Assembly: GCA_964373045.1 (NCBI GenBank)
Contig: CAYJSI010000001.1
Coordinates: 31,650 to 95,649 of the forward strand
Length of the DNA: 64,000 nt
Source: an uncultured bacterium
GTDB taxonomy: Bacteria > Omnitrophota > Omnitrophia > Omnitrophales > Aquincolibacteriaceae
Direction: 5' to 3'
Shown: piece after piece, positions 1 to 64,000 of the stretch
How positions within the stretch are numbered: position 1 is the first letter of the stretch
Layout of the letters: every line of letters starts with the position of its first letter
Notes under the pieces: generated by a model
What the model saw: only the letters and a program-made list of their open reading frames with translations
What the model was told of the DNA's origin: nothing
Database searches by the model: none
Program-made: the position numbers and the translations under genes

Positions 1-278
1 ATCGTATTGCAACCCTTCTTACTTTTCAGGGCATTCGTGATTCCCAATGCGGTTTTAAGGGTTTTACCCGCAAGGCCGGAAGGGAGCTTTTTCAGCGTCA
101 GAGATTAAACGGATTCTCATTCGATGCCGAGATTCTTTTTCTCGCTCAAAGACTGGGATACCGTATCCTGGAACTCCCCGTAACGTGGAGGAACTCACCT
201 CAAAGCCGTGTCAACCTTCTTCGGGATCCGGCAGCTATGTTCCTGGATCTTTTACGGATACGCATGATTCATCACTGA
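1..278 (+). CDS. GT2-family glycosyltransferase, C-terminal fragment; the gene begins upstream of the window
   Basis: In-frame translation ends ...FDAEILFLAQRLGYRILELPVTWRNSPQSRV...RMIHH* with a stop near 276-278. This matches the conserved C-terminus of DPM1-like GT2 enzymes. Confidence 0.45.
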   Translation, partial: RIATLLTFQGIRDSQCGFKGFTRKAGRELFQRQRLNGFSFDAEILFLAQRLGYRILELPVTWRNSPQSRVNLLRDPAAMFLDLLRIRMIHH

Positions 279-279
279 T

Positions 280-1992
280 GTGAATAATTCAAATCGATTA
301 GTTCAATACCTCCTTCCCCTTACCCTGATTCTTGGATTTGGCCTCAGGATGACAAGCATTCAATTTGGCTTGCCGCATCTTTATCATGCCGATGAGCCCA
401 TCGTGGTGAACCATGCCCTTGCTTACGGAACGGGAGATCTTAATCCTCATTACTTCAAATTTCCTCCTCTCATCACCTATCTTTTGTTTATGGTGTACGG
501 CTTCTATTACATTATTTCACTCCTGCTCGGCCGCGTCTCAAGTGTTGCTGATTTCCAAAACCTATTTCTCTCGGATCCTTCCTCCTTTTATCTGATCGCC
601 CGCATCATCTTCGGGGCGGGGCTGGGCACCCTCGGAATCGCAGTTTTCTATCGCCTGCTGCGCCGTTTTTTCAGTAACTCCCTTGCCCTTACGGCAAGTT
701 TTTTTCTTGCAACCAATTTTATGCATGTGCGAAATTCGCACTATTTTTATCTCGATATTCCTTTAATGCTTGTAATGATCTTGAGTTATTTTCCCATTTT
801 GAATGTCCTCACCCAAAAAAGGGCGCGGGATTATTATCTCTTTGGCGTTTGCTTAGGGTTAGCTGTCGGCACTAAATACAACGGATTTTTTATCGTCATT
901 CCTTTTTTATACGCCCATTTTGCCGCACAAGGGTGGAATTGGCGGGGGTATGTGCAATGGAAATTAATGGCCGCAGTAATTTTATCTCTTTTGACATTTG
1001 TTGCGGTAAACCCCTACGCCCTTTTGGATTACCCCGCATTTCTCCGCGACATCCTGAGCCTGCATGAATTTGAAGGGTATTTGGGCTGGACGCATCATTT
1101 TGTCTATTCTCTTCGACACGCCCTGGGCCTCCCGATGCTCAGCTTGGCGATGGTGGGGCTGATTCTTAATCTCTTCAAACCCGAAAAAAAGAAACTGGCA
1201 TTTATATTTTTTGCGGTTCCTTACTATGTCCTTTTGTGCCACTTTAGCGAACAGCACGCCCGTTATATTTTGCCGCTTCTTCCTTCGATGATGTTTTTTG
1301 CCGCCGACGCGCTCGACCGCCTCGGCCGCGTCTTACCGAAATTTGCGAAACTGGTGTCCCTTGCGGGAATTCTTGTCGTAACCCTTCCCTCGCTTTCCAG
1401 GATTTATCATTTAGACCGTATCCTGCAAAGTGAAGACATTCGCACAACCGCGCTGGGATGGATTAAAGAAAATATTCCGCAGGGTTCACGGATCGCACTT
1501 GACTCGTCCTTCTTTATGCCGCGTTTAAAGCCGACCTTGGCTCAGCTTCAAGATAAAGCGCAAGAGGCACATCTGAAGAATCAGCCGGCCAATATCAAGC
1601 GCATGCAATGGATGATCGATGACGCTAAAGCCCATCGGAGGCCGCGCTATGAACTTTATTTTCTGAATAAGAATCCGGATAGCGAGTTTTTGTTTGCAAA
1701 ACCCGTTTTGCCCTACGACGTGGGGGTGCTTAAGGATGCCGGAATCGAATACGTACTCGCGGTCCGATTAAGCCCTGATCACTTGCGGGATTTTTACGAG
1801 GCCCTTGACCGTGGGGGAGAAAAGATCCGGCGTTTCACTCCCTATTTTGATTCCCATCGGGACTGGCCCCTTTCAACACGACCGCTCACGGGTGCGCCGC
1901 TTACTTGGGAGGAGTTGGTTTCCCGCAGGCAAAATGGTCAGATTATCGATCTTTATAAGTTATCGCCCGCCCAGCCCGCTGACCCCGCTTAA
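280..1992 (+). CDS. Multipass membrane glycosyltransferase, GT-C fold (GT39/ArnT/PMT-like)
   Basis: 570-aa ORF with a GTG start 2 nt after the upstream stop. It has many hydrophobic helices and an N-terminal loop with a YHADEP acidic motif (typical of GT-C), followed by a C-terminal soluble domain. It is immediately followed by a GT2 polyprenyl-P-sugar synthase. Confidence 0.5.
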   Translation: MNNSNRLVQYLLPLTLILGFGLRMTSIQFGLPHLYHADEPIVVNHALAYGTGDLNPHYFKFPPLITYLLFMVYGFYYIISLLLGRVSSVADFQNLFLSDPSSFYLIARIIFGAGLGTLGIAVFYRLLRRFFSNSLALTASFFLATNFMHVRNSHYFYLDIPLMLVMILSYFPILNVLTQKRARDYYLFGVCLGLAVGTKYNGFFIVIPFLYAHFAAQGWNWRGYVQWKLMAAVILSLLTFVAVNPYALLDYPAFLRDILSLHEFEGYLGWTHHFVYSLRHALGLPMLSLAMVGLILNLFKPEKKKLAFIFFAVPYYVLLCHFSEQHARYILPLLPSMMFFAADALDRLGRVLPKFAKLVSLAGILVVTLPSLSRIYHLDRILQSEDIRTTALGWIKENIPQGSRIALDSSFFMPRLKPTLAQLQDKAQEAHLKNQPANIKRMQWMIDDAKAHRRPRYELYFLNKNPDSEFLFAKPVLPYDVGVLKDAGIEYVLAVRLSPDHLRDFYEALDRGGEKIRRFTPYFDSHRDWPLSTRPLTGAPLTWEELVSRRQNGQIIDLYKLSPAQPADPA

Positions 1993-2056
1993 GCCAAAGT
2001 GGATGGGCTCATCATTCTGTGATAATATTCCCATTCGTTAAAAAAACAAAGGCTCT

Positions 2057-3013
2057 GTGGGTGCCATGAATCGAGAATTGACTATTAGCGTTGTCGCGCC
2101 GGTTTATAACGAGGCTGAGACACTAGAGGAGTTCTATCGCCAGGTTGTTCGGGTCCTGGAGGGGTACGACTATGAAATCATCTTCGTCAATGACGGAAGC
2201 GTTGATAATTCTTGGGAAGTCCTTCGCAAGATTTCGGAAAAGGACAACCGAGTTCGCTCGCTTCGGTTTTCCCGCAATTTCGGGCACCAGGCTGCGATTT
2301 CGGCCGGGCTTGACCACGCCAAAGGCGATGCGGTGATTATTATGGATTCAGACTTGCAGGACCCGCCCGAGCTCATCCCCGCTATGATCGCCAAATGGAG
2401 GGAAGGTTACGATGTGGTGTATGGGACACGCTCAGAGCGCCAAGGGGAGGGACTTTTTAAAAAATGGACTGCGACATTTTTTTACCGGCTTTTTCGTCAA
2501 ACCACGAATATCGACGCCCCGCTTGAAGCCGGTGATTTCAGGCTTCTATCCCGTCCTGTGGTGGAGGCGATTCGCCAGCTTCCCGAACGTGTACGATTTC
2601 TACGCGGCTTGGTCAGCTGGGCGGGTTTTCAGCAGGTCGGTATCCCTTACTCCAGAAAAAAAAGGTTTGCAGGGACCTCTAAATATCCGCTCTGGAGAAT
2701 GCTGCGCTTCGCCTTTGACGGGATTACCTCCTTCAGCAGTGTGCCGCTTCAGTTTGCAAGCTTCCTCGGACTCGTGGTCACTATGATCGCTTTTCTCGTC
2801 GGGCTTTATTCTCTTTATATCCGCCTGTGCACCCCTACGGCGGTTCAGGGCTGGACATCAATTTTAATCGTGATTATTTTTCTCGGCGGCATTCAATTAG
2901 TGATGATTGGCGTCATCGGAGAATACATTGGGCGCATTTACGAAGAGGTCAAACGGCGCCCACTCTATCTCGTCCAGGAAAAGATCGGATTTGAAGCAAA
3001 AAAGTTGATTTAG
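2057..3013 (+). CDS. GT2 polyprenyl-phosphate sugar synthase (ArnC/GtrB/DPM1-like) with C-terminal TM anchors
   Basis: ISVVAPVYNEAETLEEF...DGSVDNS...NFGHQAAISAGLDHAKGDAVIIMDSDLQDPPELIP are canonical GT2 DxD-type motifs, with two C-terminal hydrophobic helices. An AAGG Shine-Dalgarno sits 4 nt before the GTG. Confidence 0.7.
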   Translation: MGAMNRELTISVVAPVYNEAETLEEFYRQVVRVLEGYDYEIIFVNDGSVDNSWEVLRKISEKDNRVRSLRFSRNFGHQAAISAGLDHAKGDAVIIMDSDLQDPPELIPAMIAKWREGYDVVYGTRSERQGEGLFKKWTATFFYRLFRQTTNIDAPLEAGDFRLLSRPVVEAIRQLPERVRFLRGLVSWAGFQQVGIPYSRKKRFAGTSKYPLWRMLRFAFDGITSFSSVPLQFASFLGLVVTMIAFLVGLYSLYIRLCTPTAVQGWTSILIVIIFLGGIQLVMIGVIGEYIGRIYEEVKRRPLYLVQEKIGFEAKKLI

Positions 3014-3014
3014 C

Positions 3015-4811
3015 GTGATTAAGTCCGATCGTTCCCTCCAAGTCTTTTTCATCCTCTCACTTTTTTTTGCCCTCACCCAAGGGGCCTTCTTCGCCGGTTG
3101 GGAACTGATGAAGGCCTGCGGCGATCTGATCCAATTCCTCTCCCTGTTCTTCCTTGGAGCGGTGGGTTTTCTTGCCTACGGGCGCTACAAGCGTGATCCA
3201 ACCTCTTTTTTCTCGCTGGAGCCCATACACTCCCTGTCCTCCATCCTTGCCCGGGAATCTATCCTTCCCATTCTTCTTTTGTTTGGTATCTATTATTTAA
3301 CCCAACTTGTGAATCAAATCACCATGCACTTGGCGCTCGAAACAGCTCTCTGGGATCTTGCATTTTATGATCAGGTCATCTGGAACACCGCCCATGCTGA
3401 CTTTATGATCACCTCCGTTCGCGGGGGCCTGCACATCTTTGCCGAGCACTTTAAACCCATCCTTGCCCTGCTGGCCCCGTTTTACTGGATCAAGGATCAT
3501 GTCTATCTTTTGTTTGCCTTCACGACTTTTATTACCTCAAGCACCTTGATTGCGGTCTATCTCATTAGCGGACAGGTTCTTCGCTCGCACACGACGTCCC
3601 TCGTTCTTGTTCTTTGCGTTTTCTTCTACTCGCCCCTTCGAAACGGCATCAGCTTTCTTTATCACACGCAAACCCTTGCCGACCCGTTTCTCTTGTTTGG
3701 CTTATTTTTCATCGTGACCTCGCGGACGGTCCTCGGACTTTTTTTCTTCACGATGGCGTTACTTTGCAAAGAGAACATTACAATGGACGTCTTGGGGATC
3801 GGCTTGTTTTTAACCGCTCGGGGAGAAAAGAAGGGGTTGGCCGTGACGGCCCTTGCCTTGAGCTTTCTTGCGTTCATTTTGTTTTATATCGAGCCGCGTT
3901 TTCATTTCCCTTATCACTTTGTCAATAAATGGAATTTTTACGCGCATTTTTTTGCCCCGACCTGGGAGCGGTGGCTTAAACTACTTGAGCCCAATCCGCT
4001 TACGTTCCTATTTTTAATCTTTGCTCCCTTTCTTTTTTTAACGTTCCGTTGCAAGGGTTGGGTGTGGCTGCTCGGGCCCTCGCTCGCTATTCGGCTCCTC
4101 AGTGCCTGGCCCGGATTCAGGGAGATTATTTATCACTATACGGCCGGATTGAACGCCCTGATTTTTATATCGGTCATCTACGGCTTGGCCGACATCAAAC
4201 AAGCGCATTCTCAGGATGAAAAGACGCTGCCCCTTTTTCTTCAGGCTAAATTTTTAAACGTCCTTTTGCTTTTAAGCGCGCTTGTGTTTGCTGGGAGATC
4301 CCAGCTTTTTAAAATAGACAAATATTTATGGTGGGCTTCAGCGCCCGAGATTCAGCGTTCGGTTCGAATCCTAGAAACAATCCCCAGCCATTTTTCGGTT
4401 CTTACTTCCGAGCGCTTTTCACCGCACGTTTCTCACCGTTCTCATCTTTACGTTTTCTTTAACATGTTTCCTCATACCCCTTATGAAAAGGCGGCAGAAT
4501 ACCCCGATCTGGTGATTGCCGATGAGGGGACGGCCCATGATCGGGACCGTAAGGCAATGCAGGATTTTGAGGAAAAAGGATACCGGCTCATTTTTGAGAC
4601 GATGCCTTTGAAAATCTACGAGCGCCCTTCCAAAGAGGCCCTCATCCCGCAATCCTTAAAAGAGCAGTGGACTGAGACGGTTCGCGCCCCCGTGATTGAT
4701 TATAGGGGACTTGTGACTTTCACTTATCGCGTCAGCGCGGGACTTGCGGGGATGGCGCTCCTTTGCCTGATCGCCGTGAGGAGGAATCTGCCGGAGGCGA
4801 AGGTAGGTTAG
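3015..4811 (+). CDS. Large integral membrane protein, DUF2079-like (putative GT-C-type glycosyltransferase)
   Basis: 598 aa and highly hydrophobic, with motif ALWDLAFYDQVIWNTAH reminiscent of DUF2079. The GTG start is directly after the upstream stop. Its stop overlaps the stop of the convergent gene. Confidence 0.4.
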   Translation: MIKSDRSLQVFFILSLFFALTQGAFFAGWELMKACGDLIQFLSLFFLGAVGFLAYGRYKRDPTSFFSLEPIHSLSSILARESILPILLLFGIYYLTQLVNQITMHLALETALWDLAFYDQVIWNTAHADFMITSVRGGLHIFAEHFKPILALLAPFYWIKDHVYLLFAFTTFITSSTLIAVYLISGQVLRSHTTSLVLVLCVFFYSPLRNGISFLYHTQTLADPFLLFGLFFIVTSRTVLGLFFFTMALLCKENITMDVLGIGLFLTARGEKKGLAVTALALSFLAFILFYIEPRFHFPYHFVNKWNFYAHFFAPTWERWLKLLEPNPLTFLFLIFAPFLFLTFRCKGWVWLLGPSLAIRLLSAWPGFREIIYHYTAGLNALIFISVIYGLADIKQAHSQDEKTLPLFLQAKFLNVLLLLSALVFAGRSQLFKIDKYLWWASAPEIQRSVRILETIPSHFSVLTSERFSPHVSHRSHLYVFFNMFPHTPYEKAAEYPDLVIADEGTAHDRDRKAMQDFEEKGYRLIFETMPLKIYERPSKEALIPQSLKEQWTETVRAPVIDYRGLVTFTYRVSAGLAGMALLCLIAVRRNLPEAKVG

Positions 4812-5686
4812 CGGCTTTTGCCTTTGATGAATTGATGAATCCGGTCAAGCGCACCTAAAAGACCGCTCGCGAACCGATCGTTAAAATTAAGCCGGCGTTT
4901 CAAGGCATCGTAAGTTCGTAAGACCATTTTATCCAGATAAATCCAAACGCCGCGCATGCCTTCTCCCGGCCGGGCGCGATATTCTGTGGAGTGGATGAAG
5001 GGATTTTTTTCCTCCGTAAAATAATAGAGCGCGATGGATTTTCGAGTCACCCCTTCTGGGCACTGAAGGGGTTCCGGGTGACCGTGAAAGGAGTTGGAGC
5101 GCGTATTAAAAATGACCGCGCGGTTAAAAAGGGGTGCGACGCGATGAGCGCAATGCCTCATTTTCCGGTCCCAGAGTTCTAAGTGGCCTCCGTAAGCCTC
5201 CTGCCAATTTTCGTTGAGATAAACCAGAACGTTTATGCGCCGCCGCCAGTTGCGGCGCTGGGGATGCACCGTGAAGTCGGCATGAATATTTAAACGTCCC
5301 CCGGGGCCCGTTTGATGCAGTCCGCCTCCTTCCAGCGAATCATCCGCAAGCAGATTTTTAATTCCCGAAAGCTGCGACAAAAAATCAATAAATCGGGGTG
5401 AATTTAGCTCTTGAACGATGGCCCGAAGCATCGGAGGAAAGGAATCGAGATCCGTTTTCCCAAATTTTCTTTCATTGAAATGCACATAACGAATCCATTC
5501 GCCAGAATTTAAGGGAGGGAATTCCCCAAGGCCGGCTTTGAGTATTTCCGGATCGAGAAAGTTGTCGAGGACGATGTGAGGATAGGGTTGGGCAAAGCGG
5601 TATTGATTGCGTAAACGGTCTATTTGGGGAAGCCATTTCGATTGGGGGGCTATGGATCCCGTCTTCGCTGCTTCAGAGCGAATCAT
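4808..5686 (-). CDS. 2OG-Fe(II) oxygenase superfamily protein (prolyl-4-hydroxylase-like)
   Basis: NIHADFTVHPQRRNWRRRINVLVYLNENWQEAYGGHLELWD resembles the His/Asp...His iron-binding region of the jelly-roll 2OG-oxygenase fold. Its ATG overlaps the stop of the upstream TylF-like gene (TAATG). Confidence 0.5.
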   Translation of the reverse strand: MIRSEAAKTGSIAPQSKWLPQIDRLRNQYRFAQPYPHIVLDNFLDPEILKAGLGEFPPLNSGEWIRYVHFNERKFGKTDLDSFPPMLRAIVQELNSPRFIDFLSQLSGIKNLLADDSLEGGGLHQTGPGGRLNIHADFTVHPQRRNWRRRINVLVYLNENWQEAYGGHLELWDRKMRHCAHRVAPLFNRAVIFNTRSNSFHGHPEPLQCPEGVTRKSIALYYFTEEKNPFIHSTEYRARPGEGMRGVWIYLDKMVLRTYDALKRRLNFNDRFASGLLGALDRIHQFIKGKSR

Positions 5687-6633
5687 TATCTTTGCCTCGC
5701 CTTGGCAGCAGAGGAAACAGGGTCCTCTTTGCCTTCGAACATCTTGCCCGGAGTTGTAAGCCTCGCTGCCGCACCGAGCCCTAATTTAAGTCCGCCCACC
5801 TGCGGAAAACTCTTGAAAGCAACCTTTGAGGGGTTTTTGAGCGTAAACCCCAATGAGCTCGTAAAATAGGAGTCCGTTAGGATTTTCAGTCCCACACCCG
5901 TACCCGCGCCCACAAGACCCGGAGGTTCTGTTTGCAGGTTTTCCCTCCACCATGCCTCAGAATAAAACAGAGCCGCTATTTCCCTGTGCTGAGATTCATG
6001 CGTATACAAGTAACAACCGTCCCTTAGAAGCGGCCAAAGATATTTTAAGCATGTTTCCAAGGAAGAGCGATAATCCACATCCAGCCACACCTGAACGCAT
6101 TTTTCGCGATAAGAAGGCAACGTTTGATCAAAAAAACCCTTATGAAATCGGCACACATCAGCGTTTCCATAACGCCGGACGTTTTCTTTGACCTCCTCGA
6201 ATGTCCCGCACCACCAGCCCTTTTGATAGGTGTGAATTTCCTTGGAGCCGATAAGGGTGTGGGCCTTATCCTGATCACTGGGCTCCGGCAAGCCTTCAAA
6301 GGAATCAAAAACATCGAGCCGGCGGCGGACAAGGGCGCAGACCAGCGACATATTGGCGGCACTGACTCCCTTATAAGCCCCGCACTCCACAACAACCCCT
6401 TCGAGCGAAGGGGGAAGTCTCAAGAGAGTGGCGGCCATGAGGAGGTGCTCAATGAAGCTTGACCCGGAGACAATGCGGCTGTTATTCCAGGCCATGCGAA
6501 GCACCAGAGCCAATTTCTTCCAGAAGCCGACACCATAGGCCTCCCCCGTTTCACGAGCAAAAAATCCGCTCAGAAACACGGGGATGCACAGCAGCTGCAG
6601 GATGATTCGGTAAAGCTTGCCCAGGAGTTTCAT
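5686..6633 (-). CDS. TylF/MycF-family SAM-dependent O-methyltransferase (macrocin-O-MT-like) with an N-terminal hydrophobic segment
   Basis: VVECGAYKGVSAANMSL...VFDSFEGLPEP...VWLDVDYRSSLETCLKYLWPLLRDGCYLYTHE matches TylF-family signatures. Confidence 0.55.
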   Translation of the reverse strand: MKLLGKLYRIILQLLCIPVFLSGFFARETGEAYGVGFWKKLALVLRMAWNNSRIVSGSSFIEHLLMAATLLRLPPSLEGVVVECGAYKGVSAANMSLVCALVRRRLDVFDSFEGLPEPSDQDKAHTLIGSKEIHTYQKGWWCGTFEEVKENVRRYGNADVCRFHKGFFDQTLPSYREKCVQVWLDVDYRSSLETCLKYLWPLLRDGCYLYTHESQHREIAALFYSEAWWRENLQTEPPGLVGAGTGVGLKILTDSYFTSSLGFTLKNPSKVAFKSFPQVGGLKLGLGAAARLTTPGKMFEGKEDPVSSAAKARQR

Positions 6634-6667
6634 ATTAAGGATTGCCTTGATGCAGTAAGTTCAATGA

Positions 6668-6696
6668 TAGACAGGGCTTAGCAAAGCCGATATAAT
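6668..6696 (+). promoter_or_regulatory. Sigma70-like promoter TAGACA-17 nt-TATAAT in the divergent intergenic region
   Basis: Seen in the 138-nt gap between the minus-strand TylF-like gene and the plus-strand GT2 gene at 6772. The -35 matches 5/6 and the -10 matches 6/6. Confidence 0.3.
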
Positions 6697-6771
6697 GCAA
6701 ACCTTTATGTTGCAAGCTGTTATATATCATAAAAGGAGAGAGCGCACAAGCACTTCGGCAGCTAAACAGTT

Positions 6772-7542
6772 ATGATCCTCGGAAAAAAAATAGTTGTCAC
6801 TATGCCCGCCTACAATGCCGAACGGACTTTAGAGCGGACCTACCGCGAAATTCCGCGCGATGTGGTGGATTTGGTCATCTTAGTGGATGACTTAAGCCAA
6901 GACCGCACCGTTCAGCTGGCGCGCGATCTTAAAGTGGACGTCGTGATCACCCATAAAAAAAATAGGGGCTACGGCGCGAATCAGAAGACCTGTTACCAAG
7001 AAGCCCTTAGGCAGGGTGCTGACATTGTCATCATGCTTCACCCCGACTATCAGTATACCCCCGCCCTGATTGAGCCTTTGGCGTGGCTTGTGGCTCATGA
7101 CACCTACGATGTGGCCATTGCGTCAAGATTGCTTGGCAATAGCACCCTAAGCGGGGGAATGCCCGTTTATAAATATGTCTCCAATCGGGTGTTGACCTTA
7201 CTCGAAAACATTATCCTTTGGCAGCACGTCTCCGAGTACCACACGGGTTACCGTGCCTTTTCGAGAAGGGTTTTGGAAACCATCCCTTTTTTAAATAATT
7301 CCGACGGCTTCGTTTTTGATAACGAGATTTTAGCCCAGATATTCTATGCGGGATTCCGTGTCGGCGAAATCTCCTGCCCGACCAAATATTTTGACGATGC
7401 CTCGAGCATCAGCTTTCGTAACAGCTTAAAATACGGCTGGGGCTGCGTGAAAACCATGCTGAAATATCGGCTTCAATGCTGGCGCCTTATCGATCACAAA
7501 ATCTTTGCAGGGTTTAAACGGGGCCGGCCCACTCCTCATTGA
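6772..7542 (+). CDS. GT2 glycosyltransferase (polyprenyl-P-sugar synthase, CsbB/DPM1-like)
   Basis: VVTMPAYNAERTLERT...VILVDDLSQDRTVQLA...IVIMLHPDYQYTP. GT2 motifs present. Confidence 0.65.
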   Translation: MILGKKIVVTMPAYNAERTLERTYREIPRDVVDLVILVDDLSQDRTVQLARDLKVDVVITHKKNRGYGANQKTCYQEALRQGADIVIMLHPDYQYTPALIEPLAWLVAHDTYDVAIASRLLGNSTLSGGMPVYKYVSNRVLTLLENIILWQHVSEYHTGYRAFSRRVLETIPFLNNSDGFVFDNEILAQIFYAGFRVGEISCPTKYFDDASSISFRNSLKYGWGCVKTMLKYRLQCWRLIDHKIFAGFKRGRPTPH

Positions 7543-7579
7543 TTAACCGCGTATTCTTTAAAGCGCCCATAATTCTGCC

Positions 7580-9430
7580 ATGATACTTCAAACATTATTC
7601 GCCTTCCTTGCCTGGGTCGTTATTCTTCCCGCATGCTTTGTGAGCGGCCTTACGGCAAAGCGATGGTTCGATACGGAAGATGAAATCTTAAATGGGGTCA
7701 TCGCCTGTGCCTTAGGCTTTGCGGTTCTTTCTTACGGGGTGGTCGTTCTAAGCTACTCAGTGGGTTTAAATACGTTCACCCTCTGGGCGTTTCTAGGGAT
7801 AATTCTTTTGCTTCGTGTCAAACAATTACCCGAATGCGTTTACTGGCTCCGTGCGATCCCCCGCGATCTTCTCCGAGTTGATCTCACCCATTCCAGTTTT
7901 CTCGTGATCCTGTCGTGGGCCGCCATTTCGGTATTATTTTTTGCGGCCCTGACCCCTGAAATCGGGGGTGACTCCCTTGTTTATCACCTCAATCTCCCCA
8001 AGGTCTTCTTATCCCAAGGATCCCTAACACCCAGCGCCAACGATCCTAATTCTTATTTTCCGCTTTTCATGAACAATCTTTACCTGGCAGGGCTCGCCAT
8101 CGGAGGCGTTCTCACCGCAAAACTTTTCAGCTTCATGACCGGTTTTTTGATGTGGACGGGAGTGCAGCGGATCGTTTTCCGAGAAACCGAGCAAAGGAAC
8201 TTGGCGCTTGGCGCGGGTCTTGCCCTTTTGCTTACGCCGGTATTCTATAACCTGTTATCCACCACTTACGTCGATCCCGCTGTTGCCTTTTACACTCTTT
8301 TGTCGGTTTTTTTATTCGTCGAGGCATCTTCGAAAAATAGGTTGGCGTTTTTTGGCATGAGCGGATTTCTGATCGGCTGCGCTTTCGCCATTAAATATTT
8401 AGCCGTGGTATCCATCTTGACATTCGGCGCGCTTTGGATTTGGCAGCTCTTAGAGACAAGAAACCCTCGCGCATCCTTCAAGGGGTTTTCTCTCTGGTTT
8501 ACGGGATTGCTGCTGGGCGGGGGATATTGGTTGGTGCGAAACTGGTTTTTGCTGAAAAATCCTATTTTTCCCTATCTGGGCTCGGTGTTCGGAACCCCGG
8601 AGCTTTCAGCAGCCCATTTTGAAATCTATGGTATTGGAAAATCAATGTTTCATTTTTTTGTGCTTTTCTGGCATCTATTCAGGTATCCGGCGGAGTTCGG
8701 CGCTTTTAGCGATCGGATCGGACTTTTTTATCTGCTGGCGCTGCCTTTTGTCATTCTGGCTGTTATTCGCGTGCCTCGCACACGGCCTTATTTTATTTTT
8801 GGGGCTGCATTTTTGCTTCTGTGGTTTTTTGTCTGTCAGGCCAATCGCTACCTTTTGCCCATATTGCCCATGATGTTGATCTTGGCCGCGGTTGGGATAA
8901 AGGCGGCGGGGGATAGGATCCAACACTCAGCCCTCATAAAAAAAATTGCCGTTCTTTTAATTAACGGGTGTCTTATGTTTTATCTTGCTGCCGGAATTTT
9001 TCACTACCGTTATGCAGCGCTTTTGCATCTTGGGATCTGGAGGCCCGCGGAGTATTTGAAGAACCTGGAAAGGACGATCCCTATTGCGACCTGGATCAAT
9101 CGCAATCTCGCCCCCGACGCTAGAATCCTGCTCGCCTCGGAACCCCGGCAATTTTATTTCAACCGCTTCCTCATCCGCGACGTCTTCCTTCAATACAGAA
9201 CAAGCTACGGCGAAAAAAAGTGGGAGATGAAAGAGCTTCACGATTTTTTTAAATCAGAGGGGATTACTCATCTGCTGTTAAGCCGTCCCAAACCCGATCA
9301 GGATGGGGTGAGCGCAGCGCCCCTGCTTGAGGAGTTTGCGGCAAGCGCTTTTGCGAAACCAATCCACAACGAAACCTCAAGCAATATTCGAGATGCCCAG
9401 TATCAATACGACCTCTTCGAGCTTAGTTAA
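7580..9430 (+). CDS. Multipass membrane glycosyltransferase, GT-C fold (GT39/PMT_2-like)
   Basis: 616 aa with more than 10 predicted TM helices and an IGGDSLVYH loop. It is positioned after a GT2 synthase. Confidence 0.45.
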   Translation: MILQTLFAFLAWVVILPACFVSGLTAKRWFDTEDEILNGVIACALGFAVLSYGVVVLSYSVGLNTFTLWAFLGIILLLRVKQLPECVYWLRAIPRDLLRVDLTHSSFLVILSWAAISVLFFAALTPEIGGDSLVYHLNLPKVFLSQGSLTPSANDPNSYFPLFMNNLYLAGLAIGGVLTAKLFSFMTGFLMWTGVQRIVFRETEQRNLALGAGLALLLTPVFYNLLSTTYVDPAVAFYTLLSVFLFVEASSKNRLAFFGMSGFLIGCAFAIKYLAVVSILTFGALWIWQLLETRNPRASFKGFSLWFTGLLLGGGYWLVRNWFLLKNPIFPYLGSVFGTPELSAAHFEIYGIGKSMFHFFVLFWHLFRYPAEFGAFSDRIGLFYLLALPFVILAVIRVPRTRPYFIFGAAFLLLWFFVCQANRYLLPILPMMLILAAVGIKAAGDRIQHSALIKKIAVLLINGCLMFYLAAGIFHYRYAALLHLGIWRPAEYLKNLERTIPIATWINRNLAPDARILLASEPRQFYFNRFLIRDVFLQYRTSYGEKKWEMKELHDFFKSEGITHLLLSRPKPDQDGVSAAPLLEEFAASAFAKPIHNETSSNIRDAQYQYDLFELS

Positions 9431-9431
9431 T

Positions 9432-11807
9432 ATGAAGCGAGCCCATTCAACAGATCTTTCTTCAAAAAGGCAGGAGTGGCTGCCGCTCCTCGGGCTTGCC
9501 CTGTCACTTTTTATTTTTTATCCTGAACTTTTTTTTGCCAAGGCTGCTTCTTTAATGGGGGACCACATCGAACAGCACTATCCCTGGGCCCTTCTTCTTG
9601 CGGACTCACTTAGGCAGTTTCAGATCCCTTTCTGGACGCCTCTCATCCACTCTGGATTTCCCATCGCGGCGGAAAGTCAGATCGGGATTTTTTATCTTCC
9701 CAACCTCATTCTTTACTTTCTTTTTCCGTTTCATGTCGCTTACTCTTATATGAATCTCGTCCATTTTTACCTCGCAGGGGCCTCGACCTATCTTTACGCA
9801 CGCCTGATAAAGCTGGAGCGCCTCCCGGCTTTTACGGCCGCCTTTATTTTTCTTTTCGGCGCAGCCTATGGAGGGGCCTACTATAACATCACGTCCCTTA
9901 AAACCATTTGCTGGCTGCCTCTGGGTCTTTATCTTTTTGAAAAATATTACCAGGAGGGGCATAAAAAGTATCTCGTGGGCTTAAGTTTTTCTATGGCCAT
10001 GTCCATCGTTGCGGGCTACATGCAAGTCGCTGCCCTAACCTGGCTGATCTTTGCCGTTTATGTGTTTCTTCGATTAATTTTTTTTCCGCATGAAAAAGAT
10101 GCCGCTCAAACACCTCTAAGCCACGCTTTTGCTTTAATCCTCACGGCCGCAGGCGCTTCTCTCATCGCAGCCCCGCAGATCTATTTGACCTTTGAGCTGG
10201 CGATCCAGTCCAACCGGACAGGATTAGAGGAGGGCTACGCCTACGTGGGATCCCTCTCACCCTTTGCTTTGAGCACCTTGATCGATCCGGTCGCTCAAAG
10301 GATCTTCCGGGGAAGCAGCCTCTACGGCGGTCTTTTTTCACTCTTTCTTGTTCTGATTTCATTTTGTTCACGGGAGGTCAGAGGAGATAAATTTTTCCGG
10401 CTTTGGTCCGTCCTTGCCGTTTTTTGCTTATTCATGGCCTTGGGCCGTTGGAGTCCCCTGTATGTGGCTTTTGTCAAACTCACCCATTTTTATTCCTTTC
10501 GGATTCCTGCAAAGTTTTCGGTCTTTGTGTGTCTGGCCCTGGCTTTTTTATCAGGGATGGGGCTTCAAGGGGCGATGAAGGCTATGAAAAACGACGTTCA
10601 TGCCGTGAGACCTGTTTTATTAGCAGCAAAAGGTTACCTTGGTGTAGTCGTCATTTTTCTGTTAGCCGGCAGCGGTGTTTATTTTTTTGCCACTGCAGGG
10701 AAGGAATGGGCGCTCTTAATCGGAAAGTCGTATATCCAGCAATTTATTTATGGACACCCCGGCCACCCCCACTCCCTAGAAACATACCTGGAACGATTGT
10801 CCGGTTTTCCCGATAGCGTCTTGACCTTGTTTGCCCTTCATGAATGGGTCAATGGCTGGACATTGGGCATGATCTTAGGGAGTCTTGGGGGGGCTGTTTT
10901 TTTATTAAAAAGTCGGCGCCTTTCGAGGCGATGGATGATCAGCGGATTGATTTTTCTTGCCATCGATCTATACGGGTACGCTTGGTTTGACATCAAGCGT
11001 GACTTTGCCCGCTACGACGATGTTTTACGTCCTTCTGCGGTGGTCGAGGCTCTTAAAATGGAAAAGGCAAGAGGGGAGATGGGGCGTCTTTATGGGCGGA
11101 GAAATCCGGGAGAAGATTTAGCGCTTGTGCCAAGCATCAATATGCTCTATGGCCTCGAAGACATCGGGGCTTACTCTCCCTTTGTGACAAGGCGTTACCA
11201 TGAAACCGTCGGACGCTTTGGGAATGTAAATGACTCCAATTTTGCTTACCCATTGGACCCCCAATTTTTTAACGAACACGCGCCCCTCCTAAATGCCTTG
11301 GACGTGTCCCATATCCTTTCGAGTCAAGTGATCGATCACCCGGCTTGGACCTTGCTGATCGAGGATCAAAAAACGCCCGCCTATCTCTATAAAAATTCAG
11401 CTTCTCGATCACGGGCGCATTTTGTTCAGGCCTATCGCTCTTTTTCAAGTTGGGAAACCCTGCGTGAGGTGTTTCTCACGCCTCATTTTGACCCAAAAAA
11501 AGAATTGCTTCTGGAAGAGACAGAGCTTAAAAAATTACCGGTCGATTTTGTCAAAGATCTTCAACCAGAGAATGAATCCGCCGGGGTAGAGCTGATCAAT
11601 CGATCGGATGCAGGAGAGACCTGGGTCGTTCGTCATTCCCATGCCGGATTCTTGGTAGTGATGAATACGGCGTATCCGGGTTGGAGGGCAAACGCAAACG
11701 GCGCCGACCTCCCCTTGATCCAAGCCTACGGACTCTTTCAGGCCGTGTGGCTCAAAGAAGGCGGTCAAGACCGTGTCCACTTTTCTTACGCACCGTTTCG
11801 GGACTGA
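9432..11807 (+). CDS. YfhO-family membrane glycosyltransferase (GT-C)
   Basis: The ORF track begins at 9327 and overlaps the previous gene. An in-frame ATG at 9432, directly after the upstream TAA, is preferred. The protein is about 790 aa. Its N-terminus GDHIEQHYPWALLLADSLRQFQIPFWTPLIHSGFPIAAESQIGIFY is typical of YfhO, with many TMs and a C-terminal soluble domain. The GT2 + YfhO pairing is known from CsbB/YfhO-type LTA/WTA glycosylation. Confidence 0.5.
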   Translation: MKRAHSTDLSSKRQEWLPLLGLALSLFIFYPELFFAKAASLMGDHIEQHYPWALLLADSLRQFQIPFWTPLIHSGFPIAAESQIGIFYLPNLILYFLFPFHVAYSYMNLVHFYLAGASTYLYARLIKLERLPAFTAAFIFLFGAAYGGAYYNITSLKTICWLPLGLYLFEKYYQEGHKKYLVGLSFSMAMSIVAGYMQVAALTWLIFAVYVFLRLIFFPHEKDAAQTPLSHAFALILTAAGASLIAAPQIYLTFELAIQSNRTGLEEGYAYVGSLSPFALSTLIDPVAQRIFRGSSLYGGLFSLFLVLISFCSREVRGDKFFRLWSVLAVFCLFMALGRWSPLYVAFVKLTHFYSFRIPAKFSVFVCLALAFLSGMGLQGAMKAMKNDVHAVRPVLLAAKGYLGVVVIFLLAGSGVYFFATAGKEWALLIGKSYIQQFIYGHPGHPHSLETYLERLSGFPDSVLTLFALHEWVNGWTLGMILGSLGGAVFLLKSRRLSRRWMISGLIFLAIDLYGYAWFDIKRDFARYDDVLRPSAVVEALKMEKARGEMGRLYGRRNPGEDLALVPSINMLYGLEDIGAYSPFVTRRYHETVGRFGNVNDSNFAYPLDPQFFNEHAPLLNALDVSHILSSQVIDHPAWTLLIEDQKTPAYLYKNSASRSRAHFVQAYRSFSSWETLREVFLTPHFDPKKELLLEETELKKLPVDFVKDLQPENESAGVELINRSDAGETWVVRHSHAGFLVVMNTAYPGWRANANGADLPLIQAYGLFQAVWLKEGGQDRVHFSYAPFRD

Positions 11808-11813
11808 AAGAAA

Positions 11814-12728
11814 ATGACCATCCTTGCATCTAAAGACATTCGGTTGGCTTCACAAAAGCTTTGCCCTGCCTGCGGCGGAAGTAAGCGCACGAGGCTCTTC
11901 AAAATTACCGCCTCCGAAGTCTTTCGCTGTATGGAATGCGGACTCAAATACCTGGATCCCTGCCTCTCCGAGGGCTCCATGTCCGCCGCTTATGAATCCG
12001 GCGAATCCCTTAAATCCTTTCATGATTTTCATGAAGGTTACTATGACTACGGAGAACTCAGCCAAAAAAGCAAAACGCGGGATGATTTCCAGGAAGGACT
12101 GCTCCGTTTAGAAAAACACTTAAGTCCGGGACAGCCGAGGAAGATTTTGGATGTCGGGTACGGTAACGGATTCTTTCTTGCGGTTGCACGCCAAAGAGGC
12201 TGGCAAGTGGACGGTATTGATACAAGCGCAGAGAACCGAAAGATAGCCAAAGCAAGGTTCGGCCTGCAGCTTCGATCGGGCGGCTTTGAGCAGGACATTC
12301 CGAACGATCAAACTTATGGCGCCGTGGCCTTTTGGGACGTGATCGAGCATCTTGCCAATCCGCATCGCACGCTTCAAAAGGTGAGGCGCATTCTAAAACC
12401 CGGCGGGCTTGTCCTGATCGCTCTTCCTAATGATCAAAACTTACTAATGATCATTGCATCGTTCTTGTATAAAATCACGGCGGGCGTATTTAATTTTGGT
12501 CTCAAAAAATTATATTTCCTGGAACACGTTTGCTATTATGAACAAAAATCACTCAACGCATTGCTGGAAAAGAACCGATTTGTGAATCAGGATTATTTTT
12601 TCACAAACACCGATTTGGCAAAGTACCGGTTGCCGCGATGGGAGAAGATCGTGGCGGGGACCCTGCTTCAAATCGGCCATTGGCTGAGACTCGATAACAG
12701 ACTCGTCGTGATCTACCAAATTTTATGA
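11814..12728 (+). CDS. Class I SAM-dependent methyltransferase with an N-terminal Zn-ribbon
   Basis: CPACGG...CMECG zinc ribbon, then ILDVGYGNGFFL (motif I) and a Methyltransf_11/23-like core. Confidence 0.6.
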   Translation: MTILASKDIRLASQKLCPACGGSKRTRLFKITASEVFRCMECGLKYLDPCLSEGSMSAAYESGESLKSFHDFHEGYYDYGELSQKSKTRDDFQEGLLRLEKHLSPGQPRKILDVGYGNGFFLAVARQRGWQVDGIDTSAENRKIAKARFGLQLRSGGFEQDIPNDQTYGAVAFWDVIEHLANPHRTLQKVRRILKPGGLVLIALPNDQNLLMIIASFLYKITAGVFNFGLKKLYFLEHVCYYEQKSLNALLEKNRFVNQDYFFTNTDLAKYRLPRWEKIVAGTLLQIGHWLRLDNRLVVIYQIL

Positions 12729-13411
12729 TGCATTTAGCTAAAAAAGCATTCTATAAATTAATCGGACTAAATCCCTACCTTGACCGCTGGATTCGCTACC
12801 GAAATCCAAGAAAATATTGGTCCGAGAGGGGCGGTGACCGCTACTTCATTGAACAGGAATCAGTTCAGGCGAGGACGCTTCGCAGCGAATTTATTACAGA
12901 TCACCTTAGACAATACCCGGCACAAAGCATTCTGGAAGTCGGATCGGGCTACGGAAAGCAATTAAAAAACCTTGCTCGCGAGGGCCTGTTGCTCGCCGGA
13001 TGCGATTTCAGCCGGCCGCAGCTTCTGAAATCGCGCGACCATTGTCAGGGAATTGAGTTATGCCTTGCGGAAGCGGATGCGGAGCATATTCCCTTTGCCA
13101 GTCAGTCGATGGACTTGGTGTTTTCTTCCGCGGTCATCCTGCACAATCGCTATCCCAAGGCGCAGGGGATCATCGCCGAGATGATCCGAGTGAGCCGCAG
13201 GTGGATCGCTCACAATGAAGACACGGACGTTACGTTTTCGCGCTACGGCTATGACATGAAAAAGACCTACGAGAAACTCAATTTTAAAATTCACGAATCG
13301 ATCCAAATCCCTTGCGCCAATCAGCCCTCCATTACACAATTTACAGTGGTGGAACTTCCCAGCCCCGGCATTCAAATCGCCCCGAAGGATATCCCGCTTC
13401 AGTACCACTGA
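12725..13411 (+). CDS. Class I SAM-dependent methyltransferase
   Basis: ILEVGSGYGKQL motif I...MDLVFSSAVILHN. Overlaps the upstream gene by 4 nt (ATGA). Confidence 0.55.
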   Translation: MMHLAKKAFYKLIGLNPYLDRWIRYRNPRKYWSERGGDRYFIEQESVQARTLRSEFITDHLRQYPAQSILEVGSGYGKQLKNLAREGLLLAGCDFSRPQLLKSRDHCQGIELCLAEADAEHIPFASQSMDLVFSSAVILHNRYPKAQGIIAEMIRVSRRWIAHNEDTDVTFSRYGYDMKKTYEKLNFKIHESIQIPCANQPSITQFTVVELPSPGIQIAPKDIPLQYH

Positions 13412-13420
13412 GGCGCATCC

Positions 13421-14185
13421 ATGAAACCGATCATTGTCATCCCGACTTATAACGAGCGTGAAAACATTTCAGAGCTCGTGTCCTTGATCCACAAGGAAGC
13501 GGGAGAGTGGTCGCTAAGCATCCTCGTCGTCGACAGCGCTTCTCCGGATGGAACCGCAAAGGTCGTCCGCAAGCTGCAAGGGCAGTATCCCCATCTGTAT
13601 CTTTTGGAACAGACCGCAAAACGCGGGTTGGGGAATGCCTACCTCGAGGGGATGCGCTGGGCGCTGGAAAGAGATTTCGATTATTTGATTACTATGGATG
13701 CCGACTTCTCGCACCACCCCGGTCATCTGAACGACATGTTACAAAAAATTGAGCACTCGGACCTTGTGGTCGGATCTCGGTACATCGCGGGCGGGGAGCT
13801 TCGGAATTGGCCCAAAAGACGCCGCTTCCTCAGTCAATTTGCAAACTGGTATGCACGCACCTTGACGGGGCTTCCGTTTTCGGATTTAACCAGCGGATTC
13901 CACTGCTTTCGGACCCCTCTTCTTCGCAAAATTCTGCGTTATCGCATCCATGCGGAGGGCTATGCCTTTTTAATCGAGCTCAAATTCCTCGCCATCCTAC
14001 AAGGGGCCCGTTTCGGCGAAATTCCTATCATTTTTAATGATCGGACCAAAGGAGATTCCAAGATTTCAAAAAGGGTTATCCTTGAATCAATTTTAATTGT
14101 ACTGCTGCGCAGCCTCCATCGCGCCCGGATCTTACGGCTTGTGAAACAAGCCAAATCGCAGACCTCTCATGCCCAAGTTTCATAA
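13421..14185 (+). CDS. GT2 polyprenyl-phosphate glycosyltransferase (DPM1-like)
   Basis: IIVIPTYNERENISELV...VVDSASPDGTAKVV...YLITMDADFSHHP are canonical DPM1-family motifs. Confidence 0.7.
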   Translation: MKPIIVIPTYNERENISELVSLIHKEAGEWSLSILVVDSASPDGTAKVVRKLQGQYPHLYLLEQTAKRGLGNAYLEGMRWALERDFDYLITMDADFSHHPGHLNDMLQKIEHSDLVVGSRYIAGGELRNWPKRRRFLSQFANWYARTLTGLPFSDLTSGFHCFRTPLLRKILRYRIHAEGYAFLIELKFLAILQGARFGEIPIIFNDRTKGDSKISKRVILESILIVLLRSLHRARILRLVKQAKSQTSHAQVS

Positions 14186-15731
14186 AAAACAAGTCGCGCT
14201 TCTTGGATTCCTTGTTTTAGTGGTGCTGGGGATCCAGCTTTCAACCATTCAAAGACCCTTTGTCGGCCATTATGCAAGCTACCAGGGGACGGTTATGGCC
14301 GCCATGGCACGTAATATGGTTCGCGAAAATTTCAGGGAAATCCTTCTTCCCAAAACAGATGCCGTTATCGGAGGCGAGAGATCGCTCCATCTGAATCAAT
14401 ATCCTTTTCCATCACTTCTGGCGGCGCTCGGCGTTCGCTTCGTGGGGGGGAGCTATGAATTCTGGGGACGATTTCAAGCGGTTTGTTTCAATCTTTTCTC
14501 GCTCATCCTTCTTATATTGATTGCACGCAGACTTTTTGACCCCATGACCGCCCTTGTGGCGGGTTGCCTTTACGCTTGGTCGCCTTATACGCTCATTTAT
14601 GGTCAAAGTTTTATGTCGGAGGCGAGCTCGTTATGTTTTTTACTCCTTGCGCTTTGGTCGCTTCTTAAAAATTCTTCCTTTGTGGGTGTAACGCTCAGTG
14701 CACTATTTTTTTCAATCGCCGTCACGGGGCGCGTGCATTGGGCGCTTCTCTGGCCGGTTTTTGGCTTCAGTTTGTGGAGGGAGCCTCCGGGAATAAGATT
14801 TAAAAAGATGATCCTTTTTACGATCATTGCCTCGATCCTTCCCGTCGCGTGGTACGCCCACACTTATTTCGTCTCACTCGGGGCCACCAACCTTCATACC
14901 AACTTATTTCTCCAGGCATCGGCTCAAAAATCAGATCAATTTTGGTTGTTTTCAAACCCCATTTTTTTTATAAAAACCGTTCGCATTTTTTTTGGAATGA
15001 TGCTCACCCCGCTCCTCGCACCTTTTTTCTTTGCGGGCCTTATCCTGGGAGATCGAAAAAGTCATTCTTTTAAAGTGACGGCGATAGGAATCTTGGCGGC
15101 CGTCCTCGTTGCCTTTCTCGCTCCTTTAAAAGTCATAACGCATGATTTTTATCTTTACGCCGCCACTCCCTTTTTTATCATGATGGCTTCTGTGGGGCTT
15201 GCCCGGATCAGAGAGCGATTTCGGTTCTTGGCCAAATCTCTCTCTATCGGGATTTTTTTGGCGCTCTACGGAGTGGTTTCATTCCGTTTTTTTTCCCATC
15301 CCATTTTTGTTTACCCGGAAAATGAAATCCAGGCCGCGGAACGGGCTCAAATCGTAAAGAAAACATCCGAAAAAGGTGCTCTTGTTATCGCAGCAGGTGA
15401 GAATGCCCCCATCCTGGCTTATTATGTGGACCGTCCATCGTGGCAATTTCAACCCAGTCAAATCGGAGGGGCGCTGGAGGATTATCAGCGGGTTGAGGGA
15501 CTGAGCGGCAATGACCTGAACGAACTGCGAGAACTCGAAGCAGCGCAAAGGGATGGAATTAGCTGGGTCGAGTATCTAAAAGATCGTGGGGCGACCTACT
15601 TTTTCGCTCCCCACAAGGAAGAAATTGATCGGGTTCCGAATCTCTCAGAGCACCTTAGGAGTCATTACCAAAATCTGGCCAAGGATGAGGACGGCTATTA
15701 TTTTTATAGAATGGGTCCAACGCCAGCCTAA
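14169..15731 (+). CDS. Multipass membrane glycosyltransferase, GT-C fold (GT39/ArnT-like)
   Basis: 520 aa and hydrophobic, with a C-terminal soluble domain. It immediately follows the DPM1-like GT2. Confidence 0.45.
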   Translation: MPKFHKKQVALLGFLVLVVLGIQLSTIQRPFVGHYASYQGTVMAAMARNMVRENFREILLPKTDAVIGGERSLHLNQYPFPSLLAALGVRFVGGSYEFWGRFQAVCFNLFSLILLILIARRLFDPMTALVAGCLYAWSPYTLIYGQSFMSEASSLCFLLLALWSLLKNSSFVGVTLSALFFSIAVTGRVHWALLWPVFGFSLWREPPGIRFKKMILFTIIASILPVAWYAHTYFVSLGATNLHTNLFLQASAQKSDQFWLFSNPIFFIKTVRIFFGMMLTPLLAPFFFAGLILGDRKSHSFKVTAIGILAAVLVAFLAPLKVITHDFYLYAATPFFIMMASVGLARIRERFRFLAKSLSIGIFLALYGVVSFRFFSHPIFVYPENEIQAAERAQIVKKTSEKGALVIAAGENAPILAYYVDRPSWQFQPSQIGGALEDYQRVEGLSGNDLNELRELEAAQRDGISWVEYLKDRGATYFFAPHKEEIDRVPNLSEHLRSHYQNLAKDEDGYYFYRMGPTPA

Positions 15732-15768
15732 GTGCAGAGGATCGGTTGCTGCGCCATGAATTCAGTCG

Positions 15769-16476
15769 TCAAGCGCCGCGATGTTTTGAGGCTTTTAACA
15801 CCGCAAGCAAGGCAAAACGTTCCGGCCAAAAATGCGCCATCCGGTAACGGATCTTCCACGGCAAGAAACTGAGGCATAAGTTGACGCATTGAATGACCTT
15901 TCGGCTCCATGAAGAGTTCTTGCGAATGTCGCTCAAAATGGAGTCTCGCATCGTATAAGCCGGCACATAGTCGACCCACTCAATTTTAAAACCCGATTTT
16001 TTCAAATCTGCCGCCAGCTCTTTGGGGTAATAACGCCGTACATGCTGCACCCCGTCGGCGCGCATATTGGGCTGACCCACGTATAAGATCCCGCCCTCTT
16101 TGAGAACATGGAAAATTTCAGAAAGGGTCACTAAAGGGCTGTGGAGATGTTCCAAGACCTCAAAAAGAAAAACCGTATCATAGGTATCTTCCGGGATCGG
16201 AAATCGGCCTTGAATATCCCCAAGGATCGGGTTAAACCCGGATTGTTTTGCGACTTCAAGCCCTGAGGGGCTGATATCGAGCACATCGGCATCCTGAACT
16301 CCCAGGTATTTTAGAAATTGGCCGTTTCCTCCCGCCACATCCAGAATGCGATCCGACGGGTTGTGACGAATCTTCGGGAGTAAATGGGCATAAAGACGCT
16401 CATAATAGGCGCGCTTTTCCCGACATTCTTTTGCGCCCACCCAATAATTTTTATAATACTCCTCGGTTTTCACCAT
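15769..16476 (-). CDS. Class I SAM-dependent methyltransferase
   Basis: ILDVAGGNGQFL motif I, DISPSGL, VFLFEVLEHL. The ORF track extends to 16566 using a TTG codon. The internal ATG (MVKTEEYY) at 16476 is preferred and leaves a 125-nt divergent promoter region. Confidence 0.5.
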   Translation of the reverse strand: MVKTEEYYKNYWVGAKECREKRAYYERLYAHLLPKIRHNPSDRILDVAGGNGQFLKYLGVQDADVLDISPSGLEVAKQSGFNPILGDIQGRFPIPEDTYDTVFLFEVLEHLHSPLVTLSEIFHVLKEGGILYVGQPNMRADGVQHVRRYYPKELAADLKKSGFKIEWVDYVPAYTMRDSILSDIRKNSSWSRKVIQCVNLCLSFLPWKIRYRMAHFWPERFALLAVLKASKHRGA

Positions 16477-16601
16477 GGGCAATACCCGGCTCCGATCAGA
16501 ATGCGAAATTGTACAGCGGACGTAAGGAAAACGGAAGTGTTTGTTGCCTTTTGGCCGCCTTGCCAAGCCCCGCGCTCTTATAGTAGAATGCCGCTTCCTT
16601 T

Positions 16602-17624
16602 ATGAAGAAAATCATTGTTACGGGCGGCGCCGGCTTTATCGGCAGCCACTTAGTCGAAGCCTTGCTGGCCGAGGGCCATAGGGTCACCGTGCTGGACAAC
16701 CTTTCAACGGGCCGCCGAGAGAATCTCTCTCATCTTTTTTCCCAAAAGAATCTAACCTTCCATCAAGTTGATGTCGCCGATTTCGAAAAAATCCAGCCGT
16801 TTTTTAAGGATATTGACTGGGTTTTTCATCTTGCAGCGCTTGCCGATATCGTTCCATCGATTGAGCAGCCGCTTCACTATTACCGTTCAAATGTTACGGG
16901 TACGGTCTCTGTCTTAGAGGCTAGCCGACTGGCCAAGGTCAAGCGGTTTCTCTATGCGGCTTCGTCATCCTGCTACGGCATTGCCGAGGTGACGCCAACC
17001 CCTGAGGAGGCAAAGATTCAACCGCAATATCCTTACGCTCTAACGAAATATCTCGGGGAAGAGGCCATGCGGCATTGGGGCAAGGTTTACAACCTTCCCA
17101 GCGTGTCACTCAGGCTTTTTAATGTCTATGGTCCCAGGGCAAGAACCGCCGGAACCTACGGGGCCGTTTTCGGTGTTTTCTTGGCCCAAAAATTAGCGGG
17201 AAAACCCTTCACCGTCGTGGGGGATGGGAGTCAAACTCGTGATTTTACGTTTGTCACAGATGTTGTGCAGGCATTTTTGAGTGCCGCAAAATCAAATATC
17301 AGCGGAGAAATCTTTAACGTAGGGTCCGGCGGAACTTACAGCGTCAATCGACTCGTTCAGCTTTTGGGAGGTCCGGTTGTTTATATCCCGAAACGTCCCG
17401 GAGAACCTGATTGCACATTTGCAGACACCCAAAAAATTCAGTCTGCGTTGAAGTGGGAACCCAAAGTCGACTTCGACGAAGGTGTCGGAATGATGCTTGA
17501 CCATATCAACGACTGGAAAAGCGCGCCCGTTTGGACCGAAAAATCCATCGCGGAAGCAACCAAAGATTGGTTTAGCTATCTTGGAGAAAAGGAGTCCCTT
17601 CCGGCCGCGTCCGGTAAGAGGTAA
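16602..17624 (+). CDS. NAD-dependent epimerase/dehydratase (extended SDR; GalE/UXS-like)
   Basis: [15 protein letters not shown] Rossmann motif and YALTK catalytic YxxxK. Confidence 0.7.
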
Positions 17625-17625
17625 A

Positions 17626-18234
17626 ATGAAGAACGAATTCCTCGTGACCCCCAAAATTTATTTTGAAAAATTAGCTTCTTTGTTACAAACCACCGAAGTC
17701 ACTCGTCTTGACGGCTCTGTGATTTCCCTTGAAGAGGCCGGTAAAAAATCGGTGGGCCTGATCGTCTCGACAAAAGCAGCCGCCTCCAAGATGATGCTGA
17801 TTGGAAATGGGGGAAGCGCGGCGATTGTCAGCCATATCCAAAACGATTTGTGTGATTCGGTCGGGGTTCGGGCCATTGTGTTTAATGAGCCGCCTTTTCT
17901 TACCGCCGTGGCTAATGACCATGGCTATGAAACCTTCTTTGAGCAAGCCGTACGCCTATGGGCTGAAAAAGGGGATCTCTTGTACGCGGTGAGCAGCTCG
18001 GGCCGCTCCAAAAGCATCCTGCGCGCGGTTCAGGCTGGAAAAGAAAAAAGAGTGACGGTCATCACCTTTTCAGGGTTTCTTCCTGATAACCCGCTTCGTC
18101 AACTTGGCGATATCAATTTCTACGTGAAATCAGAAATCTACGGATTTGTGGAAACGGCGCACGCGGTCTTGGGACATTTTCTGACCGATAGCGCCATTCA
18201 AGCTGAAAAATCTTTGAAACCGGCGAGATCCTAA
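17626..18234 (+). CDS. gmhA: SIS-domain sugar-phosphate isomerase (GmhA-like phosphoheptose isomerase)
   Basis: LIGNGGSAAIVSHIQNDL and AVSSSGRS are GmhA-type SIS motifs. The ATG at 17626 directly follows the upstream stop. The longer track ORF from 17497 is an artefact of overlap. Confidence 0.55.
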   Translation: MKNEFLVTPKIYFEKLASLLQTTEVTRLDGSVISLEEAGKKSVGLIVSTKAAASKMMLIGNGGSAAIVSHIQNDLCDSVGVRAIVFNEPPFLTAVANDHGYETFFEQAVRLWAEKGDLLYAVSSSGRSKSILRAVQAGKEKRVTVITFSGFLPDNPLRQLGDINFYVKSEIYGFVETAHAVLGHFLTDSAIQAEKSLKPARS

Positions 18235-18235
18235 T

Positions 18236-19273
18236 ATGGCGTCTATTAAACGAGTTTTAGTGACCGGCGGGGCGGGTTATGTGGGCGCAGTGCTCGTGAC
18301 TAAATTGTTAGCCCAAGGGTATCAAGTCCGAGTTTTAGACCTCTATCTTTTTGGCGAACACCTCTGGAATGATCTTCCTGACCGATCTGGGCTCGAAGAG
18401 ATAAAAGGCGATATTCGCGATACCGACCTCCTCCGCCGTTCGGTCAAAAACTGTGACGCAGTCATTCACCTGGCCTGCATTTCTAATGATCCGAGTTTTG
18501 AACTCAATCCCGCACTCGGACGCAGCATCAATTATGAAGCCTTTCCGCCCCTTGTGAAACTAAGTAAGCAGGCCGGTGTGAAGCGATTCATTTATGCCTC
18601 CTCCTCGAGTGTTTACGGTATTAGCGAGATTCCCAATGTGACGGAAGATCACCCCTTAAAACCGCTCACCGACTACAGTAAGTTCAAACAGCTTTGCGAA
18701 CCTATCTTACTTGCTGAACAGGCAGCGGATTTCACGACTTTGGTACTGCGGCCCGCCACCGTTTGCGGTTATTCTCCGCGCTTAAGGCTGGATCTTACCG
18801 TTAACATTTTAACGAACCACGCTGTCACCCACGGCAAGATTAAAGTTTTTGGCGGAAAGCAGCTCCGCCCCAATATTCACATTGGCGATATGACGGATCT
18901 TTACGTTCAACTGATGGAACTGCCGGATAAGGAAATCGCGGGGAAAACGTATAACGCGGGATATGAAAATGTTTCGGTCATGGATCTTGCAAAAATCGTT
19001 CAAAAGGTCGTGCAAGAAAAAATGCCCGAACGAAGAAAGATCGATATTGAAGTCACGCCCACGGACGATGAAAGGTCCTACCATATTTCGTCCGAGAAAA
19101 TCAAAAAGGAACTTGGTTTTGTCCCGCGCCGCAATATTGAAGATGCGGTGAATGACCTTGTGACTGCGTTCCAGGCGGGAAGGATTCCGAATCCCATGAC
19201 GGATGAGCGCTATTACAATATTAAGACTATGCAGCACACGGAACTCTTAAACTCACTCCTCACAAGCCGTTAA
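18236..19273 (+). CDS. NAD-dependent epimerase/dehydratase (extended SDR)
   Basis: VLVTGGAGYVGAVL Rossmann motif; SSSSVYG; YSKFK catalytic YxxxK. Confidence 0.65.
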   Translation: MASIKRVLVTGGAGYVGAVLVTKLLAQGYQVRVLDLYLFGEHLWNDLPDRSGLEEIKGDIRDTDLLRRSVKNCDAVIHLACISNDPSFELNPALGRSINYEAFPPLVKLSKQAGVKRFIYASSSSVYGISEIPNVTEDHPLKPLTDYSKFKQLCEPILLAEQAADFTTLVLRPATVCGYSPRLRLDLTVNILTNHAVTHGKIKVFGGKQLRPNIHIGDMTDLYVQLMELPDKEIAGKTYNAGYENVSVMDLAKIVQKVVQEKMPERRKIDIEVTPTDDERSYHISSEKIKKELGFVPRRNIEDAVNDLVTAFQAGRIPNPMTDERYYNIKTMQHTELLNSLLTSR

Positions 19274-19283
19274 ACCTGCCGTT

Positions 19284-20522
19284 GTGACCCGAGATCCCTC
19301 CCTCGCGATCATTGGTGGCGGCATCGTGGGTCTTTCCACGGCCATGCAGCTTGCCCGGCAATTTCCGGACCTAAGTCTCACCCTCCTCGAAAAAGAAAAC
19401 GAACTTGCGAGCCACCAGACCGGTCATAATAGCGGCGTTATCCATTCTGGGATTTACTACGCCCCCGGTTCCCTTAAGGCACGCCTTTGTGTCGAAGGGG
19501 TGAAGCGACTTCTTGCTTTTGCGGATGACAATCAAATCCGCTACGAGCTTTGCGGAAAAATAATTATTGCGACAAGTGAACGCGAAGTCTCGGCACTCCG
19601 CACCCTCTTTGAACGCGGAAGGGCAAACGGTGTCACCGGCCTTGAGCGGATTGATCAAAAAAGAATCCGTGAACTCGAACCTCATGCCGCAGGCAGGGAG
19701 GGGCTCTATTCTCCTCGAACGGGAATCATGGACTTTCGCGCCGCGGCGATTGCCATGTCACGGCGCTTTTGCGATGCAGGCGGTGTCATTCGCACTCAGT
19801 CCAAGGTTCTGAAAATTATCCGGGAGGGCGATTCCTATATCCTCGAAACAACTTCCGGTGAGGTCCGCTCGAAGTATCTCATCAATTGCGCAGGACTTCA
19901 TGCCGACAAGATAGCGAGATTGGCAGGTGTTCAAACCGATTTAAGGATTATCCCCTTTCGAGGAGAGTACTGCCGGGTACGCAAAGAAAGAAAATCTCTT
20001 GTCAAAAACCTTATCTACCCTGTTCCGCTGCCCGAGCTGCCTTTCCTGGGAGTCCATTTTACTAGAACCGTTGACGGCGTCCTGGAAGCCGGGCCCAATG
20101 CGGTCCTGGCGCTGGCGCGCGAAGGCTATCGCCGAACGCAGATTCATTTCGGAGATGCGATCGAGATGGCAGCAACAGGGAATTTTTGGAAGATGGCGGG
20201 AAAATATTGGAAGACGGGTATTTTTGAATCTTATCGGGCCATGAGCCGGAAGGCCTTCGCCCGCGAACTCCAAAAACTGGTTCCGGAAATCCGTGAAGGG
20301 GACCTGACGGAAGGGCCGAGCGGTGTGCGCGCCCAGTGTGTGGATGGGGACGGATCCCTTGTGAATGATTTTAAAATTCTAGAAGCGCCTCACGCCATCC
20401 ATGTACTCAATGTGCCGTCTCCCGCCGCAACAGCATCGCTTGCGATCGGTGAATACCTTGTTGGGTTAGCAAAAAAATCTTTTGAACTCAAAGGAAGGGA
20501 AAAAGCAACTCGTAGTTTTTAA
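19284..20522 (+). CDS. lhgO: FAD-dependent L-2-hydroxyglutarate oxidase/dehydrogenase-like protein
   Basis: AIIGGGIVGLSTAMQL (FAD-binding fold), HQTGHNSGVIHSGIYYAPGSLKARLC, FRGEYCRV, GPNAVLALAREGYRR and VLNVPSPAATASL all match my recollection of LhgO/YgaF-family sequence. Confidence 0.55.
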   Translation: MTRDPSLAIIGGGIVGLSTAMQLARQFPDLSLTLLEKENELASHQTGHNSGVIHSGIYYAPGSLKARLCVEGVKRLLAFADDNQIRYELCGKIIIATSEREVSALRTLFERGRANGVTGLERIDQKRIRELEPHAAGREGLYSPRTGIMDFRAAAIAMSRRFCDAGGVIRTQSKVLKIIREGDSYILETTSGEVRSKYLINCAGLHADKIARLAGVQTDLRIIPFRGEYCRVRKERKSLVKNLIYPVPLPELPFLGVHFTRTVDGVLEAGPNAVLALAREGYRRTQIHFGDAIEMAATGNFWKMAGKYWKTGIFESYRAMSRKAFARELQKLVPEIREGDLTEGPSGVRAQCVDGDGSLVNDFKILEAPHAIHVLNVPSPAATASLAIGEYLVGLAKKSFELKGREKATRSF

Positions 20523-20528
20523 TCTCTT

Positions 20529-21260
20529 ATGCTTCCCTCAGTCAAATCTCTCACCATCATCATTCCCGCCTACAACGAAGAAAAAAATATCCGACCGACG
20601 TGCGAGGGGATGATCCGTCTCGCTGAAAGGCACCTGAAGGATTACGAAATATTAGTATTTGATGATACAAGCCAGGACCGAACGAGCGATGTAGTTCGTG
20701 AGCTCCAAAAAACGAACCCTCATTTGATCTTAATTCGGAATCCTGTGAATATGGGCCTTGGATATAATTATCGTGCCGGGGTGCTCAAGGCACGGTGCCA
20801 ATATGTCATGATGGTGCCCGGAGATAACGAGATGGTCGCCGAGGCCTTAGACGATCTCTTTCGGGAGATCGGCACCGCCGATATGTTTATCTGCTATTCG
20901 GCCAATCCCGAAGTGCGGCCCGGTTGGAGGCAGTTCATTTCAAAGCTTTTTACCGGAACCCTAAACATGCTTTTTGGGCTTAAGATCCGTTATTATAATG
21001 GCCCTTCCGTCATTCGGACCGATTTGGCAAAAGAGTTTCTTCCCTCTACCAACAGCTTTGCCTATATGGCCGTCATGCTGGTTCAGCTCCTGAAGGCAGG
21101 TTACGCCTATAAACATATGACCTTCGCCCTCCAACCGAGGCAATTCGGCATGACCAAGGCCTTTCAATTCAAAAATGTGGTCAATGTGATACGAGATATC
21201 CTGATCCTTTTCTGGAAAGTACGCATCTTGCGTTCTTGTAAGGGATTAAGCAGGCCTTGA
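20529..21260 (+). CDS. GT2 glycosyltransferase
   Basis: LTIIIPAYNEEKNI...ILVFDDTSQDRTSDVV...MMVPGDNEM are GT2 motifs. Confidence 0.6.
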   Translation: MLPSVKSLTIIIPAYNEEKNIRPTCEGMIRLAERHLKDYEILVFDDTSQDRTSDVVRELQKTNPHLILIRNPVNMGLGYNYRAGVLKARCQYVMMVPGDNEMVAEALDDLFREIGTADMFICYSANPEVRPGWRQFISKLFTGTLNMLFGLKIRYYNGPSVIRTDLAKEFLPSTNSFAYMAVMLVQLLKAGYAYKHMTFALQPRQFGMTKAFQFKNVVNVIRDILILFWKVRILRSCKGLSRP

Positions 21261-21278
21261 CAGGCCTAGGCCTGTCAA
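21257..21278. promoter_or_regulatory. Perfect 22-bp palindrome TTGACAGGCCTAGGCCTGTCAA overlapping the GT2 stop codon (candidate operator or stem-loop)
   Basis: Read directly from the sequence. It lacks a T-tract, so it is not a classic intrinsic terminator. It lies 96 nt upstream of the B12-radical SAM gene. Confidence 0.25.
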
Positions 21279-21374
21279 ATTAACATAGGGCGTTCACAGT
21301 CGGCCGTTGGCCGGTGCGCTGAGAGAGGGAATCAAGAAACGGCGTCTTTCGTCGACATTTAGACTAGGAAACCA

Positions 21375-23309
21375 GTGAAAATTCTCTTTATCCACAAAGA
21401 AGAAGATCCGATCGATCCCATGCAGATTGAGCTTCTTTCCGCCCTTGCGAGGCGGGAGGGGCACGATACCTTCCTCAATATTCTTCAGCATAAAAATCTT
21501 GCCGAGGATCTGCGCCGGATCCGTCCCAACCTCGTGGCTTATACCGGGAAAACCGGTGAGCACAATACGCTTCTAAAGGTCAATCGCTACATCAAAGACA
21601 CTTACGGTGACAAGGTCTTCACGATCATGGGAGGCCCGCATACGACCTTCAATCACAGCGGCATGCAGCTCTACGGAGAGAGCGACGACGAGTTTCAAAA
21701 TTTTCGCAATACCCGTGCTGAGCTAAAAATTTTTACGGGAAACAAACAACGTCATGTGGTGGCTGAAAAATCAGAACTCGATGCCCTCTGTTTTGGCGAA
21801 GGGGATGATGCGTGGGTTGAACTATTAAAAGCCCTCCAAGAGGGCCAGTCGATTGATGACATCCCTAATATCATTACGCGCACCAACCGTAAAAAATATC
21901 CGGAACCTCAGTTCCGTGAGCGCCGCATTGATCTTGACGATCTCCCTTTCTACGACCGCAAGCTGGTTTATGACAAAACCTTTCTCGCCCATTTTCCGAT
22001 GCGCAGTTTTATGTCGAGCCGCGGCTGCCCCTACCGGTGCACGTATTGTTTTAATTTTGACTACAACCGGACTTACAGCAAGGCCGGAAAAATGGTCAAG
22101 ATGCATAACCGCTACGGCGTCGACCGCTTGATTGCGGAGGTCAAAGACTGGCTTGCCCTGGAAGAAAAGCACGGCTATACCAAAACCCAATTCATCAAAT
22201 TTTATGATGATATGTTCGAATTCCGGGTGAGCCCGTGGCTTGAGGAATTCTCTGAAAAATTTCCGCGGGAGGTCGGCCTCCCGTTTTCCTGCCTGGTCCG
22301 CTGCGACGTTTTTTCCCACGAAAACAAGGACGGCTCGGTCCAGGAGCGAGAAGAAATCCTTCACTACCTCAAAAGAGCAGGCATGCGTTCCATTAATATG
22401 TCGATTGAGGCGGGAAATAATTTCATCCGTGAAAATGTTCTGGTGCGCGACATGACGGAAAAAGAAATCCGCTCGTCCTTTAACATGATGAAACGTAACG
22501 GTATTGGTACGTTTGCCAATACCATTCTAGGAATTCCCGCGCCCGTGATCCCGCGACGCTCGGATCCGCAATTTGACCAAAAGCTCGGTGTCTCCATCGA
22601 TCAAGTGCACAAGGCTTTTTTTGTGGCAAAAAAACAAGCAGGGGGTTCTCAGGGGCCGAAATATCCGGAAGTCTTCGATTCCATTGCCGATCATATCGCG
22701 ACCGGAACGATCACAGAGGACATGCGCCAGCAGGCGGTTCAAATCATGGAATCCATGCAAATGCGCTATGACGTCCTGGATTACGATATCGAATCCGTCG
22801 AACTCAATGTTCAGCTTGGCGTTCATCAAGCCCTTTTCCCGCGTCTTGAGCCGTATCCGGGCACCATTGTCACCGATTACACGATCGCCATTGGAGTTTT
22901 TGACGGAGATTTTGAAAAGCTCCACAGTTCCTGCCTTTCAAGCTCTGCCTTTCTGTGTTATGACAAAAGACAGCGCATGGTGCAGGACAACCTTTCATTT
23001 CTCGGTCAGGTCTGTACGGTTTGGCCGTGGCTCTGGCCCCTTTCCAAAAAATTTCTGATTTATCTTCCGCTCACCCATCTTTACTGGATTATGTTCGTTC
23101 TTGCAAAATCGTATGTTGTAAATAAGCATGTTTATCCGATGAAATTCAGCGTTAAGGATTTTATCCGGTCCGCCTACCGCATTATTCTTTTTGAAGTCAA
23201 ACAGTTTTTTCGGCCCGAAGCAGGAGAAAATTTTTACAAGAAGCCCAAAGGATGGATGGCGCGCGCTGCAAGCCCCACGGACACCCTCGGCGGTCGTTGG
23301 GAGTCCTAA
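21375..23309 (+). CDS. B12-binding-domain radical SAM protein
   Basis: CPYRCTYC (CxxxCxxC) about 215 aa in, after an N-terminal Rossmann-like domain. A long C-terminal extension carries hydrophobic segments. Confidence 0.55.
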   Translation: MKILFIHKEEDPIDPMQIELLSALARREGHDTFLNILQHKNLAEDLRRIRPNLVAYTGKTGEHNTLLKVNRYIKDTYGDKVFTIMGGPHTTFNHSGMQLYGESDDEFQNFRNTRAELKIFTGNKQRHVVAEKSELDALCFGEGDDAWVELLKALQEGQSIDDIPNIITRTNRKKYPEPQFRERRIDLDDLPFYDRKLVYDKTFLAHFPMRSFMSSRGCPYRCTYCFNFDYNRTYSKAGKMVKMHNRYGVDRLIAEVKDWLALEEKHGYTKTQFIKFYDDMFEFRVSPWLEEFSEKFPREVGLPFSCLVRCDVFSHENKDGSVQEREEILHYLKRAGMRSINMSIEAGNNFIRENVLVRDMTEKEIRSSFNMMKRNGIGTFANTILGIPAPVIPRRSDPQFDQKLGVSIDQVHKAFFVAKKQAGGSQGPKYPEVFDSIADHIATGTITEDMRQQAVQIMESMQMRYDVLDYDIESVELNVQLGVHQALFPRLEPYPGTIVTDYTIAIGVFDGDFEKLHSSCLSSSAFLCYDKRQRMVQDNLSFLGQVCTVWPWLWPLSKKFLIYLPLTHLYWIMFVLAKSYVVNKHVYPMKFSVKDFIRSAYRIILFEVKQFFRPEAGENFYKKPKGWMARAASPTDTLGGRWES

Positions 23310-23327
23310 CTCCTGTCCGAGCTCTCA

Positions 23328-23837
23328 TTGACTTTGACCCTCCGTCTCCTCGTTATTCCCTTTATCAGTTTCGCGGGATGCCTGATCTTCCATATTCTTT
23401 TATGGAGGTTTTATCGCCCGAAACATCAAGCCTCAGCCTTATTAGGGATCCTTATCGGCCTGCCCTTTATGATTTTTCTCTTCTGGAAGCTCCCCCGGCC
23501 CTATTTTCCCTGGACGGATTTTTATGCCATCCTGCTCCTCCACACCTCCCTTAGCCTCGCCTATATTCTGGTGTACCCGGCGAGCCAAGCCGATAGCCCG
23601 TCCTTTAAAATCCTTCTTCACGTCGGGAGGGCTATGCCGTCGGGATTAAGCACTGAGGAGATTCAATCACGGTTTCCTGCCAGCGCTCTGCTCGATGCCC
23701 GTATCCAGGACTTGATCAACGCCAACCTGGCCCGCGTTCAATCAGATAGGTTAATTTTAACGCGCCAGGGAAGGTACTTCATAAAACCCTTTATCATGCT
23801 GCGCAAAGCGCTGGGGCTTCCCGCCGGCGCCGGTTAA
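23328..23837 (+). CDS. Hypothetical small membrane protein (4 predicted TM helices plus a basic C-terminal domain)
   Basis: ORF only; no recognisable family. Confidence 0.35.
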   Translation: MTLTLRLLVIPFISFAGCLIFHILLWRFYRPKHQASALLGILIGLPFMIFLFWKLPRPYFPWTDFYAILLLHTSLSLAYILVYPASQADSPSFKILLHVGRAMPSGLSTEEIQSRFPASALLDARIQDLINANLARVQSDRLILTRQGRYFIKPFIMLRKALGLPAGAG

Positions 23838-23845
23838 TTTCAACC

Positions 23846-24373
23846 GTGGCTTTCTTCCTTTTTTTGCTGACCCTATCCCCGCTGCTTGCCTTTGCCATTC
23901 ATTTCCTCATGGCGTGGTTTGTCCAGATTTGTCACCTTCGAATGACTCCGCTGGCCGTTGCCCTTAGGGCCGTCCTGTCAGGTTACGTCGTCATGAATTT
24001 CCTTAGCTTGAAACATGTGATACTGCTTAAAGGATTTCATTTCGGCATTTTCTTTTATTTCCTATACGGGACACTCGTCTATGGGGGTCTTGCATTTTCT
24101 TATTTTCAATTTTTCGCCATGACGGAGACGGCAAGGCGCATTCGAATTTTGCGTGCTGCGTACGAAAGCGAGGGGCTTTTTATCGCCGACTTAAAAAAAA
24201 GTTATGACGCAGAGGATATGCTGAGCGTCCGTCTGGATCGACTGGTGACGTGGAAGCAGCTTAAGATGAACGAGGGGAGATTCGTCCTGGCAAGCCATAC
24301 CCTCCACAGAATCGCAAAAATTATCGATGCCTGGGCCGTCGTCCTTGGTTTTTCAAAGCGCGGATCCTCATGA
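23846..24373 (+). CDS. Hypothetical small membrane protein, apparent paralogue of the preceding ORF
   Basis: Similar size (about 170 aa) and similar TM-plus-C-terminal-domain architecture to 23328-23837. Confidence 0.35.
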   Translation: MAFFLFLLTLSPLLAFAIHFLMAWFVQICHLRMTPLAVALRAVLSGYVVMNFLSLKHVILLKGFHFGIFFYFLYGTLVYGGLAFSYFQFFAMTETARRIRILRAAYESEGLFIADLKKSYDAEDMLSVRLDRLVTWKQLKMNEGRFVLASHTLHRIAKIIDAWAVVLGFSKRGSS

Positions 24374-24882
24374 AATTTCAGGCCCTTACCAACCACGTCC
24401 TTCGGGATCATGTGCTGATCGGCGGCCTTGCGGCGGCATGTCTTGCGCCGTTCTGGGGCCCGTGGGAAAGTCTCGCCTTTTGGATCGCCACGGTCATGGT
24501 CGACGCCGACCATTATTTACACTATCTCAGCTGTACAAAAGGGAGACACTTTGGCATTGGCCCCATGCTTCGCTTTCACGAGGAACTTTTCTCTAGGCGC
24601 CACCGTCCCGAGCTCCTCGTTTTGGAAATTTTTCATACGGTTGAATTTGTCCTCCTGCTGGGATGGGCCGCTTTTAATTATTTTCAAGGCCTCATCCCGG
24701 TTTTTTGGGGTGTTGTCTTTCATATGGCCGTGGATTTTATCCATCTCAAACGATATGGAATTTTGAGCAAGCGGGTCAATAGCTTCCTGGAATACGAGTG
24801 GCGAAAGAAGGGGCTTCTGAAGCAGGGCTTAGATCCCAGTCGGCTGATGGAAGAGACGTTGAACGCCGCAAATTTAAGGTAA
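24370..24882 (+). CDS. Hypothetical His-rich membrane protein (possible membrane-bound metal-dependent hydrolase, DUF457/YdjM-like)
   Basis: VDADHYLHY and HMAVDFIH histidine clusters flank hydrophobic helices. Confidence 0.3.
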   Translation: MKFQALTNHVLRDHVLIGGLAAACLAPFWGPWESLAFWIATVMVDADHYLHYLSCTKGRHFGIGPMLRFHEELFSRRHRPELLVLEIFHTVEFVLLLGWAAFNYFQGLIPVFWGVVFHMAVDFIHLKRYGILSKRVNSFLEYEWRKKGLLKQGLDPSRLMEETLNAANLR

Positions 24883-24895
24883 CGGTGCGGTTTGC

Positions 24896-26659
24896 TTAGG
24901 CAGGCAGATCGATTCGATAGATGATGACCTCGTGCTTTTTGATGCGGCGCCCCACCTTCAATTTCATGAAGTTCAGCAGCTTCAAATATCGCATAAACCC
25001 CGTGGGGGCATCGTAGAAATTGTAACGATTCCAGAGCGTGACGCGGTACCCTGCCCTTCGGAACGATTCTAGCCGTTCGGCGTCTTCGCTGCGCGAAAAG
25101 AAATAAAGCAAACCTTCCTTCTCTATTTTGGCACGCGCCGTTTCAAACCAATCAGCCGGAAGATTGTACCAATCGATCACCCTGAATCTCTGCTCAAGCT
25201 CTGAGTGTTTGAGATAGATCTCCCAAGGCCCCGGCTCTTTTCCGTAGGCTTCTCGAAAAAGATCCTTCTCGGCCTCGACCTGCACCCACTGCATGCCTGC
25301 GAAATGTTTGGAGATTCCAGTATAAAATCCGTAATTCGGAATGGCAGTAAAGAGAATCGCGCCGGTCAGAACCCAACGAAACATTGACCGGCGATTACGC
25401 AAAAATTCGAAGCGCTCACTCCAGACTCCCATCCCCATAAAAAAAAGCAAGACCCCGGGGACATAGGCAAAGTTTAAGAACCGCGTGTCATCCACCGTTA
25501 ATCCGTTGGCAAATCCCGCCACCGTGGCCGCGAACCAAATCAAAAGGATCCAAAATTCATGCTCGAGCCGTGCCGGGTCCATCGATACTTTTGAAAAAGA
25601 CTTCTTTCGAAACCGTGAAAGGATCCATGGAAGCAAGAGCAAGTTAAGCCAGAATAACCATCCGATAAAAAACCCCATATTTTCCGTAAGAGATCGCGGG
25701 ATCTTTTTGCGGCAAAGCGTGGTCAAGGGAAATTCTCCACCCGCAACAAAAAAAGTCCGCTGCAACATATTTTTCCAGTGAAAACTCAGGGTTGTTTTAT
25801 CTTTGCTATCCACATCTTCAGCAACTTCAGAGGAGGCCACGCCCGGCTGGGAGGCAGTCGTGTGGGATTGAGTTTTGAAGGGGATAACCAACATTATCAT
25901 CGCCAACGCGGTCACGATCAAGAGGGAGAGGCGCCGAAGACCGATGCGAGTCGTTATGAACCGAAATCGCCAAACAAAAAAACCCAGACAAACCAAAGGC
26001 AAAATTTTCTCACTGGATTTAAGTTTGATGGCAAGCCAGATCGCGAGCACCCAGCCCATGATTTGAAGGAGAAAGCTCGCAAAGGATGGGGAACGTTCAA
26101 AGGTTAAACGCGACAATAAGAGTAGGGCCGTGATTGAAAGAATTGAAATGGTGGGCTGAAAATCACCGGAAAAAGTCGAGGTTAGTGTGTAATAATTTGT
26201 AGGAAAACTTGTGTAGAGAATGACAGCGAGCCAGGCGAAAAGTTTGCTCCCTGTCCAGCGATAGATCAGGAAAAAAAAGAGGGCCGATAAAAGTCCCGCG
26301 CCTACGGCAGCGGTCAGATGAAAGGGGATCAATGAATCAGCAAAAAGATCGAAATAAGACTTCATCCATAAAAACTGAAGTGGTCGTAAGAATTCCATCA
26401 TCCGATCCGGGGGATAAAACCATGCGGGGGACAGGGGATTTAAGGTCCGCAAGAAGAGATCGGAATAAGTGGAGGCGTTTACCCCGCGCAAGTTAATTGT
26501 GATGTGATCCGAATTAAAATCTGTCGGCAGGCCCAACCAGTAAAAGCAAATAAAGGCAAAGGAGAACAAGAAGGCTAAGAGAAGATGCTTTTTAATCGGG
26601 GCGGGAACCCAGAATGTCGTGGACGTCATAGGAGCTTTCATGATAACATTTTGTGTCAT
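24896..26659 (-). CDS. Large multipass membrane protein (putative GT-C-type glycosyltransferase) with a C-terminal soluble domain
   Basis: 587 aa with more than 10 hydrophobic helices. It is divergent from the carrier-protein cassette. Confidence 0.4.
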   Translation of the reverse strand: MTQNVIMKAPMTSTTFWVPAPIKKHLLLAFLFSFAFICFYWLGLPTDFNSDHITINLRGVNASTYSDLFLRTLNPLSPAWFYPPDRMMEFLRPLQFLWMKSYFDLFADSLIPFHLTAAVGAGLLSALFFFLIYRWTGSKLFAWLAVILYTSFPTNYYTLTSTFSGDFQPTISILSITALLLLSRLTFERSPSFASFLLQIMGWVLAIWLAIKLKSSEKILPLVCLGFFVWRFRFITTRIGLRRLSLLIVTALAMIMLVIPFKTQSHTTASQPGVASSEVAEDVDSKDKTTLSFHWKNMLQRTFFVAGGEFPLTTLCRKKIPRSLTENMGFFIGWLFWLNLLLLPWILSRFRKKSFSKVSMDPARLEHEFWILLIWFAATVAGFANGLTVDDTRFLNFAYVPGVLLFFMGMGVWSERFEFLRNRRSMFRWVLTGAILFTAIPNYGFYTGISKHFAGMQWVQVEAEKDLFREAYGKEPGPWEIYLKHSELEQRFRVIDWYNLPADWFETARAKIEKEGLLYFFSRSEDAERLESFRRAGYRVTLWNRYNFYDAPTGFMRYLKLLNFMKLKVGRRIKKHEVIIYRIDLPA

Positions 26660-26738
26660 TTTTGTTTAGCCAATTGTGCTGTGAGCTTCCAGGAAATCCC
26701 AAAGGAAACCCAATCGTCTAAAGGAGATAAACTTATTT

Positions 26739-27041
26739 ATGGTTTCAGAAGACCGCGTCAAAGAGCTAATGCTAGAGGCCCTCAAAAAAGTGAAGGAGGC
26801 CGAAGAGATTTATAAAAACCTTCCTTTGAATGATCAGACCATCGTCCTGGGACGGGGCGGGGCCTTCGATTCCATCGCCTTTACAGCCTTTGCCACGGAT
26901 TTTGAGGAAAAAATGGAAGATGAGACAGGTTCTGAGTTTATTCTTAAAATGGACGAGCTTTTTTCTAAAAGTAAAGGCAAGTCCGACTTTACAGTGGCCG
27001 ACCTCGCAAGGTTCGTGGCCGGAAAGAGTGGGCGCAACTAA
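26739..27041 (+). CDS. Acyl/peptidyl carrier protein-like (phosphopantetheine attachment Ser in GAFDSIAF)
   Basis: 100 aa and acidic, with a DSI serine motif in the position of the ACP DSL motif. AAGGAG Shine-Dalgarno lies 12 nt upstream of the ATG. Confidence 0.45.
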   Translation: MVSEDRVKELMLEALKKVKEAEEIYKNLPLNDQTIVLGRGGAFDSIAFTAFATDFEEKMEDETGSEFILKMDELFSKSKGKSDFTVADLARFVAGKSGRN

Positions 27042-27044
27042 CCG

Positions 27045-28118
27045 ATGGAAAAGGTCGTTTCTTCTGAGGGGCCCATGACCGCCGAAAGCAAAATCACGGA
27101 GGAACTCTCGACCCTCATTCGTGGTTTTTTCGCCACTCCCGTGATTTCTGGTTTGGGGAGAACAGGCGTGCTAAAAATGATTCTGGAGCGTGAGCGCTTC
27201 TCGCCGGGTGACTTTGCGGCCGTCCCCAATAAGCAATTGCTCACCTACAGCTTCCGATACCTTGCACGAATCGGCCTTCTTGAACCTGAAAATGAATTAA
27301 GGGGCGAATACCGCGCCAGCGAACTCGGCCGCCAGGTTTTTCAGCGGGTGAACTCTTTTTATGCCCCTCACTCTTACCGCGATTACATGCTCCATTACCG
27401 GGAGCAGTTATTGAACGCGGGCCCTTATCAAACGCTCAAGGTTGACCGTCTGGAAAATATCATCGGAAGCGGGCGCACTCATGAGCGTTATTTTCCGCCG
27501 GCGGTTTCTTTCTTAAAACGAAAGGTTCAATTTGATGTTTTGGCCGATATCGGGTGCGGAGACGGGCGGTTCTTGGAGTTTGCTTTAAAAGGCATTCCTT
27601 CCATCAAAGTTGTCGGAATTGACTTATCGGAGATTTCAACAGAAACCACGCGAAAAAATCTTCAACAGAAATATCCCGACCGCACAATCCATACCCTCTG
27701 CTCAGACGCAAGCGATATTGAAAAGTGGAGCGAACCGCTTACCCGTTTTGTCGGAAAGGAAACCCTTGCTATCTCCATGTGGTTTTTGCTCCATGAAATT
27801 TCGCGGAGTGAACCGAAAAATGTTTTGGAATTTCTCCTTCAGGTCCATCGCCTCTTTCCTAAGACACCGCTTGTGATTTGTGAGCTGGTCCGTCAAAGCG
27901 CTGAAGTTTTATCGCGATCCCGCAGGGAAATGATCATGCCGGAGTATTTGTTTTTTCACGACATTTCGCTGCAAGGAGTCCTCTCCTGGCGGGACTATCA
28001 ATCCATCCTCAAAAATATTCCCTACCAACTGGCAAGCGAAAGGCTCTTTGACGAGATTGGGAACGAAGGGGCGAAGGAGCCCGCCACTTTTGTGTGGTGC
28101 CTCACCCCCCGGCAGTGA
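27045..28118 (+). CDS. SAM-dependent methyltransferase, plant-type OMT-like (dimerisation domain + class I MT)
   Basis: An N-terminal winged-helix dimerisation-like region is followed by VLADIGCGDGRFLEF motif I. Confidence 0.55.
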   Translation: MEKVVSSEGPMTAESKITEELSTLIRGFFATPVISGLGRTGVLKMILERERFSPGDFAAVPNKQLLTYSFRYLARIGLLEPENELRGEYRASELGRQVFQRVNSFYAPHSYRDYMLHYREQLLNAGPYQTLKVDRLENIIGSGRTHERYFPPAVSFLKRKVQFDVLADIGCGDGRFLEFALKGIPSIKVVGIDLSEISTETTRKNLQQKYPDRTIHTLCSDASDIEKWSEPLTRFVGKETLAISMWFLLHEISRSEPKNVLEFLLQVHRLFPKTPLVICELVRQSAEVLSRSRREMIMPEYLFFHDISLQGVLSWRDYQSILKNIPYQLASERLFDEIGNEGAKEPATFVWCLTPRQ

Positions 28119-28130
28119 CCCTCCAATTCC

Positions 28131-29138
28131 ATGCCGTCCGTGACGCAATCTGATTTTGGTGTTGGGATTTCCGGACTTGGAAAATATCTTCCTCGGAAAA
28201 CGATCACCAACGCCGAGTTAGGTAAAAAAATCAAGATCCTCCCTTCTGAAATTTCTGAGCGCTCAGGCATCACGACCCGCCATTTTGCCGGAAAAGATGA
28301 GTCAGCTTCCCGGATGTCGGCCGACGCCGCAAACGCTGCGCTTCGCCAAGCAGGCGTCAAAGCTGACAAGATCAATCTGATTATCTGCTGCACAACTTCG
28401 GGGGATTACCTATTTCCCGCCACGGCCGCAAAGGTTCAAGGCTTGATCGGTGCGGAGCATGCGGCTGCCTTTGATCTTTCGGCAAGCGCGGCGAGCTTTC
28501 CTCTGGCGCTCGGTCTCGCCCATGACCGATTGCGTTCCCGTCCGGAGCTAAATCATATTTTAGTGATCGGCACGGCGGTGCAGTCGCCTTTTATTGACTG
28601 GCGGAATCATAGCCTTGCGGCCTTGCTCGGGGACGGGTCCGGGGCCGCTCTTCTTTCTCGTGTCCCTGTGCCCTACGGCATTCTTGCCAATGAATCAATA
28701 GTCAAAGGGGAACTCTTTGAAGCGGCACGCTTGCGGGGCGGGGGGTCCGCCTTTCCCATGAAAAAAGACAACGTCGATCAAGGATTGCAATATATCGAAA
28801 TGGATGGCCCTACGATCGGTCGTGAGTTTCTTAAAACACAGCCGCAATTAATCGATCAAGCCCTCAGCCGAGCCGGTCTGAAGCGTTCAGATATTGATTT
28901 AATTATTTTTCACCAAGCCAATCTCCGTCTGATTCAATATGCCATGGAGCGCCTTAAGCTCCCCATGTCAAAAACCTATGCTAATGTCAGCCGAGTCGGC
29001 AACACGGCTGAGGCCTCCATCCCCATGGCCTTGTGTGAAGCTGGGGAGAAGGGCTTGATCAAGCGGGGCTCGCTCGTTGTCTTATCCGGGGTCGGTGCCG
29101 GCTGCATCTTGAGCGTCACGGTGATGCGATGGCATTAA
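28131..29138 (+). CDS. 3-oxoacyl-ACP synthase III (FabH)-like protein, apparently lacking the nucleophilic Cys
   Basis: FHQANLRLIQ (His) and GNTAEASIP (Asn) are conserved. The region corresponding to FabH AFDVAAACAGF reads AFDLSASAASF, with no Cys. Confidence 0.55.
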   Translation: MPSVTQSDFGVGISGLGKYLPRKTITNAELGKKIKILPSEISERSGITTRHFAGKDESASRMSADAANAALRQAGVKADKINLIICCTTSGDYLFPATAAKVQGLIGAEHAAAFDLSASAASFPLALGLAHDRLRSRPELNHILVIGTAVQSPFIDWRNHSLAALLGDGSGAALLSRVPVPYGILANESIVKGELFEAARLRGGGSAFPMKKDNVDQGLQYIEMDGPTIGREFLKTQPQLIDQALSRAGLKRSDIDLIIFHQANLRLIQYAMERLKLPMSKTYANVSRVGNTAEASIPMALCEAGEKGLIKRGSLVVLSGVGAGCILSVTVMRWH

Positions 29139-30124
29139 ATATGCAGGATTCCTCCATCACTTATATTTTTGCGGCGGAGAAGGATGCGCCAGAGCTCGCC
29201 CAACTCTACGCAGAATTTTACCCTCATCTTTTGTGGTCGGAAGCGTATCTTAAGTGGCAATATTTTGAGAACCCGGCCGGCCAGGCTCGCGTCCTTGTGG
29301 CAAAAATTGGCAATAAAATCATCGCCACTTACGCCATGGTTCCTCACACGATGAAGATCCGAGGCAGGCTCAAAACAGGATTCAGGATCCAGGATGCGCT
29401 CACGCGCCCGGAGTACCGCGGGTATGGGATCTATCACGCTTTCTCGCGGCGGGCAAAAAAGGAACTTATGATTCCCGATTACCCCGTCAATTTTACCTTT
29501 CCCAATGATAAGTCGTATAACGGGTTTATCAAAACGGGTTGGCAATCGGTCTTCAAAATTCCCTTAAGGATTGTACCGAATCCTCAGAAGATAGACTTGG
29601 GTGATGTCTCAGCCAAGATCGAACCCTTGACTCAGTTCAATGAACGCACAGATCAAATCTGGAGTTCATTCCTAAAATCCTGCTGCGTTGACTACGCCGT
29701 CGAGAGATCCGCAGCCTATTTAAACTGGCGTTATCTCAAACGCCCCGGAGCCACGTATCATCCTTTCGTCGTGCATTCAAAAGAAGATCGGCTTGTCATC
29801 ATCCTTAAAGATTACGAGCGTGAAAATGGGGAGCGCTGGGCTCACATCTGCGATCTTTTTCAGTCCAATCCCAACCCTCCCTTGACCGAAGCGGCTCTTG
29901 TTTTTGCCATCCGTTTTGCCTCGGAACGCAAATGCCGGGCGTTGAGTTTGTGGTCTCTTCCCGGTGGTCCGATAAGCGAGGCGCTTAAAAGGTATCCGAA
30001 CAAAGAACCCAAAGATTTTAGCCGGTGGTTTGTTTTGAATGTCAATCCTGCTGATGAAATAGTAGCGCCGTGTGTTGATGCCGGCCGTTGGCATCTTTCC
30101 ATGGGGGATAGCGATGTCTACTAA
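29129..30124 (+). CDS. FemAB-like / GNAT-fold two-domain acyl- or aminoacyl-transferase
   Basis: 331 aa. The first half has a GNAT-like core (VLVAKIGNKIIATYAMVPH...RGYGIYHAF). The second half repeats the fold, as in FemAB-related PEP-CTERM-associated proteins. Confidence 0.4.
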   Translation: MALNMQDSSITYIFAAEKDAPELAQLYAEFYPHLLWSEAYLKWQYFENPAGQARVLVAKIGNKIIATYAMVPHTMKIRGRLKTGFRIQDALTRPEYRGYGIYHAFSRRAKKELMIPDYPVNFTFPNDKSYNGFIKTGWQSVFKIPLRIVPNPQKIDLGDVSAKIEPLTQFNERTDQIWSSFLKSCCVDYAVERSAAYLNWRYLKRPGATYHPFVVHSKEDRLVIILKDYERENGERWAHICDLFQSNPNPPLTEAALVFAIRFASERKCRALSLWSLPGGPISEALKRYPNKEPKDFSRWFVLNVNPADEIVAPCVDAGRWHLSMGDSDVY

Positions 30125-30899
30125 AACGAAATGCGGTTTCGGAATCGCCCATTACGAGGAAATTCTTTCCACCGGGATTGAGAAGGGGTATCGATTCATC
30201 CGTTTCGACGAACTGTCAAAACAAGCCGCGGGTCAGAAACTCTGCGTTCTTCGTCATGACGTTGATTACCTGCCGGAACGAAATCTCAGGTTTGCAGAAA
30301 TTGAAAATCGTTTAGGGATCCGTGCCGCCTATTTTTTTCAAATTGGTGCCATGCCGTACAATTTGCGGGAGGCTAAAAATTATAGGGTGGTCCGAGAGCT
30401 TTCGAAGATGGGTCATGTCATCGGCCTTCACTTTGATTTCACATGGAAAGAGAATGTTCGGTGGGACGAATTAGCGGCCCTGTGCAAGGGCGATAAAAAA
30501 GTATTCCAGGCGATTACTGGGATAACCCCCTGCGAAATCATTTCATTCCACAACCCGCATCGCTTCACCGAACGGATTCTCAATCAAAAAATAGCCGGGA
30601 TGTGTCATACGTACGAAGCAGATTACTTTTCTTCGATTAAGTATATTTCGGACAGCCAGGGATGGTACGAGGGCTGCATGTGCGGCCTTTTCCGCTCTGC
30701 GAAATATCCGGCCTATCAATTTCTGACGCATGACTATATCTGGCCGGACCGATCCTCGGGAGATTTCATCACGGACATGGCCCATATGATCAAGGGCAGG
30801 GGCAATGAGCTCCTGCGGTACATGATCGAGTTCCATCCTGTCTGCCGCAAGCACCAGGATCGCCTTCGCAAAGAGCTGGCTCACTTGCGCACGCAATAG
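30114..30899 (+). CDS. Polysaccharide deacetylase-like (CE4 superfamily) protein
   Basis: VLRHDVDYLPERNL...IGLHFDF resembles NodB-type metal-site motifs. The ATG at 30114 is preferred over the overlapping track start at 30072. Confidence 0.4.
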   Translation: MSTKTKCGFGIAHYEEILSTGIEKGYRFIRFDELSKQAAGQKLCVLRHDVDYLPERNLRFAEIENRLGIRAAYFFQIGAMPYNLREAKNYRVVRELSKMGHVIGLHFDFTWKENVRWDELAALCKGDKKVFQAITGITPCEIISFHNPHRFTERILNQKIAGMCHTYEADYFSSIKYISDSQGWYEGCMCGLFRSAKYPAYQFLTHDYIWPDRSSGDFITDMAHMIKGRGNELLRYMIEFHPVCRKHQDRLRKELAHLRTQ

Positions 30900-30967
30900 T
30901 TTCTCTCCCTTTCCTTCATTGAATATCATTGACTATTACTGACGTCTAATGATACATTTGCGCATTC

Positions 30968-32131
30968 ATGAAGATCATTCCCTACAGTCGCCAAACTATT
31001 CTCGCGCAGGACATCCGGGCCGTTTCACAAACCTTGCGCGCGGGCTGGATCACCCAGGGCCCCAAAATTTCCGAGTTTGAAAGCGCTATCGCGCTCTATT
31101 GCGGGGCCAAATATGCCGTGGCTGTCGCGAATGGAACCGCCGCGCTTCACTTGGCCTGTTTAGCCGTCGGATTAGGCAAGGGAGACGAAGCCGTTACGAC
31201 TCCGATCTCTTTTCTTGCAACTTCAAACGCCGTAATCTATGCGGGAGCGACGCCTGTATTTGCGGATATCGATTACGACACCATCAATATCGATCCTGAA
31301 AAAATCCGGACTCAAATCACGGCGAGGACAAAAGTCATCTTGCCGGTTGATTTTGCAGGGCTTCCGGCCCCCATGAAAGAAATTAAAAAATTGGCCTCAC
31401 GACACGGCCTGGCGGTCATTGAAGACGCCTCTCACGCCCTAGGGGCCCGGTATGACCGGACCGCAAAAGTGGGGTCGTGCCGGTATTCCGATATGACGAC
31501 GTTTAGTTTTCATCCCGTAAAACATATCACGACAGGGGAGGGCGGGTGCATCACCACCAACAGCCGCGTCCTTTATGAGAAGCTGAAGGCCCTTCGAAGC
31601 CACGGCGTTTATCGCAACAGCGGCGTGCAAAAAAAACTGGGACCCTGGTACTACGAAATGAAAGAGCTTGGGATGAATTATCGACTCACCGACTTCCAGG
31701 CCGCCTTGGGGATGTCGCAGCTGAGACGTCTCGAGCAGTTCATTGAGCGCCGGGACCTGATTTGTAAAAGATATGACGAGGCCTTCCGCGATCTGAAAAA
31801 AGTGCTAAAAATTCCGACGCAGAAAATCCTGCAGGGAAGTCACGTCCGGCATTTGTATTTACTCCGTTTAGCGGCAGAGCGGCCCGCCCCTTTACGGCGC
31901 CGGCTCTTTGATTATTTGCGGGCTAACCGTATCCAACCGCAAGTGCACTACATCCCTATTTACCGCCAACCGTATTACCGGCGTTTCTTTCAAAATAAGA
32001 AAGTGCGCTGTCCTCAGGCGGACCGTTATTATGATGAAGTGCTCAGCCTTCCTCTCTATCCTGATATGAAAGAGCATGAAATCCGTCACACGATCAATAC
32101 CGTAAAAAGATTTTTCGGCTCATTTTTATGA
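30968..32131 (+). CDS. pseC: UDP-4-keto-6-deoxy-HexNAc C4 aminotransferase (DegT/DnrJ/EryC1 family), PseC-like
   Basis: IIPYSRQTI...GPKISEFE...SFHPVKHITTGEGG (catalytic Lys motif typical of PseC). Confidence 0.65.
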   Translation: MKIIPYSRQTILAQDIRAVSQTLRAGWITQGPKISEFESAIALYCGAKYAVAVANGTAALHLACLAVGLGKGDEAVTTPISFLATSNAVIYAGATPVFADIDYDTINIDPEKIRTQITARTKVILPVDFAGLPAPMKEIKKLASRHGLAVIEDASHALGARYDRTAKVGSCRYSDMTTFSFHPVKHITTGEGGCITTNSRVLYEKLKALRSHGVYRNSGVQKKLGPWYYEMKELGMNYRLTDFQAALGMSQLRRLEQFIERRDLICKRYDEAFRDLKKVLKIPTQKILQGSHVRHLYLLRLAAERPAPLRRRLFDYLRANRIQPQVHYIPIYRQPYYRRFFQNKKVRCPQADRYYDEVLSLPLYPDMKEHEIRHTINTVKRFFGSFL

Positions 32132-33168
32132 TTAAACGTGTTTTGATTAGGGCCGATGCCCATAGCCGGGTCGGGTACGGTCATCTCATGCGTTCAATCG
32201 CTTTGGCTCAGGCCTTGAGCAGGGAAGGAGTCGCGGTCAGCTTCTGTACCGCCACTTCCGAGGATTCCCTGTGTCGTTATTTACAAGCACAAGCCTTCCC
32301 GACGCACTTTTTAACTCTCTCCGAGAAAGAATTAGGCTCCGACCGGGATCTGGAACAGATGCAAAAATGGATCGCCTCGCCGCCGGATTGGGTGGTGTTA
32401 GACAACGAATATTTTGCAACATCATACCAAACGCTAGTTCGCGAGACTGGGGCACGTCTACTTGTGTTGGATGATCACAATCGACGAGATTTTGATGCCG
32501 ATCTCATCGTCAACCATTCTCTTCATGCGGAAACTCTGGGATATAAAAAAGGGGGCGGGTGTCGGCGTCTTTTGGGACCTCGTTATGCCTTAATTCGCCA
32601 GGAGCTTCTCGATTTTCCACAAACTGAAAACAAATGCCTACGGCACGTGCTCGTCACGTTAGGGGGAAGTCCTCAGGAGGAAATGTATAAAAAAATTCTC
32701 ACTGCTTTATCGCAAATCAAAACCCACGAACTCCAAATACGGCTATTAGCGGGGTCGTCTCAGCGATCGGTTATTCAAAGCTTAACGGCCAAATTTCACT
32801 CTCATGAGATCGAGCTTTGCGAGACAAGTTTCGACTTGGCATCACTCTATGATTGGGCCGGTTTAGCAGTTTGCGCAGCAGGTGGCACTTGTCTTGAGCT
32901 ATGTTTTTTTGGCGTGACAGGACTTGTTGGAGCGTTGGAGTCTTGTCAGCTACCCGTTACTGAATCCCTGGCTACAGCGGGCATATTTCAGTCGATCGGA
33001 GATTACAGGGCAGCAAAACCGGATGATTTAGCTCACGCGATAAGTCTACTCCTAAAATCTCCCTCAGAGGAAAATGTTAGATGCACAAAAATCGGACGCC
33101 TTATAGACGGAGGGGGGGCGAATCGTATTTTAGATGTAATAAAAATGATTACTAATGACATCCTATAA
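32128..33168 (+). CDS. pseG: UDP-2,4-diacetamido-2,4,6-trideoxy-beta-L-altropyranose hydrolase (PseG-like, GT-B fold)
   Basis: N-terminal RADAHSRVGYGHLMRSIALAQAL matches the PseG signature R.D....G.GH..R...LA. Overlaps pseC by 4 nt. Confidence 0.55.
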   Translation: MIKRVLIRADAHSRVGYGHLMRSIALAQALSREGVAVSFCTATSEDSLCRYLQAQAFPTHFLTLSEKELGSDRDLEQMQKWIASPPDWVVLDNEYFATSYQTLVRETGARLLVLDDHNRRDFDADLIVNHSLHAETLGYKKGGGCRRLLGPRYALIRQELLDFPQTENKCLRHVLVTLGGSPQEEMYKKILTALSQIKTHELQIRLLAGSSQRSVIQSLTAKFHSHEIELCETSFDLASLYDWAGLAVCAAGGTCLELCFFGVTGLVGALESCQLPVTESLATAGIFQSIGDYRAAKPDDLAHAISLLLKSPSEENVRCTKIGRLIDGGGANRILDVIKMITNDIL

Positions 33169-33184
33169 CTAGTAAGAATAGTTA

Positions 33185-33213
33185 TTGACACTAAATAACC
33201 ATCATGCTAAAGT
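33185..33213 (+). promoter_or_regulatory. Sigma70-like promoter TTGACA-17 nt-TAAAGT
   Basis: Seen in the 66-nt gap after pseG, 22 nt upstream of the HTH ORF. Confidence 0.35.
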
Positions 33214-33234
33214 TACACCTCCCAAATCAACAAA

Positions 33235-33522
33235 TTGGATAACCGAGGCCCTATGGAAATCAATGAAAATGAGGTTTATACGACTGCAGAAATGCGGCAA
33301 ATCTTGAAGATTAGCCAGAGCACGGCGATGCGAATGCTTAAAACCGGTCTTATTCGTGCCGCGAAAGTGGGAAAGCAATACCGGATCATGGGAAAAGAAC
33401 TTTTGCGCCTTGTTTCACCTAAACTCGAAGACGAAGTGGGCAAAATTTACAACAAGGGACGGAGCTGGGTTCATGAGGGGGTCGGTCAAAACCCTAAATC
33501 GGTAGCGCAAAATGAGCTTTAA
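33235..33522 (+). CDS. Helix-turn-helix DNA-binding protein, excisionase/MerR-like family
   Basis: YTTAEMRQILKISQSTAMRMLKTGLIRAAKVGKQYRI matches the excisionase-family HTH pattern. It carries a C-terminal extension and overlaps the pseB start by 11 nt. Confidence 0.45.
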   Translation: MDNRGPMEINENEVYTTAEMRQILKISQSTAMRMLKTGLIRAAKVGKQYRIMGKELLRLVSPKLEDEVGKIYNKGRSWVHEGVGQNPKSVAQNEL

Positions 33523-34582
33523 GGAATTATTTAAAGGTAAGACCGTCTTAATCACCGGCGGTACCGGATCTTTCGGAAAAAAATTCACGCGAAAAGTCTT
33601 GCAAGAATGCCACCCTAGGCGTTTGATCATTTTTAGCCGGGACGAATTCAAGCAATTTGAATTGTCCCAAACTATCAGCCCGAAGGACCACGACACCATC
33701 CGCTATTTTGTCGGCGATGTTCGCGATAAAGAGCGCCTTTATCGTGCTTTTCATAAGGTGGATTACGTAATTCACGCCGCCGCCTTGAAGCAAGTTCCCG
33801 CCTGCGAATACAATCCCTTTGAAGCTGTAAAAACCAACATTCTTGGAGCTCAAAATGTCATCGATGCCGCTATTGATCAAGGTGTGAAAAAGGTCCTTGC
33901 CTTAAGTACGGATAAAGCGGCCAATCCTATCAACCTTTACGGTGCGACAAAATTATGCTCCGACAAACTTTTTGTTGCAGGTAACTCATATTCCGGCGCG
34001 GACAACTGTTGTTTTGCCGTAGTGCGGTACGGCAATGTCATCGGCAGTCGCGGCAGCGTTATTCCTTCTTTTCTCGAGCAGCGTAAAACAGGTGTGTTAT
34101 CAATCACAGACCCTCAAATGACTCGCTTTTGGATCACGTTGGATTACGCTGTTGATTTCGTACTTTCTTGCTTGGAATCCATGGTCGGCGGGGAGCTTTT
34201 TATCCCAAAAATTCCAAGCATGAATATCATGGACCTTGTGAAAGTTATTGCACCTAAATGTGCCACGAAAATCATAGGCATTCGGCCCGGGGAAAAGCTT
34301 CACGAAGTTTTGCTGCCTCAAAATGAAGCCCGAAAAACCTTAGAACTGGAAACTCATTATATTGTCCAGCCTGATTTTGAGTTTTGGGGAAAGCGGTTTA
34401 TCAAAAACAGTGGAAAACCAGTCGCGCATGACTTTGAATATAACTCGCAAACGAACCCATACTTTCTCGCCGCTGATGAGATGCGCAAAATTATCGTCGA
34501 ACAAATGGAAGGATTCGGCGTGCTTGATGAAGCGATTGAAAAAAGATATAAAAAAGATAAAGCGAAAATGAGGGTTTGCTGA
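33512..34582 (+). CDS. pseB: UDP-N-acetylglucosamine 4,6-dehydratase (inverting) PseB/FlaA1
   Basis: Near-identical signature blocks to PseB: KTVLITGGTGSFGK, FVGDVRDKERL, HAAALKQVP, EYNPFEAVKTNILGAQNVIDAA, LSTDKAANPINLYGATKLCSDKLFVAGN. Confidence 0.8.
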   Translation: MSFKELFKGKTVLITGGTGSFGKKFTRKVLQECHPRRLIIFSRDEFKQFELSQTISPKDHDTIRYFVGDVRDKERLYRAFHKVDYVIHAAALKQVPACEYNPFEAVKTNILGAQNVIDAAIDQGVKKVLALSTDKAANPINLYGATKLCSDKLFVAGNSYSGADNCCFAVVRYGNVIGSRGSVIPSFLEQRKTGVLSITDPQMTRFWITLDYAVDFVLSCLESMVGGELFIPKIPSMNIMDLVKVIAPKCATKIIGIRPGEKLHEVLLPQNEARKTLELETHYIVQPDFEFWGKRFIKNSGKPVAHDFEYNSQTNPYFLAADEMRKIIVEQMEGFGVLDEAIEKRYKKDKAKMRVC

Positions 34583-35805
34583 TGATTCGATGCACGAAAT
34601 GCGTGATGCCCGAGACCCAGGAAACGATTCATTTTGATAGCGAGGGCGTATGTAGTGTATGTCGCCAGCATGAGTATAAGCAAAACGTCAAATTCGATGG
34701 GCCGCAGAAAAAGCAAGAGTTTGATTCTCTGATCCAGCAATACCGGGATAAATATGACTATGACTGCATTGTGCCTTTTAGCGGTGGCAAGGACAGTACG
34801 TTTACGCTTTATCATCTGGTTAAGGAATATAAAGTTAAGCCGCTCGTGGTTCAGTTCGATCACGGATTTTTCCGCCCCAAGTTGCTTGAAAATAACAAAC
34901 GCACATTTCGAAAATTAGGCGTGGATGTTCATAGCTTTGCGCCGAATTGGCATGTTGTTCGAAAGCTCATGCTGCAGTCCTTGCTTGAGAAAGGCGATTT
35001 TTGCTGGCATTGTCATACCGGTGTTTATTCCTATCCCATGTGGGTGGCCATCCGCTATAAAGTACCGCTTGTAATTTGGGGCGAGCCCTCAACGGAATAT
35101 ACTTCTTACTATAGTTACGACCAGCAGGAAGAAGTAGATGAAAAGAGGTTTAATCGAATTGTTAACCTTGGTATTAACGCGGACGATATGGCGCTGCGTC
35201 TGCAAGGGGCTCTTGAGGAGCGCGATTTAAAGCCATTTAAGTATCCTCTGTTAAAAGAACTAAAGGCACTTAATTACCGCTCCGTTTGCCTTGGATCTTA
35301 CCTCCCTTGGGATACAAAAAAACAGGCGCAGGTGTTACGTGAAAACTTAGGATGGGAAGGGGATGAAGTCGAAAATGTCCCCCCAGTTTATCATTACGAA
35401 AAAATCGAATGCTACATGCAGGGAGTACGCGACTATTTAAAATATATAAAAAGAGGTTTTACTCGTCCTACGCATCTCGCTTCACTTGATTTGCGCAACG
35501 GCCGAATGACAAAGGATCAGGCCCTAGAAATGATTCGGCAATATGAAGGGAAACGCCCGGCGAGTCTTGATATTTTTTTGCAGCTACTGGGAATCACTGA
35601 AGAGGAATTTATGGAGATTGCGATGAGCCATGCGGTCTCTCCTTACGAACACGATCCCACCAAAGTTTCGTCCGGAAAAAAGACAAAAGATTTCGATCAA
35701 TGGAGCCAGGAAGGAGCGATGTCTCACGATGAAGCTCTTAAGCAAATACGAAGGTGGCGTGATAAATCCGAGAAGAAGTCCGAGACCGAAATACAAATTG
35801 AATGA
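34576..35805 (+). CDS. pseA: N-acetyl sugar amidotransferase (PP-loop ATPase; WbuX/PseA-like)
   Basis: SGGKDSTFTLYHL PP-loop, plus an N-terminal Cys-rich motif (CTKC...CSVC). Confidence 0.6.
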   Translation: MLMIRCTKCVMPETQETIHFDSEGVCSVCRQHEYKQNVKFDGPQKKQEFDSLIQQYRDKYDYDCIVPFSGGKDSTFTLYHLVKEYKVKPLVVQFDHGFFRPKLLENNKRTFRKLGVDVHSFAPNWHVVRKLMLQSLLEKGDFCWHCHTGVYSYPMWVAIRYKVPLVIWGEPSTEYTSYYSYDQQEEVDEKRFNRIVNLGINADDMALRLQGALEERDLKPFKYPLLKELKALNYRSVCLGSYLPWDTKKQAQVLRENLGWEGDEVENVPPVYHYEKIECYMQGVRDYLKYIKRGFTRPTHLASLDLRNGRMTKDQALEMIRQYEGKRPASLDIFLQLLGITEEEFMEIAMSHAVSPYEHDPTKVSSGKKTKDFDQWSQEGAMSHDEALKQIRRWRDKSEKKSETEIQIE

Positions 35806-36431
35806 ATGGGTCTGTGATCGGGGTTGTCGATTATGCTCGCGGAAATTTGCTTTCGATCATGAATGCGCTCCGAATGATTCCGGGTGTGAAGCTGGTCTTA
35901 TGCCGCACCCCCGAGCAGATCATGAAAGCGGATCGTATCATCTTACCCGGGGTCGGCGCTTTTGGAGATGGAATGGCCAATTTAAAGTTTTCAGGCCTCA
36001 TCGAGCCACTGCGGGAAGCAGCGTTAAATAAGAAAAAACCATTTCTGGGAATTTGTTTGGGTATGCAGCTTCTGGCCCGCAAAGGTTATGAATCGGGCGT
36101 CTATGATGGCCTTGGCTGGATAGACGGCGAAGCTATTCGACTAGCGCCGGAAGATCCTAAATTTAAAGTTCCGCATGTAGGTTGGAATGATGTTCAATGG
36201 AAATCGAACAGCCCTATTTTTCAAGGGTTGCCAGAATTTCCGGATTTTTATTTCGTTCACTCTTATTATCTAAAGTGTGATGCAACTCACATTGACGCCA
36301 CAGTGGATTACGGGGGGCGGGTAACAGCGGCCATTCGCAAAGAAAATATTGCCGGGGTGCAGTTTCATCCTGAAAAAAGTCAGGATATGGGACTCAAAAT
36401 TTTAGAGAATTTTGTAAATTGGAACCCCTAA
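35802..36431 (+). CDS. Class-I glutamine amidotransferase, HisH-like (WbuY-type)
   Basis: IGVVDYARGNL...ILPGVGAFGD...GICLGMQLL...HVGWN...FHPEKS are GATase catalytic-triad motifs. Confidence 0.7.
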   Translation: MNGSVIGVVDYARGNLLSIMNALRMIPGVKLVLCRTPEQIMKADRIILPGVGAFGDGMANLKFSGLIEPLREAALNKKKPFLGICLGMQLLARKGYESGVYDGLGWIDGEAIRLAPEDPKFKVPHVGWNDVQWKSNSPIFQGLPEFPDFYFVHSYYLKCDATHIDATVDYGGRVTAAIRKENIAGVQFHPEKSQDMGLKILENFVNWNP

Positions 36432-36439
36432 GTTAGCAA

Positions 36440-37234
36440 ATGCTAAAGAAGCGGCTTATTCCCAAGCTGTTATTAAAGCGGCGCCTGATCGATCGGGCTG
36501 AAAAACTTGTGCTGGTGACATCATTGATGTACCGTGATTTTTTTGAAATTGGCGATCCGGTTTCGCAGGCAAAAATTTACGAAGCCCAAGCTGCTGATGA
36601 ACTACTTTTTCTTGATCTTGACCGCTCCCTTTTGGGACCACAACGTGACATGCTGGGACAAGTCATCGTGAAAGTCGCTGAAGAAATATTTATGCCGTTG
36701 ACTGTGGGCGGTGGAGTTCAGACGTTAGATGATATTAGGTTCTTGCTTTTAAACGGTGCCGATAAAATTAGCATCAATACCAGTGCGCTTGAAAATCCTG
36801 GATTGATTAATGAGGCCGCTTGCGCCTATGGCTCGCAGTGCGTTATCGTGAGTATCGATTTTCGAAAAGACGAGTTCGGTTCCTATTGGGTTTGGGCTAA
36901 TGGAGGGAAAATGAAAACGGATTATGACCCCGCTTCTTGGGCAATCGAGGCTGAGAAAAGAGGCGCCGGAGAAATTCTGCTTTCCTCCATTGATCGCGAC
37001 GGCACGCAAACAGGTTTAGAGCTTGAGGTCGTCCGTGATGTCAGTAACCGTGTCTCGATTCCGGTCATTGCGTCGGGGGGATGCGGTGTCGCCAAACATT
37101 TTATTGAAGGTTTTTATCAGGGTAACGCGGATGCGGTAGCCGCGGGAACCTTTTTCGCTTCAAAAGATCAAAGTCCAATGCAGACAAGATCTCATCTTAA
37201 AAATGCCGGCATACCTATACGAACTCATTTTTAA
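36440..37234 (+). CDS. Imidazole-glycerol-phosphate synthase cyclase subunit HisF-like (WbuZ-type)
   Basis: (beta/alpha)8 HisF motifs: LTVGGGV, IDRDGTQTG, VIASGG. Confidence 0.7.
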   Translation: MLKKRLIPKLLLKRRLIDRAEKLVLVTSLMYRDFFEIGDPVSQAKIYEAQAADELLFLDLDRSLLGPQRDMLGQVIVKVAEEIFMPLTVGGGVQTLDDIRFLLLNGADKISINTSALENPGLINEAACAYGSQCVIVSIDFRKDEFGSYWVWANGGKMKTDYDPASWAIEAEKRGAGEILLSSIDRDGTQTGLELEVVRDVSNRVSIPVIASGGCGVAKHFIEGFYQGNADAVAAGTFFASKDQSPMQTRSHLKNAGIPIRTHF

Positions 37235-37260
37235 AACCGTCTTATGAGGGCGCTTCCATT

Positions 37261-38286
37261 ATGAAATTCGGGAAAATAAAACGATTAATTTTGTTCGGAG
37301 GATCAAAACTGATGGTTGAATTTATCAACCGCTTAGATTTTAAGTTTTATGAAGTGGTTGTGTTCACAGATCCCCGCCATTTGGAAGAAATGGCTTCGCG
37401 CGAAAAGCTTACGCTTCAAGCTTGTTTGGAGAAAGCAAGAATCCCTTATTTCTGCGCGCCCGATATAAATTCGGATCCTCATTTAGAAAGCTATATCGAC
37501 AAGCAGACGTTAGGTATCGGAATGGGTGAAGTTTGGAAGTTTTCAAAAAAAATAATCGAGTTATTTGAAGGCAAACTGGTTGACCTTATGGCCATTCCAT
37601 TACCGCAATTCCGCGGGGGAGCTCATTATTCGTGGCAAATCCTTTCCCAGAGCTTTAAGGGAGGGTCTCACATTCAAATTATCAATGAGGCTATGAGACC
37701 CGGCTGCTTTGATTCCGGCGGAATTATCAAAGCTTATTATTACCGGTTTCCCACCGAAGCAAGAACACCTCAGGATTATTTTGATTATGCTGGAAAAATT
37801 GATTTGGAATTCCTGTTGGAATTTTCACAAGAGATCCGCGACGACATAGATTTTACTATGATGTCGATACGAGAAGATATCAGTAGCTATTTCCCGAGGC
37901 TTAACACGCAACTTCAAGGGTTCATCAATTGGGGTTGGAAAGTCGGGGATCTGGACCGGTTTATCTGCGCCTTTGGCCGGCCTTATGCAGGCGCCTCCAC
38001 ATTTTGCAATGCGCAGCGCTATTACCTCAGGGAATCCCAAGTTATTTATGATGAAGGATTGTTTCACCCCTTCCAGGCGGGACTTATCTACAAGAAAATA
38101 GATCACGAACTTTACATTGCAGCAAACGGTGGGACGCTCATTATTCGCGAAGTTTTGGATGAAAGCGGCAATCCTGCCGATAAGGAATTAGGTATAGGTA
38201 TGCGTTTTTACACTCCCGCGGAACGTCTTGAAAATGCCATGCTGCTCGTGGCGGAGTATGACCGATATGAAAACACAAAAGTCTGA
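37261..38286 (+). CDS. Formyltransferase-family protein (Fmt/ArnA N-terminal-like), candidate sugar N-formyltransferase
   Basis: LPQFRGGAHYSWQIL and IQIINEAMRPGCFDSGGII align with the Fmt LPRYRGAAPIQWAI / MDEGLDTGDI catalytic region. Confidence 0.45.
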   Translation: MKFGKIKRLILFGGSKLMVEFINRLDFKFYEVVVFTDPRHLEEMASREKLTLQACLEKARIPYFCAPDINSDPHLESYIDKQTLGIGMGEVWKFSKKIIELFEGKLVDLMAIPLPQFRGGAHYSWQILSQSFKGGSHIQIINEAMRPGCFDSGGIIKAYYYRFPTEARTPQDYFDYAGKIDLEFLLEFSQEIRDDIDFTMMSIREDISSYFPRLNTQLQGFINWGWKVGDLDRFICAFGRPYAGASTFCNAQRYYLRESQVIYDEGLFHPFQAGLIYKKIDHELYIAANGGTLIIREVLDESGNPADKELGIGMRFYTPAERLENAMLLVAEYDRYENTKV

Positions 38287-38845
38287 AACCGAACGTCCAA
38301 ATGATGAAACGGTTTATCATCCTTACCTCGAAGCGGAAAATATATACCTGCGGGAAGTTCGAATATCGGATGTGAATGAGGATTATTACAGCTGGTTAAA
38401 CGATATTGAAGTTACGCGCTTTTTGGAAACCCGCTTTGCTCCTCAGTCCATGCAGTCTATCGCAGAGTATGTTCAGCGATACACCGAGCAGCAGAAGGAT
38501 TCTATTTTCCTAGCCATTATCGAAAAAAAATCAAATCTTCATATCGGAAATATTAAAGTCGGCCCTATCAATTGGTACCACCGTTTTGCGGATGTTTCTA
38601 TTATTATCGGGCGCAAGGAAAGTTGGGGGAAAAATTACGCCACGGAGGCCATCAAAACCGTGACCGAATATTCTTTTAAGACTTTGAACCTACATCGGCT
38701 GAGTGCTTATATTTATAATGACAATATTGCCTCCACCAAGGCCTTTTTAAAATCAGGATTCAAACAGGAAGGGGTCTGTTACCGAAAACGGTTTTCGGAG
38801 GGCCAGTACGTGGACGAAAAAATTTATGGCATCGTTAATGAATAA
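38267..38845 (+). CDS. GNAT N-acetyltransferase (RimJ/RimL-like, Acetyltransf_3)
   Basis: LREVRISDVNEDYYSWLND...IGNIKV...WGKNYATEAIK is a GNAT core. The ATG at 38267 is preferred over the track start at 38228. Confidence 0.5.
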   Translation: MKTQKSETERPNDETVYHPYLEAENIYLREVRISDVNEDYYSWLNDIEVTRFLETRFAPQSMQSIAEYVQRYTEQQKDSIFLAIIEKKSNLHIGNIKVGPINWYHRFADVSIIIGRKESWGKNYATEAIKTVTEYSFKTLNLHRLSAYIYNDNIASTKAFLKSGFKQEGVCYRKRFSEGQYVDEKIYGIVNE

Positions 38846-38863
38846 ACGGAAACAAGAACTTCC

Positions 38864-40204
38864 ATGAACATGTTAGAACTCTTAAATAAAATTTATATGC
38901 TACGTCTTGCACCTTCTTCACCTGATACGACCCTCGGCAATAAGATATTAAAAAATGAATTGCCATTTCGTACGCACGAATTTGAACCGGATCAGGAATG
39001 GAACGGATGGGTGGTTCCAAAATCGTGGAGTGTAAAGAAGGCATCAATTAGGAAAAACGGTAAACTTATCTATGATGGAATGGCTCACCCCCTTGGAGTC
39101 ATTGGGTACTCGCAATCTTTCAGCGGAACTATTAGCCTTGAGGAGCTTCAATCTCACCTTTTTTCAGATACCTCTCGCCCGGAAGCCATCCTTTATCACT
39201 GCGCCTTGTATTACCGTATGATGCTCAAACAATGGGGTTTTTGCATCCCTCATAAGCTTCGCGAGAGGCTGGAGAACGGGAAGTATGAAGTTGAGCTTGT
39301 CACGTCTTTCATAAATGCTCCAATGCAAGTGCTCGATTTTACTTTGCCGGGTGAGACAGAAAACACGCTGGTCTTGAACGCGCACAACTGCCATGCTGCG
39401 CAAGCCAACGACGGCACCAGCGGGATTGTCGTGGGAGTCGAATTAATAAAGCGTTTGATGCAGAAAAAGAATCGTCGACTCAGTTACAAGCTTGTCATTG
39501 CACCGGAGCATTTGGGGACCGTTTTTTATTTGTCGTGCCTTCCTGATGAGGAAGCGGCTAACCTTAAATACTGTATTTTTTTAGAAATGCTTGGCTCTAA
39601 AGGACCTTTTGCTTTACAGGAAACGTTTACAGGCGCTAGCTTGCTTGACAGGGCAAGTCATCACGTGTTGCAGCATTCGTTTCCGGATTATTTTTCCGAT
39701 AAATTCCGTAAGATTGTCGGCAATGATGAAACCGTTTGGGAGGCGCCCGGTTTGGAGATTCCAACGATATCCTTATCTCGCTTTCCCTATAACGAATACC
39801 ATACAAATTTCGATAATCATGAAATTATTCTTGAGTCTAAACTCGAAGAGGCCGTAACGGCCGGCCTTGACGTGATAAATATTCTGGAAACCAACACGTA
39901 CCTCAAACGGCGCTTCAAAGGTCTCGTGGCCCTTTCTAACCCTAAATACGATTTGTATATGCACACGCGGGATCCTGCCGCAACACCGAATGTAACCTCA
40001 ACGCAAAAGAAATGGAATTACCTCATGGATTGCCTACCGCGCTGGTTTGATGGAAAAACTTCAATTCTAGATATCGCGGAAAAGCACGATCTGCCTTATC
40101 GCCAGGTCTATGACTATCTTAAACGGTTTGAACAAAAAGAACTGGTTGAGTTTTGTCCACTAGAGCAGGCGGCGTTTTCCGCATCGTTGCCGGAGTCCAA
40201 CTAA
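38864..40204 (+). CDS. Hypothetical protein with a peptidase-like (M28/DUF4910-type) domain
   Basis: 446 aa. HNCHAAQANDGTSGIVVGVELIKRL is reminiscent of an aminopeptidase-like fold. Assignment is weak. Confidence 0.25.
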   Translation: MNMLELLNKIYMLRLAPSSPDTTLGNKILKNELPFRTHEFEPDQEWNGWVVPKSWSVKKASIRKNGKLIYDGMAHPLGVIGYSQSFSGTISLEELQSHLFSDTSRPEAILYHCALYYRMMLKQWGFCIPHKLRERLENGKYEVELVTSFINAPMQVLDFTLPGETENTLVLNAHNCHAAQANDGTSGIVVGVELIKRLMQKKNRRLSYKLVIAPEHLGTVFYLSCLPDEEAANLKYCIFLEMLGSKGPFALQETFTGASLLDRASHHVLQHSFPDYFSDKFRKIVGNDETVWEAPGLEIPTISLSRFPYNEYHTNFDNHEIILESKLEEAVTAGLDVINILETNTYLKRRFKGLVALSNPKYDLYMHTRDPAATPNVTSTQKKWNYLMDCLPRWFDGKTSILDIAEKHDLPYRQVYDYLKRFEQKELVEFCPLEQAAFSASLPESN

Positions 40205-40210
40205 CTTAAT

Positions 40211-41134
40211 ATGAAGGATTATTTGCAGGCAGATCTGATAAGAGCCCTTCAAGAAATTGGGCTTAAGAAAGGTGATGTCGCGCTGGTATCCACAGAGCTT
40301 TTTGCTATGGGGAAACTAAAAACGGCCCAGACTAAAGAAGAGCTCTGTCGTCTTATTTGTGAAGCCATTTTGAGTATCATCGGCGCAGAGGGCACCTTGG
40401 CGGTCAATGCCTATACGACTTATACCCAGCGATACGGCCTTCCGTTTGACCGGGAGCGGTCCAGGCCAACAACTGGTGTTTTCAGCGAATATATTTTGTT
40501 TCATCCTGACAGCATCCGAAGCACGCATCCGATCCACTCCGTCGCGGCACTTGGAAAATACAAAGAAAAAATATGCTTAGATACGAGCCCGTCGAATTAT
40601 GGTTTTGATTCGCCGGTTGACCGAATGTTAAATTTGAATTGTCAAATTCTCCGTTTGGGTGTTGATTTCGGTGACAATGTCTTTACTCATTACGTCGAGG
40701 GACTTTACGGGCTGCCATATTTTTATAACAAACTACTTGATGTGGACGTGGTTGTTGATGGAAAAAAAACGGACCGACTTTTTTTTGCGACCGTCCGCCA
40801 CCTGAATTTGACGATGGAAGATAATTACGAGCCAATTAAGGCTGCCTTGGTCAAAGCGAAACGGGTTTATTCTGCCGCCGTAGGCGATGGGTGGGTACAT
40901 CGAATAGACGCAAAAGAATATTGCCGGACATTAATTGAACTGCTTAACCAAAATCCATGGGCACTTGTAAAAAATCCACCCAACTTTAAAAAGGGGGAAA
41001 TCCCATTTGATGGGGCCACTAAAGGACGCGATGGGGTTGAAACGAGGGCCAATTTTTTGTTTGAGGAATTGCGCGGCACCAAGAGCCAAAATCAAGAGCC
41101 GATCTCCCTTCCTAAGTCCGCAGTCGCGAATTAA
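40211..41134 (+). CDS. AAC(3)-family (Antibiotic_NAT) N-acetyltransferase-like protein
   Basis: N-terminal DLIRALQEIGLKKGDVALVSTELFAMG matches the AAC(3) signature (L..LGV..GD.LLVHSSL...G). Confidence 0.5.
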   Translation: MKDYLQADLIRALQEIGLKKGDVALVSTELFAMGKLKTAQTKEELCRLICEAILSIIGAEGTLAVNAYTTYTQRYGLPFDRERSRPTTGVFSEYILFHPDSIRSTHPIHSVAALGKYKEKICLDTSPSNYGFDSPVDRMLNLNCQILRLGVDFGDNVFTHYVEGLYGLPYFYNKLLDVDVVVDGKKTDRLFFATVRHLNLTMEDNYEPIKAALVKAKRVYSAAVGDGWVHRIDAKEYCRTLIELLNQNPWALVKNPPNFKKGEIPFDGATKGRDGVETRANFLFEELRGTKSQNQEPISLPKSAVAN

Positions 41135-41188
41135 CTTACTCGTTTCTTTTACTGTCGTAGAAATACATTGAAAGGTGTTCCGATAAAA

Positions 41189-42103
41189 ATGGAACTAGGT
41201 CTTGGAACCGCCCAACTTGGACTCGATTATGGAATTACAAATGCCAGAGGAAAAGTGTCTGAGCGGGAAGCTGAAAATATTCTGAAAGCAGCCATCAAGC
41301 ATGGAATTGAATTGTTTGACACCGCGCCAGGATACGGCACGAGTGAGGAAGTCCTCGGAAAATTATTACTCCCCAATTCTCGATTTAAGATAGTGACGAA
41401 AGTGCCTCGTTTTGATAAATCGGTACTTGTTCCTGAGGATTGCCACAATTTACTTGCGGTTTTTCATCGCTCACTTAAAAAATTAAGGCAAGATGCGGTT
41501 TATGCGCTACTTTTCCATTATCCTCAAGATCTTTTGACGGACGGAGCCGAAGGACTTTTTGAAGCGGCGCAAGCTCTAAAAATAGAGGGAAAAATAAAAA
41601 AAATCGGTGTTTCTGTATATACGCTTGAAGAAGCAGAAATGATTATGGGCCGGTTTCCCATCGAGGTCATTCAAATTCCAGTGAATATTCTGGACCAGCG
41701 ATTCCCGAAATCTGGGATTTTGAAAGAACTCAAAAATCGCGGTATTGAGATTCACGGCCGTTCCATTTTTTTGCAGGGGATATTGCTTGCCGATCCAGAG
41801 GCTTTGCCGTCTTTTTTCCTGCCTCTCAAACCTCTTTTGCATCAATACCAGCACACGTTGAGTAAGAAAGGATTGACGCTCATTGAGGGGGCTATGGGAT
41901 ACGTGCACCAGCTAGAAATTGATTTTACCATTGTTGGCGCTGCTTCTGAGAGTGAGTGGAAGGAATCCCTTTCGGCTTTTGAATCTGCAAAACACTTATC
42001 GGGAGTAGATTTTTCTATATTTTCCTGCGAAGACAGCGACATGATCAATCCAACGAAATGGCCGAGCGCTTCAATGAAAACCCGAAAGGCCGTGCGATTA
42101 TGA
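41189..42103 (+). CDS. Aldo/keto reductase
   Basis: MELGLGTAQLGLDYG...ELFDTAPGYGTSEEVLG is an AKR signature. The track start at 41168 is a TTG; the ATG at 41189 is preferred. Confidence 0.6.
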   Translation: MELGLGTAQLGLDYGITNARGKVSEREAENILKAAIKHGIELFDTAPGYGTSEEVLGKLLLPNSRFKIVTKVPRFDKSVLVPEDCHNLLAVFHRSLKKLRQDAVYALLFHYPQDLLTDGAEGLFEAAQALKIEGKIKKIGVSVYTLEEAEMIMGRFPIEVIQIPVNILDQRFPKSGILKELKNRGIEIHGRSIFLQGILLADPEALPSFFLPLKPLLHQYQHTLSKKGLTLIEGAMGYVHQLEIDFTIVGAASESEWKESLSAFESAKHLSGVDFSIFSCEDSDMINPTKWPSASMKTRKAVRL

Positions 42104-42834
42104 TTTTGGGGATCTTGCAAGCCAGAATGAATTCACGGCGGTTTCCCGGGAAGGTTCTGAAGCCGATTCTGGGTGTGCCTATGATTCTCCGCCAAATTGA
42201 GCGTCTAAAGCAGTCAAAAAAAATGGACCACCTCTTGGTCGCGACCAGTCGAGAGGTTTCAGACGATCCGATTGCTGAAGTTTGCCGGTATAACCGAATC
42301 GAATGTTTTCGCGGCCATTTAGAAGATGTCCTAGACCGTTTTTATCAGGCCGCCGCTTTGCACCAGCCTGAGCATGTTATTCGGTTTACGGGTGATTGCC
42401 CACTTGCTGATGCTTACGTTATTGACAATCTCGTAAACTTTTACTTAGATGGAAATTTTGATTATGCAAGCAATGCTCTTGAACCCACCTATCCCGACGG
42501 CCTTGATGCTGAAATCTTTCGATTTTCGTCCTTAGCTCAGGCCTGGAAAGAAGCTGTCGCATCTTTTGATCGTGAACATGTAACACCTTATTTTTACTGT
42601 CATCCCGAAAGATTTAAAATAGGTAGTTTAAAAGGAGCTAGAGATTTATCCAGCATGCGCTGGACCGTCGATGAAGAGGATGATTTTAAATTTGTAACCT
42701 GTATTTTCGACGGTCTCTATCACCATAAGCCGACATTCGAAATGGCCGATATTTTAGAACATCTTAAACATCATCCCGAGCTCCAAGCCATCAATGCGTC
42801 GCATACCCGCAATGAGGGGGCACATCCATGCTAA
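42100..42834 (+). CDS. pseF: SpsF/FlmC-type (COG1861) cytidylyltransferase; candidate CMP-pseudaminic acid synthetase
   Basis: ILGILQARMNSRRFPGKVL is the SpsF/FlmC motif. The ATG at 42100 overlaps the upstream stop (ATGA). Confidence 0.45.
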   Translation: MILGILQARMNSRRFPGKVLKPILGVPMILRQIERLKQSKKMDHLLVATSREVSDDPIAEVCRYNRIECFRGHLEDVLDRFYQAAALHQPEHVIRFTGDCPLADAYVIDNLVNFYLDGNFDYASNALEPTYPDGLDAEIFRFSSLAQAWKEAVASFDREHVTPYFYCHPERFKIGSLKGARDLSSMRWTVDEEDDFKFVTCIFDGLYHHKPTFEMADILEHLKHHPELQAINASHTRNEGAHPC

Positions 42835-44120
42835 CTGGTCGTTACGCACTCTCGGAGGATTTGCTTGAAAAAACCCTCCGCATTATCCCGCTAGGGACTC
42901 AAACTTACAGTAAAAGTAAAACCCAATATCCGCGCGGCGTCTCACCGTACTTTATTACCAAGGGACGCGGGAGCAGAGTTTGGGATGTTGACGGTAATGA
43001 GTATATTGACTTCGTCAACTCATTAGCTGCCGTTACATTGGGTTATAACGACCCCAGCGTTAACCGTGCGGTGCGTAATCAACTAAGGAACGGCGTTTTG
43101 TTTTCTTTGCCTCATCCACTCGAACTCGAAGTTGCCAAAATAGTTACGGAAATGGTCCCATGTGCCGAAATGGTGCGCTTTGGGAAAAATGGGTCAGATG
43201 CGACAAGCGGTGCTGTTCGTTTAGCGCGTGCCTATACAAAGCGAGATCATATCGTAGTTTGCGGGTACCATGGCTGGCAGGATTGGTATATTGGTTCAAC
43301 TTCACGGAACGCCGGGGTGCCTAAATGCGTTCAAGAATTGACCCATTCATTTATCTATAACGAAATCGATTCCTTAAAAAAACTTTTTTCAGTCTTTCCC
43401 GACCAAATAGCAGCCGTTATGCTTGAACCCATGAACAAGCAGGAACCGCGTGACGGCTTTCTCTCAACAGTTAAAAATTTAGCGCATGAAAACGGCGCAC
43501 TGCTTATTTTTGACGAAGTCATCACCGGTTTTCGCTTTGCCAATGGGGGAGCTCAGGAATATTTTGGGGTCATTCCTGATCTTGCTACTTTTGGCAAGGG
43601 GCTTGCCAACGGTTTCCCGCTTTCTGCGATTGCAGGTCGAAAAGAATTTATGCAATATCTCGAAGACATTTTCTTTTCATTTACTTTTGGAGGCGAGACT
43701 CTCTCATTGGCTGCCGCAAAAGCAACGCTTGAAAAACTTCAGAAGGAACCCGTTGTCAATACGCTAAAAAGCCGTGGGACGAAAGTCCGTTCCGGGGCAG
43801 AAAGTCTCATACAAGCTCACGATCTTGGAAATGTCATACGGATTTCAGGGCATCCTGCCTGGTCTTTTCTGAATTTTACAGATACGCCAGAGGCTAACCA
43901 GTGGCAAATAAAAACTCTCTTTTTACAAGAAGTTTTTTCGCGTGGGATCCTTACGCTTGGTAGCCACAATATGAGCTATGCCCACACAGATAAGGATGTC
44001 GAACGATTGCTTGATGTCTATGATGAGACATTTGCGATTCTTAAAAAAGCGATTAAAAGTCAAAACATTAATGACTTCTTAAAAGGCGAGGTTTTAACGC
44101 CATTATTCACGGTTCGATGA
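42828..44120 (+). CDS. Class III PLP aminotransferase (glutamate-1-semialdehyde 2,1-aminomutase-like)
   Basis: RVWDVDGNEYIDF, LIFDEVITGFR and TFGKGLANGFPLSA (Lys) are class-III aminotransferase motifs. Confidence 0.65.
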   Translation: MLTGRYALSEDLLEKTLRIIPLGTQTYSKSKTQYPRGVSPYFITKGRGSRVWDVDGNEYIDFVNSLAAVTLGYNDPSVNRAVRNQLRNGVLFSLPHPLELEVAKIVTEMVPCAEMVRFGKNGSDATSGAVRLARAYTKRDHIVVCGYHGWQDWYIGSTSRNAGVPKCVQELTHSFIYNEIDSLKKLFSVFPDQIAAVMLEPMNKQEPRDGFLSTVKNLAHENGALLIFDEVITGFRFANGGAQEYFGVIPDLATFGKGLANGFPLSAIAGRKEFMQYLEDIFFSFTFGGETLSLAAAKATLEKLQKEPVVNTLKSRGTKVRSGAESLIQAHDLGNVIRISGHPAWSFLNFTDTPEANQWQIKTLFLQEVFSRGILTLGSHNMSYAHTDKDVERLLDVYDETFAILKKAIKSQNINDFLKGEVLTPLFTVR

Positions 44121-44620
44121 CCAAACGGGTCAGGCAGTCCTCTGCCACGGCAGAAATTCTGAACCTGCGGGCGGTTCAACCGAGCGATAAAAAAATCCTA
44201 TGGGAATGGAGTAACCGGCCTCAAACGAGACGCTATTCATTCAACTCAAAACCAATTTCCTGGGCGGAACACGTTAAGTGGTTTGCCTCAAAAATGCGAG
44301 ACCGACGATGCTATTTTTATGTCGCAGAAAACTGTGGAAACCGGCCCGTGGGCCAGATTCGGTTTGAGAGAAAGGGTGAGGTAGCGATTGTTTCTTTAAT
44401 GGTCGATAAGAAATATCAAGGACGGGGATATGCCAGTGAAATGCTGACGCTTTCGTCAAAGAAACTCTTTAAAAACAACATAAAAAAAATACTGGCTTAC
44501 GTGCTGCCGCAAAATTATATTTCGTTGGAATTTTTTAAAAAGAATGGATTTAAAAAGTCGGGTTTTATTTTTGTCAATAAGAAGTCGGCTTACAAGTTGG
44601 AACTTCGGAGAAAACGATGA
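44117..44620 (+). CDS. pseH: GNAT N-acetyltransferase, PseH-like
   Basis: 167 aa. LRAVQPSDKKILWEWSNRP...VGQIRFERKGEVAIVSLMVDKKYQGRGYASEML shows PseH-like architecture. It sits between the cytidylyltransferase/aminotransferase and pseI. Confidence 0.5.
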   Translation: MTKRVRQSSATAEILNLRAVQPSDKKILWEWSNRPQTRRYSFNSKPISWAEHVKWFASKMRDRRCYFYVAENCGNRPVGQIRFERKGEVAIVSLMVDKKYQGRGYASEMLTLSSKKLFKNNIKKILAYVLPQNYISLEFFKKNGFKKSGFIFVNKKSAYKLELRRKR

Positions 44621-45678
44621 CGGGATTTATCGAAATAAGCGGAAGAAAGATCGGTCCGGGATTTCCTGCCTATGTGATAGCAGAACTTTCCGCCAATCAT
44701 CATCAGCAGCTAAGAGTTGCCACCCGGCTTATTCACGAAGCCAAAAATGCAGGCGCAGATGCCGTTAAAATTCAGACCTATACAGCAGATTCGCTCACTT
44801 TGGATTGCCGCAATCGTTATTTTAAAATCGGCGGCGGAACGCTTTGGGATGGCCATACGCTTTATGACCTTTATAAAGATGCCTACACACCTTGGGAGTG
44901 GCACCCTAAACTCAAAAAGGTAGCTGAGAAGTTAGGGCTCGGTTTTTTTTCGTCACCTTTTGATTTCGTTGCCATTGACTTTCTCGAAAATCTAAAAATG
45001 CCGGCTTATAAAGTTGCTTCATTTGAGATTGTCGATCTCCCGCTTATTCAAAAAATGGCAAGGACCGGTAAGCCTATAATTCTTTCTACGGGCATGGCAT
45101 CCTTCAAGGAAATTGCAGACGCCGTTAAGGCTGCCCGCGAAGTCGGCGCCAAGCAAATCGCACTCCTGAAGTGTTGTAGCGCTTATCCCGCGCCTTCGAG
45201 TGAGATGAATATCAAGACAATAACCCATATGCAAAAAGCGTTCAAAGTCCCGGTGGGCATTTCCGATCATACCTTGGGCATCGAAGTTCCCGTCTCAGCG
45301 GTTGCGCTTGGCGCCTGCATTGTTGAGAAACACTTTATTTTGTCCCGCAAAGAGAAAGGACCGGACAACGCTTTTTCCCTTGAACCCGTAGAATTTGCAG
45401 CCATGGTAAAGGGAATCCGAATTGCTGAAAAGGCGGTTGGGAAAGTTCAGTACGGACCCACAGCGCACGAAAAGTCGAGTTTGCCATTCCGCAGATCTTT
45501 ATTTGTGGTGGAATCAGTCACGAAGGGGGAGGTTCTAACGGCGGCAAATGTCCGCTCAATTCGGCCGGCACACGGCCTTCCCCCAAAATATCTTCCCGAG
45601 ATTGTAGGACGCCGGGCACAGAGAAATATTAAACGAGGGACTCCTTTAAAATGGGACCACTTAGCTCCGAAAAGATAA
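44617..45678 (+). CDS. pseI: Pseudaminic acid synthase (NeuB family, with C-terminal SAF domain)
   Basis: IAELSANHHQQLRVATRLIHEAKNAGADAVKIQTY and ILSTGMAS are NeuB-family motifs. A C-terminal antifreeze-like SAF domain is present (IRPAHGL). Confidence 0.75.
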   Translation: MTGFIEISGRKIGPGFPAYVIAELSANHHQQLRVATRLIHEAKNAGADAVKIQTYTADSLTLDCRNRYFKIGGGTLWDGHTLYDLYKDAYTPWEWHPKLKKVAEKLGLGFFSSPFDFVAIDFLENLKMPAYKVASFEIVDLPLIQKMARTGKPIILSTGMASFKEIADAVKAAREVGAKQIALLKCCSAYPAPSSEMNIKTITHMQKAFKVPVGISDHTLGIEVPVSAVALGACIVEKHFILSRKEKGPDNAFSLEPVEFAAMVKGIRIAEKAVGKVQYGPTAHEKSSLPFRRSLFVVESVTKGEVLTAANVRSIRPAHGLPPKYLPEIVGRRAQRNIKRGTPLKWDHLAPKR

Positions 45679-48449
45679 GCTCTCACAAACTGACGAGCGA
45701 TCCAATTTCCTGTCTCCTAGAGATTCCGAAAAGGAATAAAAACCGAGTTTTTTTAGTCGATGGGATTGAAAATCGGGAGTGGACTTTTGGGCAAATCCAC
45801 GAACAGGCCTGCGCCATATCCGAATGGCTGCATCGGCACGGGTTAAAAAAAGGTGATCGCCTTGCGGCCGTGTTACCAAATGCGTCCTCCACTGTGCGGC
45901 TTTATTTTGGCTGTCTTTACGCCGGAATTGTAATTGTTCCACTCAACCCCATCTCATCTCCAAAGGAAATGGAATTTATTATCCGGGACAGTTCTGCAAA
46001 AATGATCGTACTTTCTAATCGTGAAATAAACAAAATTAAAGACGTGAATTTGCCAAAGGATATTCAAATAATCACCTTAGGAGGTTTAGACGAGGAATCG
46101 GATTGTGAAGTCCTCAATCTGAATCGTTTGAGTTTAAGCGCACAAGATTTTTCTTTTAAAAATGTTACGGCCAACGACGATTTAATTATTATTTATACTT
46201 CAGGAACGACCGCCGATCCAAAGGGAGTTATCCACCGCATCGCGGACTTGGTCCATAATGGAAAAGCATTTGGAGAGCTGTTCGGTATCGGTCACGAGAA
46301 TCGTTTTTATAATAATCTTGCCCTCACTTATCTTGGTGGTTATTACAATTTGCTTTTACTGCCTTATGTCTGTGAATCAAGCATTGTCCTCTCCGAAACC
46401 TTTAATCCCGCATCTGTGATTAATTTTTGGGGTCCAATTATGCAGCACCAAGTGAATACTCTCTGGCTTGTCCCAAGCCTCATGGCGATATTACTAGAAA
46501 TGGACAGGTCTAACCAAGGCGAAAGATACTGCAACGAGAAAGTAAAGCTCATCTTCGCTGGCATGGCACCTCTGCCGCCGGCAATTCGTATCAAATTTGA
46601 GGAACGATACCGTCAGCCCGTATATGAAAATTATGGTCTATCAGAAACATTGTTTATTTCAACCAATCAACCCGGCATCCCAATTCAGGATGGAAGTGTT
46701 GGAACCATACTTTCGGGAGTTCAGATTTCAATTAGAGATAAAGATGAGAATGAGCTAAGTAACGAAGAGGAAGGTGAAATCTGGGTTAAAACGCCTTATC
46801 TGATGCGGGGATACGTTGAGCGGCTTAAACAAAACAAGAGCTGGGAATTATCGACGCAAGATTGGTTCCCGACCGGGGATTTGGGAGTGCTTTCAATTGA
46901 CAAAATGCTTTCAATTACGGGAAGAAAAAAAGATCTTATTATCCGGGGAGGAATCAACATTAGTCCTGCGAGCATCGAAAATACACTCTATCTTCATCCT
47001 GCCGTTATGGAGTGTGCCGTGGTCGGTGTTCCCCACAAATTCTCCGGAGAAGAAGTTGTTGCCGTGGTGCGTTTAGTTGAGGGCTCTAATTCCGGAGAAG
47101 TTCGTAAAGAACTCGTTGTGCTATGCCAGAAAAATCTTGCACGAATTAAGCAACCGAGCCAGTTTGTCGAGGTTATTGAATTTTCACATACGACTTCGGG
47201 AAAAATTCAAAAAAGAAAAATTAGAGCATGGCTGATGCAAAGAAACGAGGTGCTTATCACACCGCCGACGGTTATTCCAGCCTCAAAATCCGAACCACAT
47301 TTCATGCCTTCAAAAATCGTGGAAGCCAGCGTTGAGGCAATGTCGATTAAGTTTAATACTATGGTTTATGAAATGCAGCGGGAAAAAATTGATGTAACCG
47401 TTCTTTCGCTAGGAGAGGCCTTTTTTGATATTCCGCTTTTCGACTTTAGTAGTCTGCCGTTCCCAAATATCTATCATTATTCGCATCCGCGTGGCATTCC
47501 AGAACTCAGGGAAACCCTAGCGAAATATTTTCAGGACGAATATGACGTTACTTTTAATCCAAAAAATGAAATTCTTATCACTGCTGGATCAAAAATTGCC
47601 ATTCATATGACGCTGATGACGGTAATTAATCCGGGGGACGAGGTTCTTTATTATGAACCGGCCTGGGTAAGCTATCCAGAGCAGATTAAGTTATGCTATG
47701 GCGTCCCAGTTCCAATCCCTTACTATGAAAAGATCTCAAATTTCGAAAACTATATCACCAATCGGACTCGAATGCTGATCATCAACAATCCAACAAACCC
47801 AACGGGGCGCGTTCTTAACCTTGACGAACTCGGCTATCTCCATACTCTCGCCAAGAAATATAATTTATTTGTACTTTCCGACGAAGCCTATAGTGATTTT
47901 CTTTTAAACGACGGAGAATTCATATCGTTGGCAAACCTAGACATCGAAAAGCAGCATACATTGATTGTAAATTCTCTTTCTAAAAATTTTGGGATGTCCG
48001 GATGGCGCCTGGGATATGTCATTGCAAATCCGGCATTAATTGAGCAAATTCTAAAAATTAATCAGCATTTAGTTACCTGCCCGCCTACCATCCTAGAGTA
48101 CTATGCTACTAAGTATTTTGATGAAATTATCCGGGTCACAAAGCCGCAGATTCGAAATTTGGTGACTCGTCGCGCGCAGATCCAAGAATTTATGGATGAA
48201 TTAGGGCTTGCCTATATGTCGGGAACCGCAACGTTTTACCTCTTTGTTTCGATTGATCCCTCCAAGCTTTCTTCAGTGGATTTTTGTATGCAATTTCTGG
48301 AACGTTATCACGTCTGCGTTGTTCCGGGAATCGGATATGGAAAAAGCTGCGATCGCTTTGTCCGGGTTTCGGTGGGAACGGAAAGCCTAAGCCGCCTCAA
48401 AAGAGCGCTCAAGCTTCTAAAAGATTTTATTAAGGAGAGCTCGAAGTGA
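45651..48449 (+). CDS. Fusion protein: ANL adenylation domain (AMP-dependent ligase, DltA/acyl-CoA synthetase-like) plus class I/II PLP aminotransferase
   Basis: The N-terminal half carries IIYTSGTTADPKGVIH (A3), YGLSET (A5), TGDLG (A7), GRKKDLIIRGGINISPASIE (A8) and SGKIQKRKI (A10). The C-terminal half carries ITAGSKIAIH, NNPTNPTGRVL and NSLSKNFGMSGWRLGYV (catalytic Lys), typical of fold-type I aminotransferases. Single continuous 932-aa frame. Confidence 0.6.
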   Translation: MGPLSSEKISSHKLTSDPISCLLEIPKRNKNRVFLVDGIENREWTFGQIHEQACAISEWLHRHGLKKGDRLAAVLPNASSTVRLYFGCLYAGIVIVPLNPISSPKEMEFIIRDSSAKMIVLSNREINKIKDVNLPKDIQIITLGGLDEESDCEVLNLNRLSLSAQDFSFKNVTANDDLIIIYTSGTTADPKGVIHRIADLVHNGKAFGELFGIGHENRFYNNLALTYLGGYYNLLLLPYVCESSIVLSETFNPASVINFWGPIMQHQVNTLWLVPSLMAILLEMDRSNQGERYCNEKVKLIFAGMAPLPPAIRIKFEERYRQPVYENYGLSETLFISTNQPGIPIQDGSVGTILSGVQISIRDKDENELSNEEEGEIWVKTPYLMRGYVERLKQNKSWELSTQDWFPTGDLGVLSIDKMLSITGRKKDLIIRGGINISPASIENTLYLHPAVMECAVVGVPHKFSGEEVVAVVRLVEGSNSGEVRKELVVLCQKNLARIKQPSQFVEVIEFSHTTSGKIQKRKIRAWLMQRNEVLITPPTVIPASKSEPHFMPSKIVEASVEAMSIKFNTMVYEMQREKIDVTVLSLGEAFFDIPLFDFSSLPFPNIYHYSHPRGIPELRETLAKYFQDEYDVTFNPKNEILITAGSKIAIHMTLMTVINPGDEVLYYEPAWVSYPEQIKLCYGVPVPIPYYEKISNFENYITNRTRMLIINNPTNPTGRVLNLDELGYLHTLAKKYNLFVLSDEAYSDFLLNDGEFISLANLDIEKQHTLIVNSLSKNFGMSGWRLGYVIANPALIEQILKINQHLVTCPPTILEYYATKYFDEIIRVTKPQIRNLVTRRAQIQEFMDELGLAYMSGTATFYLFVSIDPSKLSSVDFCMQFLERYHVCVVPGIGYGKSCDRFVRVSVGTESLSRLKRALKLLKDFIKESSK

Positions 48450-49417
48450 GAACTTTGTCATTAAATTCAAAAACCCGCAAAGGCGTCGACACCATTTTAT
48501 TTAACTGCGGGCAGTTAAAGAGGGGGGAAACTTGCTGCGTTGTGTCCGACAAAAAAACGGCTCACTTGGGCGATGCCCTAGTCGAGGCCTCAAATGCCGA
48601 AGGAGTGACAGCGAAACATTTTGTCATCGAGCCTTTTTCAATTCACGGGCAAGAACCACCATCCGAAGTAGCGCGCGAAATGCGGGAAAGTGATCTTGTC
48701 ATTGGTCTGACCAAATATTCGATGGCGCATACTTCAGCTCGTTATGAGGCCTGTCGCAACGGTGCCAGATATTTGAGCTTACCGGATTATTCGGAAAAGG
48801 TCCTCGGGCACCCGTCGCTTCAGGTTGATTATGAAAGAGTGGGAGAAGGGGGAAGAAAGCTTGTGGCTAAATTATCGAGGGGGAAAAGGGTTCATATCCA
48901 AACAAAAGCAGGAACGGACATTAGATTAAATTATGAGGGCAGGCCTTGGAATTTTTGCCCCGGTTATGTCAACACCGAGAAGTTAATTCTTGGTTCGCCT
49001 CCGGATATTGAAATTAACGTCGCGCCGCTTGAAGATCAATCGGAAGGAATTGTGGTTGTGGATGGATCCATCCCCGTCCCCGGGCTTGGCAAACTAGATT
49101 CTTCAGTCACCTTACTCGTACAAAAGGGGAAAATCGTAGAATTTAAAGCCAAGCGCCGCTATAAACAATCGCTGGAAAAACTATTTAGACCGCACGCCAA
49201 AAAAGCCCGTGTCCTCGCAGAGTTCGGTATCGGTTTGAATCCTAAGGCAAAGCTCTGCGGTATTCTTTTGATTGATGAAGGCTGTTTGGGCACCTTTCAT
49301 TTTGGTTTTGGTTCGAACGCCACTATAGGAGGTAAAAACGCGGTAAAGTTTCATGTGGACTTTGTATTTTATGCCAGCTCATTTTGGCTCGATGGAAGGC
49401 TAATGAAAGTTTCCTGA
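48446..49417 (+). CDS. M29 (aminopeptidase T/AmpS)-fold protein, short form
   Basis: HIQTKAGTDIRLNYEG, EGCLGTFHFGFGSN and HVDFVF...DG align with the C-terminal metal-binding blocks of AmpS-like proteins. Confidence 0.3.
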   Translation: MRTLSLNSKTRKGVDTILFNCGQLKRGETCCVVSDKKTAHLGDALVEASNAEGVTAKHFVIEPFSIHGQEPPSEVAREMRESDLVIGLTKYSMAHTSARYEACRNGARYLSLPDYSEKVLGHPSLQVDYERVGEGGRKLVAKLSRGKRVHIQTKAGTDIRLNYEGRPWNFCPGYVNTEKLILGSPPDIEINVAPLEDQSEGIVVVDGSIPVPGLGKLDSSVTLLVQKGKIVEFKAKRRYKQSLEKLFRPHAKKARVLAEFGIGLNPKAKLCGILLIDEGCLGTFHFGFGSNATIGGKNAVKFHVDFVFYASSFWLDGRLMKVS

Positions 49418-50616
49418 TGACGACAGCATTAAAAGCGCTCGCGTATAAAATTCCTGAGGATGTCATCTTCCATATTTCCAAAGAGCGTCTTATCGCCACC
49501 AACGTTTTTGCCCGGACCCATGTAGAGATCAATGACGATCTTGTCAGGTTGACAAGATTTCTGTTCAAAATGAGGTCTTTGGATGACATCCTTGAATTTA
49601 TTCAAAATTGCAATCTGAAACTTGCGGCAACGGACCGTACTATCTTCTCAAACAAAAAGGGGCTTTTGGCGGATCCGACCAATCTTGAAATAAGCCAGAC
49701 GTCCCAACCGCAAACCCAGTGGGAAGAGGTCCTTAAATTGTTTTTGAGCCGGTTCATTTTAATTCAGGACGAAAAAAAGTACCGTGGCTATTTTAAAGCC
49801 AAAGACAATGTCTTTGATAATGACCATTTCGGAAATTTTCATCAGCAACTCGGGTTTAATCTTCGCCTCTTAGAAAGAGTCGATCCTGATTTGTGGTGGG
49901 TGGAGCAAAAATACCGCCACGATGAAGACGCTCTCGGCGATAATCTTTATAAGCACATTCAGTTGTATTTTTACGAACGTTTTTTTACACCTGAAAGGAT
50001 AAGAGGTAAAAGAGTGCTTGATGTCGGATGCGGTACGGGGTTTTACTCGCGATTGCTTGCCCGGCAGGGTGCTACGGTTTTAGGCATTGATCCCAACGGA
50101 AAACATATTCAACGCGCTAAATCATTGCATACCGAAGGACTACGAGTTGAATACCGAGTCGTGGATATAGCGAGCGGTTCGGCTTTGGAAAATCTCGCAT
50201 CCGATTCCTTCGACCTAATCTTTTTCCAGGACGCATTGATGTTTTACTTCGTTCCCTACGGCAACCAGCCTTTGACAACGTGTCAAAAAGTGCTTTCTGA
50301 ATTGAAGCGATGCCTCAAAAAAAACGGCAGTTTTTGGGTGATTGAGCCCCACGGTATGTTCTGGCTTTCACCCTGGTTCGGAAGCGATGAATACCCCTTT
50401 AGTGTCATCACCGAATATGCGCACAAAACTTATGGCGTCACTCCGACGCTGGAGCAATTATCAGCTGCTTTTGAAGATGCAGGACTTTTAATTAAGCGGA
50501 TCCATGAGCTTGAAGTTTCTGAAAAAGCTCAAAAAGATGACGTGCGCGCCTTTTCGTTCAGCCGGGAATTTCCGCAGTGGTGGGCTTTTGAATTAGTGAA
50601 AGGTGGAGAATCATGA
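49417..50616 (+). CDS. Class I SAM-dependent methyltransferase with an N-terminal accessory domain
   Basis: VLDVGCGTGFYSRLL motif I, LGIDPN, FDLIFFQDALMF. The ATG at 49417 overlaps the upstream stop. Confidence 0.55.
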   Translation: MTTALKALAYKIPEDVIFHISKERLIATNVFARTHVEINDDLVRLTRFLFKMRSLDDILEFIQNCNLKLAATDRTIFSNKKGLLADPTNLEISQTSQPQTQWEEVLKLFLSRFILIQDEKKYRGYFKAKDNVFDNDHFGNFHQQLGFNLRLLERVDPDLWWVEQKYRHDEDALGDNLYKHIQLYFYERFFTPERIRGKRVLDVGCGTGFYSRLLARQGATVLGIDPNGKHIQRAKSLHTEGLRVEYRVVDIASGSALENLASDSFDLIFFQDALMFYFVPYGNQPLTTCQKVLSELKRCLKKNGSFWVIEPHGMFWLSPWFGSDEYPFSVITEYAHKTYGVTPTLEQLSAAFEDAGLLIKRIHELEVSEKAQKDDVRAFSFSREFPQWWAFELVKGGES

Positions 50617-50870
50617 AAGAATTGATCACTAAACAAATTATGAATTATTTAAATGATTCCGGATTGTCGGTCAATGCCTTGCGACCACATGACATGCTAT
50701 TTGAGACGGGTGCCCTTGACTCATTTAGCATGGTTGAACTCATCACATTTCTGGAGAATAAGTATTCAATGCGATTTAGCGCCGATGATTTGAAAAGAGA
50801 ATATTTGGAATCGGTCGACAAAATCGTTGAACTTATCTCTAACAAAATGGAACTAAAGCGACATGGGTAA
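50613..50870 (+). CDS. DltC-like (D-alanyl-type) carrier protein
   Basis: 85 aa. ETGALDSFSMVELITFLENKY closely resembles DltC EEGLLDSFGTVELLLAIENRF (phosphopantetheine Ser). Confidence 0.5.
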   Translation: MKELITKQIMNYLNDSGLSVNALRPHDMLFETGALDSFSMVELITFLENKYSMRFSADDLKREYLESVDKIVELISNKMELKRHG

Positions 50871-52620
50871 AGCTCTCATCTTGGAAGAACGAGTCTCGGA
50901 CAGGGCAGCCGATTATGATCACGTTTTCTCGTTTTCGTCTAATCCGGCAGATTCATTTCCCGAAGATTACATTACGCAGTCTGAAATCAATGAAATTTAC
51001 GATCAGACTTACGAGGAGGTTTGCTCACGGTTGGCATCGGCGTTTAACCATCTTCAGTACCGAAAAGTTAGTCTGCTAACTTGCTTTAGAAAGCCCATTT
51101 TCCTTCATACTTTTTATGCGCGCGCCTTCGCTGTTATTTTCCAACGTGTTCGCTTAAAAAACCAATCCTGCGATTTTTATTTAAAAAACTCGACTCATGA
51201 AAAAAATTGGTCCTACCTGAGTCAAATTCTGGAGCAACAGGATTCTCTTGGCCCCATTCACATTATTTATGACAACTCAGGTAATCACTCAATAAAGCAT
51301 GATCCGGGTCACAGGCTCAAGTTGTTCGGGCCTTCCAAAGTTTCATTTGGCAATCTTCGTAGTTGCCGCGTAGCTTTTTTTTCTGATTATGAAAAATCAA
51401 AGGCTGTATTGCAAAGATTACATGGTAATGATTGTATTTTATTCTCAACAACCGTGTCGGCGCGGACATTGATGCGAGCTTTTAAGCATCACACAGCGCT
51501 ATTTCAGGTTCAGACCAATTCCATGGAGCACTCTCGACGGAATGCCGTTTGCGAATCTTATATTTCGGAATGGTTAGCCAGCAACCCGTTTAGTAACTTA
51601 ATGCTTAACGATTTCTCGGGCATTAAGTTTATTGTTCAAAAGGTCGCAGAATTGCTACGGGAAGGTCTGCCTAAGCTATTGTGTGAAATTGACGCGATGT
51701 TTAATTTTTTCATAAAAGCACATTCACTAGAGAGTGCCTTATTAGATGAAGACGTCTCGCCCGCAAAAAATGCGTTTTGTCAAATTGCAAGAATGTTTGG
51801 GATACAAACCTACGTTGAATGTCACGGTGCACTTGGTGGGCGGCATGGCCTTGTCCCGATTACAGCCGATCATATATTTGTTTGGGGAAATGCTCAAAAA
51901 AGAAGGTTGCTGCAATGGGGCTGTAAAAACGAAGAGGTTATTGTCTCGGGACGAAGCCAATATGAGTCCTACAAGATCCTTGACAAGGATAAGGTTAAAA
52001 GAAAAATCTTCAAACGGTTCAATTTACACCCGGATAAGAGAACGGGCTTGCTTGCCATGCCGACACTTGGGGCTTCGTGGTTCTTCTTTTTTGAGAACAA
52101 AATGAAGCGAATTACTTTGGAAGCGTTAGATCTTGTATATGACTTGGTGAAATTGCAGGATATGCAGTTTATCATTAAGCTTCATCCGGTGGACCCATCG
52201 ATTAATTTTTACTCAGATTGGGTGAATCGGCACTCTTTGACTAAAAAAGTTGTAGTGATTAAAAGTTATGATCCGCTTTTGCTTGCAAAAGCGTCTGATT
52301 TCATGATTGCCTATGGCTCGACCACCTATGCAATTGATGGGTTTGCCTTAGGTCTACCTGTCATTTGTCTTGATTCAGACATGGAGTCCTATTACGAAGA
52401 ACTCAAGCCATACTCGATATTCCGTTTTGTTAATAACAGGCGAGAACTAGAAAAGGCGATCGCGGATCTTAATGTGGGTAAACTCGGCCCTGATCCTGAA
52501 ACCTTGAACCTGGCCAGAAGGGAATGTCTCAACGAAAACGGGCTTCCGCCTGATGAAATTATTGCATCTTATTTAAAAAATGGCTCTCTTCCAGGCGCTG
52601 CTCAAAAATATGCCGGTTAA
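50863..52620 (+). CDS. GT-B-type transferase, TagF (Glyphos_transf)/Capsule_synth (KpsS/KpsC)-like; candidate nonulosonic-acid or polyol-phosphate transferase
   Basis: C-terminal DFMIAYGSTTYAIDGFALGLPVI resembles the TagF D.LITDYSS...KP.I block. ECHGALGGRHG is His-rich. Confidence 0.3.
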   Translation: MGKALILEERVSDRAADYDHVFSFSSNPADSFPEDYITQSEINEIYDQTYEEVCSRLASAFNHLQYRKVSLLTCFRKPIFLHTFYARAFAVIFQRVRLKNQSCDFYLKNSTHEKNWSYLSQILEQQDSLGPIHIIYDNSGNHSIKHDPGHRLKLFGPSKVSFGNLRSCRVAFFSDYEKSKAVLQRLHGNDCILFSTTVSARTLMRAFKHHTALFQVQTNSMEHSRRNAVCESYISEWLASNPFSNLMLNDFSGIKFIVQKVAELLREGLPKLLCEIDAMFNFFIKAHSLESALLDEDVSPAKNAFCQIARMFGIQTYVECHGALGGRHGLVPITADHIFVWGNAQKRRLLQWGCKNEEVIVSGRSQYESYKILDKDKVKRKIFKRFNLHPDKRTGLLAMPTLGASWFFFFENKMKRITLEALDLVYDLVKLQDMQFIIKLHPVDPSINFYSDWVNRHSLTKKVVVIKSYDPLLLAKASDFMIAYGSTTYAIDGFALGLPVICLDSDMESYYEELKPYSIFRFVNNRRELEKAIADLNVGKLGPDPETLNLARRECLNENGLPPDEIIASYLKNGSLPGAAQKYAG

Positions 52621-54073
52621 AAAAGAAATAGTAAAGCAGGTCACGGCCTATACTGTAAGCTCTCAAACTGCCCAATTAATTACCTTGGCCGCTGCACTTC
52701 TCACCCGGCGTTTTCTCGGCCCTCTTCAAATGGGCATTTGGACAACCCTTCAAATCGTCGTGGAATATTCAAAGTACACAACGTTGGGTGTTACGACGGC
52801 CATGAGCCGTGAAATTCCTTATCTCTTAGGAAAACAGCAAGACGATAAAGCTGAAGAAATAAAAAATCTCGTTTTTACTTTCTCCATTGCTACCGGTTTT
52901 TTTGTGTCATTGGGAATCGTACTTTTTTCTTTTTTGACCAATGGCATTTTTCGACCGGAAATCACATACGGTCTCCTTTTTGTATCAGCGATGATATTTC
53001 TGCTTCGTCTTAATAACATCTATGTTTCTCTTCTACGCTGCTATAAGAACTTTTATCTTGCTGGGAATCAACTTATTTTATCCGCAATCGTCAATGCATT
53101 ACTTATCGCCTGGTTGGGATACGCTTTTAAAATTTACGGCTTCATGGCTGCTCTTCTTCTGAGTCTTCTTTTCAATATTGCTTTCGTTCAATATTTTACC
53201 CGGTGGAAATTTAAATGGCGCTTTAGCCGACCGGAGTTTCAACCTCTGATGGCCTACGGCTTTCCTTTGATGATGACAGGGATTTTAACGACTGTCTTTC
53301 GTAGTCTAGACAAAATTTTTATCGCGAAGCAAATGGGATTCGAGATGCTTGGTTACTACAGTTTGGGGGTGATGGCCTCAAGTTTCATATCTAACATATC
53401 GACCTCGATCGGGATTGTTCTTTTTCCCCATTTTCAGAATAAATTTGGTGAGCGAGATAGTCGTAATGATCTCAAAAACTACGTACTGAAATCGTCCGTG
53501 GGCTATGCCCTTTTAATGCCCTTAATTATTGGACCGGTTTGGACCTTTTTGCCTTGGTTAATCTCCGTTTTCCTGCCCCATTTTGTTCCAGGTATCCCTG
53601 CGATGAAATATTTGAGTTTGAGTCTTTATTTTGCGGCAGTCGCGGAACCCTTTCAGCATTTTTTGATCACAGTTAAGAAACATATGATGTTTTTTCCCGC
53701 AATGGGCTCGGCCATAATTGCCACCTGCCTCGGTATCTCATATGCCATCATGCTTGGTTGGGGAATATCAGGAGTAGCCTGGATCATGGTATGCGCATTT
53801 TTTATATATTTCTCAATACTGTTCGCTACAGCGGGGTCTATGATTTTTGCTGGAAGGGAGGCGCTCAAAGTTTATTCGAAGTTGGTAGTACCTCTTGTAT
53901 ACTTAGTGGGCGCGATAACTCTTATTGGGCGACTCTTCGCAGCATCACCTCTCGACTTTTACTCGGCTGCTTTCCAGACATTATCCTTGTGGATTTTTCT
54001 AATCCCATTGGTGATTTTTTTAAACTCTAAATCTCACGTATTTTTTGCATTTTTTCCAAGAAACTTATCGTAA
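52610..54073 (+). CDS. wzx: Wzx-type oligosaccharide flippase (MOP superfamily, Polysacc_synt)
   Basis: About 12-14 TM helices. The N-terminal pattern LTRRFLGPLQMGIW...TAMSREIPY matches Polysacc_synt. ATGs at 52580 and 52610 are both possible starts. Confidence 0.55.
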   Translation: MPVKKEIVKQVTAYTVSSQTAQLITLAAALLTRRFLGPLQMGIWTTLQIVVEYSKYTTLGVTTAMSREIPYLLGKQQDDKAEEIKNLVFTFSIATGFFVSLGIVLFSFLTNGIFRPEITYGLLFVSAMIFLLRLNNIYVSLLRCYKNFYLAGNQLILSAIVNALLIAWLGYAFKIYGFMAALLLSLLFNIAFVQYFTRWKFKWRFSRPEFQPLMAYGFPLMMTGILTTVFRSLDKIFIAKQMGFEMLGYYSLGVMASSFISNISTSIGIVLFPHFQNKFGERDSRNDLKNYVLKSSVGYALLMPLIIGPVWTFLPWLISVFLPHFVPGIPAMKYLSLSLYFAAVAEPFQHFLITVKKHMMFFPAMGSAIIATCLGISYAIMLGWGISGVAWIMVCAFFIYFSILFATAGSMIFAGREALKVYSKLVVPLVYLVGAITLIGRLFAASPLDFYSAAFQTLSLWIFLIPLVIFLNSKSHVFFAFFPRNLS

Positions 54074-54131
54074 CTACTTGCAAACAAAAGAGTAAGGAGT
54101 GAATCGGCCGCTGGACCGGGGAAAGTTTGTA

Positions 54132-54160
54132 TTTACAGATGGCGCTATTTGCTGTATTAT
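54132..54160 (+). promoter_or_regulatory. Sigma70-like promoter TTTACA-17 nt-TATTAT, with a TG dinucleotide directly upstream of the -10
   Basis: Seen in the 153-nt intergenic gap upstream of the HldE-like gene. Confidence 0.3.
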
Positions 54161-54226
54161 ACGTGCTTTATCCGCGTCAGAACACATTGCTACGCATGAT
54201 GTTATATCCAAAATCAATAGAGTGGA

Positions 54227-55798
54227 GTGGTTATGGGACGAACCTTTGAAAACATAGTGAAGGAACCCAAAATTAGGGCAGAGAGCAAGATACGAGCTCT
54301 TGAAGAGCTTGCCGATATTGCCAATGCCCTCAAAGCTGAGGGAAAGAAAATTGTCCATTGTCACGGAGTCTTTGATCTCCTCCACGTCGGCCACGTGCGG
54401 CATTTTCATCATGCTAAAAAAATGGGGGACGTCCTTATCGTGACGATCACCCCCGACCGATATGTCAACAAGGGCCCTCACCGACCGGCCTTTTCTGACC
54501 ACCTTCGAGCCGAGGTCATTGCCGCCTTAGAGCCCGTTGATTACGTGGCCATCAACAAGTGGCCCATAGCCACGGAAGCCATTCGTCTTATTCAGCCTCA
54601 TTTTTATGTGAAGGGCTCTGATTACAAGGACGCCGAGAAGGATCCCACGGGAGGGATCAAACTCGAAAACGAGGCCGTAAAGTCGGTGGGGGGACAGCTG
54701 GTTTTTACGGAGGATATCACTTACAGCTCCTCGAACCTGATTAATCGTCATTTTTCTTCGTTTTCGGAGGAGGTCAATGCCTATCGGCTTGAATTTGCTT
54801 CCCGCCACTCCCTGGATGAAATCGTTGGCTGCCTTGACCGCGCCCGCAATCTCAAAGTCCTTGTTGTGGGTGAGGCCATCATTGATGAGTATCAATATGG
54901 TGAGGCTATCGGAAAATCTTCGAAAGAGCCGATGCTGGCTGTGAAGCGGCTTTCTACGGAACAATTCGCCGGCGGATCTCTTGCCGTCGCCAACCACGTC
55001 GCCAATTTTTGCGACCATGTAGGGCTAGTGACTTTTTTAGGCGACCACCATTCTCAGGAAGAATTTATCCGTCAAAATCTCAACTCAAAAATTCAGGCCC
55101 GTTTTTTGTACCGCAAGGATTCGCCGACCATCGTAAAGCAACGATTCATCGAAAGCTATTTCTTCTCCAAAATGATGGAGCTTTATGAGATTAATGACGG
55201 TGCCTTGGATCCTTCGGACAATCAGGCCTTATGCCGTGCGCTGGAGGCTGAAATCGCCGAATACGACGTCGTGATTGTGATGGATTTTGGTCATGGGATG
55301 ATGACCAAAGAGGTTATTGATCTTCTGTGCCGTCGATCCAAATTTTTAGCGGTGAACGCTCAATCCAACGCCGGCAATATAGGGTACCAATCCATCGTCA
55401 AATACCCTCGGGCCGATTATGTTTGTATGGCTGAAAATGAAATCCGGATGGAAGAACGGGACCGGCGGGGCGATTTAAAGCAATTAATTTTGAACTTATC
55501 CAAAAAATTTGATTACGGCAGAATTACCGTAACGCGGGGAAAGTCGGGGTGCATCTGTTATAGTCAGGAGGAAGGATTTGTCGAAGTGCCTGCCTTTGCG
55601 GGAAAAGTCATTGACCGCATGGGGGCCGGAGATGCCTTTCTTTCCTTGACGGCTTTGTGCGTGGCCCAAAAAATTCCATCGGAAGTCGTCGGATTCATCG
55701 GCAATGTTGTCGGCGCCCAAGCCGTGGCCACCGTGGGCCACCGGCGATTTATCGAACGCGCGCCGCTCTATAAACATATCGAGTCCATCTTGAAATAA
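54227..55798 (+). CDS. Bifunctional sugar-phosphate nucleotidyltransferase (HldE domain-II/TagD-like, N-terminal) plus PfkB-family sugar kinase (C-terminal); domain order permuted relative to E. coli HldE
   Basis: N-terminus HCHGVFDLLHVGHVRHF...DVLIVTITPDRYVNKGPHRP...ALEPVDYV aligns with RfaE domain II. The C-terminal half has PfkB motifs (VVGEAIIDEY...GAGDAF). Confidence 0.5.
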   Translation: MVMGRTFENIVKEPKIRAESKIRALEELADIANALKAEGKKIVHCHGVFDLLHVGHVRHFHHAKKMGDVLIVTITPDRYVNKGPHRPAFSDHLRAEVIAALEPVDYVAINKWPIATEAIRLIQPHFYVKGSDYKDAEKDPTGGIKLENEAVKSVGGQLVFTEDITYSSSNLINRHFSSFSEEVNAYRLEFASRHSLDEIVGCLDRARNLKVLVVGEAIIDEYQYGEAIGKSSKEPMLAVKRLSTEQFAGGSLAVANHVANFCDHVGLVTFLGDHHSQEEFIRQNLNSKIQARFLYRKDSPTIVKQRFIESYFFSKMMELYEINDGALDPSDNQALCRALEAEIAEYDVVIVMDFGHGMMTKEVIDLLCRRSKFLAVNAQSNAGNIGYQSIVKYPRADYVCMAENEIRMEERDRRGDLKQLILNLSKKFDYGRITVTRGKSGCICYSQEEGFVEVPAFAGKVIDRMGAGDAFLSLTALCVAQKIPSEVVGFIGNVVGAQAVATVGHRRFIERAPLYKHIESILK

Positions 55799-55800
55799 AA

Positions 55801-56796
55801 ATGGAAAAAAGCGCCTCAAGCATCCTCACCAAGAACGGTATTTTGCTTAAATGCTACCGGGACATGCTGCGCATCCGCCGGGTCGAAGAACGCATTGCGG
55901 AACTTTATCCGGAACAGGAAATGCGCTGTCCAGTTCATCTTTGCATCGGCCAGGAAGCGATTGCGGTCGGTGTGGCCGCGGCGCTCGATAAAAAGGACTA
56001 CGTTTTAAGCAACCACCGGTCCCACGGACATTACTTAAGCAAGGGCGGCAATCTCAAGGCCATGATGGCCGAGCTTTACGGAAAAGCCACCGGATGTACT
56101 CAGGGCAAGGGCGGATCCATGCACCTGATGGATCTTAGCGTGGGTTTTTTGGGCGCCGCGCCGATCGTAAGCAGTACCATCCCCCTGGCCGTCGGAGCCG
56201 CCTTCGGATCCGTGATGAAAAAAGAAAAGAAGGTGACGGTTCCTTTCTTCGGGGAAGCCGCAACCGAAGAGGGTGTCTTTCACGAGAGTCTCAACTTCGC
56301 TCAGCTCAAAAAACTTCCCGTCATCTTTGTCTGTGAAAATAATTTATACTCTGTCTATTCTCCCTTGTCCGTGCGCCAGCCCCGCGAGCGCCAGATCTTT
56401 GAAATGGCCGAAGGCCACGGAATGGTAAGTTGCCAGGCGGACGGCAATGACGTTGAATCGGTAGCCGCCTTAGCCCAAGAGGCCGTGGCTAGGGCGCGGC
56501 GGGGAGAGGGACCGACCTTTTTAGAATTCATGACCTACCGTTGGCTCGAGCATTGCGGCCCGAATGATGATACGAGTGCGGGTTATCGAAGCGAGGCGGA
56601 ATGTCAGGAGTGGCGCAAGAAATGCCCGATTCAACGCGCTGAAAAAAAATTAAGGGAATCGGGGGACCTCACGGAAGAAGCGATTGACTCCATGCACCAA
56701 GAACTGGACGCAGAGATTGCAGAGGCCGTGACCTTTGCCAAACAAAGTCCGTTTCCTGCAAAAAATCTCGTTTGGGAGCACATCTACGCGTCATGA
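55801..56796 (+). CDS. Thiamine-diphosphate-dependent dehydrogenase E1 component, alpha subunit (pyruvate/acetoin dehydrogenase E1-alpha-like)
   Basis: YRDMLRIRRVEERIAELY, HLCIGQEAIAVG, GKGGSMHL and FGEAATEEGVFHESLNFA are E1-alpha TPP-binding signatures. Confidence 0.7.
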   Translation: MEKSASSILTKNGILLKCYRDMLRIRRVEERIAELYPEQEMRCPVHLCIGQEAIAVGVAAALDKKDYVLSNHRSHGHYLSKGGNLKAMMAELYGKATGCTQGKGGSMHLMDLSVGFLGAAPIVSSTIPLAVGAAFGSVMKKEKKVTVPFFGEAATEEGVFHESLNFAQLKKLPVIFVCENNLYSVYSPLSVRQPRERQIFEMAEGHGMVSCQADGNDVESVAALAQEAVARARRGEGPTFLEFMTYRWLEHCGPNDDTSAGYRSEAECQEWRKKCPIQRAEKKLRESGDLTEEAIDSMHQELDAEIAEAVTFAKQSPFPAKNLVWEHIYAS

Positions 56797-57857
56797 CCCG
56801 CCACCTTAAATTTTTCCAAGCCATCCACGAAGCCACCGACCTTGCGATGGAAAAAGATCCGCGTGTCTATTTGATGGGTCTGGGCGTCCCCGACCCCAAG
56901 GGCATTTTTGGAACTACGCTCGGGCTGCAGCAAAAATACGGACCGGGACGCGTCATGGATATGCCGACGGCGGAAAACGGCATGACCGGTGTCGCCATCG
57001 GCTCCGCCATGGTGGGAATGCGTCCCTTGATGGTCTTTCAGCGCGTCGACTTTGCGCTGCTTGCCATGGATCAAATTGTGAACACGGCGGCCAAATGGCA
57101 TTACATGTACGGCGGCAGAGAAAATATTCCCATGGTTATGCGTCTCATTATTGGACGCGGATGGGGACAGGGGGCTCAGCACGCGCAAAGCCTGCAGGCC
57201 TGGTTTGCTCACGTACCGGGTCTCAAAGTGATCATGCCGGCGACCCCGCACGATGCCAAGGGATTGCTGCTTGCCAGTATCGAAGATAATAATCCCGTCA
57301 TTTTCCTCGAGCACCGTTGGCTTCATAACACGTTTGGACCCGTGCCGGAAGGCTACTATACCGTTCCGATCGGAAAGGCCCGTGTCGCCCGCGAGGGAAA
57401 AGACGTTACCATCGCCGCCACATCCCAGATGTTCGTCGAGGCCTTGCATGCGGCTCAAATCCTAAGCGAGCAGGCTCAAATTGAGGCCGAGGTTGTGGAC
57501 ATCCGAACCTTGAGACCGCTCGATTCAGAAACGATTCTTAGGTCTGTAGCCAAGACGGGGCGTCTTATCGTGGCAGACACCGGTTGGAAAACGGGCGGAT
57601 TTGCGGGCGAAGTGATTGCGGTTGCAGCCGAGAAAGCGTGGGATGTCTTGAAATCTCCGCCAAGAAGGGTTGCCTCGGAAGACTGTCCTGTGCCCACAAG
57701 CCAGGCCCTTTCCATCCATTGCTATTCTCGAACCATGGATATCGTTTATCAGGTTTGTGAGATGGTTGGATCCGACAAGGAAAGCATTCGAGTTCCCGAG
57801 GAAATTTTAGCCGTACCGGCCGATATCCCCGATGCCAGCTTCGCAGGTCCTTTTTAA
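56793..57857 (+). CDS. Thiamine-diphosphate-dependent dehydrogenase E1 component, beta subunit
   Basis: FQAIHEATDLAMEKDPRVYLMGLGV, ENGMTGVAIGSAMVGMRP and the transketolase C-terminal-like region. The ATG overlaps the alpha-subunit stop (ATGA). Confidence 0.7.
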   Translation: MTRHLKFFQAIHEATDLAMEKDPRVYLMGLGVPDPKGIFGTTLGLQQKYGPGRVMDMPTAENGMTGVAIGSAMVGMRPLMVFQRVDFALLAMDQIVNTAAKWHYMYGGRENIPMVMRLIIGRGWGQGAQHAQSLQAWFAHVPGLKVIMPATPHDAKGLLLASIEDNNPVIFLEHRWLHNTFGPVPEGYYTVPIGKARVAREGKDVTIAATSQMFVEALHAAQILSEQAQIEAEVVDIRTLRPLDSETILRSVAKTGRLIVADTGWKTGGFAGEVIAVAAEKAWDVLKSPPRRVASEDCPVPTSQALSIHCYSRTMDIVYQVCEMVGSDKESIRVPEEILAVPADIPDASFAGPF

Positions 57858-59003
57858 ATGAAAACTTCCGTTATTCAGCCGCAAACGCAATCCTCAGCAC
57901 GCCAAATTCCGTACGTGAATATTGCCCGGCAGCACGCCCCGCTCAAGGCCCGCCTGCTCGAGGCCATCGGCCGCGTGATCGATAGCGGTCAATTTATTTT
58001 AGGAGATGAGGTTCAAACCTTTGAGAAACGCTTTGCGGCGTTTTGCGGCGTTCGTTTTGCCGTCACGGTTAATTCGGGCACAGATGCTCTTATTCTGGCA
58101 TTGCGTGCCTTAAATATCGGTCCAGGGGACGAGGTAATCACGGCGCCGAATTCATTTGTTTCCTCGGCAGCCTGCATTGTCATGGTGGGCGCTCGGCCTG
58201 TCTTTGCCGATATCGGTGCGGATTACAATATCGATCCGGCCAAAATCGAAAAGGCCGTTACTTCGAAAACGAAAGCCATTTTACCGGTTCATTTAACAGG
58301 CCGGCCTGCAGATATGGACGCTATCCTAAAAATTGCCAGCACCCGCAGACTCGCCGTCGTAGAAGACTGTGCCCAAGCAGGGGGCGCCGAATATCGGGGT
58401 CGGAAAGTCGGCTCCTTTGGCAGGTTGGGTTGCTTTAGCCTGCATCCTCTTAAAACATTGAATGCCTGCGGTGACGGCGGCATCATTACGACAGACGATC
58501 AGGCCTTATACCAAAGACTCAATTTGTTACGCAATTTAGGCCTTGAAAAACGCGAGAATAGTGTCCTTTGGAGCAGCAATTCACGCCTGGATACTATGCA
58601 GGCCGCCGCCCTGCTTGTCAAAATGGATTACCTGGAGGAGTGGACAGAGAAAAGGCGCCGGAATGCCGCCTTCTATCAAAGAAATTTGGTCGGAATTGTG
58701 GAAGTGCAAACACCGGTTGATCGCTCCCATGAAAAGGCCGTCTACCACACCTTCGTGATTCTGGCGGAAAGAAGGGACGAGCTTAAAACCTTTCTTTTTC
58801 AAAACGGCATTGGCACCAACATTCATTATCCCATCCCCATTCATCTTCAGTCGACGGCTCAATCGTTGGGATACGGACCCGGTTCTTTTCCAGTGACAGA
58901 ATCGCAGGCTAAAAAAATATTGAGTCTGCCCGTTTATCCCGAACTGTCCGCTTCAGATTTGGAATACATCGTTCAAAAAATTGAAGAGTTTTACAACCGA
59001 TAA
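57858..59003 (+). CDS. DegT/DnrJ/EryC1/StrS-family PLP/PMP sugar aminotransferase or dehydrase
   Basis: GDEVQTFEKRFAAFCG, VNSGTDAL, SLHPLKTLNACGDGG (Lys). Confidence 0.7.
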   Translation: MKTSVIQPQTQSSARQIPYVNIARQHAPLKARLLEAIGRVIDSGQFILGDEVQTFEKRFAAFCGVRFAVTVNSGTDALILALRALNIGPGDEVITAPNSFVSSAACIVMVGARPVFADIGADYNIDPAKIEKAVTSKTKAILPVHLTGRPADMDAILKIASTRRLAVVEDCAQAGGAEYRGRKVGSFGRLGCFSLHPLKTLNACGDGGIITTDDQALYQRLNLLRNLGLEKRENSVLWSSNSRLDTMQAAALLVKMDYLEEWTEKRRRNAAFYQRNLVGIVEVQTPVDRSHEKAVYHTFVILAERRDELKTFLFQNGIGTNIHYPIPIHLQSTAQSLGYGPGSFPVTESQAKKILSLPVYPELSASDLEYIVQKIEEFYNR

Positions 59004-59005
59004 CC

Positions 59006-60121
59006 ATGACCACCAAAACGATTCAGGTGAAATTTTCATACCTAGATAGGCAGTTTGAAGACATCGAGCCTTATTTAAACGATATTCGCACACTTGTACT
59101 CTCAGGTGATTTTACCCTCGGCCGCGCCGTTCAAGAATTTGAGACACGATTCGCCAAACTTTGCGAGATGCCCTTTGCGGTCGGCGTAGGTTCCGGAACG
59201 GATGCCATTGCCCTTGCCTTGCGTGCGCAGGGGATCGGACCCGGCGATGAAGTCATCACCCCATCCATGACCTTTATTGCCACCGTAGGGGCCATTGTCA
59301 TGACCGGGGCGAAACCTGTCTTTGTGGATAGTGAAAACGGTTTTGTGATTGACACACAAAGAATCGAGGCGGCGATCACCCCCAAAACAAAAGCCATTGT
59401 TCCCGTCCACTATACCGGCAACGTGCCCGATATGCCCCGCATCAAAGCCCTTGCGGAGAAGCAAGGCCTGCTCGTCGTAGAAGACGCGTGCCAATCGATG
59501 GCCGCGAGGCTAAACGATCAGCCGGTGGGTACGTGGGGGAGTGCGGCTTGTTTCAGTTTGCATCCCTTAAAGAATCTTAACGTATGGGGAGACGCGGGGG
59601 TGATTGTCACGCGTTCTAAAAAGCTGGCGGATGAATTAAGGCTCTGGCGTAATCACGGACTTAAAAATCGTGATGAGGTCGCCCTCTTTGGATGGAATTC
59701 CAGACTGGACACTCTTCAGGCTGTCATCGGAAACCGTCTGATCGATCAAACGGATTTCATCACCCGTCAGCGCATTGAAAATGCCAAGCGCTATGACGAA
59801 GGGCTAAGCGCCATTCCTCAGATTCGGGTCCCCGCGCGCCGCCCAGGAGTCAAACATGTCTATCACTTGTATATTGTCCGCGCCGAGCGCCGCAACGAGC
59901 TGCTTACCTATTTGAATCAAAACGACGTGGAGGCCAAGGTGCATTATCCCATCCCGGTCCATTTGCAGGAAGCGGCGAAATCCTTAGGGTATAAAAAAGG
60001 GGATTTCCCGATTTGCGAGGAAGACTGTCGCAACATGATCACCTTGCCGGCACATCAGCATCTCACCCCGGATGAGATCGATTATGCGATCGATCAAGTG
60101 CGCTCCTTTTACAAGAAGTAA
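59006..60121 (+). CDS. DegT/DnrJ/EryC1/StrS-family PLP/PMP sugar aminotransferase or dehydrase
   Basis: GRAVQEFETRFAKLCE, VGSGTDAI, SLHPLKNLNVWGDAG (Lys). Confidence 0.7.
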   Translation: MTTKTIQVKFSYLDRQFEDIEPYLNDIRTLVLSGDFTLGRAVQEFETRFAKLCEMPFAVGVGSGTDAIALALRAQGIGPGDEVITPSMTFIATVGAIVMTGAKPVFVDSENGFVIDTQRIEAAITPKTKAIVPVHYTGNVPDMPRIKALAEKQGLLVVEDACQSMAARLNDQPVGTWGSAACFSLHPLKNLNVWGDAGVIVTRSKKLADELRLWRNHGLKNRDEVALFGWNSRLDTLQAVIGNRLIDQTDFITRQRIENAKRYDEGLSAIPQIRVPARRPGVKHVYHLYIVRAERRNELLTYLNQNDVEAKVHYPIPVHLQEAAKSLGYKKGDFPICEEDCRNMITLPAHQHLTPDEIDYAIDQVRSFYKK

Positions 60122-60213
60122 CTCAAAAAAATGACGGCGCCCACACAATCGCCCATCACGAACGAAAGAATCGGGGCTTTTAAAACTTTTAAAGCAAAAT
60201 TCAAGACGATAAC

Positions 60214-61911
60214 ATGGCTCACGTGAAACAACCTTCTTACATGCTGCCGAGGAACATTGCATATACAAAACCTCCGAATCCGTTAGCGGTCGATGATGCT
60301 TTTGCGAGATATGCCAATCCGGACCCAACGACAAGCCGCACGATCACACTGATTAAGCCCCCAATCTTCTTCTCTAAAAATTCGTACAGCACCCCTTTAA
60401 CTATGCCGCTTGGCTTGGCTTATCTAGCGGCCGTTCTTGAAAAGGCTGGATATCGAGCGAAGATCATCGATTGTCCTGCTCTGGGCTTGGATCAGATCCG
60501 GTTGACATCCAATGGGCGTTTCAAAGTACAGGGTCTCGAGGATGAAAAATCGATCGAAAGGATCGACCGCAAATCCGACATCATTGGTATCACCATCATG
60601 TTTTCTGAAGAATGGCCGCATGTTCGCGATTATATCAATAAGATTCGGCAAGCGTTTCCTGAACAAACGATCATTGTTGGAGGTGAACATCCCACGGCAA
60701 TGCCCGAATATACTTTGCGAGACTGTCCTACGATCGATTATTTGGTGACGGGTGAAGGGGAATTGACCTTGCTCGAATTAGTCTACAGGTTGCGTTCCGG
60801 TCAATCGGTCCATGATGTCAACGGGATCGCTTATCTTGAGGGTAAAAAATTTTATCAGAAAGGGCTCTCTCCACGACTCACAGAAATAAGAGGAATACCT
60901 TGGCCTGCATGGCACCTTATTGATGTGCAAGCTTATTTTCATCCGAACTATACGATGGGTATTGGATACGGCAAAAATATGGCAATGCTTGCAACGCGCG
61001 GCTGTCCCTATCAATGCACTTTCTGTTCGAATCCACAGATGTGGACAACCCGCTACGTCATGCGTCCCGTCAAAGATGTCGTCGATGAAATCGTTCACAA
61101 TATTGAAACCTATGGCGCAAACAGTATCGACTTTTATGACCTTACGGCCATTGTAAAACGTGAATGGATCCTAGACTTTATCGCCGAGCTTGAAAGTCGT
61201 GCTGTTCATATTGTATGGCAGCTCCCTTCTGGAACCCGATCAGAAATTTTGGATGAACCGGTCCTTAAAGGGCTTGCGAAAACAGGTTGCGGTTTTTTGG
61301 TTTACGCTCCAGAGAGCGGCTCGCAAAAAACTCTCGATATGATTAAAAAGAGAGTGAATCTCAAAAATCTTCAACGCTCCGTTCGTACGGCACTACGGTA
61401 CGGCATTGTGGTGAAGATCAATTTTATTATCGGATTTCCTTTCGAAACGAGAAGCGACATTTTTAAAACACTCCTTTTTATCTGGAAGCTTGCTCTCATC
61501 AAAGCCGATGACTGCAACATTTCTACATTTTCGCCTTATCCAGGATCTGAACTATTTTTGGAACTTGATAAAGAAGGCACATTCGGCAAAATCAGCGATC
61601 GCTATTTTGAAAATTTGATGACACAATTCGATTTCACTGTAACCCAGACATTTTGCCGTCATGTGGGCTCTGCGGAAATAGTGCTTTACCGTATTTTTGG
61701 GATGTCTCTATTTTATATTCTGAGTTATCTCCGCAGGCCCGGCCGTTTGATAAGCTTAGTCAAATGCTTATTTCAAAAAGGGCCTTTCCAACCTAAAAGT
61801 TTGTTTGAACAACGAATCTATGACGTGGTCGCTCGGCGTCGACAAAGTGCTTCCATCGCGAATGTAAAGAGGGACGAGACTCCAGCGGTACTGGTTGCAA
61901 CGCAAAAATAA
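60214..61911 (+). CDS. Class B (B12-binding) radical SAM enzyme, candidate C-methyltransferase
   Basis: The N-terminal B12-binding domain (LGLAYLAAVLEKAGYRAKIIDC...IIVGGEHPT) is followed by TRGCPYQCTFC (CxxxCxxC). Confidence 0.6.
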   Translation: MAHVKQPSYMLPRNIAYTKPPNPLAVDDAFARYANPDPTTSRTITLIKPPIFFSKNSYSTPLTMPLGLAYLAAVLEKAGYRAKIIDCPALGLDQIRLTSNGRFKVQGLEDEKSIERIDRKSDIIGITIMFSEEWPHVRDYINKIRQAFPEQTIIVGGEHPTAMPEYTLRDCPTIDYLVTGEGELTLLELVYRLRSGQSVHDVNGIAYLEGKKFYQKGLSPRLTEIRGIPWPAWHLIDVQAYFHPNYTMGIGYGKNMAMLATRGCPYQCTFCSNPQMWTTRYVMRPVKDVVDEIVHNIETYGANSIDFYDLTAIVKREWILDFIAELESRAVHIVWQLPSGTRSEILDEPVLKGLAKTGCGFLVYAPESGSQKTLDMIKKRVNLKNLQRSVRTALRYGIVVKINFIIGFPFETRSDIFKTLLFIWKLALIKADDCNISTFSPYPGSELFLELDKEGTFGKISDRYFENLMTQFDFTVTQTFCRHVGSAEIVLYRIFGMSLFYILSYLRRPGRLISLVKCLFQKGPFQPKSLFEQRIYDVVARRRQSASIANVKRDETPAVLVATQK

Positions 61912-62036
61912 TTGCATCATGTCTTTAAGCCAAACAACCCTTTGCTTGAATTATTTTTCGCGTTATCGATGAGGCCGCTTGCGCCTGACATCACAGTGTG
62001 CGTTTTGTCTTTGCATGGAGATTCCAAAACTTGGAA

Positions 62037-62804
62037 ATGAAAGCAGTTATTTTGGCGGGTGGGCGCGGAACGCGCCTCAGCGAGGAAACCGATAGCATCC
62101 CAAAACCCATGGTTCTCATTGGGGGGAAGCCGATTCTGTGGCACATCATGAAGACTTATTCTGCGTACGGGATAAACGACTTCATCATCTGCTGTGGATA
62201 CAAAGGTTATGTGATCAAGGAATATTTCGCCAATTATTTTCTTCATATGTCGGACGTTACTTTCAATCTGGCAAAAAATAGCATGGAGGTGCATCAGAAC
62301 TCCGCAGAACCATGGCGCGTTACTTTGGTCGATACGGGTGAACATACGATGACCGGTGGACGGCTCAGACGCATTGCCAATTACGTGAAGGGTGGAACTT
62401 TTTGCATGACCTACGGCGATGGCGTTGGCAACATCAATATGAATGAATTGATTGAGTTTCATAGGAAGGGGCGATATCTGGCAACTGTTACCGCAGTTCG
62501 CCCCCCAGGCCGTTTTGGTTCTTTGATTATTGACAAAGGCAGGGTGACTCATTTCTGTGAAAAAGTTCCTGGAGACGGCGGGTGGATCAACGGTGGTTTT
62601 TTTGTTTTAGAACCGCAAGTAATCGATTACATTCAAGATGATTCGACGTTGTGGGAGCGGGACACGATGCGGATCTTGGCTGAAGATGGAAAACTTGCTG
62701 CCTTCCAATATTATAACTTCTGGCAGCCGATGGACACCCTGAGAGATAAAAAACATTTAGAAACTCTCTGGGAGTCCGGCCAAGCGCCGTGGAAGGTTTG
62801 GTAA
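62037..62804 (+). CDS. rfbF: Glucose-1-phosphate cytidylyltransferase
   Basis: [26 protein letters not shown]...[11 protein letters not shown]...LVDTG...GGRL is highly characteristic of RfbF/DdhA. The ATG at 62037 is preferred over the track start at 61998. Confidence 0.75.
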
Positions 62805-63958
62805 TGGATACATCAGGTTTGTTTCATGAGTTTTTTCGCAACAAGACGATACTCGTCACGGGACATACCGGTTTTAAAGGATCATGGCTCTCACTTTGGT
62901 TGCGAGAACTCGGGGCAAATGTCGTCGGATATTCTCTTCAGCCACCTTCACAGCCCAACTTATTTGAACGATGTGGTCTCGATAAAAAGATTCGATCTAC
63001 TTTCGGAGATATTAGAGATCTGAACCACCTCCGAGACGTCATTTCTGAGACAAAACCTCACGTCGTCTTTCACTTAGCCGCACAACCATTGGTTCGCACC
63101 TCTTATCTCACGCCTGTGGAAACTTTTTCGACGAATGTGATCGGTACGGTTCATGTGTTAGAAGCGGTCCGCCAAGCGGGCTCCTCGGTACGCGTGTGTC
63201 AGACCGTAACTTCGGACAAATGTTATGAAAATCTAGAAACAGAGCACACTTATGCCGAAACGGACTCCATGGGTGGGCGCGATCCTTATAGCGCAAGCAA
63301 AGGTGCTGCGGAATTAACGATTGCGGCCTATCGATGCTCTTTTTTTCCACCTCAAATGATTCATGAGCATGGGGTATCGCTAAGTTCCGTTCGAGCTGGA
63401 AATGTCCTGGGGGGAGGGGATTGGGGCGAAGGTCGTCTTTTACCTGACTGTGTCCGTGCCCTCTCAAAAAACCAGTCTATCGAAATCAGAAATCCAACTG
63501 CCGTACGCCCATGGCAATATGTCCTTGACGCACTGTCGGGAAATCTGCATCTCGCGGAACAGCAGGCGAGCGGCTCAGCGATCTATGCCGATGGGTGGAA
63601 TTTTGGTCCCGATGTCACTGAAGGTTTAAGGGTGGCGGACCTTACCGAAAAAGTGATTCAGCATTGGGGCTCCGGAAATTGGTTTCACGCCAACGGCAAC
63701 AACGTATCAGAACGAAACTCCTTCCGTGAGGCCAAACTCCTGAGGTTAGATTGTTCCAAAGCGAACAGACTTTTGAACTGGCGTCCTGTCTTTAATAGCG
63801 AAGAATGCATAGCAGAAACCGTACGTTGGTACAAGCTCGCGTATCAAGACACGAACTTCGACGCTTTTACATACACAATGGACTGCATCAAAAAATACAT
63901 CAAAGCTGCAAAAGAACGTGGGGCACCATGGGCCATTCAACAAAAAGCGTTCCGATAA
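62804..63958 (+). CDS. rfbG: CDP-glucose 4,6-dehydratase
   Basis: KTILVTGHTGFKGSWLSLWL, FHLAAQPLVRTSY and YSASK (YxxxK) are RfbG/DdhB signatures. The ATG at 62804 overlaps the rfbF stop. Confidence 0.75.
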   Translation: MDTSGLFHEFFRNKTILVTGHTGFKGSWLSLWLRELGANVVGYSLQPPSQPNLFERCGLDKKIRSTFGDIRDLNHLRDVISETKPHVVFHLAAQPLVRTSYLTPVETFSTNVIGTVHVLEAVRQAGSSVRVCQTVTSDKCYENLETEHTYAETDSMGGRDPYSASKGAAELTIAAYRCSFFPPQMIHEHGVSLSSVRAGNVLGGGDWGEGRLLPDCVRALSKNQSIEIRNPTAVRPWQYVLDALSGNLHLAEQQASGSAIYADGWNFGPDVTEGLRVADLTEKVIQHWGSGNWFHANGNNVSERNSFREAKLLRLDCSKANRLLNWRPVFNSEECIAETVRWYKLAYQDTNFDAFTYTMDCIKKYIKAAKERGAPWAIQQKAFR

Positions 63959-64000
63959 GAGCCGAGGAGATACGGGCTCAGATATTGGAATTAGTTGAAG

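Follow-up and report, generated by a model that had tools for sequence, protein, structure and literature searches.

Described systems related to the locus

In Campylobacter jejuni, the N5-dimethylglyceroyl form of pseudaminic acid (Pse) genetically requires Cj1295, and strain NCTC 11168 makes the dimethylglyceroyl sugar although Cj1296/7, the N-acetyltransferase gene next to Cj1295, is out of frame (PMC3068675, Table 1). Therefore, a simple scheme in which the DUF4910 protein deacylates and its neighbour re-acylates may be wrong; the possibility that DUF4910 proteins act as transacylases has been suggested (PMC4000134). Additionally, an SpsF-AKR (aldo/keto reductase) fusion in a Vibrio Pse cluster was proposed as a NeuA replacement (PMC7371886), and a B. 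subtilis spsF mutant made legionaminic acid and lost its transfer (PMC7439481).

Relatives of these genes were found together in the window, the whole 64,000-nt stretch analysed here, in a co-directional train on the + strand from about 26.7-30.9 kb to 54 kb. All genes named in an earlier note on this DNA indeed lie between 30968 and 45678, on the + strand at the coordinates listed below, with overlaps or gaps of at most 68 nt. However, that segment cuts the system short: an acylation module (module 3) extends to 50870 and a candidate transferase and flippase to 54073, and co-directional genes upstream of 30968 begin at 26739/27045. Judged by sequence, three tailoring modules, found as conserved blocks in other genomes, are joined in one operon, and their chemistry is predicted. 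The best reading, which we hold with slightly more confidence than doubt, is that the operon-like train forms one assembly line for CMP-activated, heavily N-edited Pse leading to a lipid-linked glycan.

Genes were judged by NCBIfam profile scores against curated cut-offs (given below as score vs cut-off), and remaining families by Pfam. The core pathway is assigned by equivalog-level homology; the activities of modules 1-3 are suggested by context and analogy, and that of the amidotransferase by its family. Related genome-derived loci are L001-L080. Co-occurrence was counted in 24 type-A (each at least 18 kb) and 13 type-B DUF4910 loci and in 37 metagenome loci (each at least 11 kb) anchored on the class-III aminotransferase (AT3), and these counts lean towards close relatives because peptide patterns specific to the families were used to find the loci.

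Core pseudaminic acid pathway

The core genes were as follows.

30968-32131, +, PseC, UDP-4-amino-4,6-dideoxy-N-acetyl-beta-L-altrosamine transaminase (TIGR03588, 474.2 vs 423.5; LegC, 230.5 vs 420)
32128-33168, +, PseG, UDP-sugar hydrolase (TIGR03590, 167.6 vs 153.55)
33235-33522, +, small excisionase/MerR-type helix-turn-helix ORF between pseG and pseB (TIGR01764, 31.6 vs 28.8)
33512-34582, +, PseB, inverting UDP-GlcNAc 4,6-dehydratase (TIGR03589, 501.3 vs 407.75; LegB, 72.2 vs 475)
44117-44620, +, PseH-like GNAT for N-acetylation of the PseC product (TIGR03585, 55.2 vs 93.1, below cut-off)
44617-45678, +, PseI, pseudaminic acid synthase (TIGR03586, 488.8 vs 340.25; NeuB, 315.6 vs 399.65)

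The Pse genes had been called recognisable, and profile HMMs had been named as the check. Four of them (PseC, PseG, PseB and PseI) passed their cut-offs, whereas the PseH and PseF models stayed below theirs, leaving pseH as PseH-like only. The PseH assignment of 44117-44620 rests on context, because related loci (7 + 7, and also L081) carry PseG fused to a PseH-like GNAT. The helix-turn-helix ORF has a copy with 60% identity in L025. In the predicted route, PseB and PseC would convert UDP-GlcNAc to UDP-4-amino-altrosamine, the PseH-like GNAT would acetylate the new amine, and PseG would remove UDP before PseI condenses the sugar with PEP.

According to these profiles, the predicted nonulosonate is pseudaminic and not legionaminic, in agreement with the earlier note (PseB 501 vs LegB 72, PseC 474 vs LegC 230, PseI 489 vs NeuB 316). 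The Leg and Neu models failed by wide margins while the Pse equivalog models passed, and no NeuC/LegG-type 2-epimerase was found in the region; both make it very improbable that the sugar is legionaminic acid or another 5,7-diamino nonulosonate stereoisomer. Such an isomer would nevertheless fit L. pneumophila serogroups 6 and 12, whose O-antigen sugars were reported as legionaminic-type, and a PLP enzyme or oxidoreductase could in principle alter stereocentres after synthesis. The O-antigen cluster of the same serogroups carries the same gene set, likewise a point for another stereoisomer (PMC3694923).

Module 1: oxidoreductase, SpsF-like enzyme and class-III aminotransferase

For the preferred product, pseudaminic acid, activation would fall to the SpsF-like member of a triad located directly upstream of the PseH-like gene.

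41168-42103, +, aldo/keto reductase (AKR), the oxidoreductase member of the AKR/SpsF-like/AT3 triad (PF00248, 120.6 bits)
42058-42834, +, SpsF-type CTP_transf_3 cytidylyltransferase, presumed CMP-Pse synthetase (PF02348, 112.6 bits)
42828-44120, +, class-III PLP enzyme (AT3), glutamate-1-semialdehyde aminomutase-like (PRK06209, 443.4 vs 486; PF00202)

The SpsF-type cytidylyltransferase noticed earlier was borne out by CTP_transf_3 in Pfam and by a match to PDB 6oew (E = 4.6e-38); its true start is probably 42100. No PseF equivalog was found, this enzyme reaching 26.8 vs 205.7 in the PseF model. Compact cassettes, L044 and L085 among them, encode no cytidylyltransferase other than the SpsF-like enzyme. 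It plausibly replaces PseF, and would make the CMP-sugar in its stead.

Among the 37 AT3-anchored loci, PseI was present in 33, the SpsF-like enzyme in 32 and an oxidoreductase in at most 23 (AKR in 17, Gfo in 6); WbuX occurred in only 2, DUF4910 in 4 and the Fmt-like protein in none. The recurring minimal cluster had the order PseB-PseC-AKR-SpsF-like-AT3-PseG/H-PseI, usually without another cytidylyltransferase. Fusions comprised 14 SpsF-like-AT3 proteins and 2 Gfo-SpsF-like-AT3 triples in these loci, and 10 SpsF-like-AT3 proteins in the genome loci. Moreover, Gfo/Idh/MocA enzymes stood in the place of the AKR in at least 8 DUF4910-anchored loci. The aminotransferase and AKR, previously counted as part of the tailoring mix, thus accompany the core pathway and not the acyltransferases.

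The oxidoreductase and the class-III PLP enzyme may carry out an oxidation plus a PLP-dependent step on the sugar handled by the SpsF-like enzyme, most likely turning a hydroxyl into an amino group, with epimerisation as the alternative. The PDB neighbours of AT3 include GSAM and aminoglycoside C-6' aminotransferases/epimerases. AKRs usually run in the reducing direction, which counts against oxidation by the AKR of this module.

Module 2: predicted amidination genes, Fmt-like protein, GNAT and DUF4910 protein

Between pseB and the genes described below for module 3, six genes were found.

34576-35805, +, WbuX/PseA-type PP-loop N-acetyl sugar amidotransferase, acetamido to acetamidino (TIGR03573, 337 vs 203.2)
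35802-36431, +, HisH-type glutaminase subunit (TIGR01855, 222.8 vs 105.4)
36440-37234, +, WbuZ/HisF-like subunit of the amidination module (TIGR03572, 272.9 vs 299.7, just below cut-off; AglZ/HisF2, 212.8)
37261-38286, +, Fmt/ArnA-fold two-domain protein with altered catalytic motif (D108, M110, D151; in Pfam only Formyl_trans_C)
38228-38845, +, GNAT (Acetyltransf_3, RimL/PseH-like), start codon uncertain (Pfam, 91.1 bits; PseH model, 32.6 vs 93.1)
38864-40204, +, DUF4910/DUF2172/HTH_47 mono-zinc M28-like protein of the Cj1295 / CA_C2195 family (Pfam; PDB 3k9t, E = 1.5e-37)

The type-A DUF4910 loci were hosted by Nitrospirota, Omnitrophota, Elusimicrobiota, Planctomycetes, Patescibacteria, Micrarchaeota and Gammaproteobacteria. 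The Fmt-like protein occurred in all 24, together with the GNAT (23), WbuX (22), HisH (20) and WbuZ (20). Judging from its family, the ATP-dependent WbuX-type amidotransferase would use glutamine-derived ammonia to convert one acetamido group to acetamidino. Other bacteria use WbuXYZ-type modules to amidinate hexosamines, FucNAc among them, which speaks for the idea that at least one tailoring module (WbuX/HisH/WbuZ or AAC(3)-like/carrier-protein) serves a different amino sugar of the island and merely adjoins the Pse genes. Against this, WbuX sat within Pse cassettes in 22/24 type-A loci and was fused to PseI in L023, which agrees with the earlier assignment of the acetamidino module to the Pse pathway.

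The Fmt-like protein does have the Fmt fold, as claimed for it: its AF2 model (pLDDT 92) gave Foldseek TM values of 0.72-0.74 to Fmt and ArnA. The claimed formylation fared worse. When the family profile was aligned to Fmt 3tqq, ArnA and PseJ, the catalytic N-x-H was replaced by D-x-M, a motif present in 44/48 family members. Because Asp108 and Met110 replace the catalytic Asn and His, formylation is unsupported, and the protein is probably not a formyltransferase; its context suggests that, without the formyl-transfer residues, it might be a binding or scaffold subunit.

In the alignment of the DUF4910 protein with 3k9t, the Zn ligands His189, Asp195 and His324 correspond to H177, D183 and H313, which were invariant in 26 sequences. 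GNATs of the 38228-38845 family were fused to the Fmt-like protein in P0195, P0231, L002 and L034 and to DUF4910 in P0088, P0091, P0099, P0101, P0106 and L025. We propose that the DUF4910 protein is an N-acyl editing enzyme; given this context, the mono-zinc protein and its GNAT partner may remove or exchange an N-acyl group.

Module 3: AAC(3)-like transferase and predicted carrier-protein acylation genes

The third module is split around module 1 and PseI.

40211-41134, +, AAC(3)-fold N-acyltransferase that as a rule accompanies type-B DUF4910 proteins and the carrier-protein module (PF02522, Antibiotic_NAT, 96.1 bits; AAC(3) resistance models far below cut-off, 75 vs 270)
45651-48449, +, 932-aa fusion of AMP-binding (adenylating) enzyme and class I/II aminotransferase, AMP-AT (Pfam; syntenic in L081, L082 and L083)
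48446-49417, +, M29-like protein with syntenic NicX homologues (PF02073, 37.8 bits)
49384-50616, +, 410-aa SAM-dependent methyltransferase (Pfam; syntenic L081 orthologue 55% identical)
50613-50870, +, 85-aa carrier protein with GALDSF phosphopantetheine motif (PP-binding, 20.3 bits, E = 6.7e-4, vs cut-off 20.8)

L081 is collinear with the window (AKR, SpsF-like, AT3, PseG-H, NeuB, AMP-AT, NicX, MT, 82-aa ORF and Antibiotic_NAT) at identities of 41-66%. Its 82-aa ORF and its M29-like counterpart are each 55% identical to the window proteins, and an AAC(3)-like orthologue (52% identical) directly follows its carrier protein. The syntenic carrier-protein orthologue in L083 reached 30.5 bits for PP-binding. 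NicX (PF26233) matched the syntenic proteins in L081-L083, and the window protein itself matched only PF02073 in Pfam. More than 120 full-length homologues of the AMP-AT fusion had at least 49% identity. The unannotated carrier-protein gene (50613-50870) was absent from ORF lists of at least 60 aa.

The AMP-ligase/aminotransferase fusion would activate an amino- or oxo-acid and attach it to the 85-aa carrier protein. Once there, the acid could be modified by the methyltransferase and by the NicX-type, M29-like protein, and the AAC(3)-fold enzyme would then place it on a free amine of the sugar. A separate amino-sugar role could be imagined for this module as well, since L082 combines a HisH/HisF pair with the genes for AMP-AT, NicX and the carrier protein but has no NeuB within 10 kb, and a second amino-sugar pathway lies downstream in the window. 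However, NeuB/PseI immediately precedes the AMP-AT module in the window and in L081, and in L083 a NeuB gene lies about 8.6 kb upstream of it; for either module, service to a sugar other than Pse appears decidedly unlikely.

Joining of the modules

Single modules are common, and all three in one operon are rare. The unusual density remarked on earlier therefore holds for the combination (AAC(3)-like genes in 2/24 type-A vs 9/13 type-B DUF4910 loci; WbuX and DUF4910 in 2/37 and 4/37 AT3-anchored loci) but not for each module. The fixed blocks and fusions (SpsF-like/AT3, Fmt-like/GNAT, GNAT/DUF4910 and PseG/PseH-like) argue for obligate cooperation in one pathway, and the extra genes look like three co-inherited modules rather than an arbitrary assortment of alternative decorating enzymes.

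The earlier note had instead read the dense N-acyl donors as a sign of a heterogeneous mixture or several distinct Pse derivatives; in such a view, the Fmt-like, GNAT, AAC(3)-like and PseH-like proteins would be parallel rivals for one amine. We consider this unlikely, because fixed gene blocks are inherited together across phyla and include protein fusions in relatives, the catalytic Asn and His are missing from the Fmt-like protein, and the gene train holds only one PseI and one cytidylyltransferase of the CTP_transf_3 family (NCBIfam, Pfam). Moreover, phase-variable tracts were not found, with no G/C homopolymer of at least 8 nt or A/T homopolymer of at least 10 nt anywhere in the window. 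Still, C. jejuni, with a DUF4910 homologue and an adjacent N-acetyltransferase homologue, makes many Pse glycoforms (PMC3068675; bioRxiv 10.64898/2026.04.20.719630), and more than one end product is conceivable because the window joins modules usually found apart. The GNAT, AAC(3)-like (Antibiotic_NAT), AKR, Aminotran_3 and DUF4910/DUF2172/M28-like families themselves, all noticed before, were confirmed by Pfam.

Flanking and export genes

In the single assembly line that we favour, the sugar would then be taken by a BFO_1060-like transferase and a Wzx flippase. These genes and an upstream set flank the modules.

26739-27041, +, 100-aa ORF with GGAFDSIAF motif and strong AAAGGAG ribosome-binding site
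27045-28118, +, SAM-dependent methyltransferase of the window-specific upstream set (Pfam Methyltransf_25/12/31; weak 2-ketoarginine methyltransferase match, 47 vs 425)
28131-29138, +, FabH-type beta-ketoacyl-ACP synthase III (NF006829, 271.7 vs 249; Pfam ACP_syn_III, ACP_syn_III_C)
29129-30124, +, 331-aa protein with N-terminal GNAT (Acetyltransf_9) domain (Pfam, E = 6e-9)
30072-30899, +, 275-aa protein directly upstream of pseC (ORF)
50863-52620, +, candidate nonulosonic-acid glycosyltransferase (below cut-off: TIGR04396 surface carbohydrate biosynthesis protein, 45 vs 125; BFO_1060 family glycosyltransferase, 40.8 vs 200)
52580-54073, +, Wzx-type MOP flippase (Pfam Polysacc_synt_3, Polysacc_synt; MOP flippase family)

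The motif of the 100-aa ORF makes a carrier protein possible, its membership in the system being uncertain; it had no PP-binding match in Pfam or NCBIfam and no homologue in the 80 genome-derived loci. The 275-aa protein gave no Pfam, NCBIfam or PDB match, and its single-sequence model was unusable (pLDDT 39). Pfam gave no match for the candidate glycosyltransferase, and no Maf or flagellin domain appeared in any ORF scanned. The glycan island around the Pse genes spans more than 60 kb, and the second amino-sugar pathway downstream in the window consists of two DegT enzymes, an HldE-like enzyme and a 4,6-dehydratase.

The core pathway and the identity of the sugar

Flagella, capsules, O-antigens and S-layers are coated with pseudaminic acids (Pse), whose N-substituents set charge, phage recognition and immune recognition. 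To our knowledge, what is understood so far is limited to the six-enzyme synthesis of Pse5Ac7Ac and the amidotransferase step. Across the window and 160 related loci, eight further genes were found to travel with the Pse genes as fixed, fusion-linked blocks, which range over many uncultivated bacterial phyla, CPR bacteria, DPANN archaea and, apparently, non-serogroup-1 strains of L. pneumophila. The earlier note had placed a near-complete Pse pathway with acetamidino, formyl and multiple N-acyl tailoring options at 30968-45678 and had regarded the density of alternative N-acyl donors as unusual. Every gene that it named was found inside this interval, and the observation was essentially right, except that its boundaries were too narrow for the acylation genes and that the formyl option did not hold. 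Instead of a dense set of alternative donors, the region combines a variant core pathway with two tailoring modules, as in a mosaic.

Genes were assigned with NCBIfam equivalog models against their curated cut-offs, and Pfam was used for the remaining genes. The models for PseB, PseC, PseG and PseI were passed, whereas those for PseH and PseF were not.

Core Pse genes of the window (score versus cut-off)
30968-32131, + strand: PseC aminotransferase (TIGR03588; 474.2 versus 423.5, passes)
32128-33168, + strand: PseG UDP-sugar hydrolase (TIGR03590; 167.6 versus 153.55, passes)
33512-34582, + strand: PseB inverting UDP-GlcNAc 4,6-dehydratase (TIGR03589; 501.3 versus 407.75, passes)
42058-42834, + strand: CTP_transf_3 cytidylyltransferase, SpsF-type (PseF model TIGR03584; 26.8 versus 205.7)
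44117-44620, + strand: PseH-like GNAT (PseH model; 55.2 versus 93.1, under the cut-off)
44617-45678, + strand: PseI synthase (TIGR03586; 488.8 versus 340.25, passes)

No protein reached the PseF equivalog, and the SpsF-type protein, whose nearest solved relative is the uncharacterised cytidylyltransferase 6oew (E = 4.6e-38), was the sole CTP_transf_3 protein in the window. A second GNAT (38228-38845) scored 32.6 versus 93.1 on the PseH model; the assignment of 44117-44620 as PseH is supported by its context and by PseG-PseH-like fusions in related loci. The legionaminic acid pathway, which had been named as the reading that would change the sugar, was rejected on HMM scores, with LegB (72.2 versus 475), LegC (230.5 versus 420) and NeuB (315.6 versus 399.65) all below cut-off, a result that speaks for pseudaminic acid. 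Moreover, no Epimerase_2 domain (2-epimerising hydrolase) was detected in the region with Pfam. The remaining Pfam calls were GNAT Acetyltransf_3, DUF4910/DUF2172/M28-like/HTH_47, Antibiotic_NAT, AKR and Aminotran_3.

The 343-bp space between pseG and pseB holds a 95-aa excisionase/MerR-type helix-turn-helix ORF (33235-33522; TIGR01764, 31.6 versus 28.8), which also resembles MamR and has a 60% identical copy in a Doudnabacteria locus (L025). The ORF may have a regulatory role or be what remains of a mobile element.

Conserved modules in related loci

We assembled 79 genome loci around DUF4910 homologues and one more by exact look-up (L001-L080), and these were queried with all window proteins. 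The tailoring genes are conserved modules and not a loose collection. In one group of loci (type A), the DUF4910 protein is closest to that of the window (47-61% identity), and partners were counted in the 24 loci of at least 18 kb. The Fmt-like gene was present in all 24, the GNAT gene in 23, and the WbuX, HisH and WbuZ genes in 22, 20 and 20, respectively, together with SpsF-like (19), PseI (18) and the class-III aminotransferase AT3 (17); AAC(3)-like and AMP-ligase genes were found in two loci and one locus. The hosts include Nitrospirota, Omnitrophota, Elusimicrobiota, Margulisbacteria, Planctomycetes, Patescibacteria, Micrarchaeota and Gammaproteobacteria. One locus (L044) has 14 contiguous genes, for PseB, PseC, AKR, WbuX, HisH, WbuZ, Fmt-like, GNAT, DUF4910, SpsF-like, AT3, PseG, PseH-like and PseI. 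In the second group (type B; DUF4910 identity at most 44%), an AAC(3)-like gene adjoins DUF4910 in 9 of 13 loci, and an AMP-binding enzyme is often near. Several of the partners were also found fused.

Gene fusions in related proteins (P) and loci (L)
GNAT-DUF4910: P0088, P0091, P0099, P0101, P0106 and L025
Fmt-like-GNAT: P0195, P0231, L002 and L034
SpsF-like-AT3: 10 loci of the DUF4910-anchored set
PseG-PseH-like: 7 loci of the same set
PseI-WbuX: L023

In many type A loci, a conserved ORF of about 245 aa without a Pfam match lies directly 3' of DUF4910 (e.g., L010:11293-12039). It was found in L009, L010, L015, L018, L019, L030, L033, L035 and L048, with three tandem copies in L015, and is absent from the window, where the AAC(3)-like gene occupies its place. 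Two Elusimicrobia loci (L004 and L005) each carry two PseI and two PseC homologues, together with a B12-radical SAM enzyme 45-46% identical to the product of the window gene at 60214-61911; two adjacent nonulosonate pathways may be present there.

An oxidoreductase/SpsF-like/aminotransferase triad

Because the DUF4910-anchored loci are biased, a second set of 80 metagenome loci was collected, anchored on the class-III (GSA-aminomutase-like) aminotransferase AT3, which lies at 42828-44120 in the window. The aminotransferase and the AKR go with the core pathway and not with acyl tailoring. Among the 37 loci of at least 11 kb, PseI was present in 33, SpsF-like in 32, PseC in 19, PseB in 18, AKR in 17 and Gfo/Idh/MocA in 6, and the tailoring genes were represented by two WbuX, no Fmt-like and four DUF4910 genes. 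A minimal cluster, PseB-PseC-AKR-SpsF-like-AT3-PseG/PseH-PseI, was recurrent (e.g., L085, L086, L099 and L106), usually without another cytidylyltransferase. Additionally, this set contained 14 SpsF-like-AT3 fusions and two Gfo-SpsF-like-AT3 triple fusions. In at least eight DUF4910-anchored loci, a Gfo/Idh/MocA enzyme takes the oxidoreductase slot of the AKR, a case of non-orthologous displacement.

For a Vibrio Pse cluster, a fusion of SpsF and AKR has been suggested to stand in for NeuA (PMC7371886), and legionaminic acid accumulates and cannot be transferred in a B. subtilis spsF mutant (PMC7439481). On the basis of these two papers, the co-occurrence of the triad, the fusions and the minimal clusters, the SpsF-like protein is taken to be the CMP-Pse synthetase, and this sugar is taken to be the substrate of the oxidoreductase and the PLP enzyme (AT3) as well. 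Among the PDB neighbours of AT3 are GSA aminomutases, together with C-6' aminotransferases and epimerases for aminoglycosides. Oxidation followed by transamination would be the simplest reading of the pair, with PLP-dependent epimerisation as the alternative.

Our full-text literature search turned up just three papers that name DUF4910, and the oxidoreductase/SpsF/aminotransferase triad was not described in the search results, apart from one note of the SpsF-AKR fusion. On the reading by oxidation and transamination, we consider it possible, and on balance doubtful, that the triad replaces PseF in a widespread, undescribed Pse variant, in which a third amino group is installed and the product is a CMP-activated 5,7,8-triamino nonulosonate. 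A hydroxyl would then be exchanged for an amino group, with the C8 hydroxyl as the most plausible site. In the Shewanella Kdo8N pathway, the dehydrogenase KdnB works together with the aminotransferase KdnA, and aminoglycoside 6'-amination proceeds likewise. The order there, in which a hydroxyl is oxidised, transaminated and the sugar then activated, resembles that proposed for the triad by analogy only, as there is no homology between the protein sets as wholes, with class-III C-6' aminotransferases among the structural neighbours of AT3. Among sugars like the proposed triamino nonulosonate, the sole one reported is 8-amino-3,5,7,8,9-pentadeoxy-manno-nonulosonic acid from Tenacibaculum (Flexibacter) maritimum (PMC3210612), the biosynthetic genes of which are not known.

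In six AT3-anchored loci (L139, L147, L150, L152, L154 and L157), a relative of the transketolase-like E1 beta protein of the window lies between SpsF-like and AT3, which hints at another variant of the triad.

The amidination module and the DUF4910 protein

Directly 3' of pseB, three adjacent genes encode an amidotransferase, a glutaminase and a HisF-like subunit together, as in an acetamidino module, and the WbuX type is at home in Pse cassettes, as judged from its presence in 22 of the 24 type A loci and its fusion to PseI in L023.

Amidination genes of the window (score versus cut-off)
34576-35805, + strand: WbuX-type PP-loop amidotransferase (337 versus 203.2, passes)
35802-36431, + strand: HisH-like glutaminase (222.8 versus 105.4, passes)
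36440-37234, + strand: HisF-like WbuZ (272.9 versus 299.7, slightly under the cut-off)

The peptidase-fold protein at 38864-40204 contains DUF4910, an inserted DUF2172 and a C-terminal HTH_47 domain (151.4, 78.9 and 22.3 bits, respectively) and matches the structure of C. acetobutylicum CA_C2195 (3k9t) across residues 27-416 (E = 1.5e-37). CA_C2195 binds one zinc via His189, Asp195 and His324, lacks the M28 catalytic Asp and Glu, and was proposed by Das et al. to be sugar-modifying and not proteolytic (PMC4000134). H177, D183 and H313 of the window protein align with these three ligands and are invariant in 26 homologues (alignment A1), and P214 aligns with Pro225 of 3k9t. Thus, the single-zinc His/Asp/His site is kept, and other residues take the place of the catalytic Asp and Glu of M28, as in the family. 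No relative with more than 61% identity was found in a scan of GTDB representatives. C. jejuni Cj1295 belongs to the same DUF4910/CA_C2195 family (PIRSF015244). In C. jejuni, the one organism with genetic evidence, Cj1295 is needed for a Pse in which the N5-acetyl group is replaced by 2,3-di-O-methylglyceroyl (2010; PMC3068675), and its biochemical function was still without assignment in 2026 (PMC13130089).

An Fmt-like protein without the formyltransferase residues

Formyl was one of three headline features of the earlier note, and it failed the direct test. In the Fmt-like protein (37261-38286), Pfam detects the C-terminal Fmt domain only, and NCBI mostly names such proteins 'hypothetical protein'. 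A profile of 33 members matches Fmt (3tqq; E = 2.5e-16), ArnA and the Pse-pathway formyltransferase PseJ (6ci2; E = 3.6e-8). In the HMM alignment, VDLMAIPLPQFRGG of the window falls on VNVHASLLPRWRGA of Fmt and FNLHGSLLPKYRGR of ArnA, that is, on the N-x-H-x-SLLP-x-x-RG motif, and the catalytic Asn and His are replaced by Asp108 and Met110. D-x-M was found in 44 and N-x-H in 4 of 48 Fmt-like sequences (that of the window and 47 from the loci), the latter being retained only by distant members with 33-39% identity; the third catalytic position, an Asp, is Asp or His in the family.

The AlphaFold (AF2) model (pLDDT 92) showed the Fmt-type fold, with an N-terminal Rossmann-like and a C-terminal OB domain. 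Over both domains, Foldseek retrieved Fmt and ArnA at E = 1e-20 and TM 0.72-0.74, and TM was 0.59-0.74 across Fmt, ArnA, FdtF and WlaRD. The fold is thus common to the sugar N-formyltransferases PseJ, ArnA, WlaRD, FdtF and QdtF, whereas their Asn-x-His is Asp-x-Met in the window protein. A classical formyltransferase was rejected on the catalytic residues: the fold is kept and the chemistry probably is not. Because the protein is fused to GNAT in relatives, we infer that it is a substrate-binding or scaffold partner. A likely mis-annotation is also corrected, as proteins of this kind are often labelled methionyl-tRNA formyltransferase.

In two Omnitrophota loci (L001 and L017; 12257-13632), a 232-aa Formyl_trans_N/C_2 protein and a PIG-L family deacetylase are encoded between DUF4910 and PseH-like; they could be a genuine deacetylase/formyltransferase pair, as reported for Kuenenia (bioRxiv 10.64898/2026.04.20.719630). 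No Formyl_trans_N/PIG-L pair was found in the window.

A probable carrier-protein acylation module

The third module reaches beyond 45678. A 932-aa fusion of an AMP-binding enzyme and an aminotransferase (AMP-AT; 45651-48449; AMP-binding, 228 bits) is a member of a large conserved family. A related locus, L081, is collinear with the window at 41-66% identity, in the order Wzx, AKR, SpsF-like, AT3, PseG-GNAT fusion, NeuB, AMP-AT, NicX/M29-like, 409-aa methyltransferase, 82-aa ORF and Antibiotic_NAT. In two further loci, L082 and L083, AMP-AT and NicX are retained along with a small ORF (85-90 aa) that in L083 passes the PP-binding model (30.5 bits). The 246-bp 'gap' 3' of the window methyltransferase holds the matching candidate carrier gene (50613-50870; 85 aa, GALDSF motif), whose product is 55% identical to the ORF of L081 and scores 20.3 bits (E = 6.7e-4) against a PP-binding cut-off of 20.8. 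The order of adenylating enzyme and small carrier ORF is kept in L081 and L083.

From the synteny with L081-L083 and the carrier gene, the module therefore comprises AMP-AT, the methyltransferase, an M29-like protein of the NicX type, a probable carrier protein and an AAC(3)-fold transferase. In the window, the gene for the transferase has moved to 40211-41134, directly 3' of DUF4910. Aminoglycoside resistance was rejected as its function: the fold family PF02522 alone was matched, the best score, on NF033082, was 75 versus 270, and the context is sugar biosynthesis. By analogy with adenylation/carrier systems, the module would start from an activated amino- or oxo-acid, which would be modified while tethered to the carrier and finally passed on to an amine of the sugar.

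A single route or heterogeneous decoration

Each module is common alone, and their combination is rare (AAC(3)-like in 2 of 24 type A loci; WbuX in 2 and DUF4910 in 4 of 37 AT3-anchored loci). On the grounds of co-inheritance and fusions, a single complex Pse derivative, made by one route of several steps, seems to us more likely than stochastic heterogeneity. Apart from the core pathway and the assignment of the amidotransferase to its family, the reactions are those that we infer. If the triad does supply an extra amine in the window, the AAC(3)-fold enzyme would place the carrier-borne acyl group on this amine, and the editing of a second nitrogen would fall to the DUF4910 protein, the GNAT with which it is partnered and the Fmt-like protein with its rewired catalytic residues. 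Were the triamino reading true, a function would also be assigned to the Cj1295 family.

The vague label of 'tailoring' is accordingly divided into three separable, testable units: the SpsF-like/PLP-enzyme/oxidoreductase unit as a candidate PseF replacement, the DUF4910/GNAT/pseudo-formyltransferase unit tied to amidination, and the carrier-protein acylation unit. If their chemistry were solved, the role of Cj1295 in Campylobacter would be explained, and surface-sugar structures would become predictable from metagenomes.

Comparison with known systems

In the C. jejuni Cj1295 locus, as in the window, pseB and pseC adjoin DUF4910/aminopeptidase-like and N-acetyltransferase-like genes. The locus presumably also has acyl carrier proteins, a FabH paralogue (FabH2), a methyltransferase and an amino-acid-activating enzyme. 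Its product, like that proposed for the window, is a Pse with a non-acetyl N-acyl group, 2,3-di-O-methylglyceroyl (PMC3068675). However, the C. jejuni genes are phase variable by poly-G tracts and serve Maf-dependent flagellin glycosylation, whereas the window has no such tracts, no Maf and a Wzx flippase; its DUF4910 protein falls into the Fmt-like/GNAT-partnered subgroup.

Nearly the same genes were found, by the annotation table only, in the O-antigen cluster of L. pneumophila serogroups 6/12 (Lp6_762-Lp6_777), namely GNAT, PseG, class-III/GSA aminotransferase, cytidylyltransferase, acetyltransferase, HisF, HisH, 'LPS biosynthesis protein', AKR, DegT, CapD, NeuB, methyltransferase and 'putative aminopeptidase', whereas AMP-ligase/aminotransferase, carrier protein and AAC(3)-like genes do not appear in that table (PMC3694923).

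The general protein O-glycosylation cluster of T. forsythia likewise has Pse genes with intervening ORFs, methyltransferases and a wzx-like flippase at its start, and its Pse5Am7Gra, with acetamidino and non-acetyl N-acyl groups, is attached by a dedicated GT-B transferase, GtfS (PMC6120980). Unlike the window, it has a true PseF and a predicted AsnB-type amidotransferase.

In C. acetobutylicum (CA_C2186-CA_C2199), the DUF4910/DUF2172/HTH_47 protein CA_C2195 (3k9t), with zinc ligands conserved in the window, sits amid spsE (NeuB), spsF, N-acetyltransferases and an acyl carrier protein (PMC4000134). Unlike the window, this cluster is flagellar (Maf-like) and has an ATP-grasp ligase in place of the AMP-ligase/aminotransferase fusion, and the Fmt-like protein and WbuX-type amidotransferase are not in its gene list.

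Flanking genes and the likely destination of the sugar

From 26.7 to about 62 kb, nearly all long ORFs are on the + strand and overlap or are separated by short gaps. A promoter and terminator scan of 24.5-34 kb was not used for operon boundaries, because its counts were no better than those of shuffles. Five co-directional genes upstream of pseC encode a 100-aa ORF, a methyltransferase, a FabH-type KAS III (271.7 versus 249), a GNAT_9 protein and a 275-aa protein. They had no counterpart in the 80 genome-derived loci L001-L080 and may supply a further acyl group, if they are linked to Pse. The 100-aa ORF (at 26739; carrier-like DS motif and good RBS) gave no PP-binding match at Pfam E <= 0.1 or NCBIfam E <= 0.01, and a carrier protein is a lead only. 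The 275-aa protein (30072-30899) had no match in Pfam, NCBIfam or PDB, and its single-sequence AlphaFold model (pLDDT 39) was discarded; a deacetylase would be a guess.

Downstream, the carrier gene is followed by genes for a 585-aa protein (50863-52620) and a Wzx-type flippase. The 585-aa protein had sub-threshold matches only, to 'surface carbohydrate biosynthesis' (45 versus 125) and to the BFO_1060 glycosyltransferase family (40.8 versus 200), which is named for a Tannerella forsythia locus and offers a weak, below-cut-off parallel to that cluster, and no PDB sequence match. A flagellin glycosylation island was rejected, since no Maf (MAF_flag10) or flagellin domain was found with Pfam in any scanned ORF across the window. 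The window also contains no homopolymer of at least 8 G or 8 C, and none of at least 10 A or 10 T. From the 585-aa protein and Wzx, together with the absence of Maf, flagellin and phase-variation tracts, the sugar therefore most likely goes into a lipid-linked surface glycan, that is, an O-antigen, capsule, S-layer or general O-glycan.

The G+C content is 0.42-0.46 over the Pse and tailoring genes (32000-54000), 0.47-0.52 upstream and 0.49-0.55 at 54-60 kb; the low value would agree with a cassette acquired horizontally. Over its full 64 kb, the window is a single glycan island. ORFs without a Pfam match lie at 9327-11807, 24896-26659 (- strand) and 23328-24882 (826 aa, 586 aa and, for three of them, 169-175 aa). 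Glycan genes at 280-23309 encode three PMT_2/ArnT-like GT-C proteins, a DUF2079 membrane protein, four GT2 proteins, at least five methyltransferases, a 2OG-Fe(II) oxygenase, SDR epimerases, a SIS-domain protein, an FAD oxidoreductase and another B12-radical SAM enzyme. At the other end, genes of a second sugar pathway (54227-63958) encode an HldE-like kinase/nucleotidyltransferase whose domains are in inverted order, TPP-dependent E1 alpha and beta proteins, two DegT aminotransferases (264 and 236 on the PseC model, below the cut-off), a B12-binding radical SAM enzyme, an NTP transferase and a 4,6-dehydratase. The product of this pathway may be a branched or C-methylated amino sugar.

What the first reader, a model, noticed from the sequence alone, without database searches (positions are those of the whole stretch)
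45651..48449. Single 932-aa ORF fusing a complete adenylation (ANL) domain to a fold-type I aminotransferase
All core ANL motifs (A3, A5, A7, A8, A10) occur in the first roughly 530 residues. The remaining roughly 400 residues carry the class I/II aminotransferase motifs, including the SxSKxxGxxGxRxG lysine block. I do not recall this adenylation-aminotransferase architecture from characterised pathways. The gene sits 4 nt after pseI and upstream of a DltC-like carrier protein. A plausible role is to activate a 2-oxo or amino acid, load it on the carrier protein and transaminate it to make an aminoacyl decoration.
Basis: seen in the sequence. Interest (0 to 1): 0.8.

Follow-up and report, generated by a model that had tools for sequence, protein, structure and literature searches.

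The report
Adenylating enzyme fused to aminotransferase
The 932-residue gene is a real, widely conserved but uncharacterised two-enzyme fusion that, with a neighbouring peptidase-like metalloenzyme, a small carrier protein and an acyltransferase, most likely builds an amino-acid-type side group and attaches it to a sialic-acid-like surface sugar.

Summary
ORF 45651-48449 (+) encodes one 932-aa protein with a complete ANL adenylation domain, a roughly 20-residue disordered linker and a complete fold-type I aminotransferase. It is not an assembly artefact. More than 100 independent protein clusters from bacteria and a thaumarchaeon share this length and architecture at 49-66% identity.

The fusion is part of a conserved cassette. 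An M29/NicX-fold metalloenzyme gene followed it in every fused locus with enough flanking sequence. An ~85-aa carrier protein with a conserved Ser was found in all fused loci with enough flank. An amino-sugar N-acyltransferase sits nearby: AAC(3)-like here, LpxD-like in other lineages.

Other genomes fuse the same parts differently: ANL-AT-M29-like, M29-like-ANL, ANL-aldolase, and AT fused to an ATP-grasp ligase in carrier-free versions.

Best reading: the AT makes a probably non-standard amino acid from a 2-oxo acid. The ANL loads it on the carrier. The acyltransferase puts it on an amino group of the pseudaminic-acid pathway sugar encoded around it.

The acyl group, the order of steps and the role of the M29-like enzyme remain inferred. 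I found no characterised member. I rate it a new variant of a known kind, of moderate interest.

The parts
45651..48449 (+). Bifunctional ANL-aminotransferase gene (932 aa)
   Evidence: ORF listed and translated. Pfam domains. About 120 orthologous clusters carry both halves.
45729..47204 (+). ANL adenylation domain. The N-subdomain is residues 27-388 and the C-subdomain is residues 442-518. The A10 Lys518 codon is at 47202-47204.
   Evidence: Pfam hits. Invariant motif residues. It aligns with oxalate-CoA ligase 5IE0 over residues 16-527. NCBIfam acyl-CoA ligase models all score below their cut-offs.
47247..47303 (+). Inter-domain linker, residues 533-551
   Evidence: AlphaFold pLDDT is below 50 for residues 533-551, and pTM is 0.59 for the whole chain. 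These columns are not conserved in alignment A1.
47367..48437 (+). Fold-type I (class I) aminotransferase domain. The PLP Lys778 codon is at 47982-47984.
   Evidence: Pfam Aminotran_1_2. Full-length alignment with 1DJU and 1GD9, E about 1e-59. K778, D744, Y747, N716, R786 and R905 are invariant.
48446..49417 (+). M29/NicX-fold metalloenzyme (323 aa). Its start overlaps the stop of the fusion gene by 4 nt.
   Evidence: Pfam M29, E 1.3e-9. Homologues carry PF26233 NicX. The model has pLDDT 95.6; Foldseek gives NicX TM 0.81 and M29 aminopeptidases TM 0.59-0.71. It lies immediately downstream of the fusion in all fused loci with enough flank. It is fused to ANL-AT in P0243 and to ANL in P0276.
49384..50616 (+). 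SAM-dependent methyltransferase (410 aa; MT domain about residues 200-326)
   Evidence: Pfam and NCBIfam hits. Full-length orthologues sit in the cassette in L001, L002, L005, L009, L012, L020 and L031.
50613..50870 (+). Carrier protein (85 aa; Ser in the LDSF motif)
   Evidence: PP-binding E 6.7e-4. ACP/DltC-type NCBIfam hits fall below their cut-offs. The family was found by jackhmmer in all fused and split loci with enough flank, and in about 36 Acidobacteriaceae ANL loci. The Ser is conserved in the alignment.
40211..41134 (+). AAC(3)-like N-acyltransferase, the candidate acyl-carrier:amino-sugar transferase
   Evidence: Pfam Antibiotic_NAT, E 3e-27. Orthologues lie directly after the carrier gene in L001, L002, L003, L007, L009, L020 and L021.
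38864..40204 (+). DUF4910/DUF2172 M28-like protein with a wHTH domain, a frequent partner of the AAC(3)-like gene
   Evidence: Pfam hits. It co-occurs in L005, L007, L009, L021 and L076. Its family has a published neighbourhood link to modified-sugar synthesis (PMC4000134).
44617..45678 (+). PseI/NeuB nonulosonic acid synthase. Its end overlaps the start of the fusion gene.
   Evidence: Pfam NeuB, E 8.5e-92, plus SAF. The arrangement is syntenic in L001 and L002.
30968..34582 (+). pseC, pseG and pseB, the core of the pseudaminic acid pathway
   Evidence: NCBIfam equivalogs above cut-off: PseC 474 against 423, PseG 168 against 154, PseB 501 against 408.

Best explanation
The ORF is a genuine bifunctional enzyme. 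It is the hub of a conserved, carrier-protein-dependent cassette that decorates an amino sugar with an amino-acid-derived acyl group. Here the sugar is an intermediate of the pseudaminic acid pathway encoded around it.

Proposed steps:
1. The class I aminotransferase domain converts a 2-oxo acid into the corresponding L-alpha-amino acid, using Glu or Asp as donor. The 2-oxo acid is probably a non-standard one. In some genomes it appears to be custom-made by a pyruvate aldolase, and it may be methylated by the cassette methyltransferase.
2. The ANL domain adenylates a carboxylate of that acid and thioesterifies it onto the phosphopantetheine arm of the 85-aa carrier protein.
3. The M29/NicX-fold metalloenzyme tailors or edits the unit. 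It keeps what I recall to be an aminopeptidase-type metal-ligand set.
4. The methyltransferase methylates the unit.
5. The AAC(3)-like N-acyltransferase (an LpxD-like transferase in other lineages) moves the acyl group from the carrier to a free amine of the sugar.

What is shown: the domains, their catalytic residues, the gene linkages and the alternative fusions. What is inferred: every chemical step, the order of the steps and the identity of the acid.
For: **The fusion is real and constrained.** About 120 clusters at 90% identity carry both halves, and both halves have invariant catalytic residues.

**Gene linkage.**
- The M29-like gene follows the fusion in all fused loci with enough flank.
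- The carrier family is present in all fused and split loci with enough flank, with a conserved Ser.
- A PPTase is fused to GNAT-AT in L025, which supports a real phosphopantetheinylated carrier.
- The carrier gene is directly followed by an AAC(3)-like N-acyltransferase gene in 7 loci.
- In another set of loci a deacetylase-like gene and an LpxD-like LbH transferase sit immediately upstream of the fusion.

**Alternative fusions of the same parts.**
- ANL-AT-M29-like triple fusion P0243: its C-terminal part is 53% identical to the window M29-like protein, E 2e-109.
- M29-like-ANL fusion P0276.
- ANL-RraA-like aldolase fusions (L020, L031, P0249) and an ANL-cyclase fusion (P0255).

**Carrier-free cassettes.** The same AT subfamily (52-60% identical) stands next to an ATP-grasp amino-acid-ligase-like gene in 18 of 21 loci. 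It is fused to one in P0252 and P0290. So the AT has been joined independently to two non-homologous carboxylate-activating ligases.

**Context.** There is a full pse pathway in the window.

**Precedent.** N-linked amino acids, and D-alanyl on legionaminic acid, are known decorations (PMC10609480).
Against: - No member of the family has been characterised, so every chemical step is inferred.
- The ANL's nearest relatives are acyl-CoA ligases for oxalate, malonate and o-succinylbenzoate.
- The A4 position that is Asp in alpha-amino-acid A domains is Tyr227. That argues against simple activation of an alpha-carboxylate next to a free amine.
- The window and most fused loci contain no aldolase. 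It is therefore unclear why a dedicated AT is needed, unless the methyltransferase or an unlinked gene makes an unusual 2-oxo acid.
- The role of the M29-like enzyme is undefined.
- AlphaFold gives no fixed orientation between the two domains (pTM 0.59), so there is no structural evidence for channelling.
Confidence: 0.55

Rival explanations
1. Distal-carboxyl, on-carrier route (as in butirosin and fluvirucin). The ANL activates the side-chain carboxylate of a dicarboxylic 2-oxo acid or amino acid, such as 2-oxoglutarate or an aldolase-made 4-hydroxy-4-methyl-2-oxoglutarate, and tethers it to the carrier. The fused AT then transaminates the free alpha-keto-acid end while it is tethered. The methyltransferase N-methylates it. 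The product is a gamma-glutamyl-type N-acyl group, such as the N-methyl-glutam-4-yl group known on Clostridium botulinum legionaminic acid.
For: - The ANL's closest solved relatives all use dicarboxylates: oxalate-, malonate- and OSB-CoA ligases.
- There is a Tyr instead of an Asp at the A4 position.
- ANL-RraA-like aldolase fusions exist. The RraA-like aldolases I recall make dicarboxylic 2-oxo acids.
- Literature precedent: Glu or Asp is loaded through its side-chain carboxyl on an ACP and then processed by a PLP enzyme (PMC11350588).
- Leg5(N-methyl-glutam-4-yl)7Ac is a known structure.
- A methyltransferase is present in the nonulosonic-acid-type cassettes.
Against: - The carrier-free ATP-grasp cassettes use the same AT subfamily, so the AT can work without a carrier.
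- I know of no class I aminotransferase that acts on a carrier-tethered substrate.
- An aminopeptidase-type M29 site fits an alpha-aminoacyl carbonyl better than a free alpha-amino acid head group.
- Whether C. botulinum has the cassette could not be checked.
Confidence: 0.2
2. Lactam (5-oxoprolyl) route. The AT makes a substituted glutamate. The M29-fold enzyme closes the alpha-amine onto the gamma-carboxyl to give a substituted 5-oxoproline. The ANL then activates the remaining alpha-carboxylate, which no longer has a free amine next to it, and the unit is transferred to the sugar.
For: - Methylated and hydroxylated 5-oxoprolyl groups are known N-acyl substituents of amino sugars (PMC10609480). 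I found no biosynthetic route for them.
- It would explain the lack of an Asp at A4.
- It would explain the need for an AT plus a methyltransferase and/or an aldolase.
- It would explain why three different metal-hydrolase or cyclase folds occupy the same place in variant cassettes: M29-like, Amidohydro_2 and PF04199 cyclase.
- Glutaminyl cyclase having an aminopeptidase fold is a precedent (my own knowledge).
Against: - There is no direct evidence.
- I know of no M29-fold enzyme that cyclises a substrate.
- I know of no 5-oxoprolyl derivative of pseudaminic acid.
- The window has no aldolase.
Confidence: 0.12
3. The ANL is an ordinary acyl-CoA ligase, the acyltransferase uses the acyl-CoA, and the small carrier protein serves another enzyme, for example the FabH-like synthase at 28131-29138.
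For: - The best NCBIfam and PDB hits are CoA ligases.
- AAC(3) enzymes normally use acyl-CoA (established knowledge).
- A FabH-like gene is present in the window.
Against: - All CoA-ligase models score below their curated cut-offs.
- The carrier gene travels with the ANL in every locus with enough flank, across phyla. That includes loci whose scanned 10-kb flanks show no FabH-like gene, and CPR genomes where a PPTase is fused into the cassette.
Confidence: 0.08
4. The PLP domain is not a transaminase. It would carry out other fold-type I chemistry, such as decarboxylation, beta/gamma-elimination or racemisation, on the acyl unit.
For: The class I/II fold hosts lyases, decarboxylases and cyclodehydratases. 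A GntC model scores 220 bits, below its cut-off of 415.
Against: All transaminase signature residues are invariant, including the alpha-carboxylate Arg905 and Asn716/Tyr747. The closest structures are broad-specificity Asp/aromatic aminotransferases.
Confidence: 0.04
5. The fusion is an artefact of a sequencing or assembly frameshift that joined two genes.
For: None was found. The idea rests only on the architecture being unfamiliar.
Against: The same continuous architecture occurs in about 120 clusters from NCBI, JGI, ENA and Logan assemblies, and in genomes of at least eight phylum-level lineages. Linker length is conserved.
Confidence: 0.01

Closest known systems
Butirosin AHBA side-chain pathway (BtrI carrier, BtrJ ligase, BtrK PLP enzyme, BtrH acyltransferase, BtrG deprotection), with the related fluvirucin FlvN/L/O and closthioamide CtaD/E/F systems
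   Same: An amino-acid-derived acyl unit is activated with ATP, carried on a small stand-alone carrier protein and modified by a PLP enzyme. In butirosin it is then transferred to an amine of an amino sugar, with a final hydrolase or cyclotransferase step (PMC11350588; the BtrH and BtrG roles are from my own knowledge).
   Different: The PLP enzyme here is a class I aminotransferase, not a decarboxylase. It is fused to the ligase, and the ligase is ANL-type (BtrJ is an ATP-grasp enzyme, as I recall). The hydrolase-like partner has an M29/NicX fold. The acceptor is a surface-glycan sugar, not an antibiotic. None of the proteins was tested for homology to the Btr proteins.
Dlt D-alanylation system (DltA/DltC)
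   Same: An ANL enzyme is paired with a ~80-aa dedicated carrier protein for decorating a cell-surface polymer. The carrier gives weak DltC-model hits.
   Different: - The carrier scores below the DltC cut-offs (34.6 against 68 bits).
- The ANL lacks the amino-acid-pocket Asp; that position is Tyr227.
- No DltB (MBOAT) or DltD was found among the genes scanned between 27 and 57 kb.
- An AT and an M29-like enzyme are integral parts of this cassette.
Flagellin-glycosylation loci of Campylobacter jejuni (Cj1295-Cj1308) and Clostridium acetobutylicum (CA_C2186-2199)
   Same: Pse/Leg-type loci that contain DUF4910, an AAC(3)-like amino-sugar N-acetyltransferase, an acyl carrier protein and methyltransferases. 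For C. jejuni I also recall a fabH-like gene and an 'amino acid activating' gene. The C. acetobutylicum gene table is in PMC4000134; the C. jejuni gene list is from my own knowledge.
   Different: Neither locus is reported to have an ANL-AT fusion or an M29-like gene. C. acetobutylicum has an ATP-grasp ligase instead. The functions of these genes are also largely unknown.
LpxD/LpxA acyl-ACP-dependent transferases of UDP-amino sugars
   Same: In seven related loci, a 299-aa LbH protein with the LpxD N-terminal domain sits directly upstream of the fusion, next to a deacetylase-like gene. That matches the 'deacetylate, then N-acylate from ACP' logic of lipid A synthesis.
   Different: The window uses an AAC(3)-like transferase instead. 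The acyl donor would be an amino-acid-type unit on a dedicated carrier, not a 3-hydroxy fatty acyl-AcpP.
Methyltransferase or aldolase plus aminotransferase routes to non-proteinogenic glutamates (GlmT/IlvE for 3-methylglutamate; HMG/CHA aldolase plus AT for 4-substituted 4-hydroxyglutamates such as monatin)
   Same: The logic is the same: a 2-oxo acid is modified by methylation or an aldol reaction and then transaminated. RraA-like and HMGL-like aldolases and methyltransferases are present in variant cassettes.
   Different: These precedents are from my own knowledge and were not tested by homology. The window itself has a methyltransferase but no aldolase.

Membership tests
ANL superfamily (adenylate-forming enzymes) | AMP-binding N- and C-subdomains with core motifs A3 (TSGTTGxPKG), A5 (YGxTE), A7 (TGD), A8 (GRxKD hinge) and A10 (catalytic Lys) | tested here: met
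   Pfam PF00501 E 1.9e-67 and PF13193 E 9.9e-16. G185-K191, E332/T333, D410, R425/K427 and K518 are invariant in 37 orthologues.
NRPS/DltA-type alpha-amino-acid adenylation domains | An acidic residue (Asp235 in PheA numbering) in motif A4 that binds the substrate alpha-ammonium group | tested here: not met
   In the alignment with oxalate-CoA ligase 5IE0, the A4 motif 'LFHVHG' aligns with 'LTYLGG'. The His/Asp position is Tyr227, which is nearly invariant. Equating the acyl-CoA-ligase His with PheA Asp235 is from my own knowledge.
Named acyl-CoA ligase families (FadD, malonyl-CoA synthase, MenE and others) | A score above the curated NCBIfam cut-off | tested here: not met
   The best hit is NF004837 at 312 bits against a cut-off of 476. 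MenE TIGR01923 scores 205 against 330. All hits are below their cut-offs.
Fold-type I, class I aminotransferases (AspAT subgroup I-gamma-like) | PLP-binding Lys, Asp (ring N), Asn and Tyr (O3'), Arg (phosphate) and Arg (substrate alpha-carboxylate) | tested here: met
   K778, D744, N716, Y747, R786 and R905 are invariant. The motifs align one-to-one with 1DJU and 1GD9. Pfam PF00155 E 3.2e-60.
Aspartate aminotransferase equivalogs and other named aminotransferases | A score above the curated NCBIfam cut-off | tested here: not met
   NF041091 scores 258.6 against 550, PRK07682 237 against 620 and GntC 220 against 415.
Carrier-protein-dependent acylation systems (ligase plus holo-carrier plus acyltransferase) | A dedicated carrier protein with a phosphopantetheine-attachment Ser, genetically linked to the ligase | tested here: met
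   PP-binding hit. The carrier family is present in all loci with enough flank. The Ser is conserved. A PPTase is fused into the cassette in L025.
Carrier-protein-dependent acylation systems (ligase plus holo-carrier plus acyltransferase) | Actual thioester loading of the carrier by the ANL, and transfer of the acyl group to an amino sugar | not testable with these tools
   This needs in-vitro loading and transfer assays.
Dlt system | DltC equivalog carrier plus DltB (MBOAT) and DltD partners | tested here: not met
   DltC models score 34.6 against 68 and 29.9 against 52 bits. No MBOAT or DltD-like domain was found among the window genes scanned.
M29 metallopeptidases / NicX family (the partner gene 48446-49417) | M29 fold with Glu/Glu/His/His/Asp metal ligands (peptidases) or a His/His/Asp iron site (NicX) | tested here: inconclusive
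   The fold is met: TM 0.81 to NicX and 0.59-0.71 to AmpT, PepS and AmpS. E189, E259, H285, H303 and D305 are invariant. NicX has His at the E259 position and Leu at the H285 position. The mapping onto the peptidase ligands rests on motif spacing and recalled AmpS ligand numbers, not on a structural superposition.

The most novel reading that the evidence does not exclude
The ANL-AT / M29-like / carrier trio may be a self-contained 'make, activate, tailor' machine. It could be the missing biosynthetic route to unusual glutamate-derived N-acyl groups on bacterial and archaeal surface sugars. Examples are the N-methyl-gamma-glutamyl group on legionaminic acid and the methylated or hydroxylated 5-oxoprolyl groups of O-antigens. 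Either of two steps would be unprecedented as far as I know: a class I aminotransferase acting on a carrier-tethered 2-oxoacyl unit, or an aminopeptidase-fold enzyme acting as a lactam-forming cyclase.
Probability: 0.2. Interest if true: 0.75.

Novelty: new variant of a known kind. Interest (0 to 1): 0.55.

Why it matters
**Biological relevance.** Nonulosonic acids and other amino sugars on flagella, S-layers, capsules and O-antigens carry many N-acyl groups. These groups determine antigenicity and phage or immune recognition. I found no reported genetic basis for most of them in the searches I ran.

**What this analysis adds.** It defines a recurrent, portable cassette found in CPR bacteria, Elusimicrobia, Proteobacteria, Myxococcota, Thermodesulfobacteriota and marine Thaumarchaeota. 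Its hub is the ANL-aminotransferase fusion. It has a carrier-free ATP-grasp counterpart that uses the same aminotransferase subfamily.

**Use.**
- Genome annotators gain a marker for 'aminoacyl-type sugar decoration'.
- Biochemists gain a compact set of three to five proteins to reconstitute.
- If the acyl unit turns out to be a modified glutamate or oxoproline, it would close an open gap in O-antigen and flagellin-glycan biosynthesis.

Tried and rejected
- **Frameshift or assembly artefact.** Rejected, because the architecture is conserved in hundreds of independent assemblies.
- **Hidden carrier domain in the linker.** Rejected. The linker is about 20 disordered, unconserved residues.
- **Alpha-oxoamine synthase (AONS/SPT-like) identity for the PLP half.** Considered because ANL/ACP/AONS combinations exist. 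Rejected because the best hits are Asp/aromatic aminotransferases and the transaminase residues are all present.
- **NicX-type dioxygenase function for the partner.** Judged unlikely. Two positions differ from NicX (Glu259 in place of His, and His285 in place of Leu) and match what I recall to be the peptidase ligand pattern.
- **Literature searches** for the fusion, for nonulosonic acid plus AMP-binding, and for Cj1295/Cj1307 returned nothing on this enzyme.
- **Exact look-up of the window protein's contig** found nothing on record. The source organism was not identified. The closest synteny is with a Parcubacteria genome, L001.
- **tblastn against plasmids** found only stand-alone AT orthologues (47-50% identical) on two Streptomyces plasmids. 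These had no stored annotation and no recognisable cassette partners, so this was not informative.
- **Aldolase, PPTase, ATP-grasp or Amidohydro_2 homologues in the window.** A search found none.

Full report
**1. The observation**

The ORF at 45651-48449 (+) is real and encodes 932 residues. Pfam finds AMP-binding (27-388, E 1.9e-67), AMP-binding_C (442-518) and Aminotran_1_2 (606-914, E 3.2e-60).

In an alignment of 37 orthologues, all ANL core residues are invariant: A3 G185-K191, A5 E332/T333, A7 D410, A8 R425/K427 and A10 K518. So are all class I aminotransferase catalytic residues: N716, D744, Y747, the PLP lysine K778, R786 and the alpha-carboxylate arginine R905.

The C-terminal half aligns over its whole length with Pyrococcus horikoshii aromatic aminotransferase 1DJU, motif for motif. 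The N-terminal half aligns with oxalate-CoA ligase 5IE0 over residues 16-527.

An AlphaFold model gives two well-folded modules. They are joined by a disordered linker at residues 533-551, and there is no confident mutual orientation (pLDDT 84, pTM 0.59).

There is one factual slip in the finding. The ATG at 45651 overlaps the pseI stop codon (45676-45678) by 28 nt rather than lying 4 nt after it. A GAGGG motif lies 12 nt upstream of the ATG.

**2. The fusion is not an artefact**

A search of 5.8 billion proteins returned about 120 clusters (at 90% identity) that carry both halves, at 49-66% identity. About 116 of them are 908-944 aa and four are shorter fragments. They come from NCBI, JGI, ENA and Logan assemblies.

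An exhaustive HMMER scan of 1.84 billion representatives at 50% identity found about 8-10 clusters that cover both halves in one aligned stretch, with identity down to 31-37%.

Genome hits include Parcubacteria, Elusimicrobia, Victivallales, Gamma- and Alphaproteobacteria, Thermodesulfobacteriota, Myxococcaceae and the thaumarchaeon Nitrosopelagicus. The frameshift hypothesis is refuted.

**3. Context in the window**

The gene lies inside a complete pseudaminic acid locus.
- PseC, PseG and PseB score above the NCBIfam equivalog cut-offs.
- A WbuX/HisH/WbuZ acetamidino trio is present.
- A CMP-transferase, a GNAT and PseI/NeuB are present.

Downstream, with overlapping start and stop codons, come:
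- an M29-like protein (48446-49417);
- a 410-aa methyltransferase;
- the 85-aa carrier protein (50613-50870);
- a 585-aa surface-carbohydrate protein, a putative glycosyltransferase;
- a Wzx flippase.

Upstream lie a DUF4910 protein and an AAC(3)-like N-acyltransferase.

**4. The conserved cassette**

I ran tblastn and clustering over 82 related loci.

- **M29-like gene.** It follows the fusion directly in every fused locus with enough downstream sequence.
- **Carrier protein.** An iterative profile search seeded with the window's carrier found a homologue in all of these loci. It lies just after the M29-like gene or just before an AAC(3)-like gene, and the Ser of the (L/I)DS motif is conserved.
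- **Two flavours of the cassette exist:**
  - The nonulosonic-acid type includes the window and has an AAC(3)-like acyltransferase, DUF4910 and the ~400-aa methyltransferase. In seven loci the carrier gene is immediately followed by the AAC(3)-like gene.
  - A second type has, directly upstream of the fusion, a deacetylase-like gene (PIG-L or polysaccharide-deacetylase-like) and a 299-aa LpxD-like hexapeptide transferase.

Both arrangements read as 'free an amine on a sugar, then acylate it from a carrier protein'.

**5. Alternative fusions of the same parts**

The same components are split or fused differently elsewhere.
- P0243 (1224 aa) is an ANL-AT-M29-like triple fusion. Its C-terminal part is 53% identical to the window's M29-like protein, E 2e-109.
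- P0276 is M29-like-ANL.
- In L020, L031 and P0249 the ANL is fused to an RraA-like aldolase domain instead, with a separate AT and M29-like gene. L020 and L028 also have an HMGL-like aldolase.
- P0255 is ANL-PF04199 cyclase.
- L025 encodes a PPTase-GNAT-AT triple fusion next to the carrier, M29-like and ANL genes.

The most telling case is the carrier-free cassette. Stand-alone orthologues of the AT half (52-60% identical, against about 33% for housekeeping aminotransferases) lie next to other partners:
- an ATP-grasp L-amino-acid-ligase-like gene in 18 of 21 loci;
- often an Amidohydro_2 gene, a small methyltransferase, a DegT aminotransferase and a GT2.

P0252 and P0290 are AT-ATP-grasp fusions.

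So this AT subfamily has been joined independently to two non-homologous carboxylate-activating ligases. That is strong evidence that the AT and the ligase handle the same small acid. It also shows that the AT can work without a carrier.

**6. The partner enzyme**

The M29-like protein models with pLDDT 95.6. Foldseek matches are:
- NicX dioxygenase, TM 0.81;
- M29 aminopeptidases AmpT, PepS and AmpS, TM 0.59-0.71;
- the crocagin proteins CgnB and CgnE, TM 0.50-0.54.

Its invariant residues are E189 (in a PPDIE motif), E259, H285, H303 and D305. These look like the Glu/Glu/His/His/Asp set that I recall for M29 peptidases. NicX has His at the E259 position and Leu at the H285 position.

I therefore read it as a metal-dependent hydrolase or transferase-type enzyme rather than a dioxygenase. 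The ligand mapping is an inference from motif spacing and recalled ligand numbers.

**7. Mechanism**

- **Shown:** the domain content, catalytic residues, gene linkage and fusion network.
- **Inferred:**
  - the AT supplies an amino acid from a 2-oxo acid;
  - the ANL adenylates it and loads the carrier;
  - the AAC(3)-like (or LpxD-like) enzyme transfers it to a sugar amine;
  - the methyltransferase and the M29-like enzyme tailor the unit.

The need for a dedicated AT, together with aldolases or methyltransferases in variant cassettes, suggests a non-proteinogenic amino acid.

Two observations complicate the simplest version.
- The ANL's closest relatives use dicarboxylates.
- The position that is Asp in amino-acid A domains, and His in CoA ligases, is Tyr227.

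These keep two sub-models alive.
- **(a) Distal-carboxyl route.** The acid is loaded through its distal carboxyl and transaminated on the carrier, as in butirosin and fluvirucin chemistry (PMC11350588). This would give a gamma-glutamyl-type group, like the N-methyl-glutam-4-yl group on C. botulinum legionaminic acid.
- **(b) Lactam route.** The unit is cyclised to a 5-oxoproline-type acid before activation. This would match the methylated hydroxy-5-oxoprolyl groups known on O-antigen amino sugars (PMC10609480).

I cannot discriminate between these with sequence data.

**8. Comparison with known systems and verdict**

The logic resembles the butirosin side-chain pathway, Dlt D-alanylation, LpxD-type acyl-ACP transfer, and the poorly understood ACP/AAC(3)-like/DUF4910 genes of the Campylobacter and Clostridium flagellin-glycosylation loci (PMC4000134).

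It is not a member of any named family.
- All NCBIfam equivalog scores fall below their cut-offs.
- The carrier is not a DltC equivalog.
- The A-domain Asp is absent.
- No solved structure or paper covers the fusion.

I classify it as a new variant of a known kind: carrier-dependent acyl decoration of surface sugars. The family is widespread but uncharacterised, and its acyl product is unknown. Interest is moderate at 0.55. It would rise if the product proves to be one of the amino-sugar N-acyl groups whose biosynthesis is still unassigned, or if on-carrier transamination or aminopeptidase-fold cyclisation is demonstrated.

Noticed in passing
window 280-21260: The whole window is a glycan-biosynthesis island. 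It has three PMT_2-type GT-C glycosyltransferases (280-1992, 7580-9430, 14169-15731), a DUF2079 membrane protein (3015-4811), GT2 enzymes, two NAD-dependent epimerase/dehydratases and a DAO-family oxidoreductase.
   Followed up: partly
window 54227-63958: There is a second sugar pathway downstream of the flippase. It comprises a cytidylyltransferase-PfkB kinase fusion, a ThDP-dependent E1 alpha/beta pair (55801-57857), two DegT aminotransferases, a B12-binding radical SAM enzyme (60214-61911; another at 21375-23309), an NTP-transferase and a 4,6-dehydratase. This suggests a branched or C-methylated amino sugar.
   Followed up: no
window 27045-30899: A FabH-like KAS III (28131-29138, above the PRK09352 cut-off) sits with a methyltransferase (27045-28118, weak 2-ketoarginine-methyltransferase-like hit) and a GNAT-like protein just upstream of pseC. 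This may be a second acyl-decoration route that also uses a carrier protein.
   Followed up: no
window 32000-56000: GC content is 0.44-0.46 across the pse/acylation block. It is 0.49-0.51 upstream and 0.53 at 56-60 kb, which is consistent with a mosaic, horizontally exchanged glycan locus.
   Followed up: no
L034-L074 (Acidobacteriaceae / Sulfotelmatobacter genomes), around locus coordinates 8000-14000: About 36 genomes have an ANL (37-42% identical) with a carrier gene about 0.7 kb downstream. In the one locus whose neighbours were scanned (L035) the order is HMGL/DmpG-like aldolase, ANL, PF04199 'cyclase', carrier, GT1, with no aminotransferase. An ANL-cyclase fusion also exists (P0255).
   Followed up: partly
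L013, L015, L017, L024, L033, L042 and others (stand-alone AT loci): These loci share a conserved carrier-free cassette: class I AT, ATP-grasp (LAL_C2) ligase, Amidohydro_2, a small SAM methyltransferase, DegT and GT2. It is seen in Terriglobia, Dormibacteraeota, Planctomycetota, Vulcanimicrobiota, Cytophagales and other lineages, and looks like a functional analogue of the ANL/carrier cassette.
   Followed up: partly
L025 3762-6029: A candidate Peribacteria genome encodes a PPTase(ACPS)-GNAT-aminotransferase triple fusion (755 aa) next to the carrier, M29-like and ANL genes. The cassette thus brings its own phosphopantetheinyl transferase.
   Followed up: partly
window 42828-44120: A class III aminotransferase close to the 'glutamate-1-semialdehyde aminomutase' model NF004856 (443 bits against a cut-off of 486) is syntenic with the CMP-transferase and an aldo-keto reductase in L002, and is present at the contig start in L001. 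Its role in the pse locus is unknown.
   Followed up: no
window 23328-24882: Three consecutive ORFs of 169, 175 and 170 aa have no Pfam hit, and the 587-aa ORF on the minus strand at 24896-26659 also has none.
   Followed up: no
L083 (Streptomyces sp. NBC_01483 plasmid NZ_CP109439.1, 970613-971746) and NZ_CP108509.1: Stand-alone orthologues of the AT half (47-50% identical) occur on large linear Streptomyces plasmids. tblastn found no recognisable ANL, M29-like, carrier or ATP-grasp partners within 9 kb of the copy examined (L083).
   Followed up: partly

Follow-up and report, generated by a model that had tools for sequence, protein, structure and literature searches.

The Dlt system (DltA, DltB, DltC and DltD) uses an adenylating enzyme and a small dedicated carrier to decorate a cell-surface polymer, and the cassette described here shares both features. 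However, the ligase of the cassette is not DltA-like, its carrier misses the DltC cut-offs, neither DltB nor DltD is seen among the scanned genes, N-acyltransferases serve as transferases, and the cassette additionally has an aminotransferase, an M29-like protein and a methyltransferase. Amino sugars also receive N-acyl side chains from a carrier through the wbeK-O genes of V. cholerae O1 and, in the case of the AHBA chain of butirosin, through BtrI, BtrJ, BtrK, BtrO, BtrV, BtrH and BtrG. The logic is the one proposed for the cassette: a ligase and tailoring enzymes build a special acid, or keep it bound, on a carrier reserved for it, from which it passes to the amine of a sugar. These pathways depend on LuxC/LuxE-type or ATP-grasp enzymes, a PLP decarboxylase and a BtrH-type transferase, and we know of neither an ANL-aminotransferase fusion nor an M29-like protein in them. 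In V. cholerae O1, perosamine is acylated with tetronate, and a role of wbeL has been predicted (PMC3441752). A stand-alone carrier is also part of the starter module of cispentacin and coronafacic acid, in which AmcH, an adenylate-forming 2-oxoglutaryl-ACP ligase, loads the keto-dicarboxylic acid 2-oxoglutarate onto AmcB (PMC10698177). The ligase of the cassette resembles dicarboxylate ligases, and all 23 carriers of the family match AmcB weakly; however, the AmcB scores are far below the cut-off, KS-like partners are absent, the AmcH model is not found among the best 25 NCBIfam matches of the whole fusion protein, and the AmcH/AmcB product is a cyclopentane amino acid rather than a sugar substituent. 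In C. jejuni, Cj1295, a DUF4910-type [quoted passage not shown], is required for the formation of 5-N-(2,3-di-O-methylglyceroyl) pseudaminic acid, and its gene adjoins an N-acetyltransferase gene in the pseudaminic-acid locus (PMC3068675). Its likeness to the DUF4910 protein discussed below is one of domain description only; moreover, an ANL-aminotransferase fusion and an M29-like gene have not been reported for the Cj1295 locus, and the acyl group is glyceroyl-derived. Additional ACP and methyltransferase genes are present in that locus.

The window, i.e., the whole stretch of 64,000 nucleotides that was analysed, contains a complete pseudaminic-acid locus on the + strand (30968-45678), which is proposed to be the source of the acceptor sugar for the cassette. 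Its genes are pseC, pseG, pseB, a wbuX/hisH/hisF-type amidotransferase set, an Fmt-like gene, a GNAT gene, the DUF4910 and NAT genes, an aldo-keto reductase gene, a pseF-like gene, a class III aminotransferase gene, a pseH-like GNAT gene and pseI. PseC, PseG, PseB and PseI score 474, 168, 501 and 489 bits, respectively, all above the curated NCBIfam cut-offs, which agrees with the nonulosonic-acid setting named in the first-pass annotation; WbuX scores 337 bits, and the remaining genes were assigned by Pfam. pseI is directly followed by four co-directional ORFs on the + strand (45651-50870), which encode a ligase-aminotransferase fusion, an M29-like protein, a methyltransferase and a carrier; ORFs and Pfam matches thus confirm the module described in the first-pass annotation, with identical coordinates. 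The genes overlap at their junctions (GTGA, TGATG, ATGA and ATG..TAA) and therefore look translationally coupled.

Searches for this gene set in other genomes revealed that the ligase, the M29-like protein and the carrier recur jointly in about 45 retrieved loci. The ligase is encoded in 45 related loci and is fused to the aminotransferase in 39 of these. Gene frequencies were counted in the 18 loci flanked by 3 kb or more on each side, where the M29-like protein is found in 18, the carrier in 17, an AAC(3)-like acyltransferase in 15, and a methyltransferase of the same type and a DUF4910 protein in nine each; on several short contigs carrying the cassette, no transferase is visible. Parcubacteria, Elusimicrobia and Gammaproteobacteria are among the hosts, as is a clone that bears the label of a marine thaumarchaeote, and one Parcubacteria locus has the gene order pseI, ANL-aminotransferase, NicXL (the M29-like protein), methyltransferase, carrier and NAT. 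Natural fusions also occur, namely ANL-aminotransferase-NicXL (1224 aa), NicXL-ANL (841 aa) and HMGL-like-NicXL (702 aa).

The fusion protein of the window (45651-48449, + strand, 932 aa) consists of an ANL adenylate-forming ligase (around residues 27-530) and a class I aminotransferase of the aspartate/aromatic type (around residues 555-930), with Pfam scores of 228 bits for AMP-binding, 59 bits for AMP-binding_C and 205 bits for Aminotran_1_2. More than 100 full-length homologues share 49-66% identity, and the A10 lysine K518, the PLP lysine K778 and the carboxylate-binding R905 are invariant in 15 homologues. The best solved relative of the ligase half is the oxalate-CoA ligase 5ie0 (1.5e-48), MenE and malonyl-CoA synthetase are also among the best matches, and DltA is absent from the best 60 solved matches and the best 25 NCBIfam matches of the fusion. 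The adenylation domain had been called DltA-like, a view which these matches do not bear out; judged by its relatives, it is an acyl/dicarboxylate-CoA-ligase-type ANL enzyme, similar to the CoA ligases for oxalate, malonate and succinylbenzoate. Among solved structures, the aminotransferase half comes closest to the archaeal aromatic/aspartate aminotransferases 1dju and 1gd9 (~1e-60).

The M29/NicX-fold metalloprotein NicXL (48446-49417, + strand, 323 aa) matches Peptidase_M29 with 37.8 bits (cut-off 27) as well as PF26233 (NicX). Its gene adjoins that of the ligase in every well-flanked locus. According to Foldseek, the AlphaFold model (pLDDT 95.4) shares its fold with NicX (7cn3, TM 0.80) and the M29 aminopeptidases PepS, AmpT and AmpS (TM 0.59-0.68). 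The invariant residues E189, E259, H285, H303 and D305 align with conserved motif residues of AmpS and PepS, whereas NicX retains only three of these positions. The first iron-ligand position of NicX is a glutamate in the NicXL family, and NicX lacks two further conserved M29 motif residues (Glu, His) which the NicXL family keeps. M29 peptidases are longer than NicXL and, unlike NicX and the M29 aminopeptidases, NicXL sits, also in fused form, within a biosynthetic ligase pathway.

The third gene encodes a SAM-dependent class I methyltransferase (49417-50616, + strand; Methyltransf_31/11/25). An alternative TTG start is located at position 49384; however, the ATG at position 49417 is the likelier start and yields the 399-aa protein predicted in the Logan copy of the contig. 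The methyltransferase domain spans approximately residues 200-325 and is preceded by a family-specific region of about 190 aa, to which no domain could be assigned; N-terminal regions of the same type are encoded near the ligase in nine of the 18 well-flanked loci. The solved relatives, among them UbiG, PMT and WbdD, are generic and give no hint as to N- or O-methylation. The N-methylated aminoacyl group suggested in the first-pass annotation is a possible product.

Apart from the stand-alone carrier (50613-50870, + strand, 85 aa), no carrier was detected in the window. This protein scores 20.3 bits with PP-binding, slightly below the cut-off of 20.8, and Ser37 in the LDSFS motif, the predicted phosphopantetheine attachment site, is invariant in the alignment of 23 family members. 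When the family profile is compared with solved structures, DltC ranks first (43 bits), ahead of PCPs and ACPs (30-39 bits). However, the carrier reaches the cut-off of neither DltC equivalog model, with a DltC score of 34.6 bits where 68 would be needed, and among the 23 members, AmcB is matched by all and DltC by 19, with all cut-offs missed. The likeness to DltC noted earlier is thus real but modest: DltC proteins are the closest solved relatives, but the carrier does not qualify as DltC.

The set of four genes is not complete; two likely partners lie 5-7 kb upstream of the carrier gene, separated from it by five other genes. The first (40211-41134, + strand) belongs to the AAC(3)-type N-acyltransferases (Antibiotic_NAT, PF02522, 96 bits), with AAC(3) enzymes, YokD and FrbF as solved relatives. 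It is proposed to be the likely acyl-carrier:amino-sugar N-acyltransferase of the cassette, and in many related loci its homologue is encoded directly beside the carrier. The second (38864-40204, + strand), which Pfam assigns to the M28-like DUF4910/DUF2172 type, carries a winged helix and has the "putative peptidase" 3k9t as solved relative (1.5e-37). The DUF4910 gene often accompanies that of the N-acyltransferase, and the two are also joined in fusion proteins of 639 and 618 aa. In loci L004, L026 and L033, which lack an AAC(3)-type enzyme, a hexapeptide-repeat acyltransferase is encoded directly upstream of the ligase, a call based on a weak LpxD match in L004 and made by eye only in L026 and L033. 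LpxD-type enzymes N-acylate a UDP-amino sugar with acyl-ACP as donor.

Taken together, we consider it probable that these genes form a conserved carrier-dependent side-chain cassette of surface-glycan loci, which builds a non-acetyl, possibly methylated and amino-acid-like N-acyl group for a sugar. The ANL domain would adenylate a small carboxylic acid and attach it as a thioester to the phosphopantetheine arm of the carrier, and the fused aminotransferase would act at the alpha-keto/alpha-amino acid end of the same building block. The aminotransferase retains the arginine that binds a free alpha-carboxylate and hence cannot act on an acid tethered via that same carboxylate; it might either produce an amino acid just ahead of activation or transaminate a 2-oxo-dicarboxylate that is tethered via its distal carboxylate. 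NicXL would have some role within this small-molecule branch, and the methyltransferase would tailor the tethered group. Relatives of the cassette elsewhere additionally encode PhyH-type hydroxylases (clear Pfam match) and proteins of the VOC/methylmalonyl-CoA-epimerase superfamily (weak, sub-threshold, 20.9 bits versus a cut-off of 27), which may act at this step; the archetypes of both use thioesters as substrates. The AAC(3)-type enzyme and its DUF4910 partner would then take the completed acyl group off the carrier and attach it to an amino group on a pseudaminic-acid precursor, where it would replace acetyl, followed by CMP-activation and transfer of the sugar. The latter step is probably catalysed by a 585-aa protein encoded at 50863-52620 (+ strand), which weakly matches TIGR04396 ("surface carbohydrate biosynthesis protein", 45 bits) and a BFO_1060-family glycosyltransferase domain (41 bits). 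In T. forsythia, BFO_1060 is found at the margin of the NulO locus (PMC5378307). The 585-aa protein is tentatively assigned to the cassette system; proteins of similar size (579-589 aa) adjoin the cassette in L005 and L087, and relatedness was shown for the L005 neighbour only (24% identity).

The proposed pathway is consistent with the domain assignments and conserved catalytic residues, the overlapping junctions, the joint occurrence of the genes across phyla, the fusions, the adjacency of carrier and acyltransferase genes, the hexapeptide-repeat acyltransferases of L004, L026 and L033, the thioester-related accessory families, the glycan setting and the precedent of C. jejuni (PMC3068675), where a Cj1295-type protein is needed for a pseudaminic acid with a non-acetyl N-acyl group. 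Against it stand the distance of the acyltransferase and DUF4910 genes from the carrier gene in the window, the lack of an AAC(3)-type enzyme in three of the 18 well-flanked loci and of any transferase on several short contigs, the alpha-carboxylate-binding arginine of the aminotransferase, which fits more than one order of steps, and a FabH-like gene upstream (28131-29138), which is absent from related loci and whose product could also draw on the carrier. To our knowledge, the AAC(3)-type enzymes characterised to date take acetyl-CoA rather than acyl-carrier proteins.

The alternative that survives best, although we regard it as unlikely, is a Dlt-style alpha-aminoacyl system leading to N-(methyl)aminoacyl pseudaminic acid. 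Here, the aminotransferase would supply an amino acid in free form, for instance alanine, whose alpha-carboxylate the ligase would activate in the manner of DltA before loading the DltC-like carrier; the methyltransferase would N-methylate the amino acid, and the M29-like "aminopeptidase" would recognise the free alpha-aminoacyl group. The DltC proteins among the carrier's relatives, the M29 fold with its full set of aligned metal-site residues, the free alpha-carboxylate of aminotransferase substrates, which fits an action ahead of activation, and known alanyl-substituted legionaminic acids such as Leg5Ac7Ala of E. coli O161 (PMC10609480, PMC7685785) would all fit. However, the affinities of the ligase lie with CoA ligases for oxalate, malonate, succinylbenzoate and fatty acids and not with DltA or the adenylation enzymes of NRPS, the carrier misses the cut-offs of the DltC models, and a common amino acid would make a dedicated aminotransferase pointless. 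In amino-acid-activating enzymes, an acidic residue binds the alpha-amino group; the conserved substrate-region motif TYLGGYYN of the ligase does not contain such a residue.

It is considerably less probable that the carrier-bound group is joined to the sugar or glycan as an ester, like D-alanine on teichoic acids, instead of an amide. No match to MBOAT/DltB or DltD was obtained for the genes scanned from 21 to 64 kb of the window, in line with the absence of DltB and DltD noted previously, and the transferases travelling with the carrier belong to the AAC(3)-type and LpxD-like N-acyltransferase families, even though the carrier resembles the DltC type and an amino-acid-derived substituent is known at position 8 of pseudaminic acid (Pse5Am7Ac8GlnNAc of C. 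jejuni 81-176; PMC3068675). Finally, we give hardly any credence to a lipid pathway located in a glycan locus by chance and modelled on bacterial sphingolipid synthesis by an acyl-CoA synthetase, a specialised ACP and serine palmitoyltransferase, which likewise combines the three broad Pfam families AMP-binding, PP-binding and Aminotran_1_2 (PMC9386255), because the PLP domain is aspartate/aromatic-aminotransferase-like with no alpha-oxoamine synthase among its 38 solved matches below 1e-20, the carrier is not AcpP-like, and every well-flanked locus has a glycan setting.

NeuB-family synthases, PseB/PseC-like enzymes, flippases and glycosyltransferases are encoded in these related loci, and DltC proteins rather than fatty-acid ACPs lead the relatives of the carrier, which supports a dedicated carrier-protein module in a glycan locus and not a lipid or fatty-acid system. 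The interpretation given in the first-pass annotation, a repurposed aminoacyl-carrier system, is thus partly supported: the dedicated carrier module in a glycan locus stands, but in place of a local repurposing, the module is a widespread, conserved and uncharacterised cassette.

The best-supported reading of the four plus-strand genes at 45651-50870, whose parts list and genomic associations are documented and whose chemical steps are all putative, is that they form a carrier-dependent side-chain pathway. The genes belong to a single long run of plus-strand genes that extends from 30.9 to 55.8 kb of the window, and the G+C content across the glycan locus (32000-54000) is 0.42-0.46 compared with about 0.50 on both flanks; a drop of this kind is common for horizontally exchanged surface-polysaccharide loci. 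Four genes of the locus, encoding PseC, PseG, PseB and PseI, exceed curated NCBIfam cut-offs. They are surrounded by a WbuX/HisH/HisF-type amidotransferase set, an Fmt-like gene, a GNAT gene, and genes for a DUF4910 protein, an AAC(3)-type acyltransferase, an aldo-keto reductase, a PseF-like cytidylyltransferase, a class III aminotransferase and a PseH-like GNAT. The cassette sits immediately 3' of pseI and encodes a 932-aa protein, in which an AMP-binding ligase and a class I aminotransferase are fused (45651-48449), a 323-aa M29/NicX-like protein (48446-49417), a methyltransferase (49417-50616), the likeliest start of which is the ATG at 49417, and an 85-aa carrier (50613-50870). Overlaps are present at all four gene junctions. 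The first-pass annotation of a four-gene module embedded in a nonulosonic-acid locus is therefore confirmed.

The cassette is followed by the gene for a 585-aa putative glycosyltransferase, a MOP flippase and an HldE-like enzyme. The HldE-like bifunctional protein (54227-55798) has an N-terminal nucleotidyltransferase and a C-terminal PfkB kinase, which is the reverse of the E. coli HldE arrangement. Judged from the translations, the region behind it (55801-60121) carries the apparent alpha and beta subunits of a thiamine-dependent E1 dehydrogenase, followed by two DegT-family aminotransferases, and looks like a second sugar-modification block. The glycan locus is flanked by two B12-binding radical SAM proteins (21375-23309 and 60214-61911), which are possible C-methylases of the sugar or the side chain; relatives of the latter are found near the cassette in L028, L037 and L042, three of the loci retrieved from other genomes and metagenomes. 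Directly upstream of pseC, a methyltransferase, a FabH-like KAS III, a GNAT-like protein and a 275-aa protein without a family match are encoded (27045-30899). The homolog of the 275-aa protein in the retrieved locus L004 (8329-9054) adjoins a hexapeptide-repeat, weakly LpxD-like acyltransferase.

When a genome collection was scanned with the fusion protein alone, the only matches were two unrelated ligases (L002 and L003). Related loci were collected by a metagenome scan with an alignment of fusion proteins and by look-ups of individual homologs. More than 100 full-length homologs of the fusion protein were found with identities of 49-66%, among them proteins labeled as coming from Elusimicrobia, Bacteroidota, Gammaproteobacteria and a clone of a marine thaumarchaeote. 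The ligase is present in about 45 loci, in 39 of which it is fused to the aminotransferase, and the gene for the M29-like protein lies adjacent to the ligase gene wherever flanking DNA exists. Co-occurrence was counted in the 18 loci that have 3 kb or more of flanking sequence on each side: the M29-like protein is encoded in all 18, the carrier in 17 and the AAC(3)-type acyltransferase in 15, while a methyltransferase with the same N-terminal region and the DUF4910 protein are each found in 9 of the 18. The immediate neighbor of the carrier is very often the AAC(3)-type acyltransferase; the three loci without this enzyme have a hexapeptide-repeat acyltransferase directly upstream of the ligase, which was recognized by a weak LpxD match in L004 and by eye only in L026 and L033. 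The closest relative of the cassette is located on a Parcubacteria-labeled groundwater contig, which repeats the order of the window and then extends it (pseI, ligase-aminotransferase, M29-like protein, methyltransferase, carrier, AAC(3)-type acyltransferase).

The ligase half of the fusion protein is a complete enzyme of the ANL (adenylate-forming) type, with matches of 228 bits to PF00501 and 59 bits to PF13193. The A10 lysine K518 in SGKIQK is invariant, as are D410, R425 and K427 in the TGD and GRxKD motifs. Its nearest solved relatives, enzymes that activate dicarboxylic or aryl/fatty acids, are oxalate-CoA ligase (1.5e-48), followed by succinylbenzoate-CoA ligase and malonyl-CoA synthetase, and its best NCBIfam and PDB matches are to CoA ligases for fatty acids, malonate, oxalate and succinylbenzoate. 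The aminotransferase half (PF00155, 205 bits) is of the aspartate/aromatic type (8e-60 to 1dju) and is more strongly conserved across phyla than the ligase half. Its invariant residues are the PLP lysine K778, D744, Y747, N716 and the alpha-carboxylate arginine R905, which falls on the conserved YVRIS arginine in the alignment to 1dju. A function as an alpha-oxoamine synthase in sphingolipid-like synthesis was rejected, because all 38 solved matches to the PLP domain below 1e-20 are aminotransferases and none is an AONS. A role in aminating the nonulosonic acid itself at its 2-keto group was likewise considered and rejected; the one observation in its favor is the adjacency to pseI.

The 85-aa protein is the sole carrier detected in the window. 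It has the features of the ACP/PCP/DltC superfamily, i.e., a length of about 80 amino acids and a serine at the start of helix 2 (Ser37), which is invariant in 23 carrier homologs, and it is predicted to be phosphopantetheinylated. Its PF00550 score of 20.3 bits is 0.5 below the cut-off, and it stays below the cut-off of every curated model. The family profile matches 137 solved carrier proteins at E<=1. Of 23 family members compared with the curated models, all 23 match AmcB, 19 DltC and 13 AcpP. The FabH-like protein encoded upstream was considered as the main partner of the carrier and rejected, since none of the related loci contains a counterpart of it.

The cassette had originally been likened to the Dlt machinery, with a DltC-like carrier and a DltA-like adenylation domain in the absence of DltB and DltD. 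The likeness of the carrier holds in part: DltC structures are the best solved relatives of its family (43 bits versus 30-39 for PCPs and ACPs), but the window protein fails the cut-offs of the DltC equivalog models, with 34.6 bits for PRK05087 (cut-off 68) and 29.9 for TIGR01688 (cut-off 52.35). The ligase is not DltA-like; its relatives are CoA ligases instead, and DltA is not among the best 25 NCBIfam and best 60 PDB matches listed. The absence of DltB and DltD was borne out, as no gene scanned between 21 and 64 kb gave a Pfam or NCBIfam match for the MBOAT protein DltB or for DltD. Because it lacks these three defining features, a DltC equivalog, a DltA-type ligase and DltB/DltD, the cassette is not a Dlt system, and the earlier interpretation as a whole is partly supported.

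The 323-aa protein has a predicted structure of high confidence (pLDDT 95.4), which superimposes best on NicX (TM 0.80) and next on M29 aminopeptidases. It matches the peptidase family M29 (PF02073) with 37.8 against a cut-off of 27, and a profile search of 1.84 billion representatives yielded 1038 relatives at E<=1e-30. E189, E259, H285, H303 and D305 are invariant in 33 homologs and line up with the PTEEV, GEV, CHLA and HVDF motifs of AmpS and PepS, residues which we take to be the metal ligands. In NicX, two of the five M29-type positions are lost and a third is replaced; its ligands form a His-His-Asp iron triad. This triad is absent from the 323-aa protein, which has the invariant Glu259 at the first NicX ligand position and retains the H-x-D pair. 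A NicX-type dioxygenase function was rejected on this ligand pattern, and since the five M29 motif residues are kept and the NicX pattern is not, the modeled protein looks like one with an M29-type metal site in a NicX-sized scaffold. The best of the 1038 relatives include the natural fusions of ligase-aminotransferase to M29-like protein, M29-like protein to ligase and HMGL-like protein to M29-like protein; these could in principle be gene-calling errors, and they agree with the invariable adjacency. Both the fusions and the genomic surroundings suggest that the M29-like protein acts in biosynthesis.

For the methyltransferase, the comparisons made do not separate N- from O-methylation. The DUF4910 protein (38864-40204), which also matches DUF2172, M28 and HTH_47, is a homolog of 3k9t and is followed by the Antibiotic_NAT (AAC(3)-type) protein (40211-41134). 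The 585-aa protein (50863-52620) has no Pfam match; it shows weak NCBIfam matches to TIGR04396 ("surface carbohydrate biosynthesis protein") and to a BFO_1060-family glycosyltransferase domain, and its probable role is to transfer the modified nonulosonic acid. Proteins of 579-589 aa adjoin the cassette in L005 and L087, with relatedness established for L005 (24% identity), and an iterative search in the retrieved loci did not link the 585-aa protein to relatives.

Several loci deviate from the standard composition. In L055, L058 and L072, the aminotransferase either has a gene of its own or does not appear on the contig, and the ligase has about 750-770 aa. In L072 (7174-12304), a domain scan assigned the additional part of the ligase to an RraA-like pyruvate-aldolase domain in place of the aminotransferase, with an HMGL-like protein and a separate aminotransferase as neighbors; L055 and L058 are known by the length of their ligases. 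The L072-type variant suggests aldol-derived keto acids as building blocks. In the marine loci L008, L014, L016, L017, L019 and L028, a PhyH-type Fe/2-oxoglutarate oxygenase is added before the ligase (9135-9920 in L014), and in most of them, L019 excepted, a two-domain protein with a weak VOC/glyoxalase match below the Pfam threshold is inserted between methyltransferase and acyltransferase (15145-15954 in L014). Furthermore, glycan loci from soil and sediment encode a stand-alone aminotransferase that shares 55-63% identity with the fused domain. In the loci examined, its neighbors are an ORF of about 395-410 aa and, in many cases, another of about 260 aa. In L071 (188-3327), and similarly in L053, L069, L074 and L080, the identity is 55-60%, the larger ORF has about 395-400 aa and the glycan locus carries PseC/DegT-like aminotransferases; in L071, the one locus scanned, the two ORFs encode an L-amino-acid-ligase-type ATP-grasp enzyme and an Amidohydro_2 protein. 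This set appears to be an alternative route for attaching an amino acid of the same kind. Taken together, the variants suggest that the aminotransferase makes or handles a special alpha-amino or alpha-keto acid, which can be attached by two different ligation machineries, and that the M29-like protein belongs to the ligase or small-molecule branch.

In the proposed pathway, the ligase would load an acid onto the carrier, and the aminotransferase, the M29-like protein, the methyltransferase and optional further enzymes would shape the loaded acid. The N-acyltransferase, in the window the AAC(3)-type protein with its DUF4910 partner, would then transfer it to a sugar amine, and the product expected from this locus would be pseudaminic acid in which one N-acyl group is not acetyl. 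The most attractive guess for the acid, albeit a doubtful one, is a keto- or amino-dicarboxylic acid of the glutamate family, because the ligase resembles dicarboxylate ligases, the aminotransferase requires a free carboxylate, aldolase fusions occur and the likeness of the carrier to AmcB is weak but uniform; AmcH loads the AmcB carrier with 2-oxoglutarate (PMC10698177). The alpha-aminoacyl version of the first-pass annotation, in which a Dlt-like system would provide an N-(methyl)aminoacyl group for pseudaminic acid, has a similarly small chance of being correct; the DltC structures among the relatives of the carrier speak for it and the CoA-ligase character of the adenylating enzyme against it. 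An alanyl derivative of legionaminic acid is known from E. coli O161.

Extending the glutamate-family guess, it is possible, if rather unlikely, that the cassette is the missing gene set for glutamate- and pyroglutamate-type N-acyl groups on bacterial sugars. A 2-oxo-dicarboxylic acid, here 2-oxoglutarate and in the RraA/HMGL variants aldolase-made branched hydroxy-keto acids, would be tethered via its distal carboxylate to the DltC/AmcB-like carrier. The fused aminotransferase would transaminate the free keto-acid end of the tethered acid, the M29-like metalloenzyme would process it, e.g., by lactam formation or trimming, and methylation would precede transfer to the sugar amine. If this is true, the products would resemble N-methyl-glutamyl legionaminic acid, which occurs in C. 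botulinum, or 5-oxoprolyl sugars, which are found in Vibrio (V. cholerae O5 and V. anguillarum), Plesiomonas (P. shigelloides O74) and C. coli and whose biosynthesis is described as unknown in the literature.

The predicted logic, in which a special acid is held on a carrier and passed to a sugar amine, is shared with other systems. For the butirosin side chain, such a transfer of a special acid from a dedicated carrier is established or predicted. Established or predicted carrier-dependent side-chain logic also applies to the tetronate on perosamine in V. cholerae O1 (PMC3441752), and flagellin-glycosylation islands of Aeromonas contain annotated ACP and AMP-ligase genes (PMC7874193). In C. 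jejuni, formation of di-O-methylglyceroyl pseudaminic acid depends on a DUF4910-type protein whose gene lies beside one for an N-acetyltransferase (PMC3068675). Likened by domain description, the window shares with this Cj1295, Cj1296/7 set a DUF4910 gene and an N-acetyltransferase-family gene in a Pse locus. Literature searches returned no description of ligase-aminotransferase or M29-like genes in nonulosonate loci. The cassette is ordinary in concept, contradicts no established principles, is uncharacterized in content and is unusually widespread.

The N-acyl substituents other than acetyl that pseudaminic acids, legionaminic acids and further amino sugars carry shape antigenicity, recognition by phages and evasion of immunity, and most of the genes for making them are unknown. 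With its four to seven genes, the cassette is a concrete candidate for one of these pathways that can be put to the test, and it is frequent in uncultured lineages, among them candidate-phyla bacteria, marine plankton and a clone labeled as thaumarchaeote. It also offers unexplored enzymology in the form of a ligase-aminotransferase fusion and an aminopeptidase-fold protein recruited into biosynthesis, and AAC(3)-type enzymes may accept an acyl-carrier rather than acetyl-CoA.
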